Below, piece after piece: positions 1 to 64,000 of a stretch of 64,000 nucleotides of DNA. The translations under genes were made by a program, and so were the position numbers. The notes below the pieces were generated by a model that saw only the letters and a program-made list of their open reading frames with translations, was not told the origin of the DNA and made no database searches. Every line of letters begins with the position of its first letter. Positions within the stretch are counted from its first letter, which is position 1. Where the stretch lies: contig JAPLZC010000009.1 of assembly GCA_026395215.1 (NCBI GenBank), positions 8,711-72,710 of the forward strand, in the 5' to 3' direction. The DNA is from Candidatus Staskawiczbacteria bacterium. GTDB taxonomy: Bacteria; Patescibacteriota; Minisyncoccia; Minisyncoccales; Staskawiczbacteraceae.

Positions 1-783
1 GGGCAGGGTGACTCGGCGTTTATACAAACTCCGGAAGGCCACCAGATTTTGATTGATGGCGGGCCGGGCTCGGCTGTTTTGGAGAGGTTGTCAAATGTTA
101 TGCCTTTTTGGGACAAATCTATAGATTTGGTAATTCTTACTCATCCCGAGAGTGACCACATGCAGGGCATTTTAAATGTTCTGCAAAGATATAAGGTAGA
201 AAATTTTTTGTGGACTGGAATTGTTAAAAATGATGCAGAAAATAAGGAATTGGCATTCTTGTTAGAAAAAGCTCAGGCCCCTCAAAATTCATTTTTGGCC
301 AAGTTAAGCAATTTTAGACCTACAAAAGTTGTAGCAACAAGTGCCGGCAAAGAAATAAAAGCCGGAGGCGTTCTGATTGATATATTATTTCCGTTTGAAA
401 ATCTTGAAGGGCAGAAAATAAAAAATACATCAAACGACTCTTGTGTGGTGGCAAAATTAATTTATGGAAATAATTCGTTTCTTTTTGTTGGGGACATAAG
501 TTCTGTAGCAGAAAAGCAACTTGTGAATTCTGGCGAGAATATCTTATCAGATGTTTTAAAAGTTGCGCATCACGGTTCTAAATATTCAACTTCTGATTTA
601 TTTTTGCAAAATGTTAAGCCAAAATTTGCAGTAATTGAAGTTGGTAAGAATTCTTATGGACATCCAACACCGGAAACTTTGCAAAGATTAGAAAAATTTG
701 GTATAAAGGTGTTAAGAACAGACATCAACGGAGACGTTGATTTTGTTTCAGATGGAAATAATATTAATTTAATAAAAAATTAG
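1..783 (+). CDS. comEC: ComEC/Rec2-family protein, C-terminal metallo-beta-lactamase domain (5' end outside window)
   Basis: Frame 1 is open from base 1 (GQGDSAFIQTPEGHQILIDGGPG). MBL motifs THPESDHMQG and VAHHGS. Stop TAG at 781-783. Confidence 0.75.
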   Translation, partial: GQGDSAFIQTPEGHQILIDGGPGSAVLERLSNVMPFWDKSIDLVILTHPESDHMQGILNVLQRYKVENFLWTGIVKNDAENKELAFLLEKAQAPQNSFLAKLSNFRPTKVVATSAGKEIKAGGVLIDILFPFENLEGQKIKNTSNDSCVVAKLIYGNNSFLFVGDISSVAEKQLVNSGENILSDVLKVAHHGSKYSTSDLFLQNVKPKFAVIEVGKNSYGHPTPETLQRLEKFGIKVLRTDINGDVDFVSDGNNINLIKN

Positions 784-1851
784 ATGAAAGATTTAGATTT
801 TCCGCTTTTTAAAACAAAAAGCGATGAGTACAAAAAGTTTGATTTGTCTGACGCAAAAAGCCGTCAGGAATATTTTGAGTATAAGGCTGGTCCAGAAATT
901 AAAAAACTTAGGGAATATTTTAAAAGTAATACTTTTATTGCTTATTTGATGGGCAAGAAGTCTTCTGGAAAAGGAACTTACGCAAAAATGTTGGCTGAGG
1001 TTGTTGATAAAAATGCAATTGCACACTTTTCTATTGGAGATATGGTAAGATCCATGGATGAAATTATTGGTGACCCAGAAAAGAGAAAGGAAATGGTTGC
1101 TTTCTTGGAAAAAAATTACAGAGGATTTATGCCGTTAGAAGATATAATGAAATCTTGGGATAATAGATCTACAAAAACTCTTTTGCCTACAGAATTGGTT
1201 TTGGCTTTAGCAAAAAAAGAAATTTCAAAACTGGGCAAGAAAACTATTTTCATAGACGGATTTCCAAGAGACATAGACCAAGTTTCTTACTCTTTGTTTT
1301 TTAGAGATCTTATTGGGTACAGAGATGACTCGGACGTATTTGTTTTAATAGATGTCCCAACAACTGTTATAGATGAAAGAGTAAAATACAGAGTTATTTG
1401 TCCTCTGTGCCAAACATCTAGAAATTTAAAACTTTTGGCAACAAAAAATGTTGAATATGATTCAGCTGAGAAAAAATTTCACTTAATTTGCGATAATTCA
1501 AGTTGTGCTGGTGCAAGAATGGTTACAAAAGAAGGAGATGAACAGGGAATTGAGCCAATTAGAGCAAGACTAGAAAAAGATGAAATGTTAGTTAAAGAAG
1601 CATATAAGTTACAGGGTATTCCAAAAGTTTTGCTAAGAAACACAATTCCAGTTGGCCAAACAAAAGACCTTGCCGATGATTATGAAATTACTCCAGAATA
1701 TGTTTATCAATTAGGTAAAGATGGAAAGGTTGAGACAATTGAAAAAGCTTGGGAGGTTAAAGATGACACAGGAACTTTGTCTAACAGCCTAATGCCACCT
1801 CCAGTAGTAGTTTCCCTAATAAAACAACTTGTTAACGTTTTAGGATTATAA
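784..1851 (+). CDS. Adenylate-kinase-like NMP kinase, long form (355 aa)
   Basis: P-loop GKKSSGKGTYAKML, FIDGFPRDIDQ, Cys-bearing LID-like segment CPLCQ...CDNSSC. ATG directly abuts the comEC stop. Confidence 0.55.
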   Translation: MKDLDFPLFKTKSDEYKKFDLSDAKSRQEYFEYKAGPEIKKLREYFKSNTFIAYLMGKKSSGKGTYAKMLAEVVDKNAIAHFSIGDMVRSMDEIIGDPEKRKEMVAFLEKNYRGFMPLEDIMKSWDNRSTKTLLPTELVLALAKKEISKLGKKTIFIDGFPRDIDQVSYSLFFRDLIGYRDDSDVFVLIDVPTTVIDERVKYRVICPLCQTSRNLKLLATKNVEYDSAEKKFHLICDNSSCAGARMVTKEGDEQGIEPIRARLEKDEMLVKEAYKLQGIPKVLLRNTIPVGQTKDLADDYEITPEYVYQLGKDGKVETIEKAWEVKDDTGTLSNSLMPPPVVVSLIKQLVNVLGL

Positions 1852-1866
1852 TTTTTTGTTAGTATT

Positions 1867-2502
1867 ATGAGTGTTGAAGACGGCAAAAAAGAGCCAATAA
1901 ATCCGGAGTCAATAGAAGAACCTACTTATGTTTATAAAAAAGCAGAGGGTTTTTTATCAGTTACGCCAGAAGACGAAGAAATTTTTGCTGAAGCAACCAA
2001 AGCAGCTATTGCAGCTGCTGGCCGTTATGAGTACGATCTAGCGAATAGTAAAGTTGTTGTAGAATACGTCGAAAAGTTTTGGCGTAACGCTTATGAAAAT
2101 CTTCCTGAAATACCAGCAGGATATGTGCGTCTTTTGCACCATACATTTACCGCTGCCATAGCAGAGGAAATTCGTCAAAAGGGACTGAAATATAATCTTA
2201 CTGGTAATAGGAATCATATTGAAAGTACCGCCTGTGTCGTACGAGATATGAATGAAAAGAACGAAAAAGGAGACCGTGCTTTGTATAACACTCGAGTGGA
2301 GAGTCAGAAGGAGGGGGTAGTTGTGGTTTTTGAACTTTCTGAAGAAGATTTACATAAATATGAATATAATAATGGAAATCCTGGTGTTATTCCAGCTGAA
2401 TTCTTTGTAGCTGCTTTGCCAGAGAGAACGCCGATTGTTTGGAATGATTATAATGCGAGGACTTTTGTTCCTCTCTCGCAAAGATTTAATCAAAAACCAT
2501 AG
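1867..2502 (+). CDS. Hypothetical protein (211 aa)
   Basis: Long ORF with no competing frame. No motif I recognise. Confidence 0.45.
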   Translation: MSVEDGKKEPINPESIEEPTYVYKKAEGFLSVTPEDEEIFAEATKAAIAAAGRYEYDLANSKVVVEYVEKFWRNAYENLPEIPAGYVRLLHHTFTAAIAEEIRQKGLKYNLTGNRNHIESTACVVRDMNEKNEKGDRALYNTRVESQKEGVVVVFELSEEDLHKYEYNNGNPGVIPAEFFVAALPERTPIVWNDYNARTFVPLSQRFNQKP

Positions 2503-2509
2503 TATGGGC

Positions 2510-2537
2510 TTGACGTGGGTGATTGTGTGGTTATAAT
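2510..2537 (+). promoter_or_regulatory. Sigma70-like promoter TTGACG-N16-TATAAT
   Basis: TTGACG at 2510-2515 and TATAAT at 2532-2537. No ORF follows before the terminator at 2680-2703. Confidence 0.45.
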
Positions 2538-2543
2538 TAAGAT

Positions 2544-2703
2544 AGCTCTGATATTCACAATAAATTCTATACAAACTTTCATTAGGGAATCCAATTATTC
2601 GTTACGACCTTGGTCCTAACGTGAGGATACCCACCTAAATTTTAATAGAATTCTATATGGAAGTCAGAGCACTAAAAAAACATTCTTAACAGAATGTTTT
2701 TTT
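2544..2703 (+). ncRNA. Candidate rod-shaped structured small RNA (6S-like architecture, family unknown)
   Basis: Bounded by a promoter and by an intrinsic terminator (ACATTCT-TAAC-AGAATGT plus T-run). GCTCTGA...AATTCTATA near 2545-2570 pairs with TATAGAATT...TCAGAGC near 2645-2672. Nested helices TTAGGGAATCC/GGATACCCACCTAA and CGTTA/TAACG. No ORF. Confidence 0.3.
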
Positions 2704-2786
2704 AGTACCACTATATTGGCAGGGATCTTGTTATTTTTTTTTAATTATTATAAAATAAATATGAAATAAAATTTTAAAATTTAAAT

Positions 2787-3149
2787 ATGGCAAAGAAAAT
2801 AAAAAAAGCGCCGGCAAAAAATAAGAAAGTAAAAAAACTGTCAAAGAAAGAGCAGGTGAGAGGAGTTCGTGCTGAACGCCCAAAAAAGAAAAATAAATCA
2901 AGCATGGATGCGGATATTATTTTTGATTCTAAAGCCGGCAAGACAGACGCCTTATTTATTGACGAGCCAAAACCTGTGAATGCTGGCGCTGAAGATATTT
3001 TGCCGGAAGTTGAGCCAGAAAAAGATTTGTTGAATTTAGATAATAATACTGACCTATTGGTGACCGGTGCACAATCGGCAGAAAAGTCATTGCCAGATTC
3101 AACACAAAATGTTAAGAAACCTTGGTGGAAAAGGATATTCTCACTATAA
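2787..3149 (+). CDS. Hypothetical Lys-rich protein (120 aa)
   Basis: ORF is followed immediately by a terminator. The antisense ORF 2774-3169 looks like a shadow. Confidence 0.45.
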   Translation: MAKKIKKAPAKNKKVKKLSKKEQVRGVRAERPKKKNKSSMDADIIFDSKAGKTDALFIDEPKPVNAGAEDILPEVEPEKDLLNLDNNTDLLVTGAQSAEKSLPDSTQNVKKPWWKRIFSL

Positions 3150-3152
3150 AAA

Positions 3153-3182
3153 CAAAAAACGCCCCGCAAAAGGGCGTTTTTA
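3153..3182. terminator. Bidirectional intrinsic terminator
   Basis: A-run, CGCCC-loop-GGGCG stem, T-run. Lies between convergent genes. Confidence 0.6.
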
Positions 3183-3190
3183 AATTATTA

Positions 3191-3379
3191 TTAAATCTTA
3201 GCTGCTCTCTTGATACACTTGGCGCAAGCCAAAACTCTTTTGCCGGATGCTAATCTAGTCCACTGCAAATTTGGGTACTTTCTTTTTTTAGTTGTTGGAT
3301 TGTATTTTCCTCTTAATTTAACAAGAACCGTGTTCATTGAAGAATGTTTCTTGCAAACCGTACAAATTTTTTCTGCCAT
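3191..3379 (-). CDS. rpmB: 50S ribosomal protein L28
   Basis: 62 aa, basic. N-terminal CTVCKK and KRKYPNLQ motif typical of L28. Confidence 0.7.
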   Translation of the reverse strand: MAEKICTVCKKHSSMNTVLVKLRGKYNPTTKKRKYPNLQWTRLASGKRVLACAKCIKRAAKI

Positions 3380-3518
3380 GTGAATTTATGAGCAACGCGA
3401 TTAAATTCATCCTGAGCTTTTATAAAGCGAAGGAATGCCTTGCTCGTTAATTAATTTAGTTTATCATATTCTTTTATCTTTTGCAATACTTTGATAATAC
3501 TGGTATAATATAAAAAAT

Positions 3519-4154
3519 ATGATTTCATCATTGGCTATTACAATTTTTTCTTTGGTTGTTTTGCTTTTTTCGGTGATAATTCACGAACTGGCCCATGGGT
3601 GGGTTGCTTATTCATTGGGTGATCCTACGGCAAAATACGAAGGCAGACTTACCTTAAATCCCTTAAAACATCTGGACATGTTTGGTTCTATTATTTTGCC
3701 AGTGCTTTTATTTTTGTCTGGAAGCCCATTTTTATTTGGTTGGGCAAAACCGGTTCCGGTAAACCCTTATAATTTTACCGATAAAAAATATGGTGAAATA
3801 AAAGTTTCAATTGCAGGACCGGCCTCAAATTTTTTGCTGGCAATATTTTTCGGTTTGATATTGAGATTTATTCCGCAAGATTTTATTCTGGCTAATCCTG
3901 GTGTTCTAATAGCGTTGACTTTTATAGTTTCTATTAATATATGGTTGGCAGTTTTTAATTTAATACCTGTTCCTCCGCTTGACGGTTCGTGGATTTTATT
4001 CAGTCTGTTGCCGGCTGGTTGGGAAAGCGTGAAAAACCTTTTTAGGCAATACGGAGTTGTCATATTAGTGCTTTTAATTTTATTTGGCGGAACGTTATGG
4101 TTTGCTATAATCAGTGTTATTTTTAATTTAATTACCGGCAAATTATTGACATAA
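3519..4154 (+). CDS. Site-2 protease family (peptidase M50) membrane metalloprotease
   Basis: HELAHG zinc motif, NLIPVPPLDG motif, multiple hydrophobic helices. Confidence 0.8.
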   Translation: MISSLAITIFSLVVLLFSVIIHELAHGWVAYSLGDPTAKYEGRLTLNPLKHLDMFGSIILPVLLFLSGSPFLFGWAKPVPVNPYNFTDKKYGEIKVSIAGPASNFLLAIFFGLILRFIPQDFILANPGVLIALTFIVSINIWLAVFNLIPVPPLDGSWILFSLLPAGWESVKNLFRQYGVVILVLLILFGGTLWFAIISVIFNLITGKLLT

Positions 4155-4174
4155 CAAATATTATTTGCTACACT
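4146..4174 (+). promoter_or_regulatory. Candidate str-operon promoter TTGACA-N17-TACACT
   Basis: TTGACA at 4146-4151 and TACACT at 4169-4174, 42 nt upstream of rpsL. Confidence 0.4.
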
Positions 4175-4215
4175 TGGTAATACATGAGCGCTAAGCGCTT
4201 TTAATTTTATATTTT

Positions 4216-4629
4216 ATGTGTCCAACTATTCATCAATTAATCAAAAAAAATAGGAAGCCAATCAAAAAGCACAAAAAAACAGTTGCTTTGGATTTTGGTT
4301 TTAACGTTTTAAAAAACAGGCCTTCAAATTATCATTCTCCATTTAAAAGAGGAGTGTGCATAAAAGTCTTTACCCAAACACCAAAAAAACCAAACTCAGC
4401 TTTGAGAAAAGTTGCCAGAGTCAAATTGTCCAATGGAATGGAAGTTACAGCATATATTCCTGGAGAAGGACACAATTTGCAGGAGCACTCAATTGTTTTG
4501 ATAAGAGGAGGAAGAGTTAAAGACTTACCAGGAGTAAGATATCACATTGTTAGAGGAGTATTGGATACAGCCGGAGTTGAAAATAGAAAACAAGAAAGAT
4601 CTAAATACGGAGCAAAAAAACCTAAGTAA
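4216..4629 (+). CDS. rpsL: 30S ribosomal protein S12
   Basis: [44 protein letters not shown]. Confidence 0.97.
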
Positions 4630-4635
4630 AATATT

Positions 4636-5100
4636 ATGAGACGTGCATATAAAAAACACAAAATTGCGCCAGATCAAATTTACAACGACGTAGTTGTAGC
4701 TCAATTTATAAACAAGGTAATGCTTGGCGGAAAGAAAACCCTTGCCCAGAAAATTGTTTATGGAGCTTTTAATATAATAAAAGAACAAACCAAAAAAGAG
4801 CCTTTGGAAATTTTTAAATTGGCTCTTGAAAATGCCGCTCCACTTTTGGAAGTAAAACCAAAAAGAGTTGGAGGCGCAACTTATCAGGTTCCTATGGAAG
4901 TAAGGGGAGAAAGAAAATTGGCTTTGGCAACAAGATGGATTTTGGAGGGCGCCAGAAAAGGAAAAGGAAAACCAATGGCTGAAAAATTAGCTCAAGAATT
5001 AATTGAAGTTTCAAATAATCAAGGCTTTGCAATGAAAAGAAAAGCCGACGTCAACAGAATGGCCGAAGCCAACAAAGCCTTCGCTCACTTTGCAAGATAA
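4636..5100 (+). CDS. rpsG: 30S ribosomal protein S7
   Basis: [33 protein letters not shown]. Synteny after S12. Confidence 0.97.
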
Positions 5101-5228
5101 ATTACGCTCGGCAATAAATTTCCAGCTAACGTTCGTTGTCCCGCTTCGCGGGAAAACTCACTAGGTCTGGCACTTCGTGTCTCAGAAATACGCTGAAAAC
5201 TTATCGCCTCGCTTATAAAATAAAAAAT

Positions 5229-7307
5229 ATGTCAGATAGACAACATCCATTAGAAACACTTAGAAACATTGGGATTATTGCCCATATAGACGCAGGAAAA
5301 ACTACTTTTTCCGAGCGGCTTTTATTTTATACCGGAACTACTCATAAAATAGGTGAAGTACACGAGGGAGAAACTACTATGGACTGGATGATTCAAGAGA
5401 GAGAACGCGGAATTACTATTACTTCTGCTGCTACAACAATGTATTGGAAAGGGCACCAAATGAACCTTATAGATACTCCTGGTCACATTGACTTTACAGC
5501 TGAGGTACAGAGGTCGCTTAGAGTGCTAGACGGAGCTGTGGTGGTGTTTGACGGCGTAGCAGGTGTTGAACCTCAATCTGAAACAGTTTGGAGACAGGCT
5601 GACAAATATTCAGTTCCTAGAATTTGTTTTGTAAACAAATTAGATAGAATGGGAGCCAGTTTTGAGAAAAGCTTTCAATCAATTTTGAATAAGTTAACTC
5701 CAAATGCAGTGGCAGTGGCCATCCCAATGGGGTTGGAAGAAAAGTTATCCGGAGTTGTTGATTTAGTAAAAATGAAGGCTATGTATTTTGAGGGAGAAAA
5801 AGGAGTTACAGTTGTTGAAAAAGATATTCCTGAAGAATGGAAAGAGGAAGCAATGGTTTGGCATAAAAAAATGGTGGAAAGAGTTGCCGGAGAGGACAAC
5901 GCTTTAACAGAAAAGTTTTTGGAAGGTAAAGAAATTACAGTTGAAGAATTAAAGGCGGTTTTGAGAAAATCAGTTTTAAATTATAAATTAATTCCGGTTT
6001 TTTGCGGGTCTGCTTTAAAAAATAAAGGTGCTCAGATGATTTTGGACGCAGTAGTTGAATATTTGCCTAGTCCGCTAGATATATTGCCACAAAAGGGAAT
6101 TGACCCTAAAACAGGTGGCCCAATAGAGAAAAAAGCATCTGACGACGAGCCATTTGCGGCTTTGGTTTTCAAAATTGCTACAGACCCATTTGTAGGAACT
6201 TTAACATATTTTAGAGTGTATTCGGGAGTTTTGAGAAAAGGTTCTTATGTTTTAAATGCAAATACAGGAGAGCAGGAAAGAATTTCCAGAATTTTAAGAA
6301 TGCACGCCGATGAAAGAGCAGAATTGGATGTTATATATTCAGGAGAAATTGGAGCAACTGTTGGTTTGAAAGCAACCAGTACCGGTCACACATTGTGCGA
6401 CAAAGACCATCCTGTTATTTTGGAAAAAATTGTGTTTCCAGAACCGGTTATTGGAATTAGGGTTGAGCCTAAGACAAAAGTTGATCAGGAGAAGCTTATT
6501 ATGTCTATTAGAAAGCTTACAGAAGAAGACCCAACTTTCAGAATTAAAGAAGATCAAGAAACCGGAGAAACAATTATTTCCGGAATGGGAGAATTACACT
6601 TGGACATTATTGCCGACAGATTGCGCAGAGAATTCCACGTTGAAGCAAATTATGGCAGACCTCAGGTTGCTTATAAAGAAACAATTACCGGAGAAGGAGA
6701 TGGAGAAGAAAAATATGCCAGACAATCTGGAGGTAAAGGACAATATGGACACGTTTTGTTAAGAGTAAAACCAAAAGAGAGAGGAGCAGGATTTGAGTTT
6801 ATAGATGAAATTAAAGGAGGTTCTATTCCAAAAGAATTTATTAAACCGGTTGAAAAAGGAGTTGTAGAAGCTATGGACAAAGGAGTTGTCGCCGGATATC
6901 CGCTGGTGGATGTGGAAGTTACTTTGTACGATGGATCTTTCCACGAAGTTGACTCTTCAGAATTTGCCTTTAAAATTGCCGGTTCTATGGCTTTTCAAAA
7001 AGCCGCCAAAGCAGCTAAACCGGTTATTCTAGAACCTATTATGAAAGTGGAAGTTGTAACTCCGGAAGATTTCTTTGGACAAGTTATTTCTGACATAAGT
7101 TCAAGACGCGGACAAATTAAGGAAACTTCAGAGAGAGCAGGAATGAAAGTTATAGACGCAATGGTACCGCTGTCGGAAACATTCGGCTACGCAACATCTA
7201 TAAGGTCACTTACAGAAGGAAGAGCCAGCTTTACAATGGAATTTAACAGCTACGAAGCCGTCCCAAGTAACATAGCCCAAGAAATCATTGACGGTAAGAG
7301 GAAATAA
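5229..7307 (+). CDS. fusA: Elongation factor G
   Basis: [25 protein letters not shown]. Start moved to ATG 5229 ([16 protein letters not shown]); the track start at 5136 adds a non-homologous leader. Confidence 0.97.
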
Positions 7308-7324
7308 GGTAATAAATACTATTT

Positions 7325-7356
7325 AAAAAACTCCGCTTCAAATGCGGAGTTTTTGT
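7325..7356 (+). terminator. Intrinsic terminator after fusA
   Basis: CTCCGC-ttcaaat-GCGGAG followed by a T-run. Confidence 0.7.
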
Positions 7357-7393
7357 TGCAAAAAAGCTTCGTCATTAGTAATAAGAGCAATAC

Positions 7394-7427
7394 ACGTACT
7401 TTTTGGCCACGTGGCAAAAAAGTACGT
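7394..7427. repeat. 34-nt palindrome, left copy (ACGTACTTTTTGGCCACGTGGCAAAAAAGTACGT)
   Basis: Near-perfect palindrome centred on CACGTG, with one arm mismatch. Second copy at 8053-8086. Confidence 0.9.
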
Positions 7428-7479
7428 GTTAGTAAAAATATGATATAATGGAAAAATATAATCATAATATATAAAAAGA

Positions 7480-8040
7480 ATGAGGGAAATTTTAGAGGAA
7501 ATATTGTGGAGTATATATTATCAAACCGAGGAGGCTCACATTGGCGGACGGGGCGATGCCAGATTTTTTATTTTGAACGATATTATAAAAGATATTCATG
7601 ATTATACGGGCAAATATTTAACATCTAGGCGGTTGGCCTCGGCTGTGGTGGACTTAAATAGGCAGAAGTTAATACAGAAAAAGAAGGACTATGCGGGAAC
7701 GGTTTTGGTTTCTTTGACTGAAAAGGGAATTTTGCGGGCAATAAATTATAAATTTAGACGGCTGGGCAATAAAAAAGAAAAATGGGATGGCAAATGGCGT
7801 ATGGTGGCTTTTGATATACCCCGAGAATGCGAGAAAGGTAGGAAAGCGCTTGTCTATAGGCTAAAAACCGGAGGATTTTATGAACTGCAAGAAAGTATAT
7901 TTTTATATCCCTATGATTGCAAAAACGAAATTGACGCATTAACAAACTTTTTCAAAATTAAAAAGTATGTCAGGTTTGGCCTTTTGGATTTTATTGAGGG
8001 TCAAGACGGCATCAAATTTAAATTCGGAATAAATTCCTAG
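7480..8040 (+). CDS. PaaX-family-like regulator (N-terminal wHTH-like region plus PaaX_C/Cas2-like fold)
   Basis: WDGKWRMVAFDIPRECEKGRKALVYRLKTGGFYELQESIFLYPYD matches the PaaX C-terminal / Cas2-like signature. Confidence 0.55.
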   Translation: MREILEEILWSIYYQTEEAHIGGRGDARFFILNDIIKDIHDYTGKYLTSRRLASAVVDLNRQKLIQKKKDYAGTVLVSLTEKGILRAINYKFRRLGNKKEKWDGKWRMVAFDIPRECEKGRKALVYRLKTGGFYELQESIFLYPYDCKNEIDALTNFFKIKKYVRFGLLDFIEGQDGIKFKFGINS

Positions 8041-8052
8041 TGAGCGAAATAC

Positions 8053-8086
8053 ACGTACTTTTTTGCCACGTGGCAAAAAAGTACGT
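8053..8086. repeat. 34-nt perfect palindrome, right copy (ACGTACTTTTTTGCCACGTGGCAAAAAAGTACGT)
   Basis: Perfect palindrome. Flanking bases (ATACACGT...TTAGTAA) are also shared with the left copy. Confidence 0.9.
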
Positions 8087-8167
8087 ATTAGTAATGTTTG
8101 TATATGGTTAGTTATTATGGTTGGTTTTTGTTGTTTTGGCGTAATTAGTTTATTTTTTGCAAAAAAA

Positions 8168-8205
8168 AGCACCGCGGTCTGAAGATTCAGACTCTGGCGC
8201 ATGAA
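8168..8205 (-). terminator. Intrinsic terminator of the minus-strand micro-ORF operon
   Basis: The reverse complement reads GCGCCAGAGTCTGAA-TC-TTCAGACCGCGGTGC followed by T8. Confidence 0.6.
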
Positions 8206-8211
8206 TATGTG

Positions 8212-8325
8212 CTAAACAGCTTTGTCGAGCTCCCTTAGGGTTCGCACTAACAGATGCACAAGCGAATTGGCGCGTCGCTTTCTTGGTTGTTTGCTTGTAG
8301 CACGCTTAAGATTCTTCCTTCTCAC
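8212..8325 (-). CDS. Micro-ORF E, 37 aa, Arg/Lys-rich (MRRKNLKRATSKQPRKRRANSLVHLLVRTLRELDKAV)
   Basis: GTG start overlaps the upstream stop (GTGA). GGAAGGAG SD sits 7 nt upstream. Below the ORF-track size cut-off; hand-translated. Confidence 0.4.
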   Translation of the reverse strand: MRRKNLKRATSKQPRKRRANSLVHLLVRTLRELDKAV

Positions 8326-8642
8326 GGTTTGCTCCTTCCATAGATTACATCGCCACCGAGCGTGTGCCTGCTACGCAGGCGTGGTTTATGCGGTTCGGGA
8401 ATTTCCCGAGTTCGTTCTCCTAGAGATACGAAAACGTAGCATGCTCTCGGCTCGGAGAAATAATAGCGTGCTGACCCGCCAGCGATGATTGTGGCGATGA
8501 TTGCTTCCTGCACACCATCTTTAAACATTTCGATTGGAATTTTCAGATTGCCAACCCTGGGATCATCTACTGTTTTCATGAGTGCGATTACTCTCTCATG
8601 AAATTCAGGCTTCACATCATCAAATTCAAGATCCAGTTTCAC
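8322..8642 (-). CDS. Micro-ORF D, hypothetical 106 aa
   Basis: GTG start in a GTGA overlap with ORF C. AAAGGAG SD. G+C-rich codons. Confidence 0.5.
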   Translation of the reverse strand: MKLDLEFDDVKPEFHERVIALMKTVDDPRVGNLKIPIEMFKDGVQEAIIATIIAGGSARYYFSEPRACYVFVSLGERTREIPEPHKPRLRSRHTLGGDVIYGRSKP

Positions 8643-8827
8643 GGTTTACTCCTTTCGTTTGAACATGCATGAGGTTTCCAGTGGCTGGCGGCCAAGCAAC
8701 CGGCGGCGAATGCTATATACATGGCGATTAAGCCGTAACTAGTGAAGCACATTAAGGCTGTTCCTACAGCGAGAAGAAAAGCAACCGTACCCCACTTCAT
8801 CAACGCCCATTTTTGTTTGTCATTCAT
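8639..8827 (-). CDS. Micro-ORF C, 62 aa small membrane protein (two hydrophobic helices)
   Basis: Start placed at ATG 8827-8825 (MNDKQKWALMKWGTVAFLLAVG...). This gives an ATGA overlap with ORF B and an AAAGGAG SD. The track start at 8869 lacks an SD. Confidence 0.5.
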   Translation of the reverse strand: MNDKQKWALMKWGTVAFLLAVGTALMCFTSYGLIAMYIAFAAGCLAASHWKPHACSNERSKP

Positions 8828-8952
8828 GGCTTGCTCCTTTTCGGTTTCCGTGTTCGGCGATAACTGCACGGAGGTCCATTACATTCGCGTCCGGTATTGC
8901 TACCCATGTTTAGACATCGTTCATGTCGGTTGGTACATTTCCACTTTTTCAT
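8824..8952 (-). CDS. Micro-ORF B, 42 aa, four-Cys basic peptide (MKKWKCTNRHERCLNMGSNTGRECNGPPCSYRRTRKPKRSKP)
   Basis: ATGA overlaps at both ends. AAAGGAG SD. Hand-translated. Confidence 0.4.
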   Translation of the reverse strand: MKKWKCTNRHERCLNMGSNTGRECNGPPCSYRRTRKPKRSKP

Positions 8953-9122
8953 GGCTTGCTCCTTTTCGGTTTGTCGGCTTTCCAGAAAGTTGCCTCGTTA
9001 GTATTATCGAGGTCGGTTTGACCGGCACTGTGAGCATTCACAATTGTCCATCCTCGCCGTTTTCGTTGGCTGATAGAACGATCCATGGATTGGTGGTTTG
9101 GGAATTTTTTGATTACTATCAC
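8949..9122 (-). CDS. Micro-ORF A, 57 aa hypothetical
   Basis: GTG start at 9122-9120 preceded by AAGAAAGGA. Ends in the shared ...KRSKP-TGA junction. Hand-translated. Confidence 0.35.
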   Translation of the reverse strand: MIVIKKFPNHQSMDRSISQRKRRGWTIVNAHSAGQTDLDNTNEATFWKADKPKRSKP

Positions 9123-9167
9123 GGCTTGGTCCTTTCTTAAAAGATTGTCAGAGGGCTGTCATCTGGC

Positions 9168-9196
9168 TTGATTGCTAGATTAATTTGTAGTATAAT
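9168..9196 (+). promoter_or_regulatory. Plus-strand promoter TTGATT-N17-TATAAT (towards tuf)
   Basis: TTGATT at 9168-9173 and TATAAT at 9191-9196. Confidence 0.4.
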
Positions 9197-9216
9197 CGAA
9201 TTATTAAATAAATCAA
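9189..9216 (-). promoter_or_regulatory. Minus-strand promoter TTGATT-N16-TATACT (towards the micro-ORF operon)
   Basis: Reverse complement of AATCAA (9211-9216) and AGTATA (9189-9194). Its -10 box overlaps the -10 box of the plus-strand promoter. Confidence 0.4.
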
Positions 9217-9339
9217 GGCGTAAACACTTGACTTATAAAAATAAATATAATAAGATAGTATTATCGTAAAAAAATATTAAAATAATAAAAAGTAATTAAA
9301 GCTTTTGTGCCAGGTTATGGCGCCAAGCAAAAAAATAGA

Positions 9340-10536
9340 ATGGCAACAGAAAAATTTGAGAGGTCTAAGCCTCACGTAAATATTGGTTCTATTGGTCACG
9401 TTGATCATGGAAAAACCACATTGTCCGCCGCAGTTATGAAAGTCGCAAAATTGCGCGGTTTTAAGTCTTCAGATAAAAACGTTGATCAAATTGACGCTTC
9501 GCCTGAGGAAAAAGCAAGAGGCGTGACGATTTCTATTACTCACTTGGAGTTTGAAACAGCAAAAAGGCACTATGCATGGATTGATTGCCCAGGACACGCT
9601 GACTACATTAAAAACATGATTACGGGAGCCGCTCAAATGGACGGTGGAGTTTTGGTAGTTTCTGCACCAGACGGACCTATGCCTCAAACAAAAGAGCACA
9701 TTTTGTTGGCCAGACAAGTTGGTTTGCCAAGCTTGGTTGTATTTATGAACAAATGCGATATGGTTGACGACCCAGAGATTTTGGAATTGGTTGAATCAGA
9801 AATTAGAGAATTATTAAAGAAAAACGGATACCCAGGAGACGAAACACCAATCATTAGAGGTTCTGCAACAAAAGCGCTAGAAGCTACTTCAATAGATGAT
9901 GCTGCATGCAAACCAATTGTTGAATTGATGGATGCAGTTGATAACTATATCCCAGAACCTGCAAGAGAATTGGATAAACCATTCTCTATGGCAATTGAAG
10001 ATGTATTCTCAATTGAAGGAAGAGGAACAGTTGCAACAGGAAGAATTTCAAGAGGAGTTATCAAACCAAATGATGATGTTGAAATTGTTGGTATTAGACC
10101 AACAGCAAAAACAGTTGTTGTTTCCGTTGAAATGTTCCAAAAATCACTTGATCAAGGAAATGCCGGAGATAACGTTGGAATTTTGTTAAGAGGTTTGAAG
10201 AAAGAAGATATAGAAAGAGGACAAGTTATCTGCAAACCAGGTTCAATTAACCCTCATACAGAATTTGAAGCTGAGGTTTACGTTTTGTCCAAGGATGAAG
10301 GTGGAAGACATACTCCATTTTTCACAGGATACAAACCACAGTTATATATTGGAACATCTGATATTACAGGAGACGTAACTTTACCAGTTGGAACAGAAAT
10401 GGTTATGCCTGGAGATACAGCATCTTTCACAGTTAAATTAATTGCTCCTATTGCTTTGGAAGAAAAAGGTAAATTTGCAATTAGAGAAGGAGGAAAAACA
10501 GTCGGATCAGGAGTTGTAACAAAGATAATCAAGTAA
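9340..10536 (+). CDS. tuf: Elongation factor Tu
   Basis: [22 protein letters not shown]. Start moved to ATG 9340 ([16 protein letters not shown]). Confidence 0.97.
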
Positions 10537-10542
10537 AGATAA

Positions 10543-10917
10543 ATGCCCGCTACTAAAAAGACTGCTACAAAAAAGAAGGAGGCAAAAGTTACCGAAGTTA
10601 AAGTCCCAGAAATGGGGCTTAAACTTCGTATAAAGCTGAAAGCATACGACCACAAGATAATTGATAATTCTGCAAAGCAAATAATTGATATTGCTAACAG
10701 ATTTGGTGCTGAAGTTTTAGGGCCTGTGCCTCTTCCAACAGAGATTCTGAAATACACCGTTAACAGATCATCTTTCGTACACAAAAATGCCAGAGAGCAG
10801 TTTGAAATGAGAGTACACAAAAGGATTATTGATATTTTAAATCCCAATGCAGAAATTATAGAATCACTCAGAGATTTGAATTTGCCTTCAGGCGTTGACA
10901 TTACAATAAAAATTTAG
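10543..10917 (+). CDS. rpsJ: 30S ribosomal protein S10 with a Lys-rich N-terminal extension
   Basis: [20 protein letters not shown]...HKRIIDI core. Synteny tuf-S10-L3. Confidence 0.95.
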
Positions 10918-11036
10918 TAAGATAGTTTATAGCGCGATAGTTAACTTCCCATTCGACTCCGCTTCGGCGTCGCTCAGGGTAACAACATTGCTATGCGCTG
11001 GGTGAGTAGCCCAGCTTTTAGTTAAAAGATATAAAG

Positions 11037-11639
11037 ATGAAATATATACTCGGTAAAAAATTAGGAATGTCCCAGCTATTTGAACAAAACGGAAAATTGA
11101 CTCCGGTCACTTTAATTGCAGTTGGACCTTGTTATGTTTTGCAGAAAATGACAAAGGAGAAAGAAGGATACGAAGCTTTACAACTTGGTTTTAAAAAGAT
11201 TGAAAAGAAAAACAAGATAACCAAGACAATGAAGGGAAAGGAATTTGGATATATCAAAGAGTATAGAGTGAGTGAACCGGAATTAAATAAGTATAATGTA
11301 GGAGATGAAATAAACGTCTCAATTTTTCAAGAGGGAGAAATTATAAAAGTTTCCGGAAGATCAAAAGGAAAAGGATTCCAGGGAGGAGTTAAAAGGCACG
11401 GTTTTCATGGAAGAAATGCCACTCACGGAGTTAAACACGAACAAAGAACAATAGGTTCAACCGGTACAAGATTTCCTCAGCACGTTATAAAAGGACGAAA
11501 AATGCCAGGCCGTACAGGATATGATAATGTTACAGTTAAAAATTTAAAAATAATGAAGGTTGATAAAGAAAATAATGTGCTGGTGGTAAGAGGGGCAGTC
11601 CCAGGAATAACAAGCACACTATTAGAAATAAAAGGATAA
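11037..11639 (+). CDS. rplC: 50S ribosomal protein L3
   Basis: GKGFQGGVKRHGFHG motif; S10-operon order. Confidence 0.95.
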   Translation: MKYILGKKLGMSQLFEQNGKLTPVTLIAVGPCYVLQKMTKEKEGYEALQLGFKKIEKKNKITKTMKGKEFGYIKEYRVSEPELNKYNVGDEINVSIFQEGEIIKVSGRSKGKGFQGGVKRHGFHGRNATHGVKHEQRTIGSTGTRFPQHVIKGRKMPGRTGYDNVTVKNLKIMKVDKENNVLVVRGAVPGITSTLLEIKG

Positions 11640-11640
11640 C

Positions 11641-12267
11641 ATGAAAATAGACGTTTATAATCAAAACGGAGAAGTTACTGGAAGCACAGTGTTGCCGAAG
11701 GAAATTTTTGATGTGAAATTTAATGCTGATTTGGTGCACCAAATTGTGGTTTCTTTATCGGCAAACAAAAGACAGATTTCAGCTCATACAAAAACCAGAG
11801 GAGAAGTTTCCGGCGGAGGTAAAAAACCATGGAGACAAAAGGGAACTGGTAGATCAAGGCATGGATCAATAAGATCTCCATTGTGGAAAGGTGGAGGAGT
11901 AACTCATGGACCAAGAAAGGACAGAATATTTGAAGTTGAAATACCAAAGAAAATGAGAAGGAAAGCTTTGTTAATGGTATTGTCTCAAAAAGCAAAAGAC
12001 AAACAATTGGTTATTTTGGATAAAATTGAATCTAACGGAAAAACAAAAGAAATGGCAAAGGCATTGGCAAAATTGCCATGCAATAATCAAGCAACATTGG
12101 TTGCAATGCCAAATTATGACAAAAAGATATTTTTAGCTACCAGAAATATAAAGAAAACAACAATTGAAGATGCAAGGAATTTAAATGTTTTAGACTTGCT
12201 TAGTTCAAAATATTTATTGCTGACAAAGGAGAGTATCAAAACAATTGAAAACACATTTAACAAATAG
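11641..12267 (+). CDS. rplD: 50S ribosomal protein L4
   Basis: GGGKKPWRQKGTGRSRHGSIRSPLWKGGG. Confidence 0.95.
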   Translation: MKIDVYNQNGEVTGSTVLPKEIFDVKFNADLVHQIVVSLSANKRQISAHTKTRGEVSGGGKKPWRQKGTGRSRHGSIRSPLWKGGGVTHGPRKDRIFEVEIPKKMRRKALLMVLSQKAKDKQLVILDKIESNGKTKEMAKALAKLPCNNQATLVAMPNYDKKIFLATRNIKKTTIEDARNLNVLDLLSSKYLLLTKESIKTIENTFNK

Positions 12268-12269
12268 AT

Positions 12270-12713
12270 ATGGCTATATTAGATTTTTTAAAAAATAAAA
12301 AAAGTGCTGAGAAGTCTAGAAAGACAGTGAAAAAGACCGAGAAGGTTTTGGTTGCCAGACCTAATGGTGGGCAGGCTAAAAAAGAAGAGAAAAAAACAGA
12401 AGCTTCAAAGCCAGTATCTACATCAGTAAAAACAGGAAAATTCTCTTATGAGGTTGTCAGACAGCCACACATATCAGAGAAGGCCAGTTATTTAGCCGAA
12501 AAAAACCAGTATGTATTTGAAGTTTCGCCTAATTATAATAAAAATGAAATTAAAGACGCGGTAGCAGGAATTTATGGAGTGGATGTCCTATCAGTTAATG
12601 TAATAAAAATTCCGGCAAAGAAAAGAAGATTGGGTAAAACAGAAGGATTTAGAAAGGCCTACAAAAAGGCAGTTGTTACCATTAAAGAAGGTCAAAAAAT
12701 AGAAATTCTATAA
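12270..12713 (+). CDS. rplW: 50S ribosomal protein L23 with a roughly 55-aa N-terminal extension
   Basis: Core HISEKASYLAEKNQYVFEV...KAVVTIKEGQKI. Operon position. Confidence 0.9.
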   Translation: MAILDFLKNKKSAEKSRKTVKKTEKVLVARPNGGQAKKEEKKTEASKPVSTSVKTGKFSYEVVRQPHISEKASYLAEKNQYVFEVSPNYNKNEIKDAVAGIYGVDVLSVNVIKIPAKKRRLGKTEGFRKAYKKAVVTIKEGQKIEIL

Positions 12714-12733
12714 TATATCGCTACGCCAATATT

Positions 12734-13561
12734 ATGAAAACGTATAAACCAACAACACCATCAAGACGCGGAATGACAGGAATAGATTTTTCTCAGCTTA
12801 CAAAGAATAAGAAGCCAGAGAAAAGCCTTTTGAAATACGTCAGGAGAGATGTGGGCAGGGCCAGCTCGGGAAGAATTTCTGTAAGGCACAAAGGAGGCGG
12901 AGTTAAACAATTATACAGAATAATTGAATTTTCACAGACTAAGATGGATTTGCCAGCAAAAGTCATTGCTCTAGAATACGATCCAAACAGGACAGCTTTT
13001 ATTGCTTTAATACAATACGCAGACCAAACAAAACAATATATTATAACTCCACAAGGTTTGAAGGTTGGAGATGAAATAATTTTTTCAGAGTTGTCGCCAT
13101 TGACTCCGGGAAACAGGACAAAGTTAAAGAAAATACCGGTTGGAACCGCAGTTTACAATATTGAATTAGAGCCAGGAAAAGGAGGAAAGGTTGTCAGATC
13201 TGCCGGATCTTCCGCTCAGGTTTTGGCTTATGACGGAGATTATGTTAACTTGAAAATGCCCTCTACTGAAATAAGAAAGTTCTTGGGGGAATGTTTTGCA
13301 TCTATTGGAATGGTTTCAAATCCGGAAAATAGATTTTATAGAGTTGGAAAAGCAGGAAAAAACAGACACAAAGGAATAAGACCAACTGTTAGAGGTTCTG
13401 CAATGAATCCGGTAGATCATCCACACGGAGGAGGTGAAGGCAGACAGCCAATTGGTTTGAAACATCCAAAAACACCATGGGGTAAACCTGCATTGGGAGT
13501 TAAAACAAGAAACGTGAAAAAGTGGTCAAATAAATTAATTATTAGCAGAAGAAAGAAGTAA
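12734..13561 (+). CDS. rplB: 50S ribosomal protein L2
   Basis: VRHKGGGVKQLYR, MNPVDHPHGGGEGR. Confidence 0.97.
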   Translation: MKTYKPTTPSRRGMTGIDFSQLTKNKKPEKSLLKYVRRDVGRASSGRISVRHKGGGVKQLYRIIEFSQTKMDLPAKVIALEYDPNRTAFIALIQYADQTKQYIITPQGLKVGDEIIFSELSPLTPGNRTKLKKIPVGTAVYNIELEPGKGGKVVRSAGSSAQVLAYDGDYVNLKMPSTEIRKFLGECFASIGMVSNPENRFYRVGKAGKNRHKGIRPTVRGSAMNPVDHPHGGGEGRQPIGLKHPKTPWGKPALGVKTRNVKKWSNKLIISRRKK

Positions 13562-13570
13562 ACTAATACT

Positions 13571-13939
13571 ATGTCAAGAAGTTTAAAAAAAGGCCCATAT
13601 ATTGACGCAAAGCTACTTGAGAAAGTGCTGGCTTTGAGGAAAGACGAAAAGAAAATTATTAAGACTTGGGCAAGACATTCAACAATTTCACCGGAAATGG
13701 TAGGGCACACATTTGGCGTGCATAATGGCAAAGAGTTTGTTGCAGTTTATGTTTCAGAGGATATGGTAGGTCATAAACTTGGAGAATTTTCACCAACAAC
13801 GAAGTTTTCAAGACATGGAGGAAGAATGCAGAGAGATATAGAAGCAGGAGCTGAACAAAAAGAAGCGGTAAGTATTGCCGGAGCAGCTGCACCAAAAGCA
13901 GCCGCAGCACCAGCAGCAAAGCCTGGACCTAAAAAGTAG
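13571..13939 (+). CDS. rpsS: 30S ribosomal protein S19 with an Ala-rich C-terminal tail
   Basis: [24 protein letters not shown]. Confidence 0.95.
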
Positions 13940-14023
13940 CATACGAAAAGCGCACTACGAAAGCGCCCATACGAATTAGTATTTTAGTAGATTAGAATAA
14001 AATTAGTAGATTAGTATTATATT

Positions 14024-14413
14024 ATGGAAATAAAAGTAAAATTATCAAATTTCAGGACATCTCCGAGAAAAGTCAGGCAGGTTGCCGACTTGGTAAGAGG
14101 GAAAAGCGTGTCAGAAGCACAGTCTATACTTTTGTTTACTGTTAATAAATCTTCCCCGATTATTTTAAAACTTTTGAATTCAGCAATAGCATCAGCAACC
14201 CACGATATGCACATGGACGAATCAAATTTATATATTGCAAGAATTACTGTTGACGAAGGGCCAAAATTGAAGAGATGGCACCCAATGTCCCGTGGCCGTG
14301 CATACCCAATTATAAAAAGATCTTCGCATATTGCTTTAATATTATCGGAAAAAAAACCAGTCGAAACAAAAATTAAAGAAGTAAAAAAAGAAGTTAAAAA
14401 AGTGAAGAAATAA
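14024..14413 (+). CDS. rplV: 50S ribosomal protein L22
   Basis: SPRKVRQVADLVRGKSV; operon position. Confidence 0.93.
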   Translation: MEIKVKLSNFRTSPRKVRQVADLVRGKSVSEAQSILLFTVNKSSPIILKLLNSAIASATHDMHMDESNLYIARITVDEGPKLKRWHPMSRGRAYPIIKRSSHIALILSEKKPVETKIKEVKKEVKKVKK

Positions 14414-14442
14414 TATATCGCTACGCTAAATTTCGAAAATTT

Positions 14443-15096
14443 ATGGCACACAAAGTCCACCCAAAATCATTTAGAATAAAAGGAACAGAGGATTGGAATA
14501 TCCGTGGTTTTTATGGCAGAAAAATGCCCCAGTTTTTGGAAGAAGACTTTCTGATTAAGGACTTTTTAAGAAAAAAATTAATAGAGGCATCGATTGCCGG
14601 AATTCAAATTGAACACTCGGCCAACAAGGTTAATGTTATTATTGAAACAGCCCGCCCTGGTTTGATTATTGGAAGGGGAGGAGAAGGTATTGAAAAGTTA
14701 AAAAAAGAAGTAGAAAAGAAAATACAGAGAAAACTAAAGAATAAAAATATTAGAGAAATAAAACTGGAAATAAGGGAAGTAAAAAATCCTTGGATTTCTT
14801 CGGCTTTGGTGGCGCAAATGGCTGCTCAACAAATTGAAAAACGTATGCCATTTAGGCAGGTTTTGAAAAAATCAATTGAGAGAGTTATGACCAACAGAGA
14901 AGTCAAAGGAATAAGAATGGAAGTTTCCGGAAGATTGAACGGAATTGAAATTGCAAGAAGAGAATGGCTAGGATCAGGTCAGATGCCAAGGAATACAATA
15001 AGGGCAGATATTGATTATGCGCACGATGAAGCTCAATGTACATATGGAAAAATTGGTATAAAGGTTTGGTTATATAAAGGAGAAAAATTTGAATAA
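14443..15096 (+). CDS. rpsC: 30S ribosomal protein S3
   Basis: HKVHPKSFR, KH-like GRGGEGIEKLK. Confidence 0.95.
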   Translation: MAHKVHPKSFRIKGTEDWNIRGFYGRKMPQFLEEDFLIKDFLRKKLIEASIAGIQIEHSANKVNVIIETARPGLIIGRGGEGIEKLKKEVEKKIQRKLKNKNIREIKLEIREVKNPWISSALVAQMAAQQIEKRMPFRQVLKKSIERVMTNREVKGIRMEVSGRLNGIEIARREWLGSGQMPRNTIRADIDYAHDEAQCTYGKIGIKVWLYKGEKFE

Positions 15097-15114
15097 CCCA
15101 CAGGGTAAAAATAT

Positions 15115-15534
15115 ATGGGAATATTAATGCCGAAAAAAGTTAAACACAGGAAGTGGCACAAAGGTGTGTCAAAGGGAATTGAAAACAGAGCAACTGATCT
15201 TAATTTTGGTAGCTTTGGTTTAAAGTCTTTAGATACTAGCTGGTTAACTTCAAGACAATTGGAGTCCGCAAGAAGACACATAATTAGATATTTCAAAAAG
15301 GGAGGCAAGCTTTGGATGAGAGTTTTTCCAGATAAGCCAGTAACTTCTAAAGGAGGTGAGGTTGGAATGGGAAGCGGAAAAGGAGCAGTTGACCATTATG
15401 TTTATGCAATTAGACCAGGAAGAATGATTTTTGAAATAGATGGTTTAAAAGAAGATATAGCAAAGGAGGCACTTGAAGGAGCAGGAAATAAGTTGCCAAT
15501 AAAGACAAAATTTGTTAAGAAAGACAATATATAA
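15115..15534 (+). CDS. rplP: 50S ribosomal protein L16
   Basis: MPKKVKHRKWHKG. The true start may be ATG 15127. Confidence 0.93.
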   Translation: MGILMPKKVKHRKWHKGVSKGIENRATDLNFGSFGLKSLDTSWLTSRQLESARRHIIRYFKKGGKLWMRVFPDKPVTSKGGEVGMGSGKGAVDHYVYAIRPGRMIFEIDGLKEDIAKEALEGAGNKLPIKTKFVKKDNI

Positions 15535-15536
15535 AC

Positions 15537-15722
15537 ATGAAAACCCTTGAATTAAGAAAAAAAGATAGGAAAGAGCTGGAAAAAACTGTACACGAACTTA
15601 GAAAAAAACTGAGCGATCTTAGATTTAAGTTTTCATCCGGAAAATTGAAGAATGTTAAGGAGATAAATAATTCCAAAAAGGAAATGGCAAGAATATTAAC
15701 CATTCTTAACGAAACAAAATAA
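15537..15722 (+). CDS. rpmC: 50S ribosomal protein L29
   Basis: 61 aa helical protein, LRKKDRKELEKTVHELRKKL; operon position. Confidence 0.88.
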   Translation: MKTLELRKKDRKELEKTVHELRKKLSDLRFKFSSGKLKNVKEINNSKKEMARILTILNETK

Positions 15723-15723
15723 T

Positions 15724-15957
15724 ATGGCAAAGAAATTATTACAAGGAATTGTGGTTTCCGATAAAATGCAAAAGACAGTTGTAGTTGAAGTAGAATCAAT
15801 AAAGGAACACCCAAAATATAAAAGAAGATATAAATTTCACAACAGATTTAAAGCCCACGACGAGGCTGGACAATACCATGTGGGGGACAAAGTTGTAATA
15901 GAAGAAACAAAACCAATGTCAAAGGATAAAAATTGGATAGTTTTAAGAAAAATTTAA
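15724..15957 (+). CDS. rpsQ: 30S ribosomal protein S17
   Basis: LQGIVVSDKMQKTVVVEV...KYKRRYKFH. Confidence 0.93.
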   Translation: MAKKLLQGIVVSDKMQKTVVVEVESIKEHPKYKRRYKFHNRFKAHDEAGQYHVGDKVVIEETKPMSKDKNWIVLRKI

Positions 15958-15976
15958 AAATTTAAAAATTTAAAAA

Positions 15977-16345
15977 ATGATACAGCCAAGATCAATGTTA
16001 AAGGTTGCAGATAATACCGGAGCTAAAATTATCCAGGTTATTAATGTGCCAGGAGGAACCAGGAAGCATTATGCTCAGCTGGGAGAAATTGTTGTTGCGG
16101 CTGTTAAAAAAGCTGAACCAAGGAAAATTGTTAAAAAACATGATAAAGTAAAAGCAGTTATTGTAAGGCAAAGGAAAGAGTTCAAGAGAGCAGATGGTTC
16201 TTATATAAGATTTGATGATAATGCGGCAGTTATTTTAGGCGAAGGAAAAGAGCCAAAAGGTACAAGAATTTTAGGACCAACAGCCAAGGAATTAAAAGAC
16301 AAAGGTTTTGGCACAATAGCCATGATGGCGTCGGAATTATTATAA
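15977..16345 (+). CDS. rplN: 50S ribosomal protein L14
   Basis: MIQPRSMLKVADNTGAK. Confidence 0.97.
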   Translation: MIQPRSMLKVADNTGAKIIQVINVPGGTRKHYAQLGEIVVAAVKKAEPRKIVKKHDKVKAVIVRQRKEFKRADGSYIRFDDNAAVILGEGKEPKGTRILGPTAKELKDKGFGTIAMMASELL

Positions 16346-16351
16346 AAAATT

Positions 16352-16657
16352 ATGAAGATTAAAAAAGGAGATAACGTTTTAATAACAGCAGGAAAAGACA
16401 AGGGTAGAACAGGAAAAATAATGAGAGCCTTACCAAAGGAGCAGAAGGTTTTAGTTGAAGGAATAAATTTAAAAAAGAAGCACGTCAGGCCGAAAAAAGA
16501 AGGAGAGAAAGGACAAATTGTTGAAATACCTGCAACTATTGACGTTTCTAACGTAGAATTGATTTGTCCTAAATGTGGGAAGGTCACAAAAGTTGGATAT
16601 AAAATTGATAAAGATATTAAAAAACGTGTTTGTAAAAAGTGTAAACAAGAAATCTAA
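16352..16657 (+). CDS. rplX: 50S ribosomal protein L24 (with a C-terminal CPKCG...CKKC zinc-ribbon-like segment)
   Basis: KIKKGDNVLITAGKDKGRTGKI KOW motif. Confidence 0.92.
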   Translation: MKIKKGDNVLITAGKDKGRTGKIMRALPKEQKVLVEGINLKKKHVRPKKEGEKGQIVEIPATIDVSNVELICPKCGKVTKVGYKIDKDIKKRVCKKCKQEI

Positions 16658-17220
16658 TGGAAAGCTTAAAAGAAAAATATAAAAAAGAGGTTATACCCGC
16701 CATGATGCAGAAATTTGGCTATAAAAGTGCCATGGCAGTTCCTTCAATTAGAAAGGTGGTTTTGAATAGCTCATTTGGAAAAGCGGTTGTCGGCAAGTCT
16801 GGTTCAGAAAGGGAGAAAATTCAGAATCTTATTATGCAGGATTTATCTTTAATTGCCGGGCAAAAAACAAATTTGGTAAAATCAAAGAAATCAATTGCCG
16901 GATTTAAATTGAGAGAAGGATTAGAGATAGCGGCAGTTGTCACTTTAAGGAAAAGTAAAATGTGGGATTTGTTGGAAAGATTAATTTACCTTTCTTTGCC
17001 AAGATCTAGAGACTTTAAAGGATTAGACCCAAAATCAATAGATAAGAATGGAAATTTGTCTATTGGATTTAAGGAGCACATTTTCTTCCCAGAGATTTTT
17101 ACTGAAAAGGAAAAAACAATTTTTGGATTTGAAATAAACATTGCAACAAACGCAAAAAGTAAGGAGGAAGGATTAGAATTATATAAATTATTAGGCTTTC
17201 CAATGAAGGAAATAAAATAA
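16657..17220 (+). CDS. rplE: 50S ribosomal protein L5
   Basis: Operon position; [12 protein letters not shown] and GFEINIAT motifs. Confidence 0.93.
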
Positions 17221-17221
17221 C

Positions 17222-17407
17222 ATGGCAAAAGCATCACAAGAAGCAAAAGCAAAAGAAAAACCAAAATATCCATCAAGAAAACAGAGGAGATGTTTTAAAT
17301 GTGGCAGACGCCATGGTTTTATGAGAGCATTTGGACTTTGCAGAATTTGCTTCAGGGAATTGGCAAATAAAGGGGAAATTCCGGGAATTAAAAAATCAAG
17401 CTGGTAA
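17222..17407 (+). CDS. rpsN: 30S ribosomal protein S14, zinc-binding type Z
   Basis: 61 aa, [23 protein letters not shown]. Confidence 0.95.
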
Positions 17408-17417
17408 AAAAAATACT

Positions 17418-17807
17418 ATGACAGATCCAATTACAGACATGTTAAATCAGATAAAAAACGCGCAAGCTGTCCAAAAGACAGAGGCTTCTGTGCCGTTGTC
17501 AAAATTAAAAAACGAAATTGCCGGAATTTTGGTTAAGGAAGGATTTATAACAGAAGCTAAAAAAGCTACAAAAGGAAAAATTAAGATTTTGAAAATTACC
17601 TTAAAATATGACAATGAAGTGCCGGCAATTACAGGATTTAAGAGAATTTCTAAGCCAGGCCAGAGAATTTATAACAGTGTTCACGAAATCAGAAAAGTGC
17701 GTGGAGGATATGGAATTTCAATAATTTCCACTTCAAAAGGCTTAATGACAAATAAAGACGCAAGATATAAAAAAATGGGCGGAGAAGTAATCTGCCAGAT
17801 TTGGTAA
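17418..17807 (+). CDS. rpsH: 30S ribosomal protein S8
   Basis: Start moved to ATG 17418 (MTDPITDMLNQIKNA). The track start at 17331 overlaps rpsN. Confidence 0.95.
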   Translation: MTDPITDMLNQIKNAQAVQKTEASVPLSKLKNEIAGILVKEGFITEAKKATKGKIKILKITLKYDNEVPAITGFKRISKPGQRIYNSVHEIRKVRGGYGISIISTSKGLMTNKDARYKKMGGEVICQIW

Positions 17808-17827
17808 TTAACCGTTAAAATAAAATT

Positions 17828-18376
17828 ATGTCACGAATAGGTAAAAAAATAATAGAAATCCCTCAGGGCGTCACTGCAACAATCAGTGATAAAGAGATTA
17901 TAGTTAAGGGCCCTAAAGGAGAATTAAAGCAATTTATCCACCATGAAATTAAGGTTGAACAAAAGGATGGTAAGATTTTTGTTATGCCTAAAACTGAGCT
18001 TTCAAAAAGGGGCAGAGGTTTGTGGGGATTGTATAGAGCTTTAATTGCAAATATGGTTGAAGGAGTTAGTACTGGTTTTGCTAAAAAATTAGAGATAGAA
18101 GGAGTTGGTTTTAAAGCTAATATTGAAGGAGAAAATTTGGTTTTGAACCTTGGATTTACAAATCCAATCAAAATTGCAAAAATTCCAGGAGTTGATTTTT
18201 TGGTTGAAAAAAACATAATTACGGTTTCCGGACCAGATAAGGAAAGAGTAGGGCATATGGCGGCTTTAATTAGAATACAGAAGAAAGCGGAACCGTATAA
18301 AGGAAAAGGAATTAAATATCAAGGAGAAAAAATTAGAAGAAAAGAAGGTAAAAAAGTTGTAGCAACAACTAAATAA
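17828..18376 (+). CDS. rplF: 50S ribosomal protein L6
   Basis: [14 protein letters not shown]; operon position. Confidence 0.95.
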
Positions 18377-18377
18377 C

Positions 18378-18728
18378 ATGAGTATAAAAAAAGACAAGAG
18401 AATAAGAAGGCATAAAAAAATAAGGATGATAATAAATGGGACTAAAGACAGACCAAGGCTGTTTGTTTTTAGGTCTAACCAGCATATTTATGCTCAGTTA
18501 ATTAATGATGAAAATGCGAAGGTGTTGATTAGTGCCTCTGACAAGGATTTAACCGTAAAAAAGGGATTGAAGAAATCAGATGCTGCAAAGAAGGTTGGAG
18601 AGTTAATTGCTAAAAAAGCAACGGAAATTAAAATTGAAAAAGTTGTTTTTGATAGAGGAGGACTTGTTTTTCATGGTAGAATAAAAGCATTAGCCGATGG
18701 AGCGAGAGAAGGCGGACTTAAATTCTAA
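18378..18728 (+). CDS. rplR: 50S ribosomal protein L18
   Basis: [18 protein letters not shown]...[23 protein letters not shown]. Confidence 0.95.
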
Positions 18729-18743
18729 TATAAAATAAATTTT

Positions 18744-19373
18744 ATGGCAGACGAAATCAAAAAAGAAGAAACAAAATTTATACCAATTCCAACCGGAGAA
18801 ACTCCTACAGATTCGGCTAATAAACCAGCACAGAAAGGTGGTTTTGGTGGACAAAGAGGAGGAGGGTCACCTTTTGGATCTGGTCAGAGAAGGCCTGGTT
18901 TTGGTCGTGGAGGAGGTTTTGGAAAAGATAGAGCTAAAGATGAATTTCAAACAAAATTGTTGGATTTGGCAAGAGTTACCAGGGTTACCGGTGGAGGTAA
19001 GAGGATGAGTTTTAGAGCAGTTGTTGTTGCCGGAGATAAAAAGGGTAAGGTTGGTATTGGTATAGACAAAGGAAAAGATGTGTCTCAGGCCATTGATAAG
19101 GCTACTAGGCGCGCTAAAAGGGACTTAGTGAGTGTCATTATAATAGATGGAACAATTCCTCACGAAGTTGAAGCAAAATATGGACCTGCAGTAATTCTGT
19201 TAAAGCCCCAGATGAAAGGACGCGGATTGGTTGCCGGAGGAGCAGTTAGAACTATTTGCGATTTAGCCGGAATCAAAAACGTTTCTTCAAAAATTCTTTC
19301 TGGTTCAAAAAATAAATTAAATAATGCCAGAGCTACTATTGAAGCATTGAAGAAATTAAAAGCAAAAAACTAA
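18744..19373 (+). CDS. rpsE: 30S ribosomal protein S5 with a Gly-rich N-terminal extension
   Basis: RVTRVTGGGKRMSFRAVVVAGD, GRGLVAGGAVR. Confidence 0.95.
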   Translation: MADEIKKEETKFIPIPTGETPTDSANKPAQKGGFGGQRGGGSPFGSGQRRPGFGRGGGFGKDRAKDEFQTKLLDLARVTRVTGGGKRMSFRAVVVAGDKKGKVGIGIDKGKDVSQAIDKATRRAKRDLVSVIIIDGTIPHEVEAKYGPAVILLKPQMKGRGLVAGGAVRTICDLAGIKNVSSKILSGSKNKLNNARATIEALKKLKAKN

Positions 19374-19377
19374 AAAT

Positions 19378-19809
19378 ATGCAACTTCACGATTTAAAACC
19401 AAAACATAAAAATAGGAACAAAAAAAGAGTTGGCAGGGGAGGAGCTCATGGAACTTACTCTGGACATGGAATGAAGGGCCAAAAATCAAGAGCAGGAAGA
19501 AAAATGGTTCCTATTATAAGAGAATTAATCAAAAAATATCCTAAATTAAAAGGTTATAGGAGTTTTAGGTTTGAAAAAGATTGTGCCGTTGTTAATCTTG
19601 AAACATTGGAAAAACATTGCAAAGACGGAGAAATTATTAATCCGGAAAATTTGACTAAAAGTGGAATTGTAAACCAGATAAATGGGAAAACACCAAAAGT
19701 TAAAATTTTGGGCACTGGAAAACTTACAAAAAAATTGGTTGTAGAAAATTGCAAAGCATCTAAAACAGCCAAAGAAGCAATCGAAAAAGCCGGTGGCGTT
19801 ATTAAATAA
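19378..19809 (+). CDS. rplO: 50S ribosomal protein L15
   Basis: KKRVGRGGAHGTYSGHGMKGQKSRAG. Follows rpsE directly with no rpmD (L30) between them. Confidence 0.95.
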   Translation: MQLHDLKPKHKNRNKKRVGRGGAHGTYSGHGMKGQKSRAGRKMVPIIRELIKKYPKLKGYRSFRFEKDCAVVNLETLEKHCKDGEIINPENLTKSGIVNQINGKTPKVKILGTGKLTKKLVVENCKASKTAKEAIEKAGGVIK

Positions 19810-19913
19810 CGGATTTACACAGAGGAAAGACGGATTTACACAAATCACGGATACAAAAAATCTGTGATCCGTGAAAATCCGTAAATAATCCGTGAAAATC
19901 TGTTTCATAGACT
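19809..19913 (+). repeat. ACGGAT-word intergenic repeat element, copy 1
   Basis: Core ACGGATTTACACAAATCACGGATACAAAAAATCTGTGATCCGTGAAAATCCGT is shared with copies at 29676-29781 and 31380-31482. Confidence 0.85.
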
Positions 19914-21191
19914 ATGTGGTACGAAAAAATATTATTTCTTTTTAAAAATAAGGAATTACGAAACAAATTTTTATTTGTAATTTTTCTTTTTGTAGTTTTC
20001 AGATTGGCCGCCAATATACCAATACCGGGAATTGGAGTAGAAAATTTAAGAAAATTCTTTGATCAAAATCAGGTTTTTGGTCTTTTAAACTTATTTACAG
20101 GAGGAGCTTTAAGTAATTTCTCTGTTGTTTTAATGGGACTTGGGCCCTACATTACAGCCACAATTATTTTACAGCTTCTGACAATGATTTTTCCTGCTTT
20201 AGAAAGAATGTACAAAGAAGAAGGCCAGGCTGGAAGACAAAAATTCAATCAATATTCAAGACTGCTTACAATTCCGTTGGCCGCTTTTGAAGGCTATGGA
20301 ATGCTTACGGTTTTTGCGCGTCAAGGAATTATTACCGGCATGTCTTTTCCTGTTATGATATCGGCTATTTTAACAATTACGGCTGGAGCAATGTTTTTAA
20401 TGTGGATTGGTGAAATAATCTCTGAACAGGGGATGGGAAACGGTATATCTCTGCTGATTTTTGCCGGTATAGTTGCTGGAATACCAATTAACATTTATCA
20501 GACATTTATTGCATTTGATCCAACAAAAATTCCTGCTTATATAGCCTTTGCTGTACTTGCGGTGGTTATAATTGCCGGAGTTGTTTTAATAACTGAAGCC
20601 CGCAGAAACATTCCAGTTTCTTATGCAAAAAGAATAAGAGGTATGAAAATGTATGGAGGAACCTCAACTTATTTGCCATTAAGCGTTAACCCAGCCGGAG
20701 TTATACCAATTATTTTTGCTATGTCTATACTTCTGTTTCCAGGAATGATTGCCAGTTATTTTGGAACATATTCAGGAATGGTTGGAAGCGTAGCCACAAA
20801 TATTGGAATGTTTTTTAATAATGTCTGGATAAATGGAATTCTGTACTTTTTATTGGTTATTCTTTTTACATATTTTTACACCGCTGTGACATTTGACCCA
20901 AAAACAATTTCTGAAAATTTACAGAAGATGGGCGGATTTGTACCGGGAGTAAGGCCGGGACAGTCAACTGCTATTTTCATAAAACACATTTTAAACAGAG
21001 TTTTGTTTACGGGTGCAATATTTCTGGGACTTATTGCGGTATTGCCGTCAATTGTGGCGGGTTTGACTGGCGTAACCGGATTTGCATTCTTGGTTGGAGG
21101 TACCTCACTTCTTATCGTTGTAAGCGTTGTCTTAGATACAGTAAGACAAATTAACGCGCAACTCCAAATGCGCGAATACGAAACATTTTAG
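19914..21191 (+). CDS. secY: Preprotein translocase subunit SecY
   Basis: 425 aa, 10 hydrophobic segments, LGPYITATIILQLL; spc-operon position. Confidence 0.95.
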   Translation: MWYEKILFLFKNKELRNKFLFVIFLFVVFRLAANIPIPGIGVENLRKFFDQNQVFGLLNLFTGGALSNFSVVLMGLGPYITATIILQLLTMIFPALERMYKEEGQAGRQKFNQYSRLLTIPLAAFEGYGMLTVFARQGIITGMSFPVMISAILTITAGAMFLMWIGEIISEQGMGNGISLLIFAGIVAGIPINIYQTFIAFDPTKIPAYIAFAVLAVVIIAGVVLITEARRNIPVSYAKRIRGMKMYGGTSTYLPLSVNPAGVIPIIFAMSILLFPGMIASYFGTYSGMVGSVATNIGMFFNNVWINGILYFLLVILFTYFYTAVTFDPKTISENLQKMGGFVPGVRPGQSTAIFIKHILNRVLFTGAIFLGLIAVLPSIVAGLTGVTGFAFLVGGTSLLIVVSVVLDTVRQINAQLQMREYETF

Positions 21192-21232
21192 GGAGTGAAA
21201 CGAACACTAATCCCGCTCAGCGGGACAAATTC

Positions 21233-21898
21233 ATGAAAAAACCATTAAGTTTTGCTTTAATCGGCAGATCTGGATGTGGAAAAGGAACTCAAGCAGAATT
21301 ACTGATGAAACATTTCGGTAATTTGTTTTACGTCTCCACGGGAAATCTTCTTAGAGAACTGGCTAAGTTAGACACGCTAGCCGGCAAGTCCGCAAAAGAA
21401 ATTATGCATAAGGGAGACTTAATTCCTGATTTTATGATAATTGGCTTGTGGATGAAGGAATTGAATTTGAATCTGAAAGTAGATCAAGGAGTTTTGTTTG
21501 ATGGAGCATTTAGAAGATTGATTGAAGCACAAGAGGCAGATGAGTACTTTAATTTTTTGGATAGAAAAGGCACTTTATTTCCAATTTTAATTGATATTTC
21601 CAGAGAAGAGGCCTATGATCGTTTAACAAAAAGAAGGATTTGTAAAAAATGCGGAAAAATATTTCCATGGGTTGGAGAGTTTAAAAAACTGGAAAAATGT
21701 GATAAATGTGGTGGCGAATTGCAACATAGGGCAGATGACAATCCGGACGCTATTAATAATAGGTTGGCATATTTTGATAAGGAAGTTTTGGAGGTTTTGG
21801 AATATTATAAAAAAGATAATAGACTTATAACAGTAAATGGCGAGCAAACCGTAGAAAAAGTTTTTGAGGATATACTTAAAGCTGTAAAGGCAAAATGA
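21233..21898 (+). CDS. adk: Adenylate kinase (zinc LID type)
   Basis: GRSGCGKGTQAELL, LFDGAFRR, LID CKKCGKIF...CDKCGGEL. Confidence 0.9.
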   Translation: MKKPLSFALIGRSGCGKGTQAELLMKHFGNLFYVSTGNLLRELAKLDTLAGKSAKEIMHKGDLIPDFMIIGLWMKELNLNLKVDQGVLFDGAFRRLIEAQEADEYFNFLDRKGTLFPILIDISREEAYDRLTKRRICKKCGKIFPWVGEFKKLEKCDKCGGELQHRADDNPDAINNRLAYFDKEVLEVLEYYKKDNRLITVNGEQTVEKVFEDILKAVKAK

Positions 21899-22641
21899 TT
21901 ACAATAAAGACACAAGAGGAAATTCAAATAATAAAAGAAGGTGGAAGGATTTTGGCCACAACTTTAAAGGAGTTGGCCAAAATGGTTAAACCCGGAATTA
22001 CTACTTTAGAATTAGACAGAGCCGCAGAGGCTCTTATTTTGTCTATCGGAGCTAAGCCGGCTTTTAAAGGTTACGCCGGTTTTCCGTTTTCCCTTTGCGC
22101 CTCGCTGAATGAAAATATAGTTCACGGGTATCCTTCAAAATATGTTTTAAAAGAAGGGGACATTCTGAAATTAGATTTGGGTGTTTTGTACAAGGGTTTT
22201 AATACTGATTCGGCAATAACAGTTGCTGTTGGAAATGTTTCATATGAAGCCAAAAGACTAATAAATGTAACGAAGAAATCCTTGCGCTTGGCAGTGAAAA
22301 AAGCAAAAATAGGGAATACAATTGGGGATATTGGAAACACGGTTCAAAGATTTGTTGAGGATCAAGGTTTTGGAGTTATAAGGGATTTGTGTGGACACGG
22401 AATTGGAAAAACAGTTCACGAAGATCCAAAAATTCCAAATTTCGGTAAAAGAGGGGCGGGCGAAAAATTGGTTGAAGGAATGGTAATTTGCATTGAGCCA
22501 ATGGTAACAATGGGGGATTATAATTTGCGAAAATCTGATGACGGCTATGGATATGCCACAAGAGATAATTCTCTAACCGCCCACTTTGAACACACAATTG
22601 CCATAACTGAAAAAGGCCCGAGGATTTTAACAGAGCTTTAA
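21895..22641 (+). CDS. map: Methionine aminopeptidase type I
   Basis: DLGVLYKGFNTDSA, GHGIGKTVHEDP, FEHTIAIT. Confidence 0.93.
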   Translation: MITIKTQEEIQIIKEGGRILATTLKELAKMVKPGITTLELDRAAEALILSIGAKPAFKGYAGFPFSLCASLNENIVHGYPSKYVLKEGDILKLDLGVLYKGFNTDSAITVAVGNVSYEAKRLINVTKKSLRLAVKKAKIGNTIGDIGNTVQRFVEDQGFGVIRDLCGHGIGKTVHEDPKIPNFGKRGAGEKLVEGMVICIEPMVTMGDYNLRKSDDGYGYATRDNSLTAHFEHTIAITEKGPRILTEL

Positions 22642-22660
22642 TTTGTGGTAAAATAAAGTC

Positions 22661-23392
22661 ATGAAAAATTTAATTGTTGCGAATTGGAAAATGAATCCTG
22701 CTTCGCAAAAAGAAGGTAAAGAAATTTTTGAAGCAATACGAGATGGCGTTAAGGGACTCAAAGAAGAAGTTGTTATATGTCCTCCATCTGTTTATTTGTA
22801 TGCTTCTGTATTTGGGCAGGGTATAGTTTCAATGGGTGCTCAAAATGTTTATTTTGAAGATAAAGGCGCCTTTACCGGAGAAATATCTTGTACAATGTTA
22901 AAGGACTTGGGAGCTGAGTATGTAATAATTGGACATTCTGAACGCAGGAAATATTTTGGCGAGACAGATGAGATTATAAATAAAAAAATTAAGAAAGCAC
23001 TGGAAGCCGGCTTAAAAGTTATTTTTTGCATTGGCGAAACCGCAGAAGAGCGTGACGCCGGCAAAAAAAATGAAGTTCTAGAACGCCAAATAAAAATCGG
23101 TCTTGACGGTATTTTAAATCTAGAAAATTTAAATATAGCATACGAGCCAGTTTGGGCAATTGGAACTGGAAATAATTGCGGAGTTGTTGAAGCCAAAGAG
23201 GCTATTAGTTTTATAAAAAATCTAGTTGGTGCTGTGGACCGGTCCACAGGTCCGCGAGTGTTATATGGGGGAAGCGTTAAGAGTGAAAACTCGGGCGCTT
23301 ATATAAAAGAAGCAGGAGCAAACGGATTGCTGGTTGGAGGAGCCTCACTAAACGCCGAGGAATTTGTAAAAATAGTAAAAAGCGCAGAATAA
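22661..23392 (+). CDS. tpiA: Triosephosphate isomerase
   Basis: VANWKMN, IIGHSERR, AYEPVWAIGTG, YGGSV. Confidence 0.93.
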   Translation: MKNLIVANWKMNPASQKEGKEIFEAIRDGVKGLKEEVVICPPSVYLYASVFGQGIVSMGAQNVYFEDKGAFTGEISCTMLKDLGAEYVIIGHSERRKYFGETDEIINKKIKKALEAGLKVIFCIGETAEERDAGKKNEVLERQIKIGLDGILNLENLNIAYEPVWAIGTGNNCGVVEAKEAISFIKNLVGAVDRSTGPRVLYGGSVKSENSGAYIKEAGANGLLVGGASLNAEEFVKIVKSAE

Positions 23393-23408
23393 TTTTTTAA
23401 AGATTTTT

Positions 23409-23435
23409 CAAACCGCCGTCAAAGGCGGTTTTTTG
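23409..23435 (+). terminator. Intrinsic terminator after tpiA
   Basis: CCGCC-gtcaaa-GGCGG followed by a T-run. Confidence 0.65.
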
Positions 23436-23447
23436 TTGGAAAATAAT

Positions 23448-23478
23448 TTGACACAATTTATTGATTTGGTAATATAAT
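23448..23478 (+). promoter_or_regulatory. purL cassette promoter (TTGACA ... TGGTAATATAAT)
   Basis: TTGACA at 23448-23453. -10 box TAATAT or TATAAT at 23470-23478. Confidence 0.5.
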
Positions 23479-23550
23479 TAACTGCCTTGATGGTTCAAGG
23501 TGAGTTCTTTTCCAATTTCGATTTTGTTAACAACGAAAAGGAGACCGACC

Positions 23551-26500
23551 ATGATGACGAAGCTGTATCGCAATGACGGCGTGGTGGAAGTGTGTTTTAA
23601 TATCGAGAGTCCTAGACAGTTGACGGATGAAGAACGGCAGAAGATTGCTTGGCTTATTGCTAGGCAGTATGCTGGTTTGGACGCAAAATCGGCGCCGGCG
23701 CATGCGTTTAACGAATACGTGGAGATTGGTCCTCGGCTTCAGGTTGAGACACCTTTTTCCAGCAATGCTGTGGGTATCTGTCGGAATATTGGGACCAATG
23801 TGGTTACGCGCATGGAAGAGTCGCGTTTGTATCCGATTCGGGTGCAAGGACGCGGTTTGACTCGCGAAGAACTGGTTGCTATACATCTGGATAAAATGAC
23901 TCAAGCGGTCTATCCATTGTGTGGCATTGAAAGTTTTGACTCAAAGCACGAAGTAGTGCCGGTCAGGATGATTCCGGTTCTTACAGAAGGCGCAGAAGCC
24001 ATTCGACGCTACAACAACGAGATGGGTCTTGGTATGGACGAAGTGGATATCGCATTCTGTGTGAATCTCTTTGGTCAGAAGTATCGGCGTAATCCCACGG
24101 ATGTGGAATTGGTTCAACTCGGCAATATGAATAGTGAGCATTGCCGGCACAAATTGTGGAAGGGAAGAATTGTGATTGGTGGTGTGGTAATGCAAGAAAC
24201 ACTGTTGGATTTGGTGCGCGCGCCTTTGCGGCTTCGCGGACAATGCAACAGTATCCTGGCGTTCAATGATAATTCCGGATGTTTGGCCGGACCGGAAATT
24301 TGGGGCTTTGTGCCCGAGAATCCGGGTGATCCGTCAAAAATGATTCGGGTCAGAATTACTCAATACATCACGGCAACCGCGGAAACTCACAATCATCCCA
24401 CAGCTATTTGCCCCTTTCCTGGGGCGGCGACAAAAGATGGTGGTGAGATCCGCGATGAAAGCGCTACGGGGAGTGGTTCACGTGCGGGAATGGGATTTCA
24501 CGGACAATGTGTGGGAAATTTGCATTTGCCTGGTCATGAAATTCCGGGTGAGACGCTTGGCAAGGGAGAAATTCCTAAGTATGCTTCAGCTTTGAAAATC
24601 TTGATTGAAGGCACAAATGGTGCGTCGCACTATTGTAACGCTTTTGGCAGACCACTTGGTGGTGGTTTCTGTCGGACGTTTGATCAAATAGTCGCCGGAG
24701 AGAGACGTGGCTTTCACAAGCCAATTTTCTACGGTGGCGGTGTTGCGACAATTGATGCTCGGCATGTGATTAAAGGAGAAGCTGAAGTCGGTATGATGGT
24801 AATACGTTGGGGTGGCCCCGGCTTTGAGATTGGCCTTGGTGGCGGAGCAGCCTCCAGTTTGGGGCAGGGTGACAATACGGAAAGTTTGGATTATAAGTCC
24901 GTTCAACGGGGCAACCCGGAAATGGAAAACCGAGCTAACCGTGTAATTACTACCTGTACTGATTTGGGAGATAATAATCCCATTGTTGCAATCCATGATC
25001 AAGGTGCCGGTGGTCCGAGTAATGTGCTTACAGAGCTGGTTGAGGCACTAGGCGCGTTGATTGATGCTGACCAGATTACTTTGGGCGATAAAACAATGGC
25101 GTACCTGGCAATCTGGAGCGCAGAGTTCCAGGAAGGTTACGGCGCTCTTGTTCGTAGAGAAAATCTGTGGTTATTCCGAAAAATCTGTCAGCGCGAACGC
25201 GTGAATTGCGAGGTGGTGGGCGAGATTACTGGTGATCATCGGATTAAGGTAATCAGCTCCAAAACCAATGCGGTTCTCGTGGACTTGGATTTGCGGGATG
25301 TGTTAACGCATGCCCCGCAGAAGACCTTTGAATTCCAGCGGGTTGAACGCAAGTTTGATCCGCCAGTGATTCCGACCGATAAGACAGTTGAACAGTTGAT
25401 TGAGATGGTTTTTAGACTGCCATCGGTTGGGTCAAAGGGATTCCTTACGCGAAAGATTGACCGGTCAGTGACGGGTAGGGTTGCGTGCCAGCCCTGTTGC
25501 GGACCAACACAAATTCCGTGTGCTGATGTAGGCGTCCATCTGGACGGTTATTTCGGAGATTCAGGAGCGGCCGGAGCGCTTGGTGAACAGCCGAATGTGA
25601 TGTTCGTGAACTCGCAAGCGGGAGCGCGAATGTCACTTGGTGAAATGTTGACCAATTTGTGCGCGGCCAAAATTTCCGGCTTTCCAGACATCAAGACGCG
25701 CATTAATCAGATGGGTGCATTCAAATTGCCGGGCGAGGGCGCGCGACTGTGGGATGCCAATGTTGCTTTGCGCGACATGATTGTTGCTATGGGTGGAGCT
25801 GAACCAGACGGCGGAAAGGATTCGTCGTCTATGGTTGGCCTTGCCGGTGGCGAGAAAGTAAAAGCGCCCAGCGAAATGGTGGTGCTGGGTTATGCTCCGG
25901 TGCCAGATTGCAATAAGGTGCTCACGCCGGACTTCAAATATCCGGGACAAAGTCTCATTGGTTTCATTGATTTGGGGCATGGCAAAAACCGTATGGGCGG
26001 TTCGGCCTTGCTTCAGGCTTTGGGACAAGTGGGCGATGTCATTCCGGACGTGGATGATCCACTAGAATTGCGCCGTGCGTTTGACGCTGTACAGGAACTA
26101 ATTGGCCGTGGTCTCATTTCCGCTTATCACGATCGTAGTGATGGCGGACTGGTGGCGACTTTGGCCGAGATGTGCTTGTCGGCAAATTGCGGAGCAATGG
26201 TGGAGTTGAAAAGATGGGAAAATGTTGTTTCTGGCCTCTTTAACCAGGAACTGGGGATGGTGTTTGAGTATTCAGAGGAGAATGAACCTTTGATTGATAT
26301 GGTTTTAAGACAAGATTTTGGGATAGAGTGGTCCCGAATCGGTCAGACGACCATGTTAAAACAGTTGCTTATCATTACAAGACCGCATTCTCAAAGTAGT
26401 CCTAATGTCCGAATTCCACTCGGCACGCTTCGTCCTTGGTGGGAGGCCACAAGCACTCGCCTGGAAATGGAGCAGGCCAATCCGGAAACGGTGAGACAAG

Positions 26501-27393
26501 AGAGCGAGACGCACAAAAACCCGCAGGCGATTTCATATCATCTGACTTTCGTGCCTCAAGAAACAGCGCCGGAAGAATTGGTGTGGGATAATCGTCCAAA
26601 AGTTGCCATTCTTCGTGAAGAGGGAACAAACGGCGAGCGGGAAATGCAAGCGGCATTTGAGACAGCTGGTTGCGAAGTATGGGATGTTTGTATGCAGGAT
26701 TTGCTGGACGGCAAAATTTCTCTGGACTTGTTCCAGGGTCTGGTGGCCGCCGGCGGATTTTCATATATGGATGTCTTTGAGAGCGGAAAAGGTTGGGCGG
26801 CAGGAATACTGTTTAACCCGACTTTGCGGGAAATGTTTGATCGGTTTTACCACCGGTCTGACACTTTTTCGTTGGGCGTCTGCAATGGCGCCCAGCTTCT
26901 GCCTCTCATCCGGCGGGTACCTTTCAAGGACATGCCGGAAGAAGAGCAATCGAGGTTTGTGGAAAATACTTCTCGCCGGTTTGAGTCGCGGTGGTCGCTC
27001 GTGAAAATCCTTCCGAGTCCATCGATATTTTTTACTGGTATGGAAGGCTCGGTGCTTGGTGTTCATGTGGATCATGGGGAAGGTAGGATGATCTTCCCTG
27101 ATCGGACAGTTGAGGTAAGAGTACAAAGAGGTCAGCAAATTCCTATGGCGTTTGTTGATCCTGAACACCGCCTGACCGAACAGTATCCGTACAATCCGAA
27201 TGGGTCGCCAATGGGATTCTGCGCTATGTGCACGCCAGATGGGCGACACACGGCAATGATGCCTCATCCCGAACGGGCGTTTCGAAAGTTGCAGTGGCAC
27301 TATTTGCCCGAATCGTGCAAACGAGATTGGCCGGTGTCACCGTGGCTAAAGATGTTCCAGAACGCCCGCAAGTGGTGTTTAAAAAATAAGTAG
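23551..27393 (+). CDS. purL: Phosphoribosylformylglycinamidine (FGAM) synthase, single-chain large type
   Basis: NSEHCRHK, ETHNHPTAICPFPGAATKDGGEIRDE, C-terminal GATase GVCNGAQLL...MMPHPER. AAAGGAG SD before ATG 23551. G+C-rich codons. Confidence 0.9.
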   Translation: MMTKLYRNDGVVEVCFNIESPRQLTDEERQKIAWLIARQYAGLDAKSAPAHAFNEYVEIGPRLQVETPFSSNAVGICRNIGTNVVTRMEESRLYPIRVQGRGLTREELVAIHLDKMTQAVYPLCGIESFDSKHEVVPVRMIPVLTEGAEAIRRYNNEMGLGMDEVDIAFCVNLFGQKYRRNPTDVELVQLGNMNSEHCRHKLWKGRIVIGGVVMQETLLDLVRAPLRLRGQCNSILAFNDNSGCLAGPEIWGFVPENPGDPSKMIRVRITQYITATAETHNHPTAICPFPGAATKDGGEIRDESATGSGSRAGMGFHGQCVGNLHLPGHEIPGETLGKGEIPKYASALKILIEGTNGASHYCNAFGRPLGGGFCRTFDQIVAGERRGFHKPIFYGGGVATIDARHVIKGEAEVGMMVIRWGGPGFEIGLGGGAASSLGQGDNTESLDYKSVQRGNPEMENRANRVITTCTDLGDNNPIVAIHDQGAGGPSNVLTELVEALGALIDADQITLGDKTMAYLAIWSAEFQEGYGALVRRENLWLFRKICQRERVNCEVVGEITGDHRIKVISSKTNAVLVDLDLRDVLTHAPQKTFEFQRVERKFDPPVIPTDKTVEQLIEMVFRLPSVGSKGFLTRKIDRSVTGRVACQPCCGPTQIPCADVGVHLDGYFGDSGAAGALGEQPNVMFVNSQAGARMSLGEMLTNLCAAKISGFPDIKTRINQMGAFKLPGEGARLWDANVALRDMIVAMGGAEPDGGKDSSSMVGLAGGEKVKAPSEMVVLGYAPVPDCNKVLTPDFKYPGQSLIGFIDLGHGKNRMGGSALLQALGQVGDVIPDVDDPLELRRAFDAVQELIGRGLISAYHDRSDGGLVATLAEMCLSANCGAMVELKRWENVVSGLFNQELGMVFEYSEENEPLIDMVLRQDFGIEWSRIGQTTMLKQLLIITRPHSQSSPNVRIPLGTLRPWWEATSTRLEMEQANPETVRQESETHKNPQAISYHLTFVPQETAPEELVWDNRPKVAILREEGTNGEREMQAAFETAGCEVWDVCMQDLLDGKISLDLFQGLVAAGGFSYMDVFESGKGWAAGILFNPTLREMFDRFYHRSDTFSLGVCNGAQLLPLIRRVPFKDMPEEEQSRFVENTSRRFESRWSLVKILPSPSIFFTGMEGSVLGVHVDHGEGRMIFPDRTVEVRVQRGQQIPMAFVDPEHRLTEQYPYNPNGSPMGFCAMCTPDGRHTAMMPHPERAFRKLQWHYLPESCKRDWPVSPWLKMFQNARKWCLKNK

Positions 27394-27413
27394 GTCCCTT
27401 TGGGACAAAGCAC

Positions 27414-27452
27414 GGCCCGGCTTGCTACTCAGCAACTCCGGGCTCTTTTTTT
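27414..27452 (+). terminator. Intrinsic terminator after purL
   Basis: GCCCGG...CCGGGC stem with nested TTGCT/AGCAA, then TCTTTTTTT. Confidence 0.7.
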
Positions 27453-27463
27453 GAGACGTGGCA

Positions 27464-27493
27464 TTGACAAGGTGGTTTAATTCGTGCTATAAT
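27464..27493 (+). promoter_or_regulatory. Promoter TTGACA-N18-TATAAT
   Basis: TTGACA at 27464-27469 and TATAAT at 27488-27493. Confidence 0.5.
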
Positions 27494-27569
27494 TAACACA
27501 GTAACTTGATTCAACAATTTCCGGTAACGGAACGGCAGGCAAGCCGAAAAAACCGAAAGGAAAAATGCC

Positions 27570-27770
27570 ATGAAGATGACGATAATTGAATACAAATGTC
27601 GTCGATGTGAGGCTCACTTCGATGGCAAAAAAACTGGAATCGAGCCGGGGATTGCCGCGGTTCTTGATGAACTCGCAAAGCCAATTCCCTTAACGTGGCA
27701 TTCCTGTGCCAACGGTGGCCACGGCGCCGCCGATATCATCGGATATCGTGAGGAGCAGGGCTTGATGTGA
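27570..27770 (+). CDS. Hypothetical 66-aa Cys/His protein (CRRC...HSC)
   Basis: Has its own promoter and a GAAAGGAAAA SD. G+C-rich like purL. Confidence 0.5.
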   Translation: MKMTIIEYKCRRCEAHFDGKKTGIEPGIAAVLDELAKPIPLTWHSCANGGHGAADIIGYREEQGLM

Positions 27771-27870
27771 GCCGAGATCTGCCACAGGCAGAAAGCATCA
27801 CGAAGGGCCGAAGAGAAATCTGAGGCCTTTTAACTTGCAAAAAATATTGCCTGCCTGCTGGCGAGGCAGG

Positions 27871-27899
27871 TTGCAGGAAAATTAGTTTTGGGGTAAAAT
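27871..27899 (+). promoter_or_regulatory. alaS promoter TTGCAG-N17-TAAAAT
   Basis: TTGCAG at 27871-27876 and TAAAAT at 27894-27899, 13 nt before the ATG. Confidence 0.45.
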
Positions 27900-27911
27900 G
27901 AAATATTAAAT

Positions 27912-29675
27912 ATGAAAATAACTTCGGGAGAACTTAGGGAGAAATTTTTAAATTATTTTAAAAGGCAGGGGCATGTGATAATTCCTTCGGCTTCTTTGAT
28001 TCCGGAGAATGATCCTACTGTGCTTTTTACAACTGCGGGAATGCATCCGTTGGTGCCTTATTTGTTGGGGCAAAAACATCCGGAAGGAACACGATTAACT
28101 GATTCTCAAAAATGTATAAGAACCGGAGACATTGATGATGTCGGCGATGACACTCACAATACTTTTTTTGAAATGTTGGGAAATTGGTCGTTGGGAGATT
28201 ACTGGAAAGAAGAATCTATAAAATGGTCTTTTGAATTTTTAACAAAAGAATTAGAGATTCCATTGGATAGATTAGCTTTCACTTGTTTTGTGGGAGATGA
28301 AAATGCGTCAAAAGATGAGGAGTCTGCAGATATATGGAGGAGTTTGGGTGTTTTGGATGATAGAATAAAATTTTTGGGTAAAGAAGATAATTGGTGGGGT
28401 CCTGCTGGGCAAACTGGTCCTTGTGGTCCTGACACAGAAATGTTTTATTGGAAATTGAATGACACGCCAGCTCCAAAAGTTTTTGATGCAAAAGATAAAA
28501 ATTGGGTTGAAATTTGGAATAACGTTTTTATGCAGTATGTGAAAGATGAAGCCGGAAATTATAATATTGCAAAACAAAAAAATGTTGATACGGGAATGGG
28601 TTTAGAAAGAACCTTGGCTGTGCTAAACGGAAAAGAAAATATTTATGAAACAGATTTATTTTCTGATTTAATTAAAAAAGTTGAAGAATTATCCGGAAAG
28701 AAATATGCGGAGGATATGAAATCTTTTAGAATTATAGTAGATCACTTAAGGGCGGTTACATTTATAATTGGGGACGTTAAGGGAGTTACTCCAAGTAATG
28801 TTGGCCAGGGTTATATTGTGCGACGACTTATTAGGCGAGCTGTTAGATTTGGAAAGAAGATAGGAATTACAAAAGAAAACTGGACAAGGGAAGTTGCAGA
28901 GGTGGTTGCAATAAATTACGAAGATGTTTATCCAGGTATAAAAGAAAATTTAGATTTTGTTTCAGCCGAGTTAACAAAAGAAGAAGAAAAATTTAATTTA
29001 ACTTTGGAAAAAGGATTAAGAGAATTTGAGAAGTTAGAAAAAATATCAGGAAAAGATGCTTTTAATTTATATCAAACATATGGGTTTCCAATAGAAATTA
29101 CAGAGGAATTGGCGCGTGAAGATGGTAAAGAAATTAACAAGAAAGAATTTGATAAAGAACTGGAAAAACATCAGGAATTATCTCGCACAGCTTCGGCTGG
29201 AGTTTTTAAGGGGGGATTGGCTGATGCTAGTGAGGCAACTACAAAGTTGCATACAGCAGCTCACTTAATGTTAGCTGGTTTGCGCAAGGTTTTGGGTGGT
29301 GAGGTTTATCAAAAAGGGAGCAATATAACCGCTGAAAGATTGAGGTTTGATTTTTCTTGGAAAGAAAAACTGACCAGTGCACAACTTAATGATGTAGAAA
29401 ATTTTGTAAATGATATAATAGAGAAAGATATGCCTGTACGCTGTGAAGAAATGACTTTGGAAAAAGCAAAAGAGCTGAATGCTATGGGAGTTTTTGAATC
29501 TAAATATGGGCAAATCGTAAAAGTTTATACTGTGGGCTCGGAAAATAATATAGCAAGCAGAGAAATATGCGGTGGCCCTCACGTAGAACATACAGGAATT
29601 TTAGGAAAGTTTAAAATACAAAAAGAAGAAAGCTCCTCTTCAGGAGTAAGAAGAATAAAAGCAATACTCGAGTAA
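27912..29675 (+). CDS. alaS: Alanyl-tRNA synthetase, short form (587 aa, no C-Ala domain)
   Basis: FTTAGMHPLVPYL, WGPAGQTGPCGPDTEMF, editing-site HTAAHLM and CGGPHV. Confidence 0.88.
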   Translation: MKITSGELREKFLNYFKRQGHVIIPSASLIPENDPTVLFTTAGMHPLVPYLLGQKHPEGTRLTDSQKCIRTGDIDDVGDDTHNTFFEMLGNWSLGDYWKEESIKWSFEFLTKELEIPLDRLAFTCFVGDENASKDEESADIWRSLGVLDDRIKFLGKEDNWWGPAGQTGPCGPDTEMFYWKLNDTPAPKVFDAKDKNWVEIWNNVFMQYVKDEAGNYNIAKQKNVDTGMGLERTLAVLNGKENIYETDLFSDLIKKVEELSGKKYAEDMKSFRIIVDHLRAVTFIIGDVKGVTPSNVGQGYIVRRLIRRAVRFGKKIGITKENWTREVAEVVAINYEDVYPGIKENLDFVSAELTKEEEKFNLTLEKGLREFEKLEKISGKDAFNLYQTYGFPIEITEELAREDGKEINKKEFDKELEKHQELSRTASAGVFKGGLADASEATTKLHTAAHLMLAGLRKVLGGEVYQKGSNITAERLRFDFSWKEKLTSAQLNDVENFVNDIIEKDMPVRCEEMTLEKAKELNAMGVFESKYGQIVKVYTVGSENNIASREICGGPHVEHTGILGKFKIQKEESSSSGVRRIKAILE

Positions 29676-29781
29676 CGACGGATTTTTACAGATTAGAAAC
29701 GGATTAACACAGCATCACGGATACGAAAATCTGTGATTCGTGAAAATCCGTAATTCATTTGTGTAAATCCGTTTCATACAA
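29676..29781 (+). repeat. ACGGAT-word intergenic repeat element, copy 2
   Basis: Shares the core ...ATCACGGATACGAAAATCTGTGATTCGTGAAAATCCGT... and the terminal inverted words ACGGATT / TGTGTAAATCCGT. Confidence 0.85.
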
Positions 29782-31089
29782 ATGGCAAGAAAAATTTACG
29801 ATATAAAACCGCCTAAAGTGGCTAAAAAAGCAGAGGTAAAACCTGATGGTAAAATTAAGATAAAAAGAAACACACAAACGGTGTCACGCCCGCCCATCAC
29901 CCGTAAGAAAAATGAAAGACGCTCTGTTTGGGGTACCCCATGGGTCTCGGTTTCTATTACTGTATTAGTTATTTTATTGGCTGTTGGCGTATATTTATTT
30001 TTTAAATTGCCTAAGGCCGATATTGCTATTTGGCCAAGAGTGGATGTATTAAGTTTTCAGCAGACAATTACAGGAGATAAATCAGCTGATTCGGTTGATA
30101 TTGTAAAAAACACAATTCCGGCTTATTATTTCCAAACAACCAAAATAAATGCCCAAGATTTTCCGGCAACAGGAAATGGGTCAAATGAAGGATACGCCTC
30201 TGGCTCAATACTTATTACCAACAAATATAATCCGGTAACGCCTTTCACATTTAAAGCGGGAACTCATTTTATGTCTGATTCTGGAAAATTATTTATAACC
30301 TTTCAAAAAGTTGTGATTCCGGCGGCAACAAAATCCGGAAGTAAAATTATTCCAGGAACAATAAAAATAAATGTTCAGGCTGTTGAAGGCGGAACCGGTT
30401 ATAATATAGCCCCTTCAAATTTTTCAATATCAGGGCTTAAGGGAACCGCTTATTATTACAGCGTTACAGCCGCCTCTTCAAGTGCAATGACCGGCGGATA
30501 TTCAGGGAAAGTTAAGAAGGTGACTGATGACGATATTAGCGGAGCCAAAGATGTTTTGACCAAGAAAACCACGTCTGATGCGTTAGCAGATTTGAAAAGC
30601 CAAATTTCGGATGATTATGTTTTATTAGATAATGCAATTTTGTCAAATGTTGCTAGCGCCTCAACAAAAACAAAAACTGGAACTGTCGCCGATAATTTTA
30701 ATTACAGTGTAACAGCTAACGCAAGCGCTTTGGCTTTTAAAAAATCTGATTTGGAACAGTTTGCAAAAAATTATATTATTTCTAAACTGGCCGATGGAAA
30801 AAGTATTTTGGAAAAAGAATTTAAGTTGGATTATTCTGCCAACGTGGTTGATGTCTCCGGGGGAAAGGCAACATTAAATTTAGTTTTTTCTTCGGGAATT
30901 TATCAAGGCATAGATAAAAACTCTATGTCACTGTCTTTGCTTGGAAAAAATATTAGCCAGATAAAGGAAATAATAGGTAATACTTTGGGAGATCAGGTTT
31001 CAGAATTAAGAATAAACCTCTGGCCATTTTGGGTAACTAAAGCGCCAAACAACCAGAAAGCAGTTAATATAGACCTTAAATTCCAGTAG
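29782..31089 (+). CDS. Hypothetical membrane-anchored protein (435 aa)
   Basis: Basic N-terminus, one TM helix (VSITVLVILLAVGVYLFF), Ser/Thr/Ala-rich extracytoplasmic part. Confidence 0.55.
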   Translation: MARKIYDIKPPKVAKKAEVKPDGKIKIKRNTQTVSRPPITRKKNERRSVWGTPWVSVSITVLVILLAVGVYLFFKLPKADIAIWPRVDVLSFQQTITGDKSADSVDIVKNTIPAYYFQTTKINAQDFPATGNGSNEGYASGSILITNKYNPVTPFTFKAGTHFMSDSGKLFITFQKVVIPAATKSGSKIIPGTIKINVQAVEGGTGYNIAPSNFSISGLKGTAYYYSVTAASSSAMTGGYSGKVKKVTDDDISGAKDVLTKKTTSDALADLKSQISDDYVLLDNAILSNVASASTKTKTGTVADNFNYSVTANASALAFKKSDLEQFAKNYIISKLADGKSILEKEFKLDYSANVVDVSGGKATLNLVFSSGIYQGIDKNSMSLSLLGKNISQIKEIIGNTLGDQVSELRINLWPFWVTKAPNNQKAVNIDLKFQ

Positions 31090-31136
31090 AGTATTGACTG
31101 TTTTAATTTAATTTGCTAACATACTGTTATATACAA

Positions 31137-31379
31137 ATGAGTCCAAATGACCCAACGGGTACACCGAAAAATCAAGTGATAAAGAAAGACGGGAGAGTTA
31201 TAGAAGCTTTACCAAATGCTTTTTTTAAGGTAGTATTACCTGACGGGAAAGAAATAATGGGATTTCTCTCGGGAAAGATGAGAATGAATAGAATTACTAT
31301 TTTACCTGGGGACAAAGTTTCGTTAGAAATGAGTCCATATGATGAAAACAAAGGCAGAATAGTTTATAGGCTTAAATAA
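31137..31379 (+). CDS. infA: Translation initiation factor IF-1
   Basis: [43 protein letters not shown]. Start moved to ATG 31137. Confidence 0.93.
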
Positions 31380-31482
31380 ACAGATTAACACGGATTGATG
31401 ACGGATTTGCACAATATCACGGATAAGAAAAATCTGTGATTCGTGGAAATCCGTTATTTATATGTGTAAATCCGTATTATAA
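31380..31482 (+). repeat. ACGGAT-word intergenic repeat element, copy 3
   Basis: Same core and terminal words as copies 1 and 2. Ends at the rpmJ start codon. Confidence 0.85.
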
Positions 31483-31599
31483 ATGAAAGTAAGACCATCA
31501 GTAAAAAAAATTTGTAACGATTGTAAAACTGTCAAAAGGGAGGGAGTACTTTTTGTTATTTGCAAAAAGAATCCTAAACATAAACAGAGACAAGGTTAG
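31483..31599 (+). CDS. rpmJ: 50S ribosomal protein L36
   Basis: Below the track cut-off; hand-translated as [38 protein letters not shown]. Confidence 0.93.
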
Positions 31600-31638
31600 A
31601 CTGAAAGTTTAAAAATTTAAAAATTTAAAAATTATAGC

Positions 31639-32028
31639 ATGCCACGTATAGCAGGGGTAAATATACCCGAAAATAAAAGAATTGTAATTTCATTAACTTA
31701 TATCTACGGGATAGGGAAGTCTTTGAGTGAGAAAATTTTAGGGGAGATGAAAATAGATGTTAGTAAAAAAGCATCTGACCTAACTCCAAAAGAGGTTAAC
31801 GATTTGAAAGATTATATTGAAAAAACCTACAAAATTGAAGGAGATTTGAGAAGACAGGTTATGATAAACGTCAAAAGATTGAAAGATATAGGCGCCTGGA
31901 GAGGACTAAGGCATATGAAAGGTTTGCCAGTTAGAGGACAAAGAACAAAAACAAATAACAGAACGGTAAGGGGAAATGTCAGAAAGACAATGGGTTCTGG
32001 CAGAAAACCACCGGCAATGGCCACTTAA
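31639..32028 (+). CDS. rpsM: 30S ribosomal protein S13
   Basis: MPRIAGVNIPENKRIVISLTYIYGIG. Confidence 0.96.
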   Translation: MPRIAGVNIPENKRIVISLTYIYGIGKSLSEKILGEMKIDVSKKASDLTPKEVNDLKDYIEKTYKIEGDLRRQVMINVKRLKDIGAWRGLRHMKGLPVRGQRTKTNNRTVRGNVRKTMGSGRKPPAMAT

Positions 32029-32032
32029 AACT

Positions 32033-32512
32033 ATGGGAAAAAAACACGTAATAGAAACAAATCAAGAGGAATTAATAAAGGAGCAAGAAAAAATAGATAA
32101 AAAAGTAGGGAAAGATGCTCCAAAAGCTTCGTCTGAAACTCAGACAAAGCAAGTTTTTGCTGGAGTTCAGTCGGGAAAGATTTATATTTCTTCTTCATAC
32201 AATAATACAATATTGACCCTAACAAATTCAAAAGGCCAAGTTTTGGCTTGGAAGTCAGCCGGATCGGTTGGATTTAAAGGAACCAAAAAATCAACTTCTT
32301 TTGCCGCATCAAGAGTAGCAGAAACTATTGCCAATGTGTGCAAAAAAATGGGGATTATTGATAAGATAGAAGTTTTTATAAAAGGCATTGGAGCAGGAAG
32401 AGAATCTGCTGTAAGGACACTGATTACACAAGGATTAAATGTTGTTTCAATAAAAGATATAACGCCGATTCCGCACAACGGATGCAGACCGGCAAAAGTA
32501 AGAAGGGTATAA
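32033..32512 (+). CDS. rpsK: 30S ribosomal protein S11 with an N-terminal extension
   Basis: Start moved to ATG 32033. Core IYISSSYNNTILTLTNSKGQVLAWKSAG...PHNGCRP. Confidence 0.93.
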   Translation: MGKKHVIETNQEELIKEQEKIDKKVGKDAPKASSETQTKQVFAGVQSGKIYISSSYNNTILTLTNSKGQVLAWKSAGSVGFKGTKKSTSFAASRVAETIANVCKKMGIIDKIEVFIKGIGAGRESAVRTLITQGLNVVSIKDITPIPHNGCRPAKVRRV

Positions 32513-32534
32513 TGAATTAACTTCGTAAATTCAC

Positions 32535-33164
32535 ATGCATTACGATCAATGTAAAACTTGTAGGCGATTAGGACAAAAACTCTTTTTAAAGGGCGATCGT
32601 TGTTTTTCACAAAAATGCGCCATGGTTAGGAACGCAAATGTTCCAGGACCTCAGAAAAAAAGAAGGGGAGGCGCTCCGTCAGAATACAAGAAGTCCTTGG
32701 AAGAAAAACAGACATTAAAGAAATGGTATGGATTGTCTGAAAGGCAATTTAAAAGGTATGTTAAAGAAACTCTTGCAAAGATGGGAAAGGTTGACGATGT
32801 TTCAGCCGAACTTATAAGAAAATTGGAAAAGAGATTGGACAACGTTATTTTCAGATTGGGTTTTGCCAAATCAAGGGTGCAGGCCAGACAACTGGTATCG
32901 CACGGATATTTCTTAATAAACGGCAAGCCTGTTAATATTGCTTCATACCAAGTTATGAAAGATGACGCTATTGCCATAAAAGAACACAAAAAGGCCAAGG
33001 GCATTTTCAAGGACTTGGTAAATGAATTGAAAAGAAAAGAAATACCGGCATGGTTGTCGCTTAATAAAGATAAATTAGAGGCAAAAACTGTTGGAGAACC
33101 AAGCTTGGATGAAGTAAAACCTCCGGCAGAGATCTCATTAATATTCGAGTATTATTCAAGGTAA
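32535..33164 (+). CDS. rpsD: 30S ribosomal protein S4
   Basis: N-terminal CKTCRRLGQKLFLKGDRC; S4 domain ARQLVSHGYFLINGKPV. Confidence 0.95.
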   Translation: MHYDQCKTCRRLGQKLFLKGDRCFSQKCAMVRNANVPGPQKKRRGGAPSEYKKSLEEKQTLKKWYGLSERQFKRYVKETLAKMGKVDDVSAELIRKLEKRLDNVIFRLGFAKSRVQARQLVSHGYFLINGKPVNIASYQVMKDDAIAIKEHKKAKGIFKDLVNELKRKEIPAWLSLNKDKLEAKTVGEPSLDEVKPPAEISLIFEYYSR

Positions 33165-33254
33165 AATATTTATTAAAGTTAATTTTAGGCTTTAGCCTCC
33201 AGGGTGATAACGTAAACAAATCGTTGATATCTGGGTGTTAAAAACTAATAACAA

Positions 33255-34199
33255 ATGATTCCTCTTCCATTACCGCCAAAAGTAATTCAAAAGAAAAAAA
33301 ACCAAACGGTTTTTGAGGTAGAAGGATTATATCCTGGGTACGGCGTTACAATTGGAAACTCTTTAAGAAGAGTTTTAATGTCATCCTTACAGGGAGCGGC
33401 TGTGACCGAAGTTAAAATAAAAGGAGTTCCGCACGAATTTTCAACAATATCCGGCGTCTTGGAGGACGTGATAATGATACTTTTGAATGTTAAGAATCTA
33501 AGATTTAAAATTTTTGAAGGAGAATCGCAAAAAGTCAGTTTGACTGTTAAAGGAGAAGGCGAAGTAACTGGCAAAGATTTTAAATGTCCTTCACAAATAA
33601 AATTGGTAAACCCAGAATTACATATTGCAACAATTACAGACAAGAAAACAGAATTAGAAATAGAAATTACAGTTGAAAGAGGAATTGGATATGTTCCAAA
33701 GGACCAGGTTAAAAAAGGAAAAGCAGAAATTGGATCTATTGCAGTAGATGCTATATATACTCCAATTAGAAATGTAAACTTTCAGGTTGAGAATATGCGC
33801 GTTGGCGACAGAACAGACTTTGATAAATTGTCCTTGGAAATTGAGACCGACGGCACAATTACTCCCGAAGAAGCATTCTTTGAAGCTTGCGATATTTTAA
33901 TAAAACATTTTAATATTATTTTTGAAGGCAAAGCAGGTGAAAATAAGGAAAATATAAAAAGTGAAAAAGGAGAGGATTCCGAGGGTGAAGTTGATGTGAC
34001 TAAAATAGCTGTAGAAGATTTGAAGTTAACCGGCAGAACGCTTAACGCCTTAATAAATAATGGTGTTAAGACTGTTGGCGGAGTTGTAAAGAAATCAGAA
34101 AAGAGTTTGTCTGAATTAGAAGGTATGGGAGACAAAGCAATGTCCGAAATAAAAAGAAAAATAAAGAAATTAGGTTTGGAGTTAAAAGGTGAGGAATAA
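33255..34199 (+). CDS. rpoA: DNA-directed RNA polymerase subunit alpha
   Basis: NTD GYGVTIGNSLRRVLMSSLQGAAV; CTD LKLTGRTLNALINNGVKTVGGV. Confidence 0.95.
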   Translation: MIPLPLPPKVIQKKKNQTVFEVEGLYPGYGVTIGNSLRRVLMSSLQGAAVTEVKIKGVPHEFSTISGVLEDVIMILLNVKNLRFKIFEGESQKVSLTVKGEGEVTGKDFKCPSQIKLVNPELHIATITDKKTELEIEITVERGIGYVPKDQVKKGKAEIGSIAVDAIYTPIRNVNFQVENMRVGDRTDFDKLSLEIETDGTITPEEAFFEACDILIKHFNIIFEGKAGENKENIKSEKGEDSEGEVDVTKIAVEDLKLTGRTLNALINNGVKTVGGVVKKSEKSLSELEGMGDKAMSEIKRKIKKLGLELKGEE

Positions 34200-34275
34200 C
34201 CATCAACGAATAACGAATCAATACGAATATACGAATTCGTAAATTAGTACAGAATTCGTAATTCGATGATATTTC

Positions 34276-34626
34276 ATGAATAAGAAAAATAAAAATAGAA
34301 AATTATCACTGAAAAAGGGGCCAAGAACACTGTTGCTCAGGGTGCTTGTGAATAATTTTTTTGTGCACGAAAAGATAAAGACTACAGAGGCTAAAGCAAA
34401 AGAGTTAAGATCTATTGCCGAGAAGATGATAACAAGAGCTAAAGACGCTGGTCTAGCAAATAGAAGAATATTGGCTCAGGATTTAACTCCTACAAACCTA
34501 AAAAAGGTAATGGATAAAATTGCTCCAATGTATTTAGATAGGCAGGGTGGGTATACAAGAATTATGAAATTGGGGCCTCGTAATTCAGATAGTGCCAAAA
34601 TGGTAATAATTGAATTGGTAAAATAA
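34276..34626 (+). CDS. rplQ: 50S ribosomal protein L17
   Basis: Alpha-operon position; HEKIKTTEAKAKELR...GGYTRIMKLGPR. Confidence 0.92.
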   Translation: MNKKNKNRKLSLKKGPRTLLLRVLVNNFFVHEKIKTTEAKAKELRSIAEKMITRAKDAGLANRRILAQDLTPTNLKKVMDKIAPMYLDRQGGYTRIMKLGPRNSDSAKMVIIELVK

Positions 34627-34627
34627 C

Positions 34628-34987
34628 ATGGAAAACATTGTAAGAAAAATTATTTCAATAGACGCAGACGGCAAAAGTTTGGGCAGATTAGCTGCCGAAG
34701 TTGCTGTTTCACTTCGTGGAAAAAACAAGCCAAGCTATGTCCCATATAAAGATGTGGGTGATACAGTTGTTGTAAAAAACATAGACAAAATGAAGTTTAC
34801 AGGAGACAAGATGGAAGGAAAGGAATATTTTCATTTCACCGGATATTTGGGAAATCTTAAAAAAATGACACTTAAGGAATATTTAATTAAAAGAGGACCT
34901 AGGGAAGTTTTAAGAACTGCAATAATGGGAATGCTTCAGAAAAATAAATTAAGAGACAAACAAATTAAGAGATTAAGATTTGAATAA
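34628..34987 (+). CDS. rplM: 50S ribosomal protein L13
   Basis: IDADGKSLGRLAAEVAVSLRGKNKPSY. Confidence 0.93.
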   Translation: MENIVRKIISIDADGKSLGRLAAEVAVSLRGKNKPSYVPYKDVGDTVVVKNIDKMKFTGDKMEGKEYFHFTGYLGNLKKMTLKEYLIKRGPREVLRTAIMGMLQKNKLRDKQIKRLRFE

Positions 34988-35558
34988 AAATATGGTTGAG
35001 AAAAAGATAGTAAAAAAAATAGCGCCAAAAACAGAGATAAAAGCTCCAGAGGTTGTTGAGCAGAAGGCTTATGTTGTTCCTGAGACTCCGATTGAAGTGG
35101 AAGAAATAGGAGATGTTGATATTTCTGAGGAAATTGCAAAATCTATAAAAGAAGCTGCTGGAAAACCGGACAGATATTATGAAGCAATTGGCCGAAGGAA
35201 AACCGCAGTTGCCAGAATTAGACTTTACACAAAAGGAGACAAAGAGTTTATTGTAAATGAGATGCCATATACACAATATTTTCAAACTATTGAAGATAGG
35301 GAATCGGCTGTCTCATCTATGAAGAAAATGAAATGTTTGGACAAGTTCAGAATTACCGTAAAAGTGCAAGGTGGAGGCCACAGAGCTCAAGCCGAGGCCA
35401 TTAGACACGGAACCGCCAGAGTATTGGTTGACTTCAATGCCAATTTCCGAAAACGCCTAAGAAAAGCCGGCTTCCTAACAAGAGACCCAAGAATGCGCGA
35501 AAGAAAGAAATTCGGTCTCAAGAGAGCCAGAAAGAGTCCACAGTGGGCAAAGAGGTAA
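34980..35558 (+). CDS. rpsI: 30S ribosomal protein S9 with a roughly 60-aa N-terminal extension
   Basis: GRRKTAVARIRLY...GGGHRAQAEAIRHG...ends KR. The start could be ATG 34992. Confidence 0.92.
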   Translation: MNKNMVEKKIVKKIAPKTEIKAPEVVEQKAYVVPETPIEVEEIGDVDISEEIAKSIKEAAGKPDRYYEAIGRRKTAVARIRLYTKGDKEFIVNEMPYTQYFQTIEDRESAVSSMKKMKCLDKFRITVKVQGGGHRAQAEAIRHGTARVLVDFNANFRKRLRKAGFLTRDPRMRERKKFGLKRARKSPQWAKR

Positions 35559-35569
35559 ACAAAAAAATT

Positions 35570-35597
35570 CAAAGCCCCGCTTCGGCGGGGTTTTTGT
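35570..35597 (+). terminator. Intrinsic terminator after rpsI
   Basis: CCCCGC-ttcg-GCGGGG followed by a T-run. Confidence 0.75.
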
Positions 35598-35659
35598 TTA
35601 CTTATTTGTATTATTTGTTAATATGAATTTGGGTCATTGTCAAAAATAAGGAGAATCCA

Positions 35660-35992
35660 ATGATAAGTAACAAACGCATTGTTGTGTACTTTTTTGTACT
35701 GTTAATTGCGGTCTGGTTTTTTAAGATTACAATCAATGATGGCAACAGCATGGCTCCAACTTTGTTTAGTGGGCAGGTTTGTCTGGTGGTGAAGTGTGTG
35801 GAACCCTTGCCAGGAGATATTGTTTACGCTTACGATAATGAAGGCGTGGGAGTGTGTAAGAGGTTGGCGTGGTACACCAAAAACGGAGAGATGTTTCTTA
35901 TTGGTGATAATGCCAAAAATAGCCTTGATAGCCGACATCTTGGGCCGGTGCCCATGTCAGCCTATATAGGCAAAGTGGCGTTTTGTCCTTAG
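35660..35992 (+). CDS. Minimal S26-family (signal-peptidase-I-like) serine peptidase, 110 aa
   Basis: N-terminal TM. GNSMAPTL (catalytic Ser box), CKRL (Lys box), GDNAKNSLDSRHLGPV. AAGGAG SD. Confidence 0.65.
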   Translation: MISNKRIVVYFFVLLIAVWFFKITINDGNSMAPTLFSGQVCLVVKCVEPLPGDIVYAYDNEGVGVCKRLAWYTKNGEMFLIGDNAKNSLDSRHLGPVPMSAYIGKVAFCP

Positions 35993-35994
35993 TC

Positions 35995-36018
35995 GCAGAG
36001 GTTTGTCCTCTGCTTTTT
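35995..36018 (+). terminator. Intrinsic terminator
   Basis: GCAGAGG-tttgt-CCTCTGC followed by T5. Confidence 0.7.
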
Positions 36019-36040
36019 ATTGAACCTCACTCAATAAGGT

Positions 36041-36146
36041 TTGACATTTTTGATAAAATTGGTAATGTTATATTGCAACTTGAAAAATAGTTTCGAATAG
36101 TTCGGAAATTTTCCAGGTGAGTATTCTTTTTAAAAGGAGAAAGTTC
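36041..36146 (+). promoter_or_regulatory. Promoter-leader repeat, copy A (TTGACA...GTTATATT, leader hairpin, SD)
   Basis: The first roughly 50 nt are nearly identical to copy B at 36401-36504. Confidence 0.55.
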
Positions 36147-36362
36147 ATGAGCAAGAAAGCTAAGAGGGAAGATCCAAAGGCGAGAGCCTATCTCGAGAGT
36201 CTTTATCGCCTCGCAAAGACCGGGAGAAGCATAAAGAAGAGATTGAAATTCATGAAGTCGCGCAAGAATGGGAATGTCCGTATCAGCCATGTGAACACTC
36301 CAGCGGAAGGGCTTGCTATTCTGGAAGTTGCTGAAATTCACGACATCACAGACTATTGTTAG
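36147..36362 (+). CDS. Hypothetical basic 71-aa protein
   Basis: AAAAGGAG SD 7 nt before ATG 36147. The track start at 36117 lies inside the leader. Confidence 0.5.
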   Translation: MSKKAKREDPKARAYLESLYRLAKTGRSIKKRLKFMKSRKNGNVRISHVNTPAEGLAILEVAEIHDITDYC

Positions 36363-36366
36363 TCCA

Positions 36367-36398
36367 AAGGATAAGTCATCGCACTTCATCCTTTTTTT
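36367..36398 (+). terminator. Intrinsic terminator
   Basis: AAGGATAAGT...ACTTCATCCTT imperfect stem followed by T7. Confidence 0.55.
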
Positions 36399-36400
36399 AT

Positions 36401-36504
36401 TTGACAATTTTAGTAAAATTGATAAGGTTATATTGCACCTTGAAAAATAACTCCGAACATCTCGGAACTTTTTTTTGGTGTGGTGAAGAACCAAGGAGAT
36501 AAAA
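36401..36504 (+). promoter_or_regulatory. Promoter-leader repeat, copy B
   Basis: TTGACA at 36401-36406, exactly 360 nt after copy A. Leader hairpin TCCGA-acatc-TCGGA followed by T8. AAGGAG SD. Confidence 0.55.
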
Positions 36505-37638
36505 ATGAAAAGTATGACATACGATGGAGTTGGCGTTGATTACGACGCAATGGATCCATTCAAACGCATGGCGCAACTGGCCGGCAGGGAAACCGCTGGC
36601 GAACTGTCTCGCCACGGATTTTCTGAAGTTGAGTGGAGTCGTGGTGAGAGTTGTTACCTCGTGGAAACGCCATTTGGCTACATCGGTTTTGTCGTTGAAG
36701 GTCTTGGCACCAAAAGCCTGGTCGCCGATGCCTTACTCGAACTGGCTATCAAGATGAAATCGTTCAACGGCACAACCTACTACAACAAAGTGGCGCAGTG
36801 CAACGCTGCGATGGCGTTCAACGATATCATCACGCTTGGGGTGCGTCCGTTTGCCTATGGGCAATATCTTGCTGTAGGAGAATCCAGTTGGTTTGACAAT
36901 GAAGTGCGTTGTCGTGAACTGGTTGAAGGCACAAAGTTTGCTTGCAAACTCGCTCGGTGTTCTTGGGGCGGCGGTGAAACGCCAACCCTCAAGGGCATCG
37001 TTGTTCCTGGCACAGCAGATCTGGCCGGAGCAACCGTCGGATTTGCTCGTAAAGATCAATTGATTAACCCTGCCAATATTAGGCCGGGCGATGCGATTAT
37101 TTTTGTCGAAAGTTCTGGAATTCATGCCAATGGTTTAACCTTGGCAAGACGAATCGCTGACAAGCTTCCGGAGGGATATCTGACAAAACTTTCCGATGGT
37201 CGGACCTACGGCGAAACACTTCTCGACCCTACTGAAATATACGTCGGACTGGTTGCAGACTGTCAGGATAATGGGGTGGATATCCACTACGCAGTCAACA
37301 TCACCGGCCATGGCTGGCGCAAGCTCATGCGGGCTACACAGCCCTTTACCTACGTCATCGAGACGTTGCCCAAACAGCTTCCCATTTTCGACTTCATCCA
37401 AGAGCACGGACCGGTCGACGACAGGGAAGCTTACGGCAATCTCAATATGGGTGCGGGCTTCGCGCTCTACGTTCCGGCAGACGATGTTGCCAAGGTTTTG
37501 GCTATCGCCAACGTCAACATGTCGGCAGACTTCGACAGTGTTTTCCTTGCCGGCTATATCGAGCAAAGCGACACCAAGAAAGTGGTCATCAGGCCAAAGG
37601 GTCTGGAATATCTCGGCTCAACGCTGGGCGTTCGCTGA
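36505..37638 (+). CDS. purM: PurM-family protein (phosphoribosylformylglycinamidine cyclo-ligase / AIR synthase-like)
   Basis: Collinear with PurM: GVGVDYDAMDPFKR, EGLGTKS, AMAFNDIITLGVRP, SWGGGETP, SSGIHANGLTLARR, LLDPTEIYV, NITGHGW, NMGAGFALYV. Confidence 0.75.
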   Translation: MKSMTYDGVGVDYDAMDPFKRMAQLAGRETAGELSRHGFSEVEWSRGESCYLVETPFGYIGFVVEGLGTKSLVADALLELAIKMKSFNGTTYYNKVAQCNAAMAFNDIITLGVRPFAYGQYLAVGESSWFDNEVRCRELVEGTKFACKLARCSWGGGETPTLKGIVVPGTADLAGATVGFARKDQLINPANIRPGDAIIFVESSGIHANGLTLARRIADKLPEGYLTKLSDGRTYGETLLDPTEIYVGLVADCQDNGVDIHYAVNITGHGWRKLMRATQPFTYVIETLPKQLPIFDFIQEHGPVDDREAYGNLNMGAGFALYVPADDVAKVLAIANVNMSADFDSVFLAGYIEQSDTKKVVIRPKGLEYLGSTLGVR

Positions 37639-37663
37639 ACATATTCGATTCGGTCTATATCCC

Positions 37664-37692
37664 GCCACACGGATTTTGTGTGGCTTTTTTTT
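37664..37692 (+). terminator. Intrinsic terminator after purM
   Basis: GCCACAC-ggatttt-GTGTGGC followed by T8. Confidence 0.75.
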
Positions 37693-37792
37693 ACTTGCAT
37701 ATAATTTTTGAAATTGGTAGAATTTAGGATAATACCAAAGGTATACCCTTCGACAAGCTCAGGGTGATTTTCTCGCTGAGCTCGAAAATCAT

Positions 37793-38476
37793 ATGTTAAA
37801 AGAACTTATAGACCAGTTTTATTTGGATAATCAGAGGAATAGGGAACAGACTCGGTTTTATATTACGGATGCGGGGAAGTGTCCGCGGGCGGTTTTTTTT
37901 AAGTTTAAAAATGCGCCAAAGGAGCCAATGGATGCGCGAATTATGCGGATTTTTGAGCACGGGGAAAACATTCACAGGTCTATTTTTAATATTTTATATA
38001 GGTTGCGACTAGGAGTTGTCACCGAGGTTTCTATACCGTCACAGGAGATAATTTCCGGCAGGGCAGACGCCATTTTATGTATGGATAACCAAAACTATGT
38101 GCTGGATATTAAAAGCATGAATAGCATGATTTTTAGGAAGCTTGAGTCGCCTAAGGAAGAAAATATTTTTCAAATCCAGCTTTATCTGCACTACTTTAAT
38201 ATAAAAAAAGGAATATTACTTTACATAGATAAAGATAGGCAGGAAATGAAAGAATTTTTTGTAGATTATGACGAGGCGCTTTGCAAGGGGCTTCTGGACA
38301 AGTTCTACGTCCTGAAAGATCAAGTGGAAAAAAATATTATACCTGCAAGACTGGAAGACTTCCCGCGCAATTGGCAGTGTAATTATTGCCAGTTTAAAGA
38401 TATTTGCAAAATAGCCAATGGAGACACTCTAAACTGGGATGATTTCAAACAAAAAGTATTGACCATAAGTCAATAA
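37793..38476 (+). CDS. Cas4/RecB-like PD-(D/E)XK nuclease with a four-Cys cluster, stand-alone
   Basis: N-terminal Cys (DAGKCPRAVFF), GRADAIL...LDIKS...QLYLHY nuclease core, C-terminal WQCNYCQFKDIC. Confidence 0.65.
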   Translation: MLKELIDQFYLDNQRNREQTRFYITDAGKCPRAVFFKFKNAPKEPMDARIMRIFEHGENIHRSIFNILYRLRLGVVTEVSIPSQEIISGRADAILCMDNQNYVLDIKSMNSMIFRKLESPKEENIFQIQLYLHYFNIKKGILLYIDKDRQEMKEFFVDYDEALCKGLLDKFYVLKDQVEKNIIPARLEDFPRNWQCNYCQFKDICKIANGDTLNWDDFKQKVLTISQ

Positions 38477-38487
38477 TATAGTATATT
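38459..38487 (+). promoter_or_regulatory. Promoter TTGACC-N17-TATATT
   Basis: TTGACC at 38459-38464 and TATATT at 38482-38487. Overlaps the 3' end of the nuclease gene. Confidence 0.45.
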
Positions 38488-38493
38488 ACAGGT

Positions 38494-38718
38494 ACGTATT
38501 TCAGCTCTTTCAATTTCGGCCAGGAGACATGGCTTGGCGGTACTAAGCACCGACACCGATAGTATTGTCATTTGCTATGGCCGTTTGGGAGGGCTTGCTT
38601 TCCCAAAGTGCTTGCTGGGTATCTCATAACGGGCCGGTTACCCCCTTCCCGTTTGACATAACCTTTCTCCTGGCTGGATTCCTTTCGTGGTCCTGTTGCT
38701 TTGGGGCAGGACTTTTTT
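38494..38718 (+). ncRNA. Candidate structured ncRNA, roughly 220 nt, G+C-rich, family unknown
   Basis: No ORF. Promoter upstream. Terminator GTCCTG-loop-CAGGAC plus T6. Closing helix GGCCAGGAGA (38519-38528) with TCTCCTGGCT (38669-38678). Hairpins TTTGGGA/TCCCAAA, AACGGG/CCCGTT and CGGT/ACCG. Confidence 0.4.
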
Positions 38719-39799
38719 ATTGAGTAATTTTTTCTGATCCTAGTAAAGTTTTTCCAGATAAAACGTAGAGTTTGCCTTCTTGTTGGTTGAAAAATATTTT
38801 GTCGGCTGTTTGTGGCAAAGTTACAGAATTAATATTCCCTCGGTAATCTATTTCAGAAGTTATAATTTTGTCCTCGACGGTAAAAATAATATAACTGCTA
38901 TTAAGCCAAATACAGTCGCTTATTTTATTAGAGGATTTATATAAAATAGTTTTTAGCGCAGGAATATTTGGAAGAGGAGATATATAGATATTATTATCGT
39001 TGAAATAAGTTATATTTTTCCCATCGGGGGAGATTTTTGCGTTTTTAACTAAAGTGGAGAAATTATCAAGCTCGTTTGTTTTGCCGTTTAATAGTAATAA
39101 ATTTTGGTTAGCAATTACAAAAGTGTTGTTGTTGTCGGTAATTATTTTGTAAGAGCTGGTTTTTAATATTTTTATTGGGGTTATAGTAATTTTGTCCGGA
39201 GTTGCCGAAAGACTTGAACTATCTGAACTGTAAAGAAATCCGTCTGTGCCCAGCCATATTATATTGTTGTTTTGAGTTGCAAATGCGATTATTTTCTTAA
39301 TTATAGGTGTTGTTTTTTGTGTGGCGGTTAATGTTGAGTTTTCTGGTGCATCAGAGTAATACAAATTACTATTTTTTATTATATATTTGTCTAAAATGTT
39401 AAAAGGCGAAAGTGTTTCATCCGTGACGGCGTTAAATTGAATATCTTTTTTGAAAAGCAAAACATCTTCTAATTTTGTAACTTCTTTTTCCAAAACGGGC
39501 AAAGTTTTGAAATAATCATAATACTCGGATTTTTTTATTGAAACAGTGTGATTATCCGGTAGTAAACTTTGCACAAAAATCCAATTGGAAAACATCCCGG
39601 GTTTTTGCGTGATTTTAGAGTCAATTGTTATCTCATCGGCCGAAGGGTTTGTTCTAATATAAATGCCTCCGGTGGCTACAATTTTATTTTTTTTGAAATC
39701 AAACCTATAGCCCATAGAATAAGGCACCAAAACTGTAGCTCCAATAAAAAAACAGGCAACGCATACAAGCAATATTGTAAGTCGAGTTTTCTTTGTCAT
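38717..39799 (-). CDS. Hypothetical membrane-anchored beta-rich protein (360 aa)
   Basis: N-terminal TM (LTILLVCVACFFIGATVLV). TolB/beta-propeller-like repeats, a weak call. Confidence 0.55.
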   Translation of the reverse strand: MTKKTRLTILLVCVACFFIGATVLVPYSMGYRFDFKKNKIVATGGIYIRTNPSADEITIDSKITQKPGMFSNWIFVQSLLPDNHTVSIKKSEYYDYFKTLPVLEKEVTKLEDVLLFKKDIQFNAVTDETLSPFNILDKYIIKNSNLYYSDAPENSTLTATQKTTPIIKKIIAFATQNNNIIWLGTDGFLYSSDSSSLSATPDKITITPIKILKTSSYKIITDNNNTFVIANQNLLLLNGKTNELDNFSTLVKNAKISPDGKNITYFNDNNIYISPLPNIPALKTILYKSSNKISDCIWLNSSYIIFTVEDKIITSEIDYRGNINSVTLPQTADKIFFNQQEGKLYVLSGKTLLGSEKITQ

Positions 39800-39866
39800 G
39801 ATTATAGTATGTTACCAGTATTATTTGCTTTTTTCAACTTTTTAGATTAAGATAAGTTATAAAATC

Positions 39867-41141
39867 ATGGACAAATTTGTTATTAATGGAGGCAAAAAAT
39901 TACAGGGCACAATAGAAGTAATGGGCTCAAAAAATGCGGCTTTTCCGGTTTTGGTTGCGTCACTTTTAACAAAAGAGCCGTGTATCATAGGCAATATTCC
40001 GCTGGTTGAGGATATTTTGAAAATGATTGATATTTTGCAGAAAATTGGCGCAAACATAGAATGGCTGGAAAAAAATAAAATAAAAATTACCTGTAAGGAC
40101 ATAGATTTATCAAAAATTCCTCAAGATGTTGTAAGTCACTTTAGAGGGTCGGTTTTGCTGTGGGGGCCGTTAATGGCAAGGTTTGATAATTTAAAAACAA
40201 AATCACCCGGAGGATGCATTATTGGAGCACGGCCATTGGACACGCATTTTGACGCATTTTCGCAAATGGGCATAGAAGTTAAACAAAGCGGAAAATTTTA
40301 TAACTTTGTAAAGAAGAATTTAGAGACAGAAAATAAAACTCAAGAGGTTGTTCTGGACGAATTTTCTGTAACCGCAACCGAGAACGTCTTGTTGTTTGCT
40401 TCGGCCCAAAATAAAAAAATAATTTTAAAAATAGCTGACCAAGATTATCAGGAACAGGAGTTGGCAAAAGTTTTACGACAAATGGGCGCTAAAATAAGCT
40501 GTCCTGGTCCGCATATATATGAGATAGAAGGTTCAAACAGCTTGAAAGGCTTTAATTACGAAATTATTCCAGACCCAATTGAGGCAGGTACGTTCATTCT
40601 TTTAGCGCTTGCAACTAAGGGAGAGATTTTAGTCAAGAATATAAACACAGAATATTTGACGTTGTTTTTTAAAAAGATTAAAAATTTTGGAGCCAATATA
40701 GAATTTGTTGATGCAAATTCGGTAAGAGTTTTGTTCTCGCCAAAAATAAGAATAGATAAAATTCAGAGCATGCCTCATCCGGGAATTAGTACAGATTTGC
40801 TTCCGCTGTTTGGAGTTTTAGCAACACAAACAAAAGGTGCCACGCTAATTCACGACCCGTTGTATGAAGGCAGGTTGAAATATCTTGAAGAATTGAATAA
40901 GATGGGAGCAGACATAATTTTTTGCGACCCTCACAGAGCAATTATTAATGGGCCTACACATTTGCGCGGAATTGAAGTGCCAAGTTTAGATTTGCGAGCC
41001 GGAGCCGCCTTAATTATTGCCGGATTAATAGCTCAGGGTACCACCACAATTGACAACGCCTACCAAATTGACCGCGGATATGAGAAGATAGAAGAGCGTT
41101 TGCAGAAACTTGGCGCAGATATTAGACGAATTTCTAATTAA
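39867..41141 (+). CDS. murA: UDP-N-acetylglucosamine 1-carboxyvinyltransferase
   Basis: 424 aa; VMGSKNAAFPVL, GCIIGARPLDTH, ...DRGYEKIEERL. Confidence 0.92.
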   Translation: MDKFVINGGKKLQGTIEVMGSKNAAFPVLVASLLTKEPCIIGNIPLVEDILKMIDILQKIGANIEWLEKNKIKITCKDIDLSKIPQDVVSHFRGSVLLWGPLMARFDNLKTKSPGGCIIGARPLDTHFDAFSQMGIEVKQSGKFYNFVKKNLETENKTQEVVLDEFSVTATENVLLFASAQNKKIILKIADQDYQEQELAKVLRQMGAKISCPGPHIYEIEGSNSLKGFNYEIIPDPIEAGTFILLALATKGEILVKNINTEYLTLFFKKIKNFGANIEFVDANSVRVLFSPKIRIDKIQSMPHPGISTDLLPLFGVLATQTKGATLIHDPLYEGRLKYLEELNKMGADIIFCDPHRAIINGPTHLRGIEVPSLDLRAGAALIIAGLIAQGTTTIDNAYQIDRGYEKIEERLQKLGADIRRISN

Positions 41142-41158
41142 CCTAATTATTCTAATTT

Positions 41159-42166
41159 ATGTTTTCAAATAAAATTGCAATTGATTTGGGGACTTGTAAC
41201 TCACTTGTGTATGTTCAGGGCAAGGGGGTTGTTTTGTATGAACCATCAGTTGTGGCAATTAATTTGGCCGATAACAAAATTTTGGCAGTGGGCGAACATG
41301 CTAAAGAAATGATTGGCAGGACCCCTTCAGATATCAAGGTTTACAGACCGCTTAAAGATGGAGTTATTGCTGACTACAAAGTAACTCAGGCAATGATAAA
41401 ATATTTTATAGATAAGGTCAGCAAAGGGCTGAAATTTTTAAAACCAGAATTGGTAATTTCAGTTCCTGCAGGCATTACCAGCACCGAAAGAAGGGCGGTA
41501 ATTGAGGCTGCTTTGGCAGCTGGGGCAAAGAGCGCTTATGTGGCCAAAGAACCAATTTTGGCTGCCATTGGAGCGGGCATTCCAATTAATTCCTGTTCAG
41601 GACACATGATAATTGATATTGGAGGTGGAACTTCCGAGGTGGCGGTAATTTCTTTGGGAGGAATTGTAACCTGGCATTCAATACGCATTGCTGGAGATAA
41701 AATAGACACAGCTATTGGTGAATATATAAAGAAAAAATATAATTTGGCAATTGGAACTCAGTCAGCCGAAGAAATAAAAATAAAAATTGGAACAGCTCTT
41801 CCACAAAAAGAATTAAAGTTTCTGGAAATTCAGGGTAGAGATTTAATTTTGGGGTTGCCAAGAACTGTTAAAATATCTAACAATGAAGTTTGCGAAGCAA
41901 TATCTGACGTTTTAGCGGAAATAATTGTGGCAGTAAAACACGTTTTGGCCGAAACTCCGCCCGAGCTTTCAGCTGATATTATGAACAAAGGAATTATTAT
42001 GGCTGGTGGCGGAGCTTTGTTGCCAAAAATTAACGAACTGGTTGCCCAAAGTACCGGAGTCCCATGCTTTGTAGCCGAAGAACCTCTTTTTTGCGTAGTA
42101 AAAGGCACCGGAACCGTCCTCGAGAATCTTGAGGAGTACAAAAAAGTCGTAATGTCTAAAAAATAG
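41159..42166 (+). CDS. mreB: Actin-like rod-shape protein MreB, paralog 1
   Basis: IAIDLGTCNSLVY, DIGGGTSEVAVISLGGIV, GIIMAGGGALL. Confidence 0.92.
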   Translation: MFSNKIAIDLGTCNSLVYVQGKGVVLYEPSVVAINLADNKILAVGEHAKEMIGRTPSDIKVYRPLKDGVIADYKVTQAMIKYFIDKVSKGLKFLKPELVISVPAGITSTERRAVIEAALAAGAKSAYVAKEPILAAIGAGIPINSCSGHMIIDIGGGTSEVAVISLGGIVTWHSIRIAGDKIDTAIGEYIKKKYNLAIGTQSAEEIKIKIGTALPQKELKFLEIQGRDLILGLPRTVKISNNEVCEAISDVLAEIIVAVKHVLAETPPELSADIMNKGIIMAGGGALLPKINELVAQSTGVPCFVAEEPLFCVVKGTGTVLENLEEYKKVVMSKK

Positions 42167-42178
42167 AGCAATTAAAAC

Positions 42179-42526
42179 ATGTTTGAAATAAAAATTATAA
42201 AAGATAAATTGCCCAAAGAAGAGCTCGAAGAAATTGCAAAAAACAATTTTGGAGAAATGGTCAAAGCAATGGTGGATATAGATAAGAAAATTTTTGCTGT
42301 GGGCGGAGAGTTGCACGCCGATGCAATGGAGAGGATTGTAGAAGATGGTTCTAATCCAAATAATACTTGGGGAATTAACATTTATCCAAATAAGCCAGAA
42401 ATAGAATGGATTGAGTTCAATTCTTTAATGAATATACGGCCAGGGCAAAATAATTTTTCGCTTGAGGTAGAAAATCCGGAAATTAGAGAAAAAATTAGAA
42501 AAATAATAAAAGATTTAATTGTATGA
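42179..42526 (+). CDS. Hypothetical protein (115 aa)
   Basis: ORF in an operon context. No motif recognised. Confidence 0.5.
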   Translation: MFEIKIIKDKLPKEELEEIAKNNFGEMVKAMVDIDKKIFAVGGELHADAMERIVEDGSNPNNTWGINIYPNKPEIEWIEFNSLMNIRPGQNNFSLEVENPEIREKIRKIIKDLIV

Positions 42527-42813
42527 CAGAAGAAAAATGGCAGAAATTATCTTTTGCTGAACAAATGGGTAATATAGGTAGCGAAGTAGCTCGAGCTTTT
42601 AGTCTAAAGCAGAAAGCAGATAAAGATAATTCGGAAAAGTCGTTTTTTCGGGCGCTCGAATTAATTGATTTGACAATAAAAAATAGAAAACACCATTTGC
42701 TAGAAATTTTTCGTTTGCGGGAAGTATTGTGCGACGCATTTAAACTAAATTCTTTAAAAGTAAAACCGGAAAGTCTTAACAAATATTTTATAAAATTTGC
42801 CTTGTGTGCATAA
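42523..42813 (+). CDS. Hypothetical protein (96 aa)
   Basis: ATGA overlap with the upstream ORF. Confidence 0.5.
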   Translation: MTEEKWQKLSFAEQMGNIGSEVARAFSLKQKADKDNSEKSFFRALELIDLTIKNRKHHLLEIFRLREVLCDAFKLNSLKVKPESLNKYFIKFALCA

Positions 42814-42816
42814 ATA

Positions 42817-43581
42817 ATGTTAATAGGACATAAAAAACAGTGGGAATTTTTGGAGGCAAAACATAAGCTAAATCAGCTGGCGCATGCATATTTGTTTACG
42901 GGGGCGGAGGGGATTGGGAAGAAAACTTTTGCCGAGGAATTTGCCGGATTTATTGGGTGTAAGTTTCCTGATTTGTTGATTATAAAGTCAATTAACAGTA
43001 AATCGTCAATTGAAAACAAAAGGGACAGTTTGGAAATTGATGTGGGACAGGTCAGAGATGCGTTAAATTTTTTAAGCTATAAATCTTATAATGGAGGATA
43101 TAAAGTGGTAATTGTGGACAATGCCGAAAGAATGAATGTTGAGGCGCAAAGTTGTTTTTTAAAAACCTTGGAAGAGCCAAAAGGAAATACAATATTGGTG
43201 ATGGTTTCTTCAAAGCCTGATATGCTTTTATCCACAATATTTTCCCGATGCCAGACAGTAAAATTTTTCAAGCCAAAAGATTTGCCAAAAAATTCGGAGA
43301 AAGTTGAAAGAGACAAAGAAATTCTTGACGTATTATTGCCAGTGCTTAATTCCACGCTTGCCGACAAATTCAAATATGTAAAAGCTATAGACTGGGAGAA
43401 ACAAGAACTGAGTGAAATATTAGAGGTTATGCAAAGATATTATAGAGATATGCTACTTGCAGATTATGGTAATAAAAAAATAATAAATATTTTAAATTTA
43501 ATAGAAGATGTAGGTAGCAAAGCGCTTTTTACAAATATTAATCCAAAATTAGCATTAGAGATATTATTAATGGAAGTATAA
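42817..43581 (+). CDS. holB: DNA polymerase III clamp-loader subunit delta-prime-like
   Basis: AHAYLFTGAEGIGKKTFA, AQSCFLKTLEEP, STIFSRCQ. Confidence 0.8.
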   Translation: MLIGHKKQWEFLEAKHKLNQLAHAYLFTGAEGIGKKTFAEEFAGFIGCKFPDLLIIKSINSKSSIENKRDSLEIDVGQVRDALNFLSYKSYNGGYKVVIVDNAERMNVEAQSCFLKTLEEPKGNTILVMVSSKPDMLLSTIFSRCQTVKFFKPKDLPKNSEKVERDKEILDVLLPVLNSTLADKFKYVKAIDWEKQELSEILEVMQRYYRDMLLADYGNKKIINILNLIEDVGSKALFTNINPKLALEILLMEV

Positions 43582-43586
43582 AAAAT

Positions 43587-44144
43587 ATGGCAACATACAA
43601 AGAATATATAGATAAAGTAAAACCAGAATTTGAAAAGACATTCAAATTTTTAGAAGGTGAGTTAGCAAAAATAAGAACTTCAAGAGCCTCGCCATCATTG
43701 GTGGAGGACATTGAGGTAAATGCTTTCGGCCAGAAATTTCCCTTAAAACAATTGGGCGCTATTTCTACACCATCAAATAATCAAATAGTTATTCAGCCTT
43801 GGGATACTTCATATATAGAGCCAATTGAAAAAGCTATTGGGCAATCTGGGCTGGGAATGTCTTGTGTTGTTGATAAAAATCTTATCAGATTAAATTTGCC
43901 AATGCTTACAGAGGAATATAGGCTGTCTTTGGGTAAGGTTTTAAATGAAAAAGCAGAACAGGCAAAGCAAGTAATGCGCAGGCAAAGAGAAGATACCTGG
44001 AACAAAATTCAGCAAGCCCAGAAGGATAAATTAATTTCTGAAGATGATAAATTCCGCGGGAAAGATGAATTGCAAAAGTTAGTTGATGATTATCAGGAGA
44101 AAATAAAGAGTTTAGTTGAAAAGAAAAAACAGGAATTAATTTAA
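43587..44144 (+). CDS. frr: Ribosome recycling factor
   Basis: 185 aa; LAKIRTSRASPSLVEDIEV, NLPMLTEEYR. Confidence 0.92.
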   Translation: MATYKEYIDKVKPEFEKTFKFLEGELAKIRTSRASPSLVEDIEVNAFGQKFPLKQLGAISTPSNNQIVIQPWDTSYIEPIEKAIGQSGLGMSCVVDKNLIRLNLPMLTEEYRLSLGKVLNEKAEQAKQVMRRQREDTWNKIQQAQKDKLISEDDKFRGKDELQKLVDDYQEKIKSLVEKKKQELI

Positions 44145-44151
44145 AAAAATA

Positions 44152-45297
44152 ATGTTTTCATCAATAATAATCCTCGTAGTTGCGTTTCTGAGTTTAATAG
44201 CCTTAATGGTTATACATGAATTTGGGCATTTTATTATTGCGAAAAAGTTTGGAATTAGAGTTGATGAATTTGGAATAGGATATCCTCCAAGAATTTTTGG
44301 GAAAAAAATTGGTGAAACTATTTATTCTATAAATTGGATACCATTTGGAGCCTTTGTGAGGATTTATGGAGAGGAAGGCCTGCCCGGCCAGGGGGGGTTA
44401 GATAATTACAGAAGTTTTTCAAATTTAAAAATTTGGAAAAGAGTTTTAATTATTATTGGCGGAGTTGTTGCTTTTTGGATAACCGCTATAATTATTTTTT
44501 CAATTGTTTTTGCAATGGGAGCCGATTTGCCGGTGGGTGACCAAGATATGCAAGGATTAACTAATGCTCAAGTAAAAGTCATATCAGTTTCTGCAAATTC
44601 TCCGGCAAGCGTGGCTGGTCTTCAGTCTAGAGATACAATTACAGATATAATAGTTGGCGGAGTAGATACAAAAATAAATAAAGTTGCTGATTTCCAAAAA
44701 ATTACAGCTGACAACAAGGGCAAAGAAATAACATTGTTAATTAAAAGAGATAGTAATGTCCTTAATGTTAGCCTTACGCCAAGAGTTAATCCGCCTGCAG
44801 GAGAGGGTTCAGTAGGAATTGGGTTAGAAAGAATGGCAACCCTAATTAAAAAATCTGCGTGGTATATGGCGCCAGTTGATGGGGCGGTTTATACCTGGCA
44901 AACAACTGTAGACGCATTAAAAGGCTTATACATTACTTTCTCAGGACTGTTGGGTGGTAAAGGGACTCCAGAAGGCGCTTCATTTGCTGGGCCATTAGGA
45001 ATTACAGTATTTTTGGCCAATGCAGCAAGCTTTGGCGCCGGATTCTTTTTATATTTTATAGGAATGATTTCTGTTTTTATTGCTATATTTAATTTATTCC
45101 CAATTCCGGCGTTAGATGGAGGGAAATTAGTATTTTTGTTAATTGAAAAAATAAAAGGCAAACCGGTTTCTGTAAAAGTAGAGCAGTGGATTACCTTGGT
45201 ATGTTTTACCATATTAATTTTGTTATCACTTTTTATTACCATAAAGTTTGATATCCCAAGATTTACAGATTTTCTAAAATCATCATTATTAAAGTAA
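44152..45297 (+). CDS. rseP: RseP-type site-2 protease (M50 with PDZ domain)
   Basis: HEFGHF, PDZ-like SPASVAGLQSRDTI, NLFPIPALDGG. Confidence 0.88.
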   Translation: MFSSIIILVVAFLSLIALMVIHEFGHFIIAKKFGIRVDEFGIGYPPRIFGKKIGETIYSINWIPFGAFVRIYGEEGLPGQGGLDNYRSFSNLKIWKRVLIIIGGVVAFWITAIIIFSIVFAMGADLPVGDQDMQGLTNAQVKVISVSANSPASVAGLQSRDTITDIIVGGVDTKINKVADFQKITADNKGKEITLLIKRDSNVLNVSLTPRVNPPAGEGSVGIGLERMATLIKKSAWYMAPVDGAVYTWQTTVDALKGLYITFSGLLGGKGTPEGASFAGPLGITVFLANAASFGAGFFLYFIGMISVFIAIFNLFPIPALDGGKLVFLLIEKIKGKPVSVKVEQWITLVCFTILILLSLFITIKFDIPRFTDFLKSSLLK

Positions 45298-45309
45298 AAT
45301 AATAAAAAT

Positions 45310-46554
45310 ATGTTGCAATCACAATTATTTTGCAAAATAAATAAAAATAAATCTGCAGAGGTGGAGTCTGTTTCAGCTGATTTATTGGCAAGGGCGGGAT
45401 TTGTGGACCAGTTGATGGCCGGGGTTTTTACTTTTTTGCCGCTGGGATTTAGAGTTTTAAAAAATATTGAAAATATTATCAGGAAAAATATGGCGGAGGC
45501 CGGAGGACAGGAAATTTTAATGCCGGTTTTGCAACCCAAAGAAAATTGGTTAAAAACTGGGAGATGGAGCAATATGGATGTGCTTTTTAAAATTAGAGGT
45601 TCTGGAGATAAAGAATATGCAATGGGGCCAACGCATGAGGAAGTTGTGAGTCCACTGGCTAAGAAAAATATTTTTTCTTATAGAGATTTGCCATTTTCTG
45701 TTTTTCAAATACAAACAAAATTTAGAGATGAATTACGCGCAAAGTCAGGCATTTTGCGAACCCGTGAATTTTTAATGAAAGATTTGTATTCTTTTCACAC
45801 AACACAGGAAGACTTGGATAAATATTATGACAAAATGATTAAAGTGTATTTTAATGTTTTTAAGGAATTGGGAATTGGAAAAGAAACATATTTGACTTAT
45901 GCCTCAGGCGGAACATTTTCAAGATATTCGCACGAGTTTCAAATGGTTACAGATGCTGGAGAAGATTTAATTTATATCTGTAACAAATGCAAAACAGCAA
46001 TTAATAAAGAGATAAAAGCAGAAACACCTGCTTGTCCAAATTGTAGTTCGGATAGTTTTGAGGAGAAGAAAGCGGTAGAGGTTGGGAATATTTTTAAGCT
46101 TGCAACAAAATTTTCTTTACCATTTGATTTGAAATTTAAAGACAAAGATGGAGCAGAAAAGCCTGTTATTATGGGTTGTTATGGTATAGGGCTCTCCCGC
46201 GCAATGGGAGCGATTGTGGAGGCCAATTACGACGAAAGGGGTATAATATGGCCTAAGTCAGTTGCGCCCTTTGCAGTTCATTTAATTGCGATTAAGTCAG
46301 AAAATAAAAAAGTTATTGCCACAGCGCAAAAAATTTATCAAGACTTGAATAAAATTGGCATTAAAGTATTATATGATGATAGAGAAGAGAAGTTTGCCGG
46401 GGAAAAGTTTGCAGAAGCGGACATGATTGGAATTCCGTTTAGAATTGTGGTTTCAGAGAAAACAATAGCGAAGAATTCGGTTGAGGTAAAAGAGAGAAGC
46501 AAAAAAGAAGCAAAACTGGTTAAGATAAAAAAATTAATGCAGTCCCTCGCCTAA
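45310..46554 (+). CDS. proS: Prolyl-tRNA synthetase, short form without the INS editing domain, with a Cys4 insert
   Basis: Class II motifs (FRDELRAKSGILRTREFLMKD; GCYGIGLSR). CNKCK...CPNC. C-terminal anticodon-binding domain. Confidence 0.8.
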   Translation: MLQSQLFCKINKNKSAEVESVSADLLARAGFVDQLMAGVFTFLPLGFRVLKNIENIIRKNMAEAGGQEILMPVLQPKENWLKTGRWSNMDVLFKIRGSGDKEYAMGPTHEEVVSPLAKKNIFSYRDLPFSVFQIQTKFRDELRAKSGILRTREFLMKDLYSFHTTQEDLDKYYDKMIKVYFNVFKELGIGKETYLTYASGGTFSRYSHEFQMVTDAGEDLIYICNKCKTAINKEIKAETPACPNCSSDSFEEKKAVEVGNIFKLATKFSLPFDLKFKDKDGAEKPVIMGCYGIGLSRAMGAIVEANYDERGIIWPKSVAPFAVHLIAIKSENKKVIATAQKIYQDLNKIGIKVLYDDREEKFAGEKFAEADMIGIPFRIVVSEKTIAKNSVEVKERSKKEAKLVKIKKLMQSLA

Positions 46555-46587
46555 TGCTCGGGATGAATTTCTTACTTCGTAAAATTC

Positions 46588-47649
46588 ATGTTTAAAAAAT
46601 TATCTTCATTATTGTCTATAGACATGGCAATTGACCTTGGAACGGCCAATTCTTTGGTTTACGTAAAAGATAGGGGAATAATTATTAATGAACCGTCTGT
46701 TGTGGCTGTTAATAACAAAACCGGGCAAATTTTGGCTATTGGAGAAGAGGCCAAAAAAATGGTAGGTAGAACTCCTGCATACATTTCTGCAACAAGACCG
46801 CTAGTAAATGGAGTTATATCTGACTTTGAGGTGACAGAACAGATGTTAAAATACTTCATTGAGAAAGCGGCATCAGGAAGTAAGAAATTATTCGGTTTGG
46901 CAAATATGCCGAGGGTTATTATTGGAATTCCTTGTGGAGTTACAGAAGTTGAAAGAAAAGCAGTTAGAGACGCCGCAAAAAATGCCGGAGCAAGAACAGT
47001 GTTTTTAATTGAAGAACCTCTGGCCTCGGCTATTGGAGCTAAATTACCAGTTCAAGATGCCGGAGGAAACTTTATTGTTGATATTGGAGGTGGAACCACA
47101 GAAGTGGCGGTTATTTCTTTGGGAGGAATTGTGGCCTCAAGAAGTTTGAGAATTGCCGGAGATAAATTAAATAATGATATTGTAGAGTTTGCGCAAAAAG
47201 AATATAAACTTTTAATTGGAGAGCGAACAGCCGAGCTAATTAAGATAAATATTGGGTCTGCTATGCCAATGAAAGAAAAGAAGGAAATGGCAATGCGTGG
47301 CAGAAATTTGGTTACAGGATTGCCCGAAGAGGTTGTAATTTTTAATGATGATGTTCAGAGAGCCTTAGATAGATCTGTAAAGCAAATTATTGTAGCTATT
47401 AAAACAACAATTGAAGAAACTCCGCCAGAATTATTGGCCGATGTTATGACAAATGGAATTTATTTGGCTGGAGGAGGAAGCTTATTGCGCGGATTAGATG
47501 TTTTAATTTCTAAAGAAACAAAAATGCCGTGTCAAATAATTGATGACCCGCTTACAGCCGTTGTGCGCGGAGCTGGTATTGCATTAGAGAATCTTGATAC
47601 ATTATCTGAAGTAATGTCCAAAGACGAAGACGGCGACGTCCCGTACTAA
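46588..47649 (+). CDS. mreB: Actin-like MreB, paralog 2
   Basis: MAIDLGTANSLVYV, DIGGGTTEVAVISLGGIV, GIYLAGGGSLL. Confidence 0.9.
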   Translation: MFKKLSSLLSIDMAIDLGTANSLVYVKDRGIIINEPSVVAVNNKTGQILAIGEEAKKMVGRTPAYISATRPLVNGVISDFEVTEQMLKYFIEKAASGSKKLFGLANMPRVIIGIPCGVTEVERKAVRDAAKNAGARTVFLIEEPLASAIGAKLPVQDAGGNFIVDIGGGTTEVAVISLGGIVASRSLRIAGDKLNNDIVEFAQKEYKLLIGERTAELIKINIGSAMPMKEKKEMAMRGRNLVTGLPEEVVIFNDDVQRALDRSVKQIIVAIKTTIEETPPELLADVMTNGIYLAGGGSLLRGLDVLISKETKMPCQIIDDPLTAVVRGAGIALENLDTLSEVMSKDEDGDVPY

Positions 47650-47670
47650 ACTTAAAATAATATTTTAAGT

Positions 47671-47955
47671 ATGATTTCTAAGGAAGAGGTACAACATATT
47701 GCGAGTCTTGCTAGGTTGGAACTTTCCGAGCAGGAAATAGGAAAAATGCAGAAGGATCTGACGGAAATTTTGGATTATTTTAAGTTGTTAAATAAAGCCC
47801 CCACCAAAATTTCCCGAAGGGAAAATTTAGGCGGGCAGGCCCAAAATTTACGAAAAGATGAAGTTATTTCGCAAGATAGGGAAGTTGTAGAAAAGCTAGT
47901 TGCTGCTGCGCCGGATAAGAAAGATGGATATATTAAAGTAAAAACCATATTATAA
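47671..47955 (+). CDS. gatC: Asp/Glu-tRNA amidotransferase subunit C
   Basis: EEVQHIASLARLELSEQE; precedes gatA. Confidence 0.88.
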   Translation: MISKEEVQHIASLARLELSEQEIGKMQKDLTEILDYFKLLNKAPTKISRRENLGGQAQNLRKDEVISQDREVVEKLVAAAPDKKDGYIKVKTIL

Positions 47956-48048
47956 TACTAATCTGCAAATCTTATCCTAATCTGCGAAAATGCGAATCCG
48001 TAGATTAGGGCTTTTGTAGATTAGAATGAAAATCCGTAAATTAGTATT

Positions 48049-49485
48049 ATGAATCTCACAGAACTTACAATTAAACAAGCCCACGAAGGATTAAAAAACA
48101 AGGAATTTACTTCTGTTGATTTAACAAAGGCTTATTTGGATAAGATAAAAAAAGTTGATGGGGAATTGAATGCTTATTTAACCGTGACTGAAAAGTTGGC
48201 GTTAGAACAAGCGATTCGAGCCGATGAGAGAATCGCCCTGAGCAAAGCCGAAGGGCAGGATTTTCCGATGCTTTGTGGAATTCCTTGCGCTATAAAAGAC
48301 GCAATAATGGTTGATGGAGAAAAATGTACAGCTGCTTCAAAAATTTTGGAAAATTATGTAGCCCCTTACGACGCAACTGTGATAAAAAAACTTAAAGAAC
48401 AAGGAGTTGTAATTTTAGGCAAAACAAATTTGGACGAATTTGCCATGGGAGGTTCGGGAGAAAACTCTGCTTATGGTCCTACAAAAAATCCACACGACAA
48501 GACTCGCGTTGCCGGAGGGAGTTCTTCGGGTTCAGCGGCTTGTGTGGCTGCAAATGAGGCTTGTTTTTCGCTTGGTTCTGATACAGGTGGGTCCATAAGG
48601 CTTCCATCATCATTTTGTGGCACAGTGGGGCTAAAACCAACCTATGGAGCTGTTTCTAGATATGGATTAATTCCTTTTGGATCATCTTTAGATCAAATTG
48701 GACCAATCACAAAAAATGTTGATGATGCAGAGACTGTTTTTAATGCGATTTGTGGAAAAGATAAAATGGACGCCACCAGCACGGATTACAAGTTTCAAGT
48801 TTCCCTGGCCGGGCAGGCAAGTTCCAAGTTACAAGGTTTGCGCATTGGAGTTCCTAAAGAATATTTTGTTAAGGGCATAGACCCTGAAGTTGAAAAAATA
48901 GTTAGGAGCACAATTAAAAAGGCCGAGGAAGCCGGCGCTAAAATTGTTGAAATAAGTTTACCAAATACAGAATTTGCTTTAGCTTGTTATTATATTATTG
49001 CTCCGTGTGAAGCTTCTGCTAACTTGGCCAGGCTTGATGGCGTAAGATACGGCTTATCAGTAGATGGTAAAGATTTATTAGATGTTTATCTAAAGAGCAA
49101 AGGGCATGGTTTTGGAGCCGAGGTTAAACGCAGAATAATGATTGGAACTTATGCTTTGTCATCTGGATATTACGACGCATATTACAAAAAAGCCCAGGAA
49201 ATTAGACAACTAGTAAAACAGGATTTTGCTAAAGCTTTTGAGAAGGTTGATTTAATATTTTGCCCAGTTTCTCCGGTTCCTGCAATTAAAATAGGTGAGA
49301 GGACAGACGATCCACTCTCAATGTATTTAATGGACATTTACACAGTTTCCGTTAACCTGGCCGGTTTGCCTGGGCTTTCTTTACCGGTTGGCAAAACAAA
49401 AGAGGGTTTGCCGGTTGGTTTGCAAATTATTGGGAATCATTTTCAGGAGAATAAGATATTGGCAGTGGCGTCGCAATTGGAATAA
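48049..49485 (+). CDS. gatA: Asp/Glu-tRNA amidotransferase subunit A
   Basis: Amidase signature GGSSSGSAACVAA, DTGGSIRLPSSFCG. Confidence 0.93.
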   Translation: MNLTELTIKQAHEGLKNKEFTSVDLTKAYLDKIKKVDGELNAYLTVTEKLALEQAIRADERIALSKAEGQDFPMLCGIPCAIKDAIMVDGEKCTAASKILENYVAPYDATVIKKLKEQGVVILGKTNLDEFAMGGSGENSAYGPTKNPHDKTRVAGGSSSGSAACVAANEACFSLGSDTGGSIRLPSSFCGTVGLKPTYGAVSRYGLIPFGSSLDQIGPITKNVDDAETVFNAICGKDKMDATSTDYKFQVSLAGQASSKLQGLRIGVPKEYFVKGIDPEVEKIVRSTIKKAEEAGAKIVEISLPNTEFALACYYIIAPCEASANLARLDGVRYGLSVDGKDLLDVYLKSKGHGFGAEVKRRIMIGTYALSSGYYDAYYKKAQEIRQLVKQDFAKAFEKVDLIFCPVSPVPAIKIGERTDDPLSMYLMDIYTVSVNLAGLPGLSLPVGKTKEGLPVGLQIIGNHFQENKILAVASQLE

Positions 49486-49501
49486 TAGTATTTTACAAAA
49501 T

Positions 49502-49527
49502 AAAAATCCCTTAAACGGGATTTTTTT
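49502..49527. terminator. Bidirectional terminator between gatA and tRNA-Ile
   Basis: AAAAATCCC-ttaaac-GGGATTTTT. Confidence 0.55.
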
Positions 49528-49528
49528 G

Positions 49529-49600
49529 TGGGCGCGGAAGGAATCGGACCTTCGACCTCTATCTTATCAGGATAGCGTTCTACCACTGAACTACGCGCCC
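49529..49600 (-). tRNA. tRNA-Ile (anticodon GAU)
   Basis: The reverse complement GGGCGCGTAGTTCAGTGGTAGAACGCTATCCTGATAAGATAGAGGTCGAAGGTCCGATTCCTTCCGCGCCCA folds as a cloverleaf. Anticodon loop CTGATAA. No encoded CCA. Confidence 0.92.
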
Positions 49601-49680
49601 AATTAATTAGAATTTTATCAAATATTTCGGAAAATAGCAATGGGGTTGATTTCAGATTGTATTAGGGCTAAAATATAAAT

Positions 49681-50223
49681 ATGAAATACAATATAGTGAA
49701 ATTATTAGTAAGTATAATAATTTGTGAGTTGGCCGGAGTTGCCGGGGCTGTTTTTACTACGCCGGAAATTGCAAACTGGTATACAGCATTAAATAAACCA
49801 AGTTTTAATCCGCCAAGTTGGATTTTTGGGCCAGTATGGACAACATTGTTTGTTTTGATGGGTATTTCTTTATATATAGTTTGGAATAAAAAATTTGAGG
49901 TGTCTGAAAAAGTAAAATTTAAAAATGTGAGAGCTTGGAATAAACTGTCACAAAAATTATTTGACGGACAATGGCAAAAAGCAAATATAATTATAATATT
50001 TATAATACAGCTTGTTTTAAATGTTTTGTGGTCATATATATTTTTTGGAGCGCACTCTCCTGCTTGGGCATTTTTTGAATTGCTAATGCTTTGGGTGGCC
50101 ATAGTTTATACAATAGTAAATTTTTACCGAGTTTCAAAAATAGCCGCATGGCTTTTGCTTCCATACATTTTATGGGTTTCTTTAGCGGGAGTTTTAAATT
50201 TATCTATTTGGTTAATTAATTAG
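49681..50223 (+). CDS. tspO: TspO/MBR family tryptophan-rich membrane protein
   Basis: WYTALNKPSFNPPSWIFGPVWTTLFVLMG; five hydrophobic helices. Confidence 0.8.
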   Translation: MKYNIVKLLVSIIICELAGVAGAVFTTPEIANWYTALNKPSFNPPSWIFGPVWTTLFVLMGISLYIVWNKKFEVSEKVKFKNVRAWNKLSQKLFDGQWQKANIIIIFIIQLVLNVLWSYIFFGAHSPAWAFFELLMLWVAIVYTIVNFYRVSKIAAWLLLPYILWVSLAGVLNLSIWLIN

Positions 50224-50240
50224 CCGAAAGGCGAAAAAAT

Positions 50241-51026
50241 ATGTTAGCTGAAGTTAAAGTTTTAGTTTTAGGCGTTTCAAATGCCGAATCTGTAATAGAA
50301 AATGGCGAGGAGCATACTCAGCCAACAATTACTCTTGTCCGCGACAAGGATTTTGTGATGGTAGTTGACCCGGGCGTTTTGGAAAACCAGCAGGTATTAG
50401 TTGAAGCATTAAAAAAAGAGAACTTAACAGTCCAAGACGTTAATGTTGTTTGTATCACACACTCGCACCTTGACCATTACAGAAACATTGGGATGTTTCC
50501 AAACGCAAAAGCTATAGACTATTATGGGGTATGGGACAAGACAACTATTGTGACTTGGTCTGAAGATCTCACAGATAATATTAAGGTTCTGCACACCCCC
50601 GGCCACGATTATACCAGTATAACTCTTTTTGTAACTACTAAGGACGGTGTTGTTGCAATATGCGGAGATGTTTTTTGGAGAGAAAATTATCCACGTGATC
50701 CACATGATGATGTTTTTGCTTCTAACCCGGAAAGATTAAAAGAAAGTAGGGAAATGATATTGAGGGATGCTGATTGGATTGTTCCCGGCCATGGCCCGAT
50801 GTATAAAAATGACCGAGCTGCGGAGGAAGAAAAGGAGAGAGAACAAATGGCAGAAAAAAGAAATGAAGAAGGAATAAGAAATCAAAAGGTCACCATAGCC
50901 TGTAAAAGATGCGGAATGCAGATGAGTCAAAAGGACAAATGTAGATGCAGGCCATATTTATGTTTTAGGTGTTGTGAGTGTGGTTTAGATTGTAATAATT
51001 GTAGTTGTAGCCATCGGAAATCCTGA
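50241..51026 (+). CDS. MBL-fold metallohydrolase with a Cys-rich C-terminal tail
   Basis: ITHSHLDHYRN, HTPGHD, PGHGP. The tail is CKRCGMQMSQKDKCRCRPYLCFRCCECGLDCNNCSCSH. Confidence 0.7.
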   Translation: MLAEVKVLVLGVSNAESVIENGEEHTQPTITLVRDKDFVMVVDPGVLENQQVLVEALKKENLTVQDVNVVCITHSHLDHYRNIGMFPNAKAIDYYGVWDKTTIVTWSEDLTDNIKVLHTPGHDYTSITLFVTTKDGVVAICGDVFWRENYPRDPHDDVFASNPERLKESREMILRDADWIVPGHGPMYKNDRAAEEEKEREQMAEKRNEEGIRNQKVTIACKRCGMQMSQKDKCRCRPYLCFRCCECGLDCNNCSCSHRKS

Positions 51027-52318
51027 TGAAAAAGATATTTTTAATTTTAATAATTTTGGTAGCACTAGGTTTTGCAGGTAATGCTTTTGCGCATCAACCG
51101 GTAATTGTTTTTGGCCAGACTGGTGAAATACAAGTAAAAAATCCGGATATTTCTAGGGCTTTTTACGACGAGCTAAAAGGTAGCCCGCGGGATTATTTTA
51201 TTGATTCGGATAAGGATTTTATTTTGTATATAAATCTCTTAGTGCCAGGACACGCAAATGAGATTGGGAAGTATTCGGCTGTTATTTTTAGAGGAGAGGA
51301 AAAAATTGCTTTAGTTGACGGGGATTCTTTTGAGTGGAAATCATGGTGGGAGCCTTTTGGGCGCGACTGGTATATGCAAGGTCCTGAATTGACACAACAG
51401 GTTCCTGCGGGAAAATATAAAATTGAGGTCTATTCTAAAGACAATCTTGGCAAGTATGTTTTGGCTGTTGGTCAAACAGAGTCTTTTGATATTAAGTCAC
51501 TGCTGAATGTTTATTGGCAATTGCCTTTGCTTAAATTAACATTTTTTAAAACATCTATTTTGCAATTCTTTCTTACGCCTTTTGGGATAGGTCTAATTGC
51601 AGTTGTTGGAGGGTTGTTAATACTTCTAGCCCTTATTTATTTTGTTATTGGATTTGTTAAAGAAACCATAAAACATAATCAAGCAAAAACTTTGCTTTTA
51701 ACCTCTGGTGGTATGCTACAAATGCAAGACGAAATAATAAAATTACTTCAGAAACCAGCCTATGACGTAACGGTTGGGTTTATTAATACTGCTGCTAAAC
51801 CCGAGGAAGATAAAAGTTATTTGCAGAGGGATTTAGATATCATGAAAGAGCTTGGTTTTAATGTAGAACAGTTTGATATTGAGGGTAAAAAAGAACATGA
51901 GGTGATGGATTTTTTACGGCTAAAGGACATAGTTTATGTGGAAGGCGGGAGCACTTTTTATTTATTAAAAGCAATGCGAGCTTGTAACTTTGAGAAAGTG
52001 ATTAGAAAATTATTAAAGCAGGGCAAGGTTTATATTGGAGTATCGGCTGGGACTTTGGTTGCTGGAAGAACAATAAAAACATCTAGTTGGAAACATCCAG
52101 AACAAGATTTTAGAGTCAAGAATTTGAGAGGTTTAAATCTTGTGCCGTTTGATATTTTTGTGCATTATTTACCTGAGCATGCGGAACTTATAAAACAAAA
52201 AATTAAGAATCCTAAAAAGAGGGCTAAGAATTTGAGGATTTTGACGGACGACCAGGCAATTTTGGTTCAGGGAAAAGAAGTAGATTTAATTGGCGACGGC
52301 GAAGCCGTTATAATATAA
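51026..52318 (+). CDS. Membrane protein with a C-terminal peptidase S51 (dipeptidase E-like) domain
   Basis: Signal/TM segments. S51-like VYVEGGSTFYLLKAMR and GVSAGTLVAG. Confidence 0.6.
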   Translation: MKKIFLILIILVALGFAGNAFAHQPVIVFGQTGEIQVKNPDISRAFYDELKGSPRDYFIDSDKDFILYINLLVPGHANEIGKYSAVIFRGEEKIALVDGDSFEWKSWWEPFGRDWYMQGPELTQQVPAGKYKIEVYSKDNLGKYVLAVGQTESFDIKSLLNVYWQLPLLKLTFFKTSILQFFLTPFGIGLIAVVGGLLILLALIYFVIGFVKETIKHNQAKTLLLTSGGMLQMQDEIIKLLQKPAYDVTVGFINTAAKPEEDKSYLQRDLDIMKELGFNVEQFDIEGKKEHEVMDFLRLKDIVYVEGGSTFYLLKAMRACNFEKVIRKLLKQGKVYIGVSAGTLVAGRTIKTSSWKHPEQDFRVKNLRGLNLVPFDIFVHYLPEHAELIKQKIKNPKKRAKNLRILTDDQAILVQGKEVDLIGDGEAVII

Positions 52319-52450
52319 AATTATTCTAATTATTCTAATTGCTCTAATCATTCTAAATAATTTCTAATATCTAACTTTTAAAAATTTTGAGTTTAGGTAT
52401 TATGTTTTATTTAGGTTAATTAGTATAATTAGGTTAATTAGAAATTCATC

Positions 52451-52669
52451 GTGAAAATATTTATCACGGCTAAGCCTAACTCTAGAGAAGAATATGTGGA
52501 ACGGGTAGATGAGAGCCACTATGTTGTTTCGGTTAAGGAACCGCCGGTAAAGGGGAAGGCAAATGAGGCAATAAGAAATGCTTTGGCAGTGTATTTTAAA
52601 ACCGGTTCATCGTGCGTTAAAATTGTTTCAGGGTATTCGTCACGTAATAAAATAATAGAAATATTATAA
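52451..52669 (+). CDS. DUF167/YggU-like small protein
   Basis: GTG start; VKEPPVKGKANEAIRNALAVYF. Confidence 0.55.
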   Translation: MKIFITAKPNSREEYVERVDESHYVVSVKEPPVKGKANEAIRNALAVYFKTGSSCVKIVSGYSSRNKIIEIL

Positions 52670-52687
52670 TTAAAATAGTCTATTAAA

Positions 52688-52903
52688 ATGGAAACAAAAA
52701 CAACAATTAAAGGCCATACCGTTTCTCATGGATTGGACGTAAGTGGTGGTTTGAAATATTTAATGTATGAATTAGATTTTCAGGAAGCAAAAGTTTTTTT
52801 TAATGAGGCACATGATCATGGGTCAGTAATTTTTGAAGATCATTTAGATAGGAAATATAAACTTATCTACCACGGAGGAGAATATCAGCTAATTAGAGCA
52901 TAA
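52688..52903 (+). CDS. Hypothetical protein (71 aa)
   Basis: ORF followed by hairpin CAGTCA...TGACTG and a T-run. Confidence 0.45.
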   Translation: METKTTIKGHTVSHGLDVSGGLKYLMYELDFQEAKVFFNEAHDHGSVIFEDHLDRKYKLIYHGGEYQLIRA

Positions 52904-52933
52904 ATATAATTGATTCTATATTTTTCAGTCATC

Positions 52934-52962
52934 TTGAAAGGGTGACTGATTTTTGTTATAGT
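52934..52962 (+). promoter_or_regulatory. pyrD cassette promoter TTGAAA-N17-TATAGT
   Basis: TTGAAA at 52934-52939 and TATAGT at 52957-52962. Overlaps the upstream terminator hairpin. Confidence 0.45.
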
Positions 52963-53013
52963 TTTACCAGACAGCACTAACGTTGTCGCGGTTCATTGAA
53001 AAGGAGAAAAGCA

Positions 53014-53940
53014 ATGATAGATCTTTCGGTAGAAGTAGCAGGAATCAGAATGCAGAATCCGATTATGCCGGCTTCCGGCACCTTCGGCTATGGCGAAGAT
53101 TACATCGACCTAGTTGATAATTCAAAACTGGGTGCGCTGGTTGGTAAAGGCACAACCGCCCTGAATCGCGAAGGAAATGAGCAACCGCGAACATGGCCGG
53201 TTCCTGGCGGGATGATAAATTTTATCGGTTTACAAAACCCCGGCGTTCATACAGTCGTAAACGACAAAGTTCCATACATGTATAAGTTCGGCGTTCCGAT
53301 TATTATTAACGCTTCTGGTAGTACGGTTGAGGAATATGCTACGGTTGTGGCAGTTTTGAATACTTCTTCGTTGATTGACGGCATTGAGGTAAATATTTCG
53401 TGTCCAAATGTAAAAGAGGGCGGAGTTGCTTTTGGTCAAGATCCTGTGTTGGCAGGGGAAGTTGCTCGCGCTGTCCGCAAAGAAACAAAACTTCCATTGA
53501 TATTTAAACTGACTCCAAACGTGGCGAGCGTTATCCCTGTTGCCAGAGCAGTTATTGAAGCTGGAGCCGACGCCATTTCTTTGGTCAACACATTCAAGGC
53601 AAGGGCCAGAATTAGGAGTGGTTTGTACAAAGGCCAATGGATTGAAGGCGGTTATTCTGGACAGGGGATTATGCCAATCGCGTTGAAAATGGTTTCCGAT
53701 CTATACAAAGCTAAAATCGGAGTTCCTATAATTGGCATGGGTGGAATTTCCTCGCTAGAGGACGTCCTAGATTTTTTGGAAAGTGGAGCTGATGCTGTCC
53801 AAATTGGCACGGCAACTTTCATTGTTCCATCCACAATGACCGACATTATCCGTGACCTCGGATTATATATTGAACAAACGGGATGTCAAAGTCTCAAAGA
53901 ATGGCGGGAAAAAGGTTTCCCAATGCCCAAAGAAAAATGA
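53014..53940 (+). CDS. pyrD: Dihydroorotate dehydrogenase, class 1 (catalytic Cys)
   Basis: NPIMPASGTFGYG, GIEVNISCPNVKEGG, KLTPNV, SLVNT, GGI...D. Start moved to ATG 53014 behind an AAGGAG SD. Confidence 0.85.
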   Translation: MIDLSVEVAGIRMQNPIMPASGTFGYGEDYIDLVDNSKLGALVGKGTTALNREGNEQPRTWPVPGGMINFIGLQNPGVHTVVNDKVPYMYKFGVPIIINASGSTVEEYATVVAVLNTSSLIDGIEVNISCPNVKEGGVAFGQDPVLAGEVARAVRKETKLPLIFKLTPNVASVIPVARAVIEAGADAISLVNTFKARARIRSGLYKGQWIEGGYSGQGIMPIALKMVSDLYKAKIGVPIIGMGGISSLEDVLDFLESGADAVQIGTATFIVPSTMTDIIRDLGLYIEQTGCQSLKEWREKGFPMPKEK

Positions 53941-53953
53941 GATTCATAGGTTG

Positions 53954-53981
53954 GTTCTTGCTATTGCAAGAACTTTTTTTT
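53954..53981 (+). terminator. Intrinsic terminator after pyrD
   Basis: GTTCTTGC-tatt-GCAAGAAC followed by T8. Confidence 0.75.
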
Positions 53982-54086
53982 GTGGTAATCTGAATACGAG
54001 TTAGTTACAGTCGCGACGTGTTGTCGGGGCGCTAACGGGTTCGTTGAAATCATTATTGGTGGAAAGTTAAGAGAGGAAAACAGCAA

Positions 54087-54548
54087 ATGTCAACAACAGC
54101 AAAAGTCCCACAGATTGATAATAGTGGCGCACCTATTTGGTGGCATAAACACGGATCAAAAATGCGACTGAAGGTTTTTAGTCATTCGGCAAATATTTTT
54201 TTGGTAATCCAGGGGAGTGCCGCCGAGCTGAAGGTAGGTAAGCTCGACAACCGCTGGATTGTTGCCTGGAAAATAACCCAAAGCCCGACAGAAAATTCTT
54301 CCGGAAGGATTATCATGAACGACCATAGCCTTGCTCAGGCGTTCGGCTTGGATGACGATGGATTGTTTAGCAGTTGTTGGTTGATCGAACGATACGGCGG
54401 AACAGTTGCTCATCAAGGGCAGTTTATCCGTTGGGATAAATTTTTGAACATTCCTTGTCCGGGAACCGGCCACGACGGCGACCTCAATGTGTCCATTTAT
54501 TTGGACGAGAAGATAAAGGAAGCAGTCGGCAAACTTCTCGGCCGATAA
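54087..54548 (+). CDS. Hypothetical protein (153 aa), G+C-rich
   Basis: AGAGAGGAAAA SD-like region. Own terminator. No motif recognised. Confidence 0.5.
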   Translation: MSTTAKVPQIDNSGAPIWWHKHGSKMRLKVFSHSANIFLVIQGSAAELKVGKLDNRWIVAWKITQSPTENSSGRIIMNDHSLAQAFGLDDDGLFSSCWLIERYGGTVAHQGQFIRWDKFLNIPCPGTGHDGDLNVSIYLDEKIKEAVGKLLGR

Positions 54549-54565
54549 CAACACCAGTGATTCAT

Positions 54566-54598
54566 GTCCGGCGACCCTCGCGTCCCGGATTTTTTTTG
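54566..54598 (+). terminator. Intrinsic terminator
   Basis: CCGGCGAC...GTCCCGG imperfect stem followed by T8. Confidence 0.55.
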
Positions 54599-54600
54599 CG

Positions 54601-54629
54601 TTGACACAAAATTATTTTATTGGTAAGGT
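54601..54629 (+). promoter_or_regulatory. pyrF cassette promoter TTGACA-N17-TAAGGT
   Basis: TTGACA at 54601-54606. -10 candidate at 54624-54629. Confidence 0.4.
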
Positions 54630-54695
54630 AATTTAAGTCAGTTGTAGCGTCGGCATTTTGTCTGCGCGCTGATGTGGGTAGTTCATTGAGAAAGG

Positions 54696-55433
54696 TTGGT
54701 TACAGTGAAAAATGCAAAAGACATGATATGGGTAGCGGTTGACGTTTCAACCCAGGCAGAAGCGATTGGTCAAATCAAAACCCTGGTTGACAACGGCATA
54801 AGAAGAATCAAGTTGGGGCTTGAGCTTCTTTCAACAGGGGACCGGGAAAGTGTGATTCACTTCGCACAGCTATCCGGGTGCGAGGTTTTTTACGACGGGA
54901 AGTTTGACGACATTCCCCACACGGTTGGCGCGGCGGCAAAAGTTGTCGCTAGTCGTGGAGTGGCAATGTTCAACGTTCATGCTTCGGCTGGGCGTAAAGC
55001 CATGGAAGCGGCGGTAGCGAACAAGGGTCAAAGCAATGTTCTTGTTGTGACCCTGCTCACTTCTCTGAGCAAAGAAGACCTCCGCGATTTGGGATATCCG
55101 GAATCCATAAGCAAAGACGTTGTCGTACGAGCGATGGCGTCCTGCGCTGCTGAGTGTAAGGTAGATGGTATCATCTGCTCGGCTCAGGAAGCCCAGTTGG
55201 TGCGATCTGTTATGCCACAAGGCATGATTGTCACGCCGGCGATTCGGCCTGTTTGGGCAGTAGTCGGCGATCAGAAGCGTCCGACAACTCCGACTGATGC
55301 AATCAAGGCTGGCGCAACGGATTTGGTTATTGGACGACCCATCACAAATCCTCCGCCGGAAATCGGTTCTCCTACAGAAGCTCTGAAGCGAATCGTTGAC
55401 GAAATCGCCGAGGCTATGCAAGTTACACCGTAA
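54696..55433 (+). CDS. pyrF: Orotidine-5'-phosphate decarboxylase
   Basis: VAVD, FYDGKFDDIPHTV (DxKxxDIPxT box), LVIGRPIT. Start is ambiguous: TTG 54696, GTG 54705 or ATG 54723. Confidence 0.8.
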   Translation: MVTVKNAKDMIWVAVDVSTQAEAIGQIKTLVDNGIRRIKLGLELLSTGDRESVIHFAQLSGCEVFYDGKFDDIPHTVGAAAKVVASRGVAMFNVHASAGRKAMEAAVANKGQSNVLVVTLLTSLSKEDLRDLGYPESISKDVVVRAMASCAAECKVDGIICSAQEAQLVRSVMPQGMIVTPAIRPVWAVVGDQKRPTTPTDAIKAGATDLVIGRPITNPPPEIGSPTEALKRIVDEIAEAMQVTP

Positions 55434-55461
55434 TCTCACAAACCAGAAAGGAAACAGAACA

Positions 55462-56187
55462 ATGAGAACACCACAAACAATTACCGATTTGCTTCGGCTG
55501 AAATTTGGTGGATTGGGAAGTTTCCCAACACCAGAAGAGGTCCTGACATGGTTTAACCTGTTACAAGCCGGTTGGGTTCATAACGGGGATCCCAAGAAGC
55601 CTCATGCGGTGCTTCATTCCGGTTTACATAGTACAGGATTTTTTCTTTGCAAGCGTGTGCTGGCATACGGCAACCTGCGGGAAATCCTGGCAGAATGTAT
55701 CGTAAACAAGCTCTATACCGCCGGTGGTGAGAGCTTCATGAAAAGTATTGGAGGCGTATTTGGCTCACCGTATTCCTCCATTCTTTTGGCTGGCGACATC
55801 GCTCGGTTGATGGAGGTGAAGGTTTACGTGCCCGAGAAAGATCCGGCCGATCCTGACGGCAAGAAGATGCGCTTCAAGCCCGATGATCCGATTCCTGCTG
55901 GCACAATACTTCTGCAAATCGAGGAGCTCGTTACCAAGTTTGACAGTGGTGACGCAACTAAACAGGCAATTATCGACGGCAATTCTAATCCGGTGGAATT
56001 CGCCAAGTTCGTCGGTGTATTGGTGTATCGTCCGCCGGAGATTGCCCCCGAGCTACCTGACGGTCGCACAATCATACCATTCATTCAGAAGCGCGTGGAT
56101 GCTTGGGATCCCAAGTATTGTCCACTTTGCAGTAAAGGCTCAAAAGTGGTTTCTCCCAAAACCAACTGGGCTGAGCTCACTGCTTAA
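55462..56187 (+). CDS. Type I phosphoribosyltransferase, orotate PRTase-like, with a C-terminal CPLC motif
   Basis: HAVLHSGLHSTGFF resembles the PyrE F-L-SG-S box. ILLQIEELVTKFDSG is a degenerate PRPP loop. Start moved to ATG 55462 behind a GAAAGGAAA SD. Confidence 0.5.
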   Translation: MRTPQTITDLLRLKFGGLGSFPTPEEVLTWFNLLQAGWVHNGDPKKPHAVLHSGLHSTGFFLCKRVLAYGNLREILAECIVNKLYTAGGESFMKSIGGVFGSPYSSILLAGDIARLMEVKVYVPEKDPADPDGKKMRFKPDDPIPAGTILLQIEELVTKFDSGDATKQAIIDGNSNPVEFAKFVGVLVYRPPEIAPELPDGRTIIPFIQKRVDAWDPKYCPLCSKGSKVVSPKTNWAELTA

Positions 56188-56217
56188 GTCTTCAACACAA
56201 CAAATAATTATCTCAAT

Positions 56218-56257
56218 GGTCCTTTGTCGCACTCGCGGCACTGGACCTCTTTTTTTG
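56218..56257 (+). terminator. Intrinsic terminator at the island end
   Basis: GGTCC...GGACC stem followed by a T-run. Confidence 0.55.
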
Positions 56258-56300
56258 GATGGGACTTGATTTAATTTTATAAGTGATTAAGATATAGATA

Positions 56301-57842
56301 ATGGGAAAAGTTAAGAAATTGAAGAAAAAAATAATTCGGCGCGGGAAAACTAAAAAATTGGTGAAGACCAGGAAGATTTTGAATAGGAAAAAAAGAAACC
56401 CGACAAAAGGCCGGAAGGGTATTTTGACGGGCCCGTCACAATCTCGCCGAAGGCGAGTTTGGTCGGGAAAGAAAAAGATTGTTGTTCGGAAAAAGACAGT
56501 TAAAAAAATAAAGCAAGTTAAAAAAGTTGTGAGGAGGGATGAAGGGTTTCCGGTGGAGGCTTTGTTTAAGGCGAAGATTAAGGTTATTGGAGTTGGCGGA
56601 GGGGGAGGGTCAATTGTTTCTGAAATTGGAAGGTCTTTGGAAAAGGCAACATTTGTTGTTGCAGATACAGACATTAGAGCTTTAAAAAAGAAAGCGGGAA
56701 TAAAATATTTTTGGTTTGGCGAAGAGCTGACTCACGGTTTGGGAACAGGGGTAAATGTTGAATTGGCAAAACAGGCAGCCGAATCGGCAAGGGGGAAAAT
56801 AAGCGGATTTTTTAAGGATCAGGATATTATAATTTTTGTTGCTTCTTTGGGTGGAGGACTGGGTTCTGGAGCCACTCAGGTTTTTGCTGAAGCCGCAAAA
56901 GAATTTGGCGGGATTACTTTTGGCATTTTTACAATGCCTTTTAAATTTGAGGGCAAAAATAAATACCGTATAGCGCAAAACGCCTTAAAAATATTAAAAC
57001 AATCGTTGAATGTTTCGCTGGTTATTCCTAATGAAAAGATTTTTAAAATTATTGATAGCTCAACTCCAATCACAAATGCTTTTTCAACTGTTAATATAAG
57101 TTTGATAGGATCTTTAGAAAGTTTAATAGACTTAATTTACAATCCTGGAGTTATAAATATAGATTTTGCCGATTTGCGTACAATTTTAAGAGGCAGGGGA
57201 AATTCGGCCTTTTTGAATACTATTGAGGAGTTTGGTAAAGATAGAGTGGAAAAAACTTGCGAAAATATTTTTAAAAATCCCTTGCTACAGAATAGCAGTT
57301 TTAAAGCTGATAAAATTTTGTTTGACATTGCCGGTTCAGAAAATCTTTCAATGTTTGAGGTGCAAAAAATAAGCAGTCATATTGCTAATTTAAATCCTAC
57401 GGCAAAAATTATTTTTGGAATCTCCAAAGATCATAAATTAAAAAATAAAATAAAGACGACAATTTTAATGACTGGGTTACCCTCTGGGTCACAGGTTAAG
57501 GAAGAAATTACTAAGGCTATTACAGTCAAGGAAATAGAACCAGTAAAAGCAGTTGCTGTTAAAAAGAAAAAATTAGTACCGAGTAAAAAGACAAAAGAGA
57601 AAAAGTCTGTTTCTTTTATTCCTGTTTTTGAGACATCCAGGCCTTCAATTTCAGTTTCGGAACAAAAAGTGGATATTATTCAAAACGTGGAAAAAAAAGG
57701 CCTACCTGCTAGCAGGCAGGCAATAAGGAGAAGCGGTTTAGAAATTAAGGAGGCCGAGGAATTGGAGGAAAAAAAGAAAGTAGACCAAGAAAAAGAATGG
57801 GAAATCCCAGCATTTTTAAGGAAAGTAAAATTCAAGAGCTAG
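56301..57842 (+). CDS. ftsZ: Cell division protein FtsZ with a roughly 90-aa polybasic N-terminal extension
   Basis: IKVIGVGGGGGSIVSEI, SLGGGLGSGATQVF. C-terminal WEIPAFLRK peptide. Confidence 0.92.
   Translation: MGKVKKLKKKIIRRGKTKKLVKTRKILNRKKRNPTKGRKGILTGPSQSRRRRVWSGKKKIVVRKKTVKKIKQVKKVVRRDEGFPVEALFKAKIKVIGVGGGGGSIVSEIGRSLEKATFVVADTDIRALKKKAGIKYFWFGEELTHGLGTGVNVELAKQAAESARGKISGFFKDQDIIIFVASLGGGLGSGATQVFAEAAKEFGGITFGIFTMPFKFEGKNKYRIAQNALKILKQSLNVSLVIPNEKIFKIIDSSTPITNAFSTVNISLIGSLESLIDLIYNPGVINIDFADLRTILRGRGNSAFLNTIEEFGKDRVEKTCENIFKNPLLQNSSFKADKILFDIAGSENLSMFEVQKISSHIANLNPTAKIIFGISKDHKLKNKIKTTILMTGLPSGSQVKEEITKAITVKEIEPVKAVAVKKKKLVPSKKTKEKKSVSFIPVFETSRPSISVSEQKVDIIQNVEKKGLPASRQAIRRSGLEIKEAEELEEKKKVDQEKEWEIPAFLRKVKFKS
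56396..56467 (+). repeat. Intragenic roughly 70-nt palindromic element, copy in ftsZ
   Basis: AAACCCGACAAAAGG...TTTTGACGGGCCCGTCACAAT-CTCGCC-gaa-GGCGAG-TTTGGTCGGG. Homologous to 59554-59623. Confidence 0.8.
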
Positions 57843-57973
57843 TAAGGACATCAAAAACACCAGAAACATGTAGGTAAATAAAACAACATAAGCAGCTCGC
57901 ACCCTTCTTTGGGAAAATATATAAAAGGCTGTAAAGTTTAAGAGCTAATAAAAACATCAAAAACACAAAAAAT

Positions 57974-58879
57974 ATGTCAGATGAAAAAAAACCTGCTAAC
58001 GCAGGAGGTGAAATAAAAAAAATAATCATTCCTGTTGCCGGTCTTGGCACCAGGTTTTTGCCGTTGTCTAGGGCAATTTCCAAAGATTTTTTCCCCTTGG
58101 TTGATAAACCTGTTATCCAATATATTATTGAAGAAGCAAAAAAATCCGGCATTAAAGAAATTGTTTTTGTGACAAGCCCAGGCCAGAAAACAATTTTTAA
58201 TTATTTTAAAAAATCTCCCGAGCTGGAAGCAACTCTTGTAAAGAGAAAGAAAGATAAAATATTAAAGGAAATGAAGGAATTTGAGGAAATATTTGAAGGT
58301 ATTTCTTTTTCTCATGTTGTGCAGAAAAAACCTCTCGGTGACGGACACGCTATTTTGCAGGCGGCAAAGGTAATAAATAATGAGGCGGTGGCTGTTTCAT
58401 TTGGCGACGATGTTGTTGATGCAGACGAGCCGGCAATATTGCAACTGATAAACATTTTTAAAACATGTAATGCGCCGGTGGTGGCATTGAAACAGTTGCC
58501 GGCAGAAAAAGTTCCGGCATATGGAGTTGTTGCCGTGGAAAAAATTGCAAACCACTTGTATAAAATAAAAAAAATAGTGGAGAAACCAGATCCTTCGCAA
58601 ATTCCATCTAATCTTGTAATTGTTGGAAAATATGTTTTAACACTGGAAGTTTTTGACTACCTTAAAAAAGCAAAGCCATCGGCAAAAGGGGAAATAATTT
58701 TGGCTGAGGTTTTTGATAAAATGCTTTCCGACGGTAAGGTTATTTATGGTTGCGAGTTAAAAGGCGAGTGGCTAGAGTGCGGAGACAAATTAAAATGGCT
58801 TAAATCATTTTTTTATCTGGCGTTGAATGACCCAAGGTTTAAAGAAGAATTAAAACAGTATTTAAAAACAATAAAATAG
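57974..58879 (+). CDS. galU: UTP-glucose-1-phosphate uridylyltransferase
   Basis: IIPVAGLGTRFLPLSRAISKDFFPLVDKPVIQY. Confidence 0.88.
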   Translation: MSDEKKPANAGGEIKKIIIPVAGLGTRFLPLSRAISKDFFPLVDKPVIQYIIEEAKKSGIKEIVFVTSPGQKTIFNYFKKSPELEATLVKRKKDKILKEMKEFEEIFEGISFSHVVQKKPLGDGHAILQAAKVINNEAVAVSFGDDVVDADEPAILQLINIFKTCNAPVVALKQLPAEKVPAYGVVAVEKIANHLYKIKKIVEKPDPSQIPSNLVIVGKYVLTLEVFDYLKKAKPSAKGEIILAEVFDKMLSDGKVIYGCELKGEWLECGDKLKWLKSFFYLALNDPRFKEELKQYLKTIK

Positions 58880-58893
58880 CGTATAATAACTAA

Positions 58894-59880
58894 ATGATAT
58901 ACGATTTAATTATTATAGGCGGTGGTCCGGCTGGAATTACAGCTGGTATTTATGCTGGCAGACAGCGAATGAAAACTCTTTTAATGACAAAAGAGTATGG
59001 AGGGCAAATGGCCAGAAAAGCCACGGAGATTTGTAATTATCCTGGTTTTGATAAATGTACTGGCCCCGAACTTATAGAAAAATTTGTGAATCATTTAGAA
59101 AAGCAGGAATCTGTAGAAATAGAATTTTCTGAAGCGGAAAAAATCACAAAAGATGGCGCTGTTTTTACAGTTACTAGTACACAAAATAATAATTTTCAAG
59201 CAAAATCAATAATTATTGCCACTGGAGCAGACCCAAGGCCTTTGGAGGCTATAGGAGAAAAAGAATTCATTGGTAAGGGGGTTGGATATTGTGTAACTTG
59301 TGATGGGCCAATATTCAAAAACAAAGATGTAGTTATTGTTGGCGGAGGAAATGCCGGTTTTGAGGCTGCCTTATTTATGATAAATTATGCTAACAAGATT
59401 TATGTTTTAGAATATGGCCCACAAGTTAAAGCCGACCAAATAAATCAAAATGAAGCCAAAAAATCAGATAAAATTGAAGTTATTACCAACGCCCTTGTAA
59501 AAGAAATAAAGGGTAAGGATTTCGTAGAAGCTCTAGTTTATCGAGATGTTTCAAAACCCGACAAAAGCCAAGGGCATTTTGACGGGCCCGCCACAATGCC
59601 GGCGGAACCGGCTTTGGGTGGGGAAGAGAAAACTTTGCAAGTGCAAGGAGTTTTTATAGAAATTGGCACACAGCCTGCAACTTCTTTGGCAAAAGGATTG
59701 GTTGATTTTACAAAGAGAGATGAAATTATAATTGCCACGGAAACTTTTGCTACCAAAACCCCGGGTCTTTTTGCCGTGGGTGATTGCAATGCCGGTCCAT
59801 ATAAACAAATAGTCACAGCCGCCGGTGAAGGTTGTAAAGCCTCCCTAGCCGCCTACGATTATTTAAGAACATTAAAGTAA
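58894..59880 (+). CDS. trxB: Thioredoxin-disulfide reductase
   Basis: YDLIIIGGGPAGITAG, redox CVTCDG, VVGGGNAGFEAA, GDC...Q. Confidence 0.9.
   Translation: MIYDLIIIGGGPAGITAGIYAGRQRMKTLLMTKEYGGQMARKATEICNYPGFDKCTGPELIEKFVNHLEKQESVEIEFSEAEKITKDGAVFTVTSTQNNNFQAKSIIIATGADPRPLEAIGEKEFIGKGVGYCVTCDGPIFKNKDVVIVGGGNAGFEAALFMINYANKIYVLEYGPQVKADQINQNEAKKSDKIEVITNALVKEIKGKDFVEALVYRDVSKPDKSQGHFDGPATMPAEPALGGEEKTLQVQGVFIEIGTQPATSLAKGLVDFTKRDEIIIATETFATKTPGLFAVGDCNAGPYKQIVTAAGEGCKASLAAYDYLRTLK
59554..59623 (+). repeat. Intragenic roughly 70-nt palindromic element, copy in trxB
   Basis: AAACCCGACAAAAGCC...TTTTGACGGGCCCGCCACAAT-GCCGG-cggaa-CCGGC-TTTGGGTGGGG. Confidence 0.8.
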
Positions 59881-59881
59881 T

Positions 59882-61123
59882 ATGAGTAAAATAAAAAGTA
59901 TAGTTGCGAGAGAAATTGAAGATTCTAGAGGGAAACCTACGGTGGAGGTTGAGTTAGAAACCGAGCGCGGTGTTTTTGTTGCTTCTTGTCCGAGTGGGGC
60001 TTCAACGGGAGCGGGTGAGGCGTTGGAGTTGAGGGATGCAGATGGGCTAGGGGTTTCTGGCGCGATTAATAATATAAATAAAATTATTGCACCAAAACTT
60101 AAAGGGAAGGATGTATTAAATCAACAGGAAATTGATAGGACAATGCTTGATTTAGATGGGACAGAAAATAAATCTACTCTTGGAGCCAATGCAATTTTGC
60201 CTGTTTCTATGGCGGTTGCCAGGGCGGGAGCTGCTTTTAAAAAAGTCCCACTGTACAAACATTTGGCGGACTTATCGGGCAACAAAAACATGCTTTTTAT
60301 TCCGTTGCCAATGTTTAATATTTTAAATGGCGGCCGTCATGTGCACAAAGAACCGCATTTGGATATTCAGGAATTTATGATTGTTCCTAGTAAGAAAACA
60401 ATTGCTGAAAATTTGGTTTTATGCAATAAGGTTTTTAATAATTTAAAGGGTGAGATAGAAAAAGAGTTTGGTTCAGATCATCTTGATCTTGGTGATGAGG
60501 GTGGTTTTGCCCCGCCAATATCTTCTGTTGAGAGAGCGTTATTTTTATTGAAAGGAGCTGTTGGAGTGGAGAAAGATGTTAATTTTGCTTTAGATAGTGC
60601 AGCTTCAGAATTTTACGAGAACGGAAAGTATATTATAGAAAAAAATCAGCTTACCAGGTCGCAAATGATTGAATTTTATAAAAATCTGGCAAGTGAAGTT
60701 TCCCTGCCTGACGGCAGGCAGGCGATTATTTCTTTTGAGGATCCGTTTGCAGAAACAGATTGGGAGGGATTTAAGGAATTTACTGCAGAGATGGAAGGAA
60801 AAATAATAATAGGTGATGACCTAACAACAACCAACGTTAAAAAAATTAAAGAAGCGCATAGTAAACAGGCTATAAACGGGGTTTTGATAAAGTTAAATCA
60901 AATAGGGACGGTTACAGAAACTATAGAAGCAATAAATATGACTAAGTCTTTTAATTGGAAGGTGGCAGTATCTCATAGATCTGGAGAGACAATGGACAAT
61001 TTTATTGCCGACCTGGCCGTAGGCACCGGAGCAGACTTTCTAAAAGCCGGTTCCCCAGCCAAACCCGAAAGAATGATCAAATATCAAAGGTTATTAGAAA
61101 TAGAAAACGAATTCAAAAAATAA
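59882..61123 (+). CDS. eno: Enolase
   Basis: AREIEDSRGKPTVEVE, PSGASTGAGEALELRD, SHRSGET. Confidence 0.95.
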   Translation: MSKIKSIVAREIEDSRGKPTVEVELETERGVFVASCPSGASTGAGEALELRDADGLGVSGAINNINKIIAPKLKGKDVLNQQEIDRTMLDLDGTENKSTLGANAILPVSMAVARAGAAFKKVPLYKHLADLSGNKNMLFIPLPMFNILNGGRHVHKEPHLDIQEFMIVPSKKTIAENLVLCNKVFNNLKGEIEKEFGSDHLDLGDEGGFAPPISSVERALFLLKGAVGVEKDVNFALDSAASEFYENGKYIIEKNQLTRSQMIEFYKNLASEVSLPDGRQAIISFEDPFAETDWEGFKEFTAEMEGKIIIGDDLTTTNVKKIKEAHSKQAINGVLIKLNQIGTVTETIEAINMTKSFNWKVAVSHRSGETMDNFIADLAVGTGADFLKAGSPAKPERMIKYQRLLEIENEFKK

Positions 61124-62661
61124 TGGAAAGTAAAAGAAGAAAAATTATTTTGATAATACGCGATGGTTGGGGATACCGGAAGAGTGCCAAACAAAATGCG
61201 CTGACCAAAGTTTATGCCCCAATAAACTATGAGTTAATGAAAAAATATCCCAATACTTTACTCAAGGCTTCAGGTGAAGCTGTTGGTTTACCAAAGGGCT
61301 ATCAAGGAAATTCGGAAGTTGGGCATATGGCTATTGGAAGTGGTCGGGTTATTTTTCAGTCCTTGGCAAAAATTAGCAAATCAATCAAAGATGGAAGTTT
61401 TTATAATATTAAAGAATTTTTAGATGCAATTGAAAACTGCAAAAAAAATAAAACCAGTCTTCATTTGATAGGGCTTTTACAAACAGAGGGGGTGCACTCG
61501 CATATCGAACATTTATTTGCCTTGTTGGATTTATGTAAAAAACAAAATTTTAAAGACGTTTTTGTCCACGCAATTACCGATGGCCGAGATTCTCTTGTGA
61601 ATGATGGAGTCAAAAAAGTTAAATTATTGGAAGATAGGCTGAAGAAAATTGGTTTTGGTAAAATAGTAACTATTTCTGGCAGATATTATGCTATGGACAG
61701 GGATAAAAGATGGGACAGAACTAAAAAAGCATACGATTGTATTGTAAATTCCGATGGAGCAGAATTTACTAATGCGGTTTCTCAAATTAAAAATTGTTAT
61801 TTGCAAAATCAGACAGATGAATTTATTGTGCCTTGTAAATTAGCAGGATATTCCGGTGTTAAAGAGAGCGATTCAATAATATTTTTTAATTTCAGAACAG
61901 ATAGGACACGACAACTTACAGAGGCAATTGTTGAAAATAGTTTTACAGGTTGGGATAGGAAACCGTTAAATGTCTTTTTTGTTTGCATGACTCAATACTA
62001 TACTCCAATAAATGCCAGAGTTGCTTTTAAAGATGATAAGATAGAAAATATTTTAGGCGAGGTAATTTCTAAAGACGGGTTAAATCAATTACGAATTTCC
62101 GAAACAGAAAAATATGCGCATGTGACATTTTTCTTTAATTGTCAGACTGAAAGGCCGTTTATCGGAGAAGATAGAATTTTGATTCCTTCACCAAAAGTTG
62201 CCACATATGACCTAAAGCCTGAAATGAGCGCCTATGAACTTACTGATAAAATTGTTGAAGCGGTTAAAACAAATAAATACGATTTAATTGTAACAAATTT
62301 GGTTAATTGCGACATGGTGGGACATACAGGAATTATGAAAGCAATTTATTCAGCTGTTAAAACTGTAGATAATTGTGTTGGGAAAATTGTTGAAGAGGGA
62401 CTTTTGAATAAATACACAATTTTAGTTACCGCTGATCACGGAAACGCCGAAGACAAGACGGCTAAGAACAATACAAATCATACAAAAAATCCAGTGCCAT
62501 TTATTATTGTGTCGGACGAGCTTGAATTAAAAAGGGTAAAATTAAGAAAAAATGCGGGGTTATCTGATATTGCACCGACTATTCTTGCTCTTTACGGTCT
62601 AGAAAAACCCTTGAAGATGACAGGAGAAAATTTGATAAAAAATTATACACACTTGCAGTAA
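61123..62661 (+). CDS. gpmI: 2,3-bisphosphoglycerate-independent phosphoglycerate mutase
   Basis: IIRDGWG, NSEVGHMAIGSGR, ITDGRD, CDMVGHTG, TADHGNAE. Confidence 0.92.
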   Translation: MESKRRKIILIIRDGWGYRKSAKQNALTKVYAPINYELMKKYPNTLLKASGEAVGLPKGYQGNSEVGHMAIGSGRVIFQSLAKISKSIKDGSFYNIKEFLDAIENCKKNKTSLHLIGLLQTEGVHSHIEHLFALLDLCKKQNFKDVFVHAITDGRDSLVNDGVKKVKLLEDRLKKIGFGKIVTISGRYYAMDRDKRWDRTKKAYDCIVNSDGAEFTNAVSQIKNCYLQNQTDEFIVPCKLAGYSGVKESDSIIFFNFRTDRTRQLTEAIVENSFTGWDRKPLNVFFVCMTQYYTPINARVAFKDDKIENILGEVISKDGLNQLRISETEKYAHVTFFFNCQTERPFIGEDRILIPSPKVATYDLKPEMSAYELTDKIVEAVKTNKYDLIVTNLVNCDMVGHTGIMKAIYSAVKTVDNCVGKIVEEGLLNKYTILVTADHGNAEDKTAKNNTNHTKNPVPFIIVSDELELKRVKLRKNAGLSDIAPTILALYGLEKPLKMTGENLIKNYTHLQ

Positions 62662-62713
62662 TCTTTACATATACTATAATAAGTTATTAATAATTAAAAA
62701 TATAAATTAAAAT

Positions 62714-63793
62714 ATGAAGAAACATATTGATAAAGTAGTTAGTCATTTGAAGAAAATGAAATTGCCTGAGTTTTTAAAGAAAATAAATAGAAATACCATT
62801 TTTGTTGGCGTAGCGGTAATTGCTGTTGTAATAATAGGTGTTTTATTTTTCAACAAATCAAATATTAGCTTTGAAATTCCAAGCATATTTGGAAAATCAG
62901 ACAGTCAAATTGGTAAGTTGGCGGTAGATTATATAAATAATAATCAACTTTCACAAACCCCGGCCACATTGGTAAGTACTTCTGAGGCCTCTGGGTTAGT
63001 TAAAATAAAAATAAAAATAGGCACGCAGGAATTTGATTCATACGCCTCAAAAGACGGGAAATTTTTATTTCCTCAGGCATTTGATATGACTCCCAAAAAA
63101 GATGTAGCAGCTGCACCAGCAGAAAACAACCCAGCACCAGAACAAAATAATGAGCCTGTAGTAAAAAATGATAAGCCAATGTTGGAAGCCTTTGTAGTTG
63201 CCCGATGTCCTTATGGAATTCAAATGCAAAGAGCCATGGCTGATGCAGTAAGTAATAGCCCTTCATTGGCTCAATACATAAAAGCTAGATATATTGGTTC
63301 TGTTTCCGGTAATACAATAACGGCTATGCATGGAGAAGCAGAAGCTGCAGAAAACCTAAGACAGATTTGTATTAGAGAAGAACAAGCAAGTAAATATTGG
63401 GCATACGTAGGTTGCCAAATGAAAGCATCGGGGACAGAAGTAAGTTGCGCACAATCAACTGGTATAGATTCTGCTAAATTGAGCGCTTGTATTTCCAGCC
63501 CACAAAGAGGAGTAGCCTACGCTAAAGAAGATTTTGATTTAGCTGCTAAATACGGTGTACAAGGTTCGCCAACTTTAATTTTAAATGGAGCTACAATTTC
63601 AGAGAATGGATTTGGTGGCAGGTCTTCAGATGGAGTTAGAGCTATGGCTTGCTCGGGTTTTAATTCTCCAGCCAGCTTTTGTTCTACCAAGTTAAATACA
63701 GCAGCCGCCGCAGTTTCTTTTTCGGCAACCTATAGTGCTGCCAGTGGTTCGGGAACAGCAGCAGCTGGGGCAGGATGCCAAGCAGCTCAGTAA
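62714..63793 (+). CDS. Membrane-anchored thioredoxin-fold/DsbA-like protein with an Ala/Gly/Ser-rich tail
   Basis: N-terminal TM. VVARCPYGIQ and GSPTLILNG resemble the DsbA-like fold. Only one Cys in the CxxC position. Confidence 0.45.
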   Translation: MKKHIDKVVSHLKKMKLPEFLKKINRNTIFVGVAVIAVVIIGVLFFNKSNISFEIPSIFGKSDSQIGKLAVDYINNNQLSQTPATLVSTSEASGLVKIKIKIGTQEFDSYASKDGKFLFPQAFDMTPKKDVAAAPAENNPAPEQNNEPVVKNDKPMLEAFVVARCPYGIQMQRAMADAVSNSPSLAQYIKARYIGSVSGNTITAMHGEAEAAENLRQICIREEQASKYWAYVGCQMKASGTEVSCAQSTGIDSAKLSACISSPQRGVAYAKEDFDLAAKYGVQGSPTLILNGATISENGFGGRSSDGVRAMACSGFNSPASFCSTKLNTAAAAVSFSATYSAASGSGTAAAGAGCQAAQ

Positions 63794-63808
63794 CTTATAT
63801 TAAAATCT

Positions 63809-64000
63809 ATGATAAAAATATATTCCACACCGACGTGTGTGTACTGTAAAACATTAAAAGGATATTTCAAGAAGAATGCAATTGAGTTTGAGGATATTGA
63901 TATCTCAAAAGACGAACAGCAGCTTCAAAAAATGATTAAAGATTCTGGGCAAATGGGAGTGCCGGTAGTTGATATAGACGGAGAGGTTATAACCGGTTTT
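63809..64000 (+). CDS. Glutaredoxin/NrdH-like small redoxin (3' end outside window)
   Basis: IYSTPTCVYCKTLKGYF, GVPVVDIDGEVITGF. Open to the window edge. Confidence 0.8.
   Translation, partial: MIKIYSTPTCVYCKTLKGYFKKNAIEFEDIDISKDEQQLQKMIKDSGQMGVPVVDIDGEVITGF

Follow-up and report, generated by a model that had tools for sequence, protein, structure and literature searches.

Genes in many phage operons and ribosomal-protein operons form termination-reinitiation polycistrons, in which the stop and start codons of neighbouring genes overlap by four bases and the 3' end of the upstream gene contains a Shine-Dalgarno (SD) sequence 6-7 nt ahead of the next start. Integron arrays hold promoterless small ORFs of the same orientation behind a fixed promoter, and their content varies between strains. 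In phage mosaic module exchange and replacement islands, unrelated ORFs are swapped between conserved flanks. We compared these systems with a block of five micro-ORFs in a Candidatus Staskawiczbacteria MAG (host GC ~36%), contained in a window of 64,000 nt, which is the whole stretch of DNA that was analysed. The block has the same four-base overlaps and the same SD placement as the coupled polycistrons, and its 16-mer junction, AAGGAGCAAGCCATGA, recurs together with the RSKP tail at unrelated viral gene pairs. Unlike known coupled polycistrons, it reiterates one junction and spacer five times within 1 kb, two of the copies are identical over 25 nt, and it lies in a host whose own genes are almost all SD-less.

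The likeness to integrons lies in the same-orientation, promoterless small ORFs behind a fixed promoter, in the strain-variable content and in a similar gene-boundary exchange seen in the slots of relatives. Unlike in integrons, IntI and recombinase domains are absent from the scanned ORFs (the neighbours being fusA, a PaaX-like gene, tuf and ribosomal-protein genes), there is no attC, the genes overlap by 4 nt, inverted repeats are absent at the junctions, and what repeats is a ribosome-binding junction of 15-25 nt. As in phage mosaics, unrelated ORFs replace one another in the slot between conserved flanks, one slot breakpoint falls at an SD/start codon, and a 25-nt repeat bracketing ORF2 resembles a recombination joint. 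Unlike phage mosaics, the slot is without phage context and belongs to the str/S10 region of ribosomal genes on a CPR chromosome, and the mechanism of exchange is one that we infer. The block is probably a real, strain-specific accessory operon, occupying a cargo slot that is hypervariable among Staskawiczbacteria genomes.

Anatomy of the minus-strand block

The block occupies positions 8212-9122 of the window, ~1 kb of minus strand beside tuf. The original prediction was of a G+C-rich, opposite-strand operon of five ORFs, of 57, 42, 62, 106 and 37 aa, with its own promoter and terminator. All five ORFs are present exactly as described, both transcription signals were found, and the composition is foreign. 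The features are as follows.

9189-9216, minus strand: sigma-70-like promoter from a promoter scan, with -35 TTGATT at 9216-9211, a 16-nt spacer and -10 TATACT at 9194-9189
9123-9182, minus strand: predicted 5' UTR from a putative transcription start, ending in the head junction AAAGGACCAAGCC followed by GTGA, with AGGA at 9133-9130
9133-9119, 8963-8949, 8838-8824, 8653-8639 and 8336-8322, minus strand: five copies of the junction (A)AGGAG[C/T]AA[A/G]CC[A/G]TGA, made up of SD, spacer and start/stop
9122-8949, minus strand: ORF1, GTG start, 57 aa, basic (pI 10.7), ending KPKRSKP
8952-8824, minus strand: ORF2, ATG start, 42 aa, pI 10.7, ending KPKRSKP
8827-8639, minus strand: ORF3, ATG start, 62 aa, ending ERSKP
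8642-8322, minus strand: ORF4, GTG start, 106 aa, ending GRSKP (NCBI MCX6720555.1, hypothetical protein)
8325-8212, minus strand: ORF5, GTG start, 37 aa, TAA stop
8161-8200, minus strand: intrinsic terminator, a hairpin at 8169-8200 followed by U8 at 8161-8168

The RSKP C-terminus is common to ORF1-4, in agreement with the four shared tails first reported. The peptides that had been singled out could also be recognised. The four-Cys basic peptide is ORF2 (Cys 6, 13, 24 and 29), the two-helix membrane peptide is ORF3, which has two hydrophobic (transmembrane-like) spans and the C-terminal tail HACSNERSKP, and the Arg/Lys-rich 37-mer is ORF5 (13 of 37 residues; pI 12.0). A mechanical ORF list gives ORF3 as longer, from a GTG at 8869. 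ORF3 was called as a gene by the Logan gene caller and forms a singleton cluster in the protein collection. Single-sequence AlphaFold2 modelling was uninformative both for ORF1, which showed no secondary structure (pLDDT 55), and for ORF4, which showed a beta-alpha-beta-beta arrangement at residues 31-73 but at a pLDDT of only 45. The purine fraction at the first codon position is 0.56-0.66 in the minus-strand frames, matching that of the window's real genes.

All four internal junctions are ATGA or GTGA stop-start overlaps of 4 nt, so that each start overlaps the preceding stop as had been claimed. J1-J4 have the form GGAG-N6-ATG/GTG; the head junction of ORF1 has the form AGGA-N7-GTG and matches the junction motif. 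The degenerate junction, RGGASYAARCCRTGA, has five matches in the 64-kb window, all of them in the block and on the block strand, compared to 0.07 expected, and none of 100 shuffles reached five; the reiteration noticed at the outset is real. The motif was not found in 1.4 Mb of related loci. At the place equivalent to the head junction, the related loci L124 and L193 carry AGGAGAAATGCC followed by GTG or TTG. The copies fall into two subtypes, one of which is exact over 25 nt, and an exact direct repeat of 25 nt, with copies at 8823-8847 and 8948-8972, brackets ORF2. The start-to-start spacings are 170, 125, 185 and 317, all 2 mod 3. When ORF interiors were shuffled, the four ORFs stayed open in 6%, 13%, 6% and 0.2% of trials, and all four were jointly open in 0 of 20,000. 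The ORF tiling is non-random. Tandem duplication was rejected as the origin of the five units, which have no similarity beyond the junctions. Frameshifting (-1/+1) to a fusion protein was also rejected, as the slippery site is absent and every junction has a proper start codon.

The GC content is 0.45-0.53 across 8200-9100 compared to 0.29-0.40 in the flanks, which bears out the description of the block as G+C-rich. The GC3 of the micro-ORFs is 0.42-0.51, and that of tuf and fusA is 0.26-0.29. An SD at the right distance precedes all five micro-ORFs and about one of 47 native genes. A 16S rRNA 3' end, which would give the anti-SD, was looked for among the related loci and was not present in them.

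The promoter scan also detected TTGATT-N17-TATAAT on the plus strand at 9168-9196. Its TATAAT (9191-9196) overlaps the minus-strand -10, and both halves of the predicted divergent pair, including TTGATT-N16-TATACT, were recovered. L124 and L193, despite their different cargo, retain the -10 core (GTATAAT/TATACT) and a minus-strand -35 (TTGACT). The strong terminator, described as a long hairpin plus T8, was confirmed as well; it had been missed by a simple terminator scan because of an internal loop. The terminator region folds over 81 nt at -22.1 kcal/mol (z = -2.2) and is homologous to the cargo terminator of L195 (82% over 44 nt). Since the block is enclosed by a promoter that relatives conserve and a terminator that it has in common with L195, it appears to be wired into a host transcription unit.

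The fusA-tuf slot in related genomes

The block had been described as splitting fusA from tuf. It does lie between them, but as the cargo within a larger arrangement that is conserved, and the gap holds three further features.

7480-8040, plus strand: PaaX/Cas2-like winged-helix gene, 186 aa (Pfam PaaX_M, E = 1.9e-16)
8053-8086: downstream palindrome, perfect, 34 nt, ACGTACTTTTTTGCCACGTGGCAAAAAAGTACGT, forming the left border of the variable slot
7392-7429: upstream copy of the palindrome, 38 nt with one mismatch; the pair flanks the PaaX-like gene

The PaaX/Cas2-like gene is convergent with the operon and is a conserved neighbour outside the cargo; the syntenic and closest loci have it at 67-75% identity, and its protein has weak Cas2 matches (E = 7e-4). 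The palindrome ACGTACTTTTTTGCCACGTGGCAAAAAAGTACGT is identical in L124, L190, L193, L194 and L195. The arrangement in the related genomes is fusA terminator, palindrome, PaaX-like gene, palindrome, cargo and tuf promoter, and it is the cargo that differs. Between the palindrome and the tuf promoter, four related genomes contain different GC-rich, SD-led, minus-strand small ORFs, which are mostly DUF4177-like. The slot of L124/L192 has intact ORFs of 114, 88 and 72 aa, that of L190 a 69-aa ORF, that of L193 an ORF of ~62 aa, and that of L195 a truncated DUF4177-like ORF. Comparison with relatives had been proposed as a check on the micro-ORF frames and on the plus-strand ORFs (8222-8488 and 8742-9140). 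Neither set is conserved there, and the whole block is replaced, in every case by intact minus-strand small ORFs. L193 and L124 are near-identical strains, with flanks 99.7% and 94% identical. Between these two loci the first ORF has been exchanged, with the exchange beginning exactly at the start codon, and there is a 490-nt indel. Recombination at gene boundaries is the most likely means by which the cargo of the slot is replaced.

In the relatives' syntenic slot, the first gene, or the sole one, is DUF4177-like, and three of seven slot proteins match Pfam DUF4177 (PF13783; best E = 4.7e-6). The DUF4177 pattern comprises ~60 aa in a beta-alpha-beta-beta order; a G-W is conserved ahead of strand 2, and the end reads hydrophobic-F-K/E-R. 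ORF1 is like the slot proteins in size, position, GW motif and predicted element order, and carries RRGWTIV and ATFWKAD in register with this pattern. It aligned over its full length to an HMM of the relatives' slot proteins at 8.7 bits, a score reached by 1 of 2000 shuffles, and hhalign gave P = 0.0034. ORF4 is like them in its C-terminal RE[IV]PEP motif: its TREIPEP is common to the relatives' slot proteins, and its 17-mer GGTTCGGGAATTTCCCG is identical in L195. A Smith-Waterman comparison of ORF4 with the 69-aa protein of L190 scored 38, which was equalled by 11 of 2000 shuffles. ORF1 and ORF4 fall below every Pfam threshold, none of ORF1-5 matched Pfam, DUF4177 (PF13783) included, at E <= 1, and ORF2, ORF3 and ORF5 have no counterpart among the slot proteins. 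Together, these comparisons suggest that ORF1, and ORF4 through its motif, weakly resemble the DUF4177-like family (P ~0.001-0.03 before multiple-testing correction).

Similarity searches and competing explanations

No family was found for ORF1-5 or for the plus-strand ORFs in Pfam, PHROGs, PADLOC or NCBIfam, and the judgement that the block can be assigned to no described system holds. A word-indexed search of 5.8 billion clusters with ORF4 returned ORF4 itself only. Searched exhaustively with HMMER, 1.84 billion representatives yielded ORF4 and, with spurious multi-stretch scores, two repeat proteins, one of them a low-complexity protein of 1123 aa and the other made of beta-propeller repeats. 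The concatenated ORF1, ORF2, ORF3 and ORF5 gave no match in a weak search that missed ORF3 even though it is present in the collection. The concatenated plus-strand ORFs gave no homologue. PDB sequence searches found nothing, with ORF2 and ORF5 among those unmatched.

The block could be a neutral foreign relic, captured recently from a GC-richer, SD-using donor, not yet decayed and without function, its ORFs being open only through recency. We regard this as unlikely. The absence of homologues for the ORFs fits such a relic, as do a composition and SD usage that differ from the host's, the absence of the block from all of the relatives and the fast turnover of the slot. A functionless insertion accounts less readily for a block that falls exactly between the conserved promoter and the shared terminator, or for the intact small ORFs that every relative keeps in the slot; the five perfect coupling junctions and 300 stop-free sense codons also favour maintenance.

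Descent from a phage or plasmid, as a holin/lysis, toxin-antitoxin or superinfection-exclusion cassette left behind by a mobile element, was the origin first suggested, and we now think it improbable. Phage early and lysis regions typically carry very small, overlapping genes with strong SDs, and ORF3 has the holin features of small size, 1-3 spans (two transmembrane-like spans) and a charged C-terminus, a combination that is non-specific. The exact 16-mer AAGGAGCAAGCCATGA links unrelated gene pairs in more than 120 IMG/VR viral contigs, often leaving a ...RSKP tail, and J1/J2 are identical over 27 nt to one viral contig, L068, a stretch that takes in the RKPKRSKP* tail. DUF4177 genes are known from a halovirus and also from integrative conjugative elements (PMC6210493, PMC8895235). 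However, the similarity to phage, plasmid and IMG/VR records is limited to the junction itself, and the 16-mer was rejected as a marker of related elements, being too generic and present at unrelated gene pairs in many phages. Neither the DNA nor the proteins of the block (tblastn included) matched any of 50,697 phage and 72,556 plasmid records, and IMG/VR searches with ORF4 and with the DUF4177-like protein of L124 gave no match. No integrase, endolysin, att-like repeat or other mobile-element gene was found near the block. Unlike phage lysis cassettes, it has no lysin gene, holin family match or phage similarity, and the holin-, toxin- or regulator-like content that had been proposed found no match for any ORF in PHROG, Pfam, PADLOC or NCBIfam. 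A slot that is filled in all relatives is a better fit to a resident variable locus than to an insertion scar.

A structured non-coding RNA or antisense regulator, with the repeated AAGGAGCAAGCC as a protein- or ribosome-binding element in place of a translation signal, is very improbable. Structured RNAs classically stand out as GC-rich islands in AT-rich genomes, and the motif is repeated five times, but the block folds no better than its shuffles (z = -0.71 and -0.29) and contains no Rfam family at the gathering threshold or at E <= 10. The motif copies also coincide with ORF boundaries in the required frame phase, and their irregular 125-317 nt spacing is unlike that of sponge RNAs.

It is scarcely credible that the real genes are the plus-strand ORFs 8222-8488 (88 aa) and 8742-9140 (132 aa), which are long open frames but have no homologues, no Pfam match above noise, no SD and no first-position purine enrichment (0.45 and 0.50), are conserved in none of the relatives, and are shadow frames of the type expected opposite a GC-rich coding strand. 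Equally hard to credit is an assembly chimera or binning artefact that joined foreign DNA to the ribosomal-protein cluster at the palindrome: short-read contigs do end there (8057-8060) and the composition is foreign, but the stretch 8057-9677, with the block joined to tuf, is recovered at 100% identity in two independent Logan assemblies, four related genomes share this architecture and have a GC-rich block at the corresponding place, and the terminator is shared with L195. Exact look-ups of the organism's EF-Tu, S10, S7 and PaaX-like proteins found two samples only, and no strain variants.

Proposed expression and possible roles

For the accessory operon that we favour, we infer transcription, coupling and the mode of junction spread from the sequence. 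The host-type promoter at 9216-9189 would drive one ~1-kb minus-strand mRNA ending at the hairpin-U8 terminator at 8200-8161. ORF1 would be initiated from AGGA-N7-GTG. At the internal junctions, a ribosome terminating at TGA would re-initiate on the overlapping A/GTG, held by the AAGGAG that lies 6 nt upstream within the last codons (R-S-K-P) of the preceding ORF. Five small proteins would be made in a fixed ratio: a weakly DUF4177-like one, a basic one with four Cys, a membrane protein with two spans, a soluble one of 106 aa and one rich in Arg/Lys. The SD dependence probably indicates that the cargo came from a gene pool other than the host's, or is adapted in the manner of one, and the junction was probably propagated inside the operon by duplication or recombination.

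A further-reaching proposal, which we consider improbable, is that the fusA-tuf slot and similar Parcubacteria sites beside palindrome-flanked PaaX/Cas2-like genes are a dedicated cassette-capture locus. The SD-stop-start junctions would serve as recombination joints, and micro-genes would be swapped, inserted or stacked behind a fixed host promoter. This would amount to integron-like acquisition without an integrase or attC, possibly aided by the adjacent Cas2-like DNA-binding protein, and the five junction copies and the 25-nt repeat around ORF2 would be footprints of successive insertions.

What the operon's products do can be suggested tentatively. To our knowledge, DUF4177 has no established function. 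The strain hypervariability, the small cationic and Cys-containing peptides and the two-span membrane protein are shared with bacteriocin/immunity or toxin-immunity loci. Unlike bacteriocin loci, the block has no leader peptide (motifs examined by eye), modification enzyme or immunity family, and there is no transporter in the fusA-tuf interval. ORF1-5 matched no toxin, antitoxin or anti-phage defence family in PADLOC, Pfam or NCBIfam. One DUF4177 protein (PEG 446) has been described as bacteriocin-like in a single report (PMC11322243). From these comparisons, a strain-variable set of small proteins for antagonism and immunity, or of a defence type, is a possible but doubtful assignment for the cargo, and an unknown physiological role accounts for the rest of our expectation.

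CPR/Patescibacteria have tiny genomes that are thought to be largely static. If our reading is correct, these bacteria would keep a small, fast-turning accessory slot amid str/S10, where gene conservation on the chromosome is highest. GC content and SD usage would together provide a simple sequence signature for recently acquired or specially translated genes in SD-less genomes. DUF4177 and the multi-copy, palindrome-flanked PaaX/Cas2-like family would be tied to strain-level variation. The five micro-proteins may then be candidates, by conjecture, for strain-specific interaction or competition in an episymbiotic lineage.

The interval between fusA and tuf

The sequence comes from a MAG of Candidatus Staskawiczbacteria (CPR/Parcubacteria) with a background GC of ~36%. 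The features of the fusA-tuf interval, and then the GC-rich islands elsewhere in the window, are as follows.

7307: 3' end of fusA
7326-7354: bidirectional terminator after fusA
7392-7429: upstream palindrome, 38 nt
7480-8040: PaaX/Cas2-like winged-helix gene, 186 aa (Pfam PaaX_M, E = 1.9e-16)
8053-8086: second palindrome copy
Right of the second palindrome: GC-rich block of micro-ORFs, 45-53% GC
Between the block and tuf: AT-rich region with divergent promoters
9340: most likely start (ATG) of tuf
23500-27393, 35660-37638 and 52996-55433: other GC-rich islands, 44-52% GC, with nucleotide-biosynthesis genes

Conserved N-termini point to this start for tuf and to ATG 5229 for fusA; the starts in the ORF list (GTG 9307 and TTG 5136) are probably too far upstream. 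The sequence and the ORF list agreed with the original prediction on the five minus-strand ORFs (ORF1-5; 57, 42, 62, 106 and 37 aa) and their ATGA/GTGA overlaps, on the reiterated junction and RSKP tails, and on the operon promoter and hairpin-U8 terminator. ORF4 is NCBI MCX6720555.1 (locus tag NTW11_02010).

The micro-ORF operon exceeds chance on four counts: junction count, spacing, open frames and purine pattern. The junction consensus, RGGASYAARCCRTGA, was found five times, always within the block and on the same strand, against 0.07 expected. The start-to-start spacings (170, 125, 185 and 317) are every one 2 mod 3, which is exactly what ATGA-type tiling demands. Interior shuffles left single ORFs open in 6%, 13%, 6% and 0.2% of trials, and all of them open at once in none. 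Purine fractions at the first codon position of the minus-strand frames are 0.56-0.66, as in real genes.

GC3 is 0.42-0.51 in the micro-ORFs compared with 0.26-0.29 in tuf and fusA. A Shine-Dalgarno (SD) site (GGAG, GAGG or AGGA at functional distance) precedes all five micro-ORFs and three genes of the other GC-rich islands (starts 35660, 36505 and 54087). SD sites in the window are otherwise confined to about 1 of 47 native low-GC genes, the leaders of which are A/T-rich. Together, the GC3 and SD contrasts indicate that the block derives from, or behaves like, a gene pool different from the host core. The other islands carry a full-length purL/FGAR amidotransferase, a purM-like AIR synthase, pyrD and pyrF, were probably acquired horizontally, and represent unusual content for a CPR genome. 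The purM-like gene adjoins an S26 signal peptidase gene, and a 227-aa ORF at 37793-38476 has weak Cas4/PD-(D/E)XK nuclease matches (E about 1e-4).

A variable slot in related genomes

The comparison set comprised 67 genome and 70 metagenome loci, fetched via the neighbouring PaaX-like protein. The order fusA, palindrome, PaaX-like gene, palindrome, X, tuf was also observed in L124 (identical to L192), L190, L195, L193 and L194 (truncated), with EF-G 84-87% and EF-Tu about 88% identical to those of the window and an identical palindrome core. X consists in every syntenic locus of GC-rich (45-52% in L124), minus-strand, SD-led small ORFs with their own terminator beside the palindrome, and its sequence differs from locus to locus. 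The arrangement is kept in relatives, and the window's own cargo is not. The cargoes were as follows.

L124: ORFs of 114, 88, 72 (and 52) aa whose ends overlap
L190: one 69-aa ORF behind GGAGG-N7-ATG
L195: a DUF4177-like ORF extending past the contig end
L193: one ORF of about 62 aa
L124 5280-6420 versus L193 540-1010: swap region

Conserved around the cargo are the palindrome to its left and two promoters to its right, one on the minus strand (TTGAyT-N16/17-TATACT) and that of tuf (TTGACT-N17-TAAGAT). Two further elements are common to the window and L195 alone: a 17-mer within ORF4 and the terminator of the cargo, which matches at 82% over 44 nt. L193 and L124 represent near-identical strains, whose flanks match at 99.7% over 681 nt and at 94% over 210 nt. 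Their first ORF (DUF4177-like) has been exchanged: divergence sets in precisely at the start codon, following the common AGGAGAAATGCC, and ends about 30 nt ahead of the resident stop, and in L124 the old 3' end (encoding ...TDIPDSRR*) persists as a non-coding remnant. The two strains also differ by a 490-nt indel with two further ORFs. The swap and the indel indicate that the slot is a hypervariable cargo site, apparently evolving through recombination at gene boundaries. That the block is a neutral foreign fragment whose decay is yet to come seems unlikely, as it is wired into conserved host signals and cargo is intact in all relatives.

The relatives' slot proteins (the 114- and 88-aa proteins of L124, the 69-aa protein of L190, those of L195 and L193, and a 101-aa ORF of L197) form one small family in which a G-W and, at the C-terminus, F-x-(K/E)-R-(D/E)-(I/V)-P-E-P are conserved. 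Three of seven members matched Pfam DUF4177 (best E = 4.7e-6). Behind the same minus-strand promoter, ORF1 comes first among the window's micro-ORFs, and its head junction, AGGA...GCC|GTG, is similar. Its whole length aligned to the HMM of the family at 8.7 bits, a score that 1 of 2000 shuffles reached, and hhalign gave P = 0.0034. ORF4 has only two things in common with the family: the motif TREIPEP, and 49 residues that align by Smith-Waterman to the L190 protein (score reached by 11 of 2000 shuffles; hhalign P = 0.035). ORF2, ORF3 and ORF5 gave no signal against the family. A relationship of ORF1 and ORF4 to DUF4177 is thus a lead, not established. We know of no accepted function for DUF4177. 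One member is reported to have bacteriocin-like activity (PMC11322243), B. subtilis YjzH is in an RNA-binding proteome (bioRxiv 10.1101/2025.03.21.644579), and the domain is present in a halovirus (PMC6210493) and in integrative conjugative elements (PMC8895235). The DUF4177-like gene of L197 is divergent from its PaaX-like gene, not convergent; upstream of it lie a GC-rich FISUMP-like 197-aa ORF (104-697) and a second, different palindrome of the TTTTTCACTCGAGTGAAAAA type (755-793).

The junction and the origin of the block

The junction AGG AGC AAG CCA TGA encodes R-S-K-P-stop, contains an SD and overlaps the next start codon. More than 120 contigs of IMG/VR, a lower bound, have its exact 16-mer, AAGGAGCAAGCCATGA, as a link between unrelated gene pairs. 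It often lies at the 3' end of long ORFs (the upstream ORF being as long as 351 aa), which then end in ...RSKP. Since it gives RSKP to unrelated viral ORFs, the tail is incidental to a coupling sequence that is good in general. At phage gene pairs the 16-mer is a recurrent solution that places the SD inside the last codons. Unusual in the block are five junction copies in 1 kb, spacer included. They fall into subtypes GCAAGCC-ATGA (n=2) and (T/C)AAACC-GTGA (n=2) and a hybrid head copy, and ORF2 is bracketed by a sharp-edged 25-nt exact repeat. No copy of the motif was present in 1.4 Mb of sequence from related loci. A viral contig of 57% GC (L068, IMGVR_UViG_3300044799_000158) carries at 7757-7783 a stretch of 27 nt (GGAAACCGAAAAGGAGCAAGCCATGAA) identical to the first two internal junctions, with an ATGA overlap and an upstream ORF ending in RKPKRSKP*; beyond these 27 nt it has nothing in common with the window and its flanking ORFs are unrelated. 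This identity may have arisen by chance where constraint is strong, or it may be left over from a gene pool of phage-like kind.

Searches of Pfam, PHROGs, PADLOC and NCBIfam assigned none of the five ORFs to a family, in line with the earlier remark that the block fits no described system. ORF4 retrieved itself alone from 5.8 billion protein clusters, and exhaustive HMMER over 1.84 billion representatives gave itself and no true homologue; two additional matches were rejected as repeat proteins with summed spurious scores. A word-indexed search with ORF1, 2, 3 and 5 concatenated returned no homologue and also missed ORF3, a singleton cluster in that collection. The negative for these four is therefore weaker than that for ORF4, and word-indexed negatives for very short ORFs should be taken with caution. 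PDB sequence searches found nothing, and single-sequence AlphaFold models were too poor for use. Phage, plasmid and IMG/VR searches at the DNA and protein level revealed no similarity to the block beyond its junction. The phage- or plasmid-derived module originally proposed is left with the generic junction as its one point of similarity or context, and a remnant of this kind is improbable. Still less credible is a structured RNA, as no Rfam family matched the block and the putative transcript, folded in two halves, was no more stable than shuffles (z = -0.7 and -0.3). We give almost no credence to the plus-strand ORFs (8222-8488 and 8742-9140), earlier entertained as possible true genes, which lack a purine-rich first codon position (0.45 and 0.50), and as little to an assembly artefact, as two independent short-read assemblies, both ending at the palindrome, reproduce the block-tuf join at 100% identity.

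PaaX-like neighbours, mechanism and meaning

In about 40 Parcubacteria loci (among L123-L259), a PaaX/Cas2-like winged-helix gene has perfect 20-54-nt palindrome copies (T5-6, GC-rich core, A5-6) up- and downstream. Genomes carry several paralogues, placed between housekeeping operons (rpoC|ftsK, fusA|tuf, thrS|dnaE and map|tpiA), and the palindrome core is specific to paralogue or lineage, for example GCCACGTGGC, GGCTCGAGCC, CACGTGGCGTG and GCCTCGAGGC. These palindromes may serve as operators or mark the termini of a small mobile unit; we found no literature on palindrome-flanked PaaX/Cas2-like genes. Homologue-less GC-rich genes often adjoin PaaX-like genes on either side (L123-L170 and L190-L259), many encoding membrane, lipoprotein or secreted-looking small proteins. 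The neighbouring GC peak lay above 80% of random same-locus positions in 43% of loci compared with 20% expected, a suggestive but not universal association.

Collectively, these results make it reasonably likely that a single promoter would give a single mRNA for five proteins, produced by SD-assisted termination-reinitiation, that the operon would occupy a cargo slot turning over via recombination at gene boundaries, and that the junction copies would have spread inside it through duplication or recombination. As to function, we offer only a low-confidence guess, a set of small proteins of antagonism/immunity or defence type that varies from strain to strain, because the slot is hypervariable even where strains are near-identical, because small cationic and Cys-containing peptides are combined with a two-span membrane protein, and because of the single bacteriocin-like report for DUF4177.

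Translational coupling, homologue-less genes and variable islets are already known kinds. Distinctive here are the reiterated junction, GC-rich cargo that depends on SD sites in a CPR host that lacks them, the slot's fixed place in the str/S10 region and the association with palindrome-flanked PaaX/Cas2-like genes. More speculatively, and with a low probability in our view, the slot would be a capture site resembling an integron in gene capture, with ribosome-binding junctions as the joints and possibly with involvement of the Cas2-like neighbour.

Follow-up and report, generated by a model that had tools for sequence, protein, structure and literature searches.

Scattered G+C-rich blocks carrying nucleotide-biosynthesis genes in a Candidatus Staskawiczbacteria genome are probably old horizontal acquisitions

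Why should a streamlined genome carry single genes of purine and pyrimidine synthesis, scattered between core operons and differing from their neighbors in base composition? The question arises in a stretch of 64 kb (hereafter the window) from Candidatus Staskawiczbacteria, a Parcubacteria-type member of the Candidate Phyla Radiation (CPR), in which a first-pass annotation had pointed out four G+C-rich blocks at ~8.2-9.1, 23.5-27.8, 35.7-37.7, and 52.9-56.3 kb (blocks 1-4). Their G+C content of 0.44-0.52 against a background of ~0.35 bears this out. The host genes within the window have a GC3 of 0.285±0.032 with a maximum of 0.37 (n=56), whereas the island genes range from 0.40 to 0.55, i.e., 3.7-8.2 standard deviations above the host genes (z-scores). 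The divergent codon choice claimed for the blocks is likewise evident from the arginine and leucine counts: AGA accounts for 59% of the arginine codons in host genes vs 14% in island genes, the CGN codons for 18% vs 77%, and TTA for 37% vs 5% of the leucine codons. This atypical composition and codon use, as expected of horizontally acquired islets, extends to small unrelated ORFs within the blocks, which have the same composition as the island enzymes. In our reading, the blocks are probably horizontally acquired genes that are old, belong to CPR-wide families and carry their own signals; as a case of horizontal transfer into a reduced genome, this would be ordinary, though well documented. 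Taken as a whole, the observation made in the first-pass annotation was partly confirmed and its interpretation partly supported.

Sharp composition changes at eight junctions of a metagenome-derived contig could also stem from assembly or binning, with G+C-rich fragments of another organism being stitched into a CPR contig. This explanation is effectively refuted, since blocks 2 and 3 have the same junctions in a Logan assembly made independently from run SRR20698644, the same genes occupy the same loci in contigs of other samples and studies (L005, L006, L087, and L088), and the junctions are located in intergenic DNA with host-type promoters and terminators. The proteins encoded in the window match those of a Candidatus Staskawiczbacteria MAG with 100% identity.

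Block 2 hosts purL (23551-27393, + strand), encoding a single-chain FGAM synthase of 1280 aa. It reaches 1261.3 bits against TIGR01735 (cut-off 1123) and unites five Pfam domains in one chain (FGAR-AT_N, linker, AIRS_C, a PurM_N-like domain, and GATase_5), as is characteristic of large PurL. The gene (GC3 0.50) is preceded by a promoter at 23448-23475 (TTGACA, a 16-nt spacer, and the extended -10 element TGGTAATAT) and followed by an intrinsic terminator at 27414-27452, consisting of a GCCCGG...CCGGGC hairpin and a T-run. PurL proteins of many CPR phyla are 50-55% identical to it, the closest relatives 81% and 70%.

The second purine gene, purM (36505-37638, + strand; terminator 37664-37692), encodes a CPR-type AIR synthase-related protein of 377 aa in block 3. 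The proposed PurM homology holds, with Pfam AIRS and AIRS_C above their gathering scores and matches to 20 PDB chains of solved PurM structures (best E 6.5e-33). With 175.1 bits it stays under the TIGR00878 equivalog cut-off of 236.35, and it is ~32% identical to Listeria PurM and canonical PurM, forming a separate, CPR-centered clade; identities across CPR amount to 62-81%. Its assignment as AIR synthase is further backed by gene position: members of this family are found between purL/Q and purF/D at three other CPR loci (L079, L083, and L085), and purE, K, B, C, F, N, H, and D adjoin PurM-family genes in other CPR. The promoter and leader (36400-36472) comprise TTGACA-N15-TGATAAGGT followed by an A-tract, a hairpin, and a U-tract; the leader shares an identical 30-nt core with L005 and its fold z-scores are -2.5 to -2.7.

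Block 4 carries the pyrimidine genes, all on the + strand. The gene for PyrD, a dihydroorotate dehydrogenase of 308 aa with a GC3 of 0.40, extends with its terminator from 53014 to 53982 (CDS to 53940, terminator 53953-53982). The assignment to class 1 was borne out by PRK07259 (337.7 bits vs 269) and TIGR01037 (294.5 vs 270), while the membrane-bound quinone-type models scored far under their cut-offs. PyrK, the electron-transfer partner that a class-1B-like PyrD would call for, was not found by tblastn with the Enterococcus protein, neither in the window nor at related loci. PyrF, an OMP decarboxylase (54705-55433; start codon GTG at 54705 or TTG at 54696), was verified by PRK00230 (195.8 bits vs 193), TIGR01740 (123.4 vs 92.3), and Pfam OMPdecase (8.6e-40). 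It is followed by a gene for a divergent phosphoribosyltransferase of 241 aa (55462-56256 including the terminator; CDS to 56187, terminator 56218-56256), and the same adjacency recurs in L087, L088, and L118. As a single sequence, this protein yields 28.5 bits against TIGR01367 (cut-off 150.25) and no Pfam match. A family profile, in turn, matches the OPRT of PDB 4paw (E 5.2e-19), and its AlphaFold (AF2) model (pLDDT 96.2) retrieved only OPRT or UMP synthase on ranks 1-23 in Foldseek. Profile and fold, a type-I PRT fold nearest to OPRTs, together with the pyrF neighbor, thus agree with the earlier call of an OPRT-like enzyme, and we predict orotate phosphoribosyltransferase activity. The family has <100 members and is apparently restricted to CPR. 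With OPRTs of the Thermus/Helicobacter type (TIGR01367; PDB 4paw, HP1257) it shares the type-I PRT fold, an aligning C-terminal CPLC motif, and the position next to pyrF, but the PRPP loop reads EELVTKFDSG instead of the usual DDVxTTG.

The blocks had been described as encoding these five enzymes only, which does not hold, as they also contain genes for proteins of 66, 71, 110, and 153 aa, all on the + strand. Downstream of purL, a cassette at 27464-27770 combines a perfect TTGACA-18-TATAAT promoter (27464-27493) with a gene (CDS 27570-27770, GC3 0.54) for a Cys-rich 66-aa protein. Block 3 starts with a gene for a truncated, signal-peptidase-I-like (LepB-like) protein of 110 aa (35660-36018 including the terminator at 35995-36013; Peptidase_S26 match 1.6e-15, GC3 0.48), followed by the 71-aa gene cassette at 36040-36362 (promoter and leader 36040-36112, CDS 36147-36362). 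In block 4, a gene for a 153-aa protein (54087-54597; CDS to 54548, terminator 54567-54597) is located between pyrD and pyrF. Relatives of this protein were found in 501 clusters; it has no match in Pfam, NCBIfam, or PHROG, and no shared neighborhood of the gene was found across 80 metagenome loci.

A uniform one-gene packaging with host-like expression signals had been proposed for these genes. The promoter part of this claim is statistically well founded: the motif TTGACA-N13-16-TGnTAnnnT occurs six times compared with 0.10 occurrences expected, all six copies being on the + strand, with five immediately preceding island genes and the sixth preceding rpsL. Hairpin and T-run terminators follow the genes of PurL, PurM, PyrD, the 153-aa protein, and OPRT. 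The uniformity, on the other hand, finds its limits in PyrD and the 153-aa gene, which have only weak promoter matches (for PyrD a site at 52934-52962, TTGAAA-17-TATAGT with TG, overlapping the terminator of the upstream gene), and in PyrF and OPRT. The latter two genes are 29 nt apart with neither promoter nor terminator in between and therefore form a bicistron, which would be co-transcribed from a promoter at 54601-54629 (TTGACA-N15-TGGTAAGGT) that is kept in L088. In a typical unit, a sigma70 promoter that is close to consensus and has an extended -10 precedes a short leader and a strong SD, and an intrinsic terminator follows the gene; having its own promoter and terminator, such a unit should be transcribed independently of its neighbors. 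As judged from these motifs, the idea that compositionally foreign genes are expressed from host-type signals is supported.

Beyond composition, the comparison with related genomes supports horizontal acquisition. The slot between tpiA and alaS, which holds PurL in the window, consists of 80 nt of intergenic DNA in L006 and contains different small G+C-rich ORFs in L005. The 81%- and 70%-identical PurL homologues are located in other gene contexts, and the similarity ends at the CDS ends. Presence/absence differences or exchange were further noted for the LepB-like and 71-aa genes, both missing at the syntenic site in L005 and L006, and for PyrF, whose place is taken by a different PyrF type in L087. 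A recent or private acquisition is not supported, since the families are CPR-wide and relatives have orthologues of PurM and of the pyr cluster in syntenic positions. In L005 and L006, as in the window, the PurM gene comes after rpsI, the three sequences forming a clade with 100% bootstrap; likewise, L087 and L088 have the pyr cluster upstream of ftsZ. We propose that the common ancestor of the related genomes already had PurM and the pyr cluster at these loci, PurL being inserted or moved later. In the window, all four blocks now sit between core operons: block 1 is flanked by fusA and tuf, and PurL together with the 66-aa gene by tpiA and alaS, while block 3 is found after rpsI and the pyr block upstream of ftsZ.

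The age of these genes complicates the explanation of their composition. We assume that the genes came from a source richer in G+C and have not been fully ameliorated, which would explain the excess; recurring exchange within CPR may contribute to its persistence. The GC1, GC2, and GC3 values of the island genes, however, together fit a ~50% G+C genome at equilibrium rather than a mid-amelioration skew, and the GC3 offset is still present at syntenic loci of three lineages with nearly saturated synonymous (four-fold) sites. As a consequence, simple amelioration requires a very G+C-rich donor and, in addition, an acquisition shortly before the three lineages split. A survey of PurM adds to this picture: in the clade sharing at least 57% identity, GC3 exceeds that of the flanks by a mean of 0.165, the excess being found in 22 out of 25 CPR genomes (p 1.6e-5). 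The elevated GC3 of this clade is a modestly new point. Equilibrated codon positions, a lasting offset, its recurrence in these 22 genomes, and the conserved promoters and leader would all suit genes that are native and vertically inherited, with a high GC3 that is upheld by selection, e.g., at the mRNA level, or by a biased process such as GC-biased gene conversion at loci prone to recombination, instead of being due to foreign origin. We nevertheless regard this alternative as unlikely. It does not agree with the PurL slot being empty in L006, with close PurL homologues at different loci, or with the other PyrF type in L087, nor with the shared composition of unrelated small ORFs. The ribosomal genes, being highly expressed, have the lowest GC3, so expression selection does not favor G+C; moreover, a more distant CPR PurM clade (GC3 excess only 0.026) and the Levybacteria pur operon have a host-like GC3.

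Within horizontal acquisition, the direction of transfer is not fixed by the neighbor-joining tree of PurM, as non-CPR sequences (Vicinamibacterales, Armatimonadota) nest in the CPR-dominated clade with only 70% support, and no donor of the G+C-rich genes was identified. A more far-reaching version, which we put forward as a speculation with a small chance of being correct, is that CPR hold autonomous "solo cassettes" that are exchanged among lineages and dropped between core operons, their ~50% G+C being actively maintained, e.g., by recurrent allelic replacement or biased gene conversion. In such a cassette, one or two genes would stand between a strong promoter with its leader and a terminator; nucleotide-synthesis genes and small uncharacterized genes would be the cargo, and insertion would occur at hot spots between core operons without a recognizable recombinase. 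The GC3 excess of the PurM clade, the differing G+C-rich content of the tpiA|alaS and pre-ftsZ slots in relatives, and the duplicated promoter and leader of PurM, a 73-nt copy of which (82% identity) precedes a new 71-aa ORF, would be in line with this idea.

Regarding the route of insertion, neither integrase nor transposase genes were found among the scanned ORFs and no repeats at the island edges, and no recombinase, tRNA target, or flanking repeat accounts for the insertions. Flanking repeats were observed only at the PaaX-like gene. Integron gene cassettes were considered as well and rejected: own promoters are present, while the window contains no integrase and the cassette ends no repeated attC-like element.

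The first-pass annotation had also considered a phage origin, i.e., auxiliary genes acting as minimal pathway patches, with FGAR and dihydroorotate being imported and only the respective steps being completed. Phage morons are single genes with their own promoter and terminator, inserted between two prophage genes, and the window units resemble them in the promoter-gene-terminator layout, the insertion between adjacent conserved genes, and the atypical composition. They differ from morons in lacking a prophage context or a close viral homologue and in their cargo, which is core metabolism instead of lysogenic-conversion functions. Among the PHROG families, PurM gave a match to phrog_1207, a family of auxiliary genes, and the 66-aa protein a weak one to phrog_16725 (3.3e-6). 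Cyanophage auxiliary genes of the purM/purL type (phrog_1207) represent the same enzyme families, likewise as isolated genes outside a pur operon; identity to the window genes is only ~30%, though, and the window PurM falls into its separate clade. A phosphoribosyltransferase-PyrF pair does exist on one IMG/VR contig, but this single match of the OPRT scan is 32% identical, the other four of the five scans were empty (negative for PurM, PurL, and the 66-aa and 153-aa proteins), and the best matches in isolated phages are 30-38% identical. The window contains no phage structural, integrase, or replication gene, and the families are spread across CPR, with PurM in full pur operons and PurN adjoining the 70%-identical PurL homologue. 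An auxiliary-gene origin is thus not supported by viral location or by close viral relatives. The scavenging part of this scenario could draw on the lack of any other pathway gene in the 64 kb and on PyrD being dispensable in relatives, as would suit orotate uptake; FGAR, in contrast, is a phosphorylated intermediate, for which no uptake route is known. In sum, we consider phage-derived patches quite improbable.

Horizontally acquired, CPR-wide genes leave the question of their metabolic purpose. PurL and PurM would convert FGAR via FGAM to AIR, and PyrD, PyrF, and OPRT dihydroorotate or orotate to UMP. The statement that the window holds no further pur or pyr gene proved correct in Pfam searches and in six-frame tblastn with the complete Listeria pur set and the Enterococcus pyr set. 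A purine capacity confined to FGAR-to-AIR, as had been concluded, is not supported: since PurM occurs within complete pur operons in other CPR, and PurN beside a PurL homologue, the restriction to steps 4 and 5 probably reflects the limits of the window. PurL and PurM are probably part of a dispersed de novo purine pathway, the rest of which would be encoded outside the window. For the pyrimidine module, the proposed use of scavenged intermediates (orotate or dihydroorotate) is plausible, with PyrD being lost or bearing a stop codon in relatives, while PyrF and OPRT are its conserved core. The upstream pyrimidine steps are usually missing in CPR, so that the module fits an external supply of orotate. 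Among CPR MAGs, the complete de novo purine pathway was reported in 32%, and the module "UMP onward without the de novo part" was complete in 55% (PMC11608272).

Comparable transfers have been described. In Patescibacteria/CPR, they occur mostly among CPR and the acquired functions include nucleotide metabolism (PMC12455944). Those islands and the blocks studied here have in common that genes of foreign composition reside in a streamlined CPR genome. Unlike them, the window units comprise one or two genes, are scattered in the region of a ribosomal-protein superoperon without mobility genes or integrases, and are in several cases old enough for synteny across related genomes. In Micrarchaeota, an ultra-small DPANN lineage that depends on hosts, purine and pyrimidine genes were gained singly and not as whole pathways, with PyrF being of multiple origins (PMC12892359), for which the different PyrF type at the L087 locus is a parallel. 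That case, however, concerns archaea and was established by gene-tree/species-tree reconciliation, whereas the present one concerns a bacterium and is directly visible as islets of deviating composition that have promoters and terminators of their own.

Block 1 differs in content from the other three. It is an operon of five tiny ORFs on the - strand (8212-9140; ORFs at 8949-9122, 8824-8952, 8639-8827, 8322-8642, and 8212-8325) between fusA/PaaX-like and tuf, with a GC3 of 0.42-0.51. None of the ORFs matched Pfam or PHROG. They are joined by a repeated 25-26-nt junction of SD and start codon with ATGA/GTGA overlaps (repeat family D1/D3). The 106-aa ORF of this operon corresponds to the hypothetical protein NTW11_02010 in the NCBI record.

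Sliding-window profiling of G+C and of third codon positions (GC3) bore out the four G+C-rich blocks that the first-pass annotation had recognized by eye. Block 1 (~8.2-9.1 kb), block 2 (~23.5-27.8 kb), block 3 (~35.7-37.7 kb), and block 4 (~52.9-56.3 kb) share a G+C range of 0.44-0.52, compared with a background of ~0.35. GC3 of the 56 host genes in the AT-rich background is 0.285±0.032 and nowhere exceeds 0.37, while the genes inside the blocks (island genes) reach 0.40-0.55 (z = 3.7-8.2). The distinct codon use reported for the blocks was likewise confirmed: AGA accounts for 14% of the Arg codons in island genes vs 59% in host genes, CGN for 77% vs 18%, and TTA for 5% of the Leu codons vs 37%. 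GC1, GC2, and GC3 of the island genes match the Muto-Osawa lines for a genome at ~50% G+C. The window proteins are identical to Candidatus Staskawiczbacteria MAG entries on a 72,882-nt contig. Independently, the Logan assembly of run SRR20698644 provided a 29.7-kb contig on which the order between SecY and PurM, across blocks 2 and 3, is unchanged, and contigs from other samples host the same genes at the same loci. Consequently, a chimeric assembly is ruled out.

The analysis supported all five nucleotide-biosynthesis enzymes named for the blocks. Three pass the cut-offs of their family models: single-chain PurL (23551-27393; TIGR01735, 1261 bits at a cut-off of 1123), class 1 PyrD (53014-53940; PRK07259 and TIGR01037), and PyrF (54705-55433; PRK00230). 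The PurM homolog (36505-37638) stays under the TIGR00878 cut-off (175 vs 236 bits); it contains both AIRS domains and matched 20 solved PurM structures (best 6.5e-33). The phosphoribosyltransferase (PRTase, 55462-56187) scores 28.5 bits on pyrE_Therm and, like its family, has no match in Pfam. A profile of 40 family sequences aligned to the Helicobacter OPRT 4paw over almost the full length (E 5.2e-19), taking in the C-terminal CPLC motif. The AlphaFold model of the protein has a pLDDT of 96.2, and in the PDB its top Foldseek matches are OPRTs without exception. Based on family profile and predicted fold, we accept a divergent OPRT as the best assignment. The family comprises 92 members of ~240 aa, listed as "hypothetical" in NCBI records and in some cases named OPRT by JGI; all members bearing an organism name are from Candidate Phyla Radiation (CPR) bacteria. 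Congruent with the first-pass annotation, a Pfam analysis of the remaining ORFs and six-frame tblastn with the complete Listeria pur and Enterococcus pyr sets found no further pur or pyr gene within the 64 kb. Contrary to the earlier statement, the blocks are not restricted to these enzymes: proteins of 66, 71, 110 (LepB-like), and 153 aa are encoded there too, as are five tiny ORFs.

The proposed limitation of the purine genes to the FGAR-to-AIR steps most likely reflects the limit of a 64-kb view. In Levybacteria and several other CPR (L079, L083, L085, and L074), members of the PurM family are part of complete pur operons that also contain purB, K, E, C, L, Q, F, D, N, and H, at a host-like GC3. 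Housed in these operons, the "AIR synthase-related protein" of CPR is the genuine PurM of the radiation. Within the close clade, further pur genes are located near PurM or PurL (purD in L008, purH in L012, purN in L017), and PurN adjoins a 70%-identical PurL. A complete de novo purine pathway was reported for 32% of 399 CPR MAGs, and completeness in 55% for the module that starts at UMP, "without the de novo part" (PMC11608272). On the pyrimidine side, the suggested supply by scavenged intermediates fits the data. PyrF and OPRT make up the conserved core and relatives can dispense with PyrD, a pattern consistent with the use of scavenged orotate or dihydroorotate. As this core leads from orotate to UMP, orotate is predicted to be a metabolite obtained from the host or community.

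The view that every gene is packaged alike, as a single gene with its own promoter and terminator, could be retained in part. The motif TTGACA-N13-16-TGnTAnnnT occurs six times in the window, compared with 0.10 expected and zero of 100 shuffles reaching six. All six copies are on the + strand; five closely precede PurL, the 66-aa gene, the 71-aa gene, PurM, and PyrF, and the sixth is upstream of rpsL. Each of PurL, PurM, PyrD, the 153-aa gene, and OPRT is followed by a hairpin plus T-run terminator. In contrast, PyrF and OPRT constitute a bicistron, being 29 nt apart with nothing in between, and the promoter matches of PyrD and the 153-aa gene are weak. The promoter and leader of PurM are kept in relatives, with a 30-nt core being identical in L005, a relative syntenic around PurM. 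This module spans 36400-36472 in the window and 9265-9340 in L005, where the PurM coding sequence is 76% identical at DNA level. A copy of the module (82% identity, 36040-36112) precedes the 71-aa ORF, and the leader folds as A-tract, hairpin, and U-tract in an attenuator-like manner (z -2.5 to -2.7).

Comparison with relatives revealed long retention next to turnover. PurM is located after rpsI not only in the window but also in L005 and L006 (81% and 73% identity, respectively), without any change in the gene order around it, and the three proteins form one clade with 100% bootstrap. Similarly, the window and the relatives L087 and L088 all have the pyr cluster in the interval from the S51 peptidase/DUF167 genes to ftsZ, with a conserved PyrF promoter. 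In this comparison the host flanking proteins are 66-86% identical and four-fold sites are near saturation. PurL behaves otherwise: the interval between tpiA and alaS, its site in the window, measures only 80 nt in L006 and hosts three other small G+C-rich ORFs in L005, and the 110-aa LepB-like and 71-aa genes are absent from both. Turnover is also seen at the pyr locus: L087 is devoid of PyrD and carries a PyrF of another type (334 aa, 8969-9973, 24% identical to that of the window), and the PyrD of L088 (8070-9026) has an in-frame TAA at the position of a Gln in the window. The 81%- and 70%-identical PurL homologs have different neighborhoods, with a preceding tRNA gene in one case and PurN alongside in the other, and nucleotide similarity ends at the coding sequence. 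A mobile cassette including the promoter was therefore rejected: between the window PurL and its 81%-identical homolog (L086) similarity stops at both CDS ends, so that gene and signals do not move together.

The layout of promoter, gene, and terminator resembles a phage moron, whereas the phage context was tested and is absent in the window. The suggested phage auxiliary-gene origin was not upheld by the distribution of the families either. Proteins from numerous CPR lineages (e.g., Nomura-, Doudna-, Wildermuth-, Woese-, Taylor-, and Nealsonbacteria) share 62-81% identity with PurM. For PurL, identity across CPR is 50-55%, the nearest relatives reaching 81% and 70%, and relatives of the 153-aa protein fall into 501 clusters. 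A PHROGs search, tblastn against 50,697 phage records (isolated-phage matches ≤38% identical), and five IMG/VR scans yielded no close relative. Scans with PurM, PurL, the 66-aa, and the 153-aa proteins were without any match, and OPRT matched one G+C-rich 194-kb contig at 32% identity. This contig, classed as viral (L089, IMGVR_UViG_3300031949_000004), encodes PRTase, PyrF, and an NT5C-type 5'-nucleotidase (7174-12503) beside a 902-aa ORF with major-vault-protein domains; it was rejected as donor. Unlike an integron or classical island, the window has no integrase, attC, tRNA target, or repeats flanking the island edges, the only long repeat bracketing a PaaX-like gene. A neighbor-joining tree (100 bootstraps) left the backbone unresolved, with Vicinamibacterales and Armatimonadota nested among CPR sequences, and pointed to no donor lineage.

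The compositional offset was surveyed in 80 genomes encoding the PurM family by comparing the GC3 of PurM with that of flanking ORFs. In CPR with a PurM at least 57% identical to that of the window (n=25), the mean excess was +0.165, exceeding 0.05 in 22 of 25 cases (p 1.6e-5). It was not significant for CPR with a more distant PurM (+0.026, n=22) and for non-CPR genomes (+0.020, n=10). At the syntenic pyr loci, OPRT has a GC3 of 0.35 vs 0.20 in host genes (L087) and 0.57 vs 0.26 (L088). The recurrence of this excess in one PurM clade across CPR provides a tractable signal for gene flow within the radiation. Simple decay calculated from four-fold identities suggests that ancestral genes would need a GC3 of ~0.85-0.9. 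One possible reading among others is thus that genes from a very G+C-rich donor have ameliorated incompletely; alternatively, the composition may be maintained by repeated exchange or biased conversion. Separately, the sharpest compositional contrast of the family is found in L029 and L041 (PurM at ~10001-11125) on matched-stretch values (GC3 ~0.87-0.89 vs ~0.40 in flanks), with 0.59-0.84 when taken from ORF calls.

CPR bacteria are regarded as dependent on their hosts for nucleotides. The locus details a way for such a genome to patch biosynthetic steps in: individual foreign genes, every one equipped with a strong promoter and a terminator of its own, would have been wedged between essential operons and then long retained. 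Horizontal transfer and genomic islands are known in Patescibacteria, mainly among CPR and including nucleotide metabolism (PMC12455944), and in DPANN Micrarchaeota nucleotide synthesis was gained horizontally gene by gene (PMC12892359). The blocks are a clean, well-supported example of this known kind, and our literature search found no paper on these cassettes or on the purL/purM pair in CPR. Modestly new are the clade-wide GC3 excess of PurM, the turnover at hot spots between core operons, and the functions predicted for the divergent OPRT and for PurM of the CPR type.

Block 1 (8212-9140, minus strand) consists of five tiny ORFs (37-106 aa) between the fusA/PaaX-like genes and tuf, without family match. 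They are chained by a repeated 25-26-nt SD-plus-start junction (AAACCGAAAAGGAGCAAGCC-ATGA), through which each upstream ORF ends in ...RSKP and overlaps the next start. The PaaX-like regulator ORF (7480-8040, GC3 0.40) has a Cas2-like central domain and is bracketed by a 62-nt direct repeat (7374-7435 and 8033-8094, 87% identity), each copy holding a 34-38-nt perfect palindrome, ACGTACTTTTTTGCCAC|GTGGCAAAAAAGTACGT. The window has these two copies only and the 172 fetched loci have none; the repeats may serve as operators or mark where an inserted unit ends. The 153-aa protein (54087-54548) shows a nearly invariant motif, NIPCPGTGHDGDPN, and its family of ~500 clusters has no Pfam, NCBIfam, or PHROG model. 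As its gene is pyr-adjacent in only 3 of 80 metagenome loci, with no conserved neighborhood, a role as PyrD partner was dismissed. Directly downstream of PurM, a Cas4-like PD-(D/E)XK nuclease gene (37793-38476, GC3 0.43; TIGR00372 7.8e-14, under cut-off) is syntenic in L005, unlike in L006, and neither a CRISPR array nor any further cas gene was noticed in the window. FtsZ (56301-57842) carries a Lys/Arg-rich N-terminal extension of ~95 aa before the tubulin domain.

Follow-up and report, generated by a model that had tools for sequence, protein, structure and literature searches.

A REPIN/RPE-like palindromic repeat carried in-frame within ftsZ and trxB of a Staskawiczbacteria genome, and its family in Patescibacteria

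Palindromic repeats of about 100–150 bp that lie in-frame in protein-coding genes were reported from Rickettsia and termed Rickettsia palindromic elements, or RPEs (Ogata et al., 2000, as summarised in PMC10969869). Another kind of small repeat belongs to the REP/REPIN-RAYT systems, where an imperfect palindrome of about 30–35 nt has an inverted doublet as its active-looking form and also occurs as singlets, copies persist and stay conserved over long periods, and a single small nuclease-type gene has the repeat beside it (PMC3116915; PMC3337134). MITEs such as Correia, ERIC and BOX are small, non-autonomous, dispersed and hairpin-forming, and occasional in-frame fusions of MITEs with host ORFs have been reported (review in PMC10969869). 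PATEs, derived from IS200/IS605, combine subterminal hairpins and a lack of target-site duplication (TSD) with insertion 3′ of a fixed short target and an orientation tied to the replication strand. Finally, SegB of phage T4 is a GIY-YIG gene lying among or against tRNA genes and behaving as a mobile cassette (PMC2330249).

Here we describe a hairpin repeat found twice in 64,000 nucleotides from the genome of an ultra-small bacterium, a Candidatus Staskawiczbacteria member (contig JAPLZC010000009.1; this whole stretch is called the window below), once in ftsZ and once in trxB. The two segments probably represent one small, non-autonomous repeat of palindromic DNA, REPIN/RPE-like in character, that has dispersed both within Patescibacteria (CPR) genomes and from one to another. 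The family behaves like RPEs and REPINs, apparently belongs to neither and is apparently undescribed; the original prediction had been aware of no such report for this kind of genome, and we likewise found no description of such repeats in the Patescibacteria literature.

The segment in ftsZ had been likened to RPEs, and the analogy held for behaviour, that is, in-frame insertion into many unrelated housekeeping genes, and does not extend to a claim of family membership. As in Rickettsia, short palindromic repeats lie in-frame in unrelated housekeeping genes of a bacterium with a reduced genome, would add an extra peptide at tolerated positions (translation being deduced here), also occur outside protein-coding genes and encode no transposase. 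The host lineage is Patescibacteria rather than Alphaproteobacteria, however, and the element, at 66–69 nt, is about half as long. RPEs are each said to encode a conserved peptide, whereas several frames are used here, and the inverted-dimer-of-hairpin architecture, the single-hairpin copies and the association with a GIY-YIG nuclease gene belong to the present element. Because size and host phylum differ, we take the RPE as an analogy only, a likeness of descriptions and not of compared sequences, and would expect no relationship in sequence.

The REPIN unit is closer in form, since hairpin 2 of our element approximates the reverse complement of hairpin 1 and the family comprises 93 dimers and 53 singlets. 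By definition, however, a REP lies outside genes, and most of the present copies are found inside genes or RNA genes (78 of 146 inside ORFs); the partner gene is a GIY-YIG nuclease and not a Y1/HUH RAYT, and the element occupies only one side (5′) of it, the other usually being taken by a tRNA gene. Unlike MITEs, the element has no TSD, and two tandem hairpins take the place of a core bounded by terminal inverted repeats; head and tail are inverted complements in one variant, the ‘T’ variant, and the element-bearing loci contained no parent IS sharing these ends. The element has hairpins and no TSD, as PATEs do, and an A-rich left flank that is not a fixed tetranucleotide. The GIY-YIG cassette differs from SegB in its protein of about 85 aa, known from genes alone and predicted to be a catalytic domain only, in its duplicated, element-interrupted tRNA 5′ part, and in the many further copies of the element that stand alone.

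The copies in ftsZ and trxB

Copy 1 (56399–56467, forward strand, 69 nt) is of the ‘T’ variant and lies in-frame in the N-terminal extension of ftsZ (56301–57842, forward strand), which encodes 513 aa. Copy 2 (59557–59622, forward strand, 66 nt), a ‘C’ variant with a G.U pair in the outer stem, lies in-frame in trxB (58894–59880, forward strand), whose 328-aa product belongs to the thioredoxin-disulfide reductase family. Slightly wider bounds had been proposed, 56396–56467 and 59554–59623; both stretches are present as quoted, and the exact element is narrower. Their predicted homology at the nucleotide level is borne out by alignment (81% mean column identity over 114 columns, flanks included), by a profile built from the pair that matches only these two places in the window (E = 6e-24 and 2e-21) and by a covariance model, run with filters off, scoring copy 2 at 80.9 bits and copy 1 at 79.8 bits. 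The resemblance also stands above the k-mer background: on its forward strand the window has two occurrences of the 22-mer core ATTTTGACGGGCCCGYCACAAT, against 0 expected from 100 shuffles. The head 14-mer alone is not significant at two mismatches (0.96 expected), the full element being so. The sole further match of the covariance model in the window is a weak one of 40 nt inside gatC (47800–47839, reverse strand, 31.8 bits, rough E 1.7e-5), an uncertain, degenerate single hairpin, CCCGCCTAAATTTTCCCttcgGGGAAATTTTGGTGGG, whose standing as a possible third copy is doubtful in view of its score and of the lack of an insertion relative to solved GatC.

Just two copies in one window, in same-strand hosts about 3 kb apart, might suggest that chance, an artefact of assembly, a protein motif common to FtsZ and TrxB, or gene conversion between their genes is at work. 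We give this explanation practically no credence: no core match is expected by chance, the profile E-values range from 1e-21 to 1e-24, the peptides are read in different frames, and the element is present in independent assemblies from NCBI, JGI, ENA and Logan and in dozens of other genes. As to the frames, the wider stretch begins at codon position 3 in ftsZ, since (56396−56301) mod 3 = 2, and at codon position 1 in trxB, since (59554−58894) mod 3 = 0; the peptides are NPTKGRKGILTGPSQSRRRRVWSG and KPDKSQGHFDGPATMPAEPALGG, respectively, different from each other as had been claimed. Within the exact bounds copy 1 encodes (N)PTKGRKGILTGPSQSRRRRVWSG and copy 2 encodes PDKSQGHFDGPATMPAEPALGG.

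Each copy folds into two adjacent hairpins (z = −4.1 and −4.5), which we delimited from the fold and from pair counts. Hairpin 1 of copy 1 (56399–56431, forward strand) has a stem of CCCG, an A.A mismatch and CAAAA, a GC-rich tip and the 3′ arm ATTTTGACGGG; hairpin 2 (56432–56467, forward strand), CCCGTCACAAT-CTCGCCgaaGGCGAG-TTTGGTCGGG, is approximately its reverse complement, so that the A.A mismatch turns into T.T. Copy 2 has its hairpins at 59557–59586 and 59587–59622 (forward strand), the second reading CCCGCCACAAT-GCCGGcggaaCCGGC-TTTGGGTGGG. The tips of the two copies, predicted to differ in sequence and yet remain hairpins, do both still fold. A tail inverted relative to the head had also been proposed; this pairing is perfect only in the ‘T’ variant, including the ftsZ copy, and most copies pair the tail with the second half of the core. 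No Rfam family was found in the whole window or in a permissive run on the ftsZ copy; the top score reached 15 bits, the gathering threshold being 49.5.

The trxB segment is a true insertion of 21–22 aa at a beta-turn. Twenty-one TrxB residues are absent from 11 aligned relatives, one of them 88% identical, and the remaining listed homologues measure 305–318 aa against 328 aa here. A syntenic contig preserves the empty site, TCA AAG|GAA GAA, to be compared with the filled TCA AAA[66 nt]GAA GAG, and the absence in relatives that the original prediction had called for checking is thus observed. Solved AhpF/TrxR structures align to residues 3–219 and 242–325, on either side of a 22-residue gap; we relied on this alignment because a TrxB structure predicted from a 12-sequence alignment was poor (mean pLDDT 57). 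In FtsZ, the tubulin/FtsZ domain starts at residue 92 and is preceded by a K/R-rich extension (residues 1–91) common to nearly all Staskawiczbacteria FtsZ proteins. The element copy lies within this extension and is annotated as coding by NCBI; on comparison of orthologues, as had been proposed, its peptide is carried by only some relatives, and the copy seems to have been retained across species that are 72–73% identical in FtsZ.

Size, pairing and insertion sites of the family

The unit of the family is an imperfect hairpin of about 33 nt with the stem CCCG-(A.A)-CAAAA, a G.A mismatch and a variable GC-rich tip, and the full element is an inverted dimer of this unit, 57–75 nt long and most commonly 66 or 69. 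Its layout is CCCGACAAAAG-[GC tip]-CATTTTGACGGG, followed by CCCG(C/T)CA(C/T)AAT-[GC tip]-TTTGG(G/T)CGGG. Searching for the core in related genomes, as had been suggested, gave 23 loci among GTDB genomes, in six Staskawiczbacteria assemblies and in other Patescibacteria, and a hairpin-1 scan of metagenomes gave at least 120 loci. After profile search and de-duplication at least 146 distinct copies remained, drawn from the matches listed in public scans whose search patterns required conserved cores. No element match was seen in viral contigs, phage records or plasmid records.

Conservation had been placed at the level of nucleic-acid structure rather than protein, and this agrees with 71 distinct full copies, in which compensatory changes keep both hairpins while the encoded peptide varies by frame. 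In these copies 96.1% of cells are paired against 86.1% in shuffles, 178 cells have changed on both sides against 49, and sliding the pairing partners leaves at most 53% paired. Pair 44-76, for example, is CG in 36 copies, AU in 13, GC in 6 and UA in 6, and pair 48-72 is CG in 25, GC in 22, UA in 13 and AU in 6. The mismatches G.T (24) and A.C (21) are equally common across copies, and this lack of strand asymmetry gives no sign of selection on the sense RNA, an idea we dropped.

The preferred junction is A|GA, read as AAA|GAA in genes and as GGTA|GAGC in tRNA-gene fragments. The left flank is A-rich, with A at −1 in 75%, yet without a fixed tetranucleotide. The AAA of the head and the GAA/AAA of the tail look like preferred target and not element; AAG|GAA is already present in the empty trxB site, the one empty site examined. 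There is no TSD at the empty versus filled trxB site, and flank matches across 75 copies are no commoner than in shuffles. We also deleted the element from all 146 copies with boundary shifts of ±3 nt and reran ARAGORN; this restored no tRNA, and copies beside tRNA genes are thus not explained by plain insertion into an intact one.

Imperfect hairpins whose mismatches are conserved, an inverted dimer and no TSD are classic for the Y1 family (for REPs see PMC3337134), and a conserved base 5′ of the element fits as well. It could thus be a Y1 (HUH) single-strand transposase that mobilises the hairpins, making them true REPs/REPINs with a RAYT or an IS200/IS605-derived PATE. In three loci (L061, L102 and L045) a 243-aa Y1_Tnp gene does lie 170–216 nt from a single hairpin 1; this gene, however, has another palindrome, GGTGGGACGTCSGACGTCCCACC, on either flank and also in-frame within it, which points to a REP family of its own. 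Loci bearing the element, about 0.95 Mb in all, contained no Y1/HUH RAYT gene flanked by it. Outside ORFs, copies have no preferred orientation with respect to GC skew (16/35 and 17/33 positive, whole-locus skew being a crude proxy), which argues against the lagging-strand-specific insertion of the IS200/IS605 type and against a PATE-like tie to the replication strand. A Y1-driven origin therefore appears to us rather improbable, and we retain the view of a separate REPIN/RPE-like family.

Host genes, reading frames and selection

Among the listed copies, 78 lie inside ORFs of 47 host families, 61 in sense and 17 in antisense orientation, a bias for which stops do not account since the antisense strand is mostly open. 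Pfam-named hosts include GyrA, GyrB, SecA, TsaD, TIM, L23, Hsp20 and FtsZ as well as phosphoglucomutase, ATP synthase gamma, Dus, a class I aminoacyl-tRNA synthetase and aldolase, with TrxB as a further host. The same Dus site holds the element in opposite orientations in two genomes. Single hairpins lie within RNase P RNA, where P3 is expected, in two genomes, and within 16S and 23S rRNA; the remaining copies include tRNA-fragment contexts. Patescibacteria genomes are among the most reduced and densely packed of bacteria, and a selfish-looking repeat is still found in the genes for FtsZ, GyrA/B, SecA, TsaD, ribosomal protein L23, RNase P RNA and rRNA. What was long seen as peculiar to rickettsiae has thus arisen independently in a second lineage with reduced genomes. 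The repeat may explain some short lineage-specific insertions in CPR proteins and RNAs. Its copies can lead astray the alignments, homology models and phylogenetic-marker analyses made from CPR genomes, and they offer a natural experiment on how proteins tolerate or recruit loops of about 22 residues.

The reading frame is preserved in sense-ORF copies, where length is divisible by three in 35 of 40, as against 13 of 27 copies outside ORFs. All three phases are used among ORF copies, and hybrid copies switch frame internally and re-enter it by compensating tip lengths. From this preservation we infer translation through the element, which would be read together with the host protein and not spliced. 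In-frame, stop-free genic copies would be transcribed and translated along with their hosts, adding a Gly/Pro-rich hydrophilic loop of about 22 residues, at the beta-turn in TrxB and in the basic N-terminal tail in FtsZ, and frame-breaking copies are presumably purged; an example of a predicted junction peptide is ...VSKPDKSQGHFDGPATMPAEPALGGEEK....

Introns and rRNA insertions are unusually abundant in Patescibacteria (PMC13011429), and the element, a stable hairpin, is likewise present in the genes for rRNA and RNase P RNA. If it were an intervening sequence taken out of the RNA, intron-like or cut by RNase III, the proteins would lack the extra peptide. Group I and II introns are longer than 66–69 nt, and RNase III, in removing the hairpin, would leave the mRNA in unjoined pieces. 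Excision needs neither the kept, stop-free frame nor the compensating tips, and the Rfam comparison, ribozymes and introns included, found no match. We hold such removal to be very unlikely, and continue to regard genic copies as putatively translated inserts.

At orthologous GyrA sites the copies are 92–94% identical while the flanking gene is 70–81% identical, and at TsaD sites, too, the element is more conserved than the essential gene around it. The GyrA pattern could reflect a selected function or gene conversion, and not pure selfishness. Together with the pairing maintained by covariation, the apparent retention in FtsZ, the recurrence of the same hairpin at the expected P3 position and the sense bias in ORFs, it might argue that the element is kept for a nucleic-acid role, such as protein binding, mRNA stability or translation pausing, or a recombination or replication signal. 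Against this role stand wobble tolerance without strand asymmetry, the occurrence of both orientations even at one orthologous site, the heterogeneity of hosts and positions across 47 families, and close relatives that manage without the element in trxB; moreover, the search patterns favoured conserved copies, so that part of the apparent conservation is ascertainment. We rate a retained function slightly below even the Y1 explanation, and think of the element as presumably selfish.

The GIY-YIG nuclease gene beside the repeat

The argument for mobility is comparative, and the mode of movement put forward here is what those comparisons suggest. A single gene recurs as a closely juxtaposed neighbour of mobile type in the element-bearing loci listed, encoding a GIY-YIG protein of about 85 aa that corresponds to the catalytic domain alone. 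In 15 of the 21 family genes from these loci, the element precedes the start codon by 8–25 nt, and 5 of 7 GIY-YIG genes in an independent sample, drawn by protein similarity alone, have the upstream element as well. The genes usually sit in cassettes beside tRNA genes, with the element on the 5′ side only and a tRNA gene usually on the 3′ side, tRNA-Ile or tRNA-Val in related genomes, and the cassette carries a duplicated tRNA 5′ part of 20–35 nt interrupted by the element. Other neighbours, namely NusB, RNase III, S19, a sigma factor, AbiEii and DUF4015, were rejected as mobilisers, being housekeeping or unrelated genes at orthologous sites.

We tentatively name this small nuclease as the candidate mobilising activity, the least certain step of our account. 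The nuclease gene might instead home to the element, or the hairpins might be its promoter, terminator or 5′ UTR. Should the nuclease be the mobiliser, the repeats would make up the non-autonomous side of a new CPR mobile system, itself a speculative proposal, in which a minimal GIY-YIG nuclease would recognise the hairpin dimer, or create it, and spread it through the genome, and GIY-YIG cassettes would insert against tRNA genes while duplicating the tRNA 5′ part. A REP/MITE-like repeat family would then for the first time owe its movement to a GIY-YIG enzyme and not to a Y1 or DDE transposase, which would mean a new enzyme class mobilising miniature repeats. The system would have a self-repairing way of inserting beside tRNA genes, and in the smallest genomes of bacteria it would actively remodel essential proteins as well as the structural RNAs of RNase P and the ribosome. 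A GIY-YIG link to REP-like repeats was not found in the literature.

In the window no GIY-YIG gene of the associated family occurs, so that its two copies would be solitary derivatives, and no nuclease or transposase of any kind lies beside them. Compared with NCBIfam and PDB, the GIY-YIG protein has only a weak N-terminal match, to a group I intron endonuclease model. Most GIY-associated copies form a subfamily with a slightly different hairpin 2, and at least one (locus L148) is of the intragenic type.

Two copies of a hairpin dimer in ftsZ and trxB

The original prediction placed one structured repeat, homologous at the nucleotide level and read in different frames, in ftsZ and trxB of the window, where G+C is ~36% and GC skew is positive throughout. 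Both stretches were found at the positions and with the sequence quoted, and the codon phases and peptides proved correct when recomputed. The two align with 81% mean column identity over 114 columns including flanks, and the 22-mer core is found at two places on the + strand, against 0 expected by chance. A profile of the pair matches these two sites only (E = 6e-24 and 2e-21), and with filters off a covariance model scores them at 80.9 and 79.8 bits. Their exact limits are 56399-56467 (+, 69 nt) in ftsZ and 59557-59622 (+, 66 nt) in trxB. The hosts are long ORFs, one with tubulin/FtsZ domains from residue 92 and one coding for a thioredoxin-reductase-type flavoprotein, and both products match NCBI proteins of a Candidatus Staskawiczbacteria MAG at 100% identity. 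A weak covariance-model match (31.8 bits) lies at 47800-47839 (-) within gatC (47671-47955); it may be a single degenerate hairpin, encoding PTKISRRENLGG, and GatC has no extra length compared with solved homologues.

Each copy folds into two neighbouring hairpins (z ~-4 on either strand). Hairpin 1 runs CCCG, an A.A mismatch, CAAAA, a G.A mismatch, a variable GC-rich tip and then CATTTTGACGGG, and hairpin 2 runs CCCG(C/T)C, a bulged A, (C/T)AA, a second variable GC tip and TTTGG(G/T)CGGG. In the variant termed 'T', which includes the ftsZ copy, head and tail pair perfectly and the reverse complement of hairpin 1 closely matches hairpin 2, with A.A returning as T.T, thus the element is an inverted dimer of a single hairpin unit. 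The two-hairpin structure is well preserved among 71 distinct dimers, where 96.1% of the cells are paired, against 86.1% with partners shuffled and at most 53% with partners slid; 178 cells changed on both sides, compared with 49 in shuffles, and one stem pair was seen in four states (C-G, A-U, G-C and U-A). Since our search patterns fixed hairpin 1 (or the core) in advance, its invariance reflects ascertainment, and the evidence for covariation comes from the tips and from hairpin 2. Mismatches of the G.T and A.C types are equally frequent (24 and 21), so pairing is kept symmetrically, as in a DNA palindrome, rather than specifically in the sense RNA.

In TrxB, alignment with orthologs bore out an insertion: the 21 extra residues are lacking in all 11 aligned relatives, one of them 88% identical. 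The empty site on a syntenic contig reads TCA AAG|GAA GAA and the filled site TCA AAA[66 nt]GAA GAG, without target-site duplication. Solved AhpF aligns to TrxB residues 3-219 and 242-325, thus the insert falls between two adjacent turn residues; a predicted TrxB structure was of too poor quality to be informative. In another Staskawiczbacteria TrxB (P0023) this loop holds a different insertion of 7 residues, PSTGSGQ (alignment columns 247-254), which suggests that this turn is a tolerant site. In FtsZ the copy lies within a hypervariable, Lys/Arg-rich N-terminal extension (window 56301-56575; homologues P0122-P0240) that nearly all Staskawiczbacteria homologues possess, with a median of ~105 residues ahead of IKVIGIGG and the GTPase domain and a maximum of 291. 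The element peptide occurs in just 5 of 120 homologues, at differing offsets and in the same frame.

Size of the family, hosts and reading frame

The search beyond the window that had been proposed for the core retrieved 23 loci among one genome per GTDB species, mostly from Staskawiczbacteria and other Patescibacteria MAGs, and a hairpin-1 pattern scan of metagenomes gave at least 120 loci. A profile search of all gathered loci gave 154 matches, or 146 distinct copies after removal of duplicates, consisting of 93 dimers and 53 single hairpin-1 units. No match to the element was found in Rfam or in viral contigs, phage records and plasmid records. One contig labelled as a Candidatus Aenigmatarchaeota archaeon MAG (L002, JBAZQV010000029.1) holds a bacterial GyrA carrying the element; it is probably misbinned, because its flanks share ~80% DNA identity with a Patescibacteria contig (L019). 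Other labels on short element-bearing contigs, such as Gammaproteobacteria (L011), may be misbinning too, and the contigs listed in this respect are L002, L011 and L005/L009/L013.

Of the first 25 copies, 19 lie in long ORFs in sense orientation; their hosts are GyrA, GyrB, TsaD, TIM, L23, Hsp20, phosphoglucomutase, a TrwB-like ATPase, FtsZ, ATP synthase gamma, Dus, a DNA alkylation repair protein, SecA, a class I aminoacyl-tRNA synthetase, a class I aldolase and TrxB. In the full set, 49 dimers are sense in an ORF, 9 antisense and 35 outside long ORFs, and the single hairpins divide into 12, 8 and 33; together, the 78 copies inside ORFs represent 47 host families. Further single hairpins reside in or next to structural RNA genes (L070 6604-6632; L141 2967-2995 (-); L120 740-768; L052 3879-3909; L076 703-734; Rfam coordinates): in two loci within bacterial RNase P RNA at ~nt 20-50, where helix P3 is expected, in others within 16S and 23S rRNA genes, and once ahead of a 23S gene, at a distance of ~40 nt.

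Of 40 sense-ORF copies, 35 have a length that is a multiple of three; outside ORFs this holds for 13 of 27. The dominant reading is KPDKSPxGHFDGPATISPKASLGG, the ftsZ reading NPTK..ILTGPSQ.. recurs in further copies, and some copies switch frame internally through tips whose lengths differ by compensating amounts. Both the bias in length and the compensating tips fit selection for an intact reading frame and are at odds with excision of the element from RNA, which we had considered as an alternative; the peptides are presumably made as part of the host proteins.

In its in-frame spread through housekeeping genes the element behaves like the Rickettsia palindromic elements (PMC10969869), an analogy rather than a demonstrable membership of an RPE family, and in its build, an inverted doublet of an imperfect palindrome, it resembles REPINs (PMC3116915; PMC3337134). 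It differs from REP/RAYT systems in its location, which is not extragenic, and in the lack of any RAYT flanked by it in the gathered loci, and from DDE-type MITEs in lacking their defining target-site duplication. Literature searches and a recent paper on Patescibacteria tRNA introns yielded no description of it, and it should be of interest for work on reduced genomes, on mobile DNA and on the biology of CPR bacteria.

Insertion site, orientation and age

Over 75 copies, 75% have A as the base ahead of the element, and the two bases past it are G (59%) and A (81%); in genes the junction reads AAA|GAA, in tRNA-derived contexts GGTA|GAGC. At the ends of these copies, direct repeats do not exceed their frequency in shuffles. 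Copies outside ORFs have no preferred orientation relative to GC skew (16/35 and 17/33). In the Dus gene of two genomes (L004 1309-1377 and L074 6649-6711) the element occupies exactly the same codon position in opposite orientations, in-frame in both, so that either the element was inverted where it stood or the site was hit more than once; this site, AAA|GAGCG, is similar to the D-stem junction of tRNA. Given both orientations at this site and the lack of skew preference outside ORFs, the sense bias of 61:17 within ORFs probably stems from filtering of the encoded peptide rather than from insertion itself.

Some insertions are old and well kept, since four loci have the element at one shared position in GyrA, and the three compared are 92-94% identical in the element and 70-81% in 300-nt flanks, TsaD shows 86% against 73-74%, and ftsZ copies of several species have tip 2 in common. 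This preservation could come from constraint, gene conversion among copies or our selection of conserved cores.

Candidate partner genes and other repeats

When all ORFs within 400 nt of the copies were clustered, one recurrent neighbour of mobile type emerged, a small GIY-YIG nuclease (~85 aa, PF01541) of a family widespread in Patescibacteria and absent from the 64-kb window. The element lies 8-25 nt upstream of the start codon in 15 of 21 such genes in the gathered loci (9 direct, 6 inverted), and at the same place in five of seven control genes drawn by protein similarity alone. The usual layout is a composite cassette (L020 5330-5830; L039 7060-7600 (-); L081 1200-1700; L130 250-790 (-); L055 2560-3110; L153 600-1030; L145 590-1030), which consists of a duplicated 5′ part of a tRNA gene (20-35 nt, to the D-loop or anticodon loop), the element, the next 3-7 nucleotides of that tRNA, a short spacer, the GIY-YIG ORF and the tRNA gene in complete form; the ORF often takes its stop codon from U8-A9-G10 of this tRNA. 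The tRNA varies by locus (Ile, Val, Thr, Arg, His, Gly, Phe), and in related genomes the cassette lies ahead of tRNA-Ile or of tRNA-Val; removing the element in silico restored no tRNA. The nuclease may act on the hairpin or home to it, or the hairpin may merely be its 5′ UTR.

A 243-aa Y1 (IS200-like, RAYT-like) transposase gene also lies near a single hairpin in three loci (L061, L102, L045). It is bracketed by a different, perfect palindrome, GGTGGGACGTCSGACGTCCCACC, with a third copy in-frame inside its coding sequence (in L061, gene 284-1012 and palindromes 213-235, 489-511 and 1028-1050). From this arrangement, gene and palindrome look like a separate REP-RAYT-type system. The remaining recurrent neighbours were dismissed as housekeeping genes at orthologous intergenic sites.

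A second hairpin family, CCTGCCCGCAATGC...GCAGGCGGG (~39-45 nt), is nested in the hairpin 2 tip of some copies, which it lengthens by 39 nt without loss of frame. Other copies of this family occur in a 16S gene, straight after the GyrA ATG (L019/L053) and upstream of another GIY-YIG gene (L156), with flanks resembling those of the element (A|...|GAA); further sites are L021 6746-6790, L023 2960, L083 4116, L101 and L120 681.

The window also holds 3-4 copies of an unrelated ~66-nt repeat of CACGGAT/ATCCGTG motifs (19844-19909, 29713-29778, 31416-31481 and 48027-48055) and several two-copy repeats: 7374-7435 with 8033-8094, a pair 360 nt apart that starts TTGACA and is promoter-like in appearance (36040-36112 and 36400-36472), a 47-nt repeat at the ftsZ end and ahead of the next gene (57825-57871 and 57931-57977), and an exact 25-nt repeat (8823-8847 and 8948-8972). 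One of these repeats is the palindrome ACGTACTTTTTTGCCACGTGGCAAAAAAGTACGT. Islands at 23500-27393 and 54696-55433 (with 55396-56187) have a G+C of 0.49-0.51 against a background of ~0.36, and another lies at 36-38 kb. Island genes include a 1297-aa single-chain FGAR amidotransferase (PurL) and an OMP decarboxylase beside an ORF without Pfam match, and these two nucleotide-synthesis genes look horizontally acquired.
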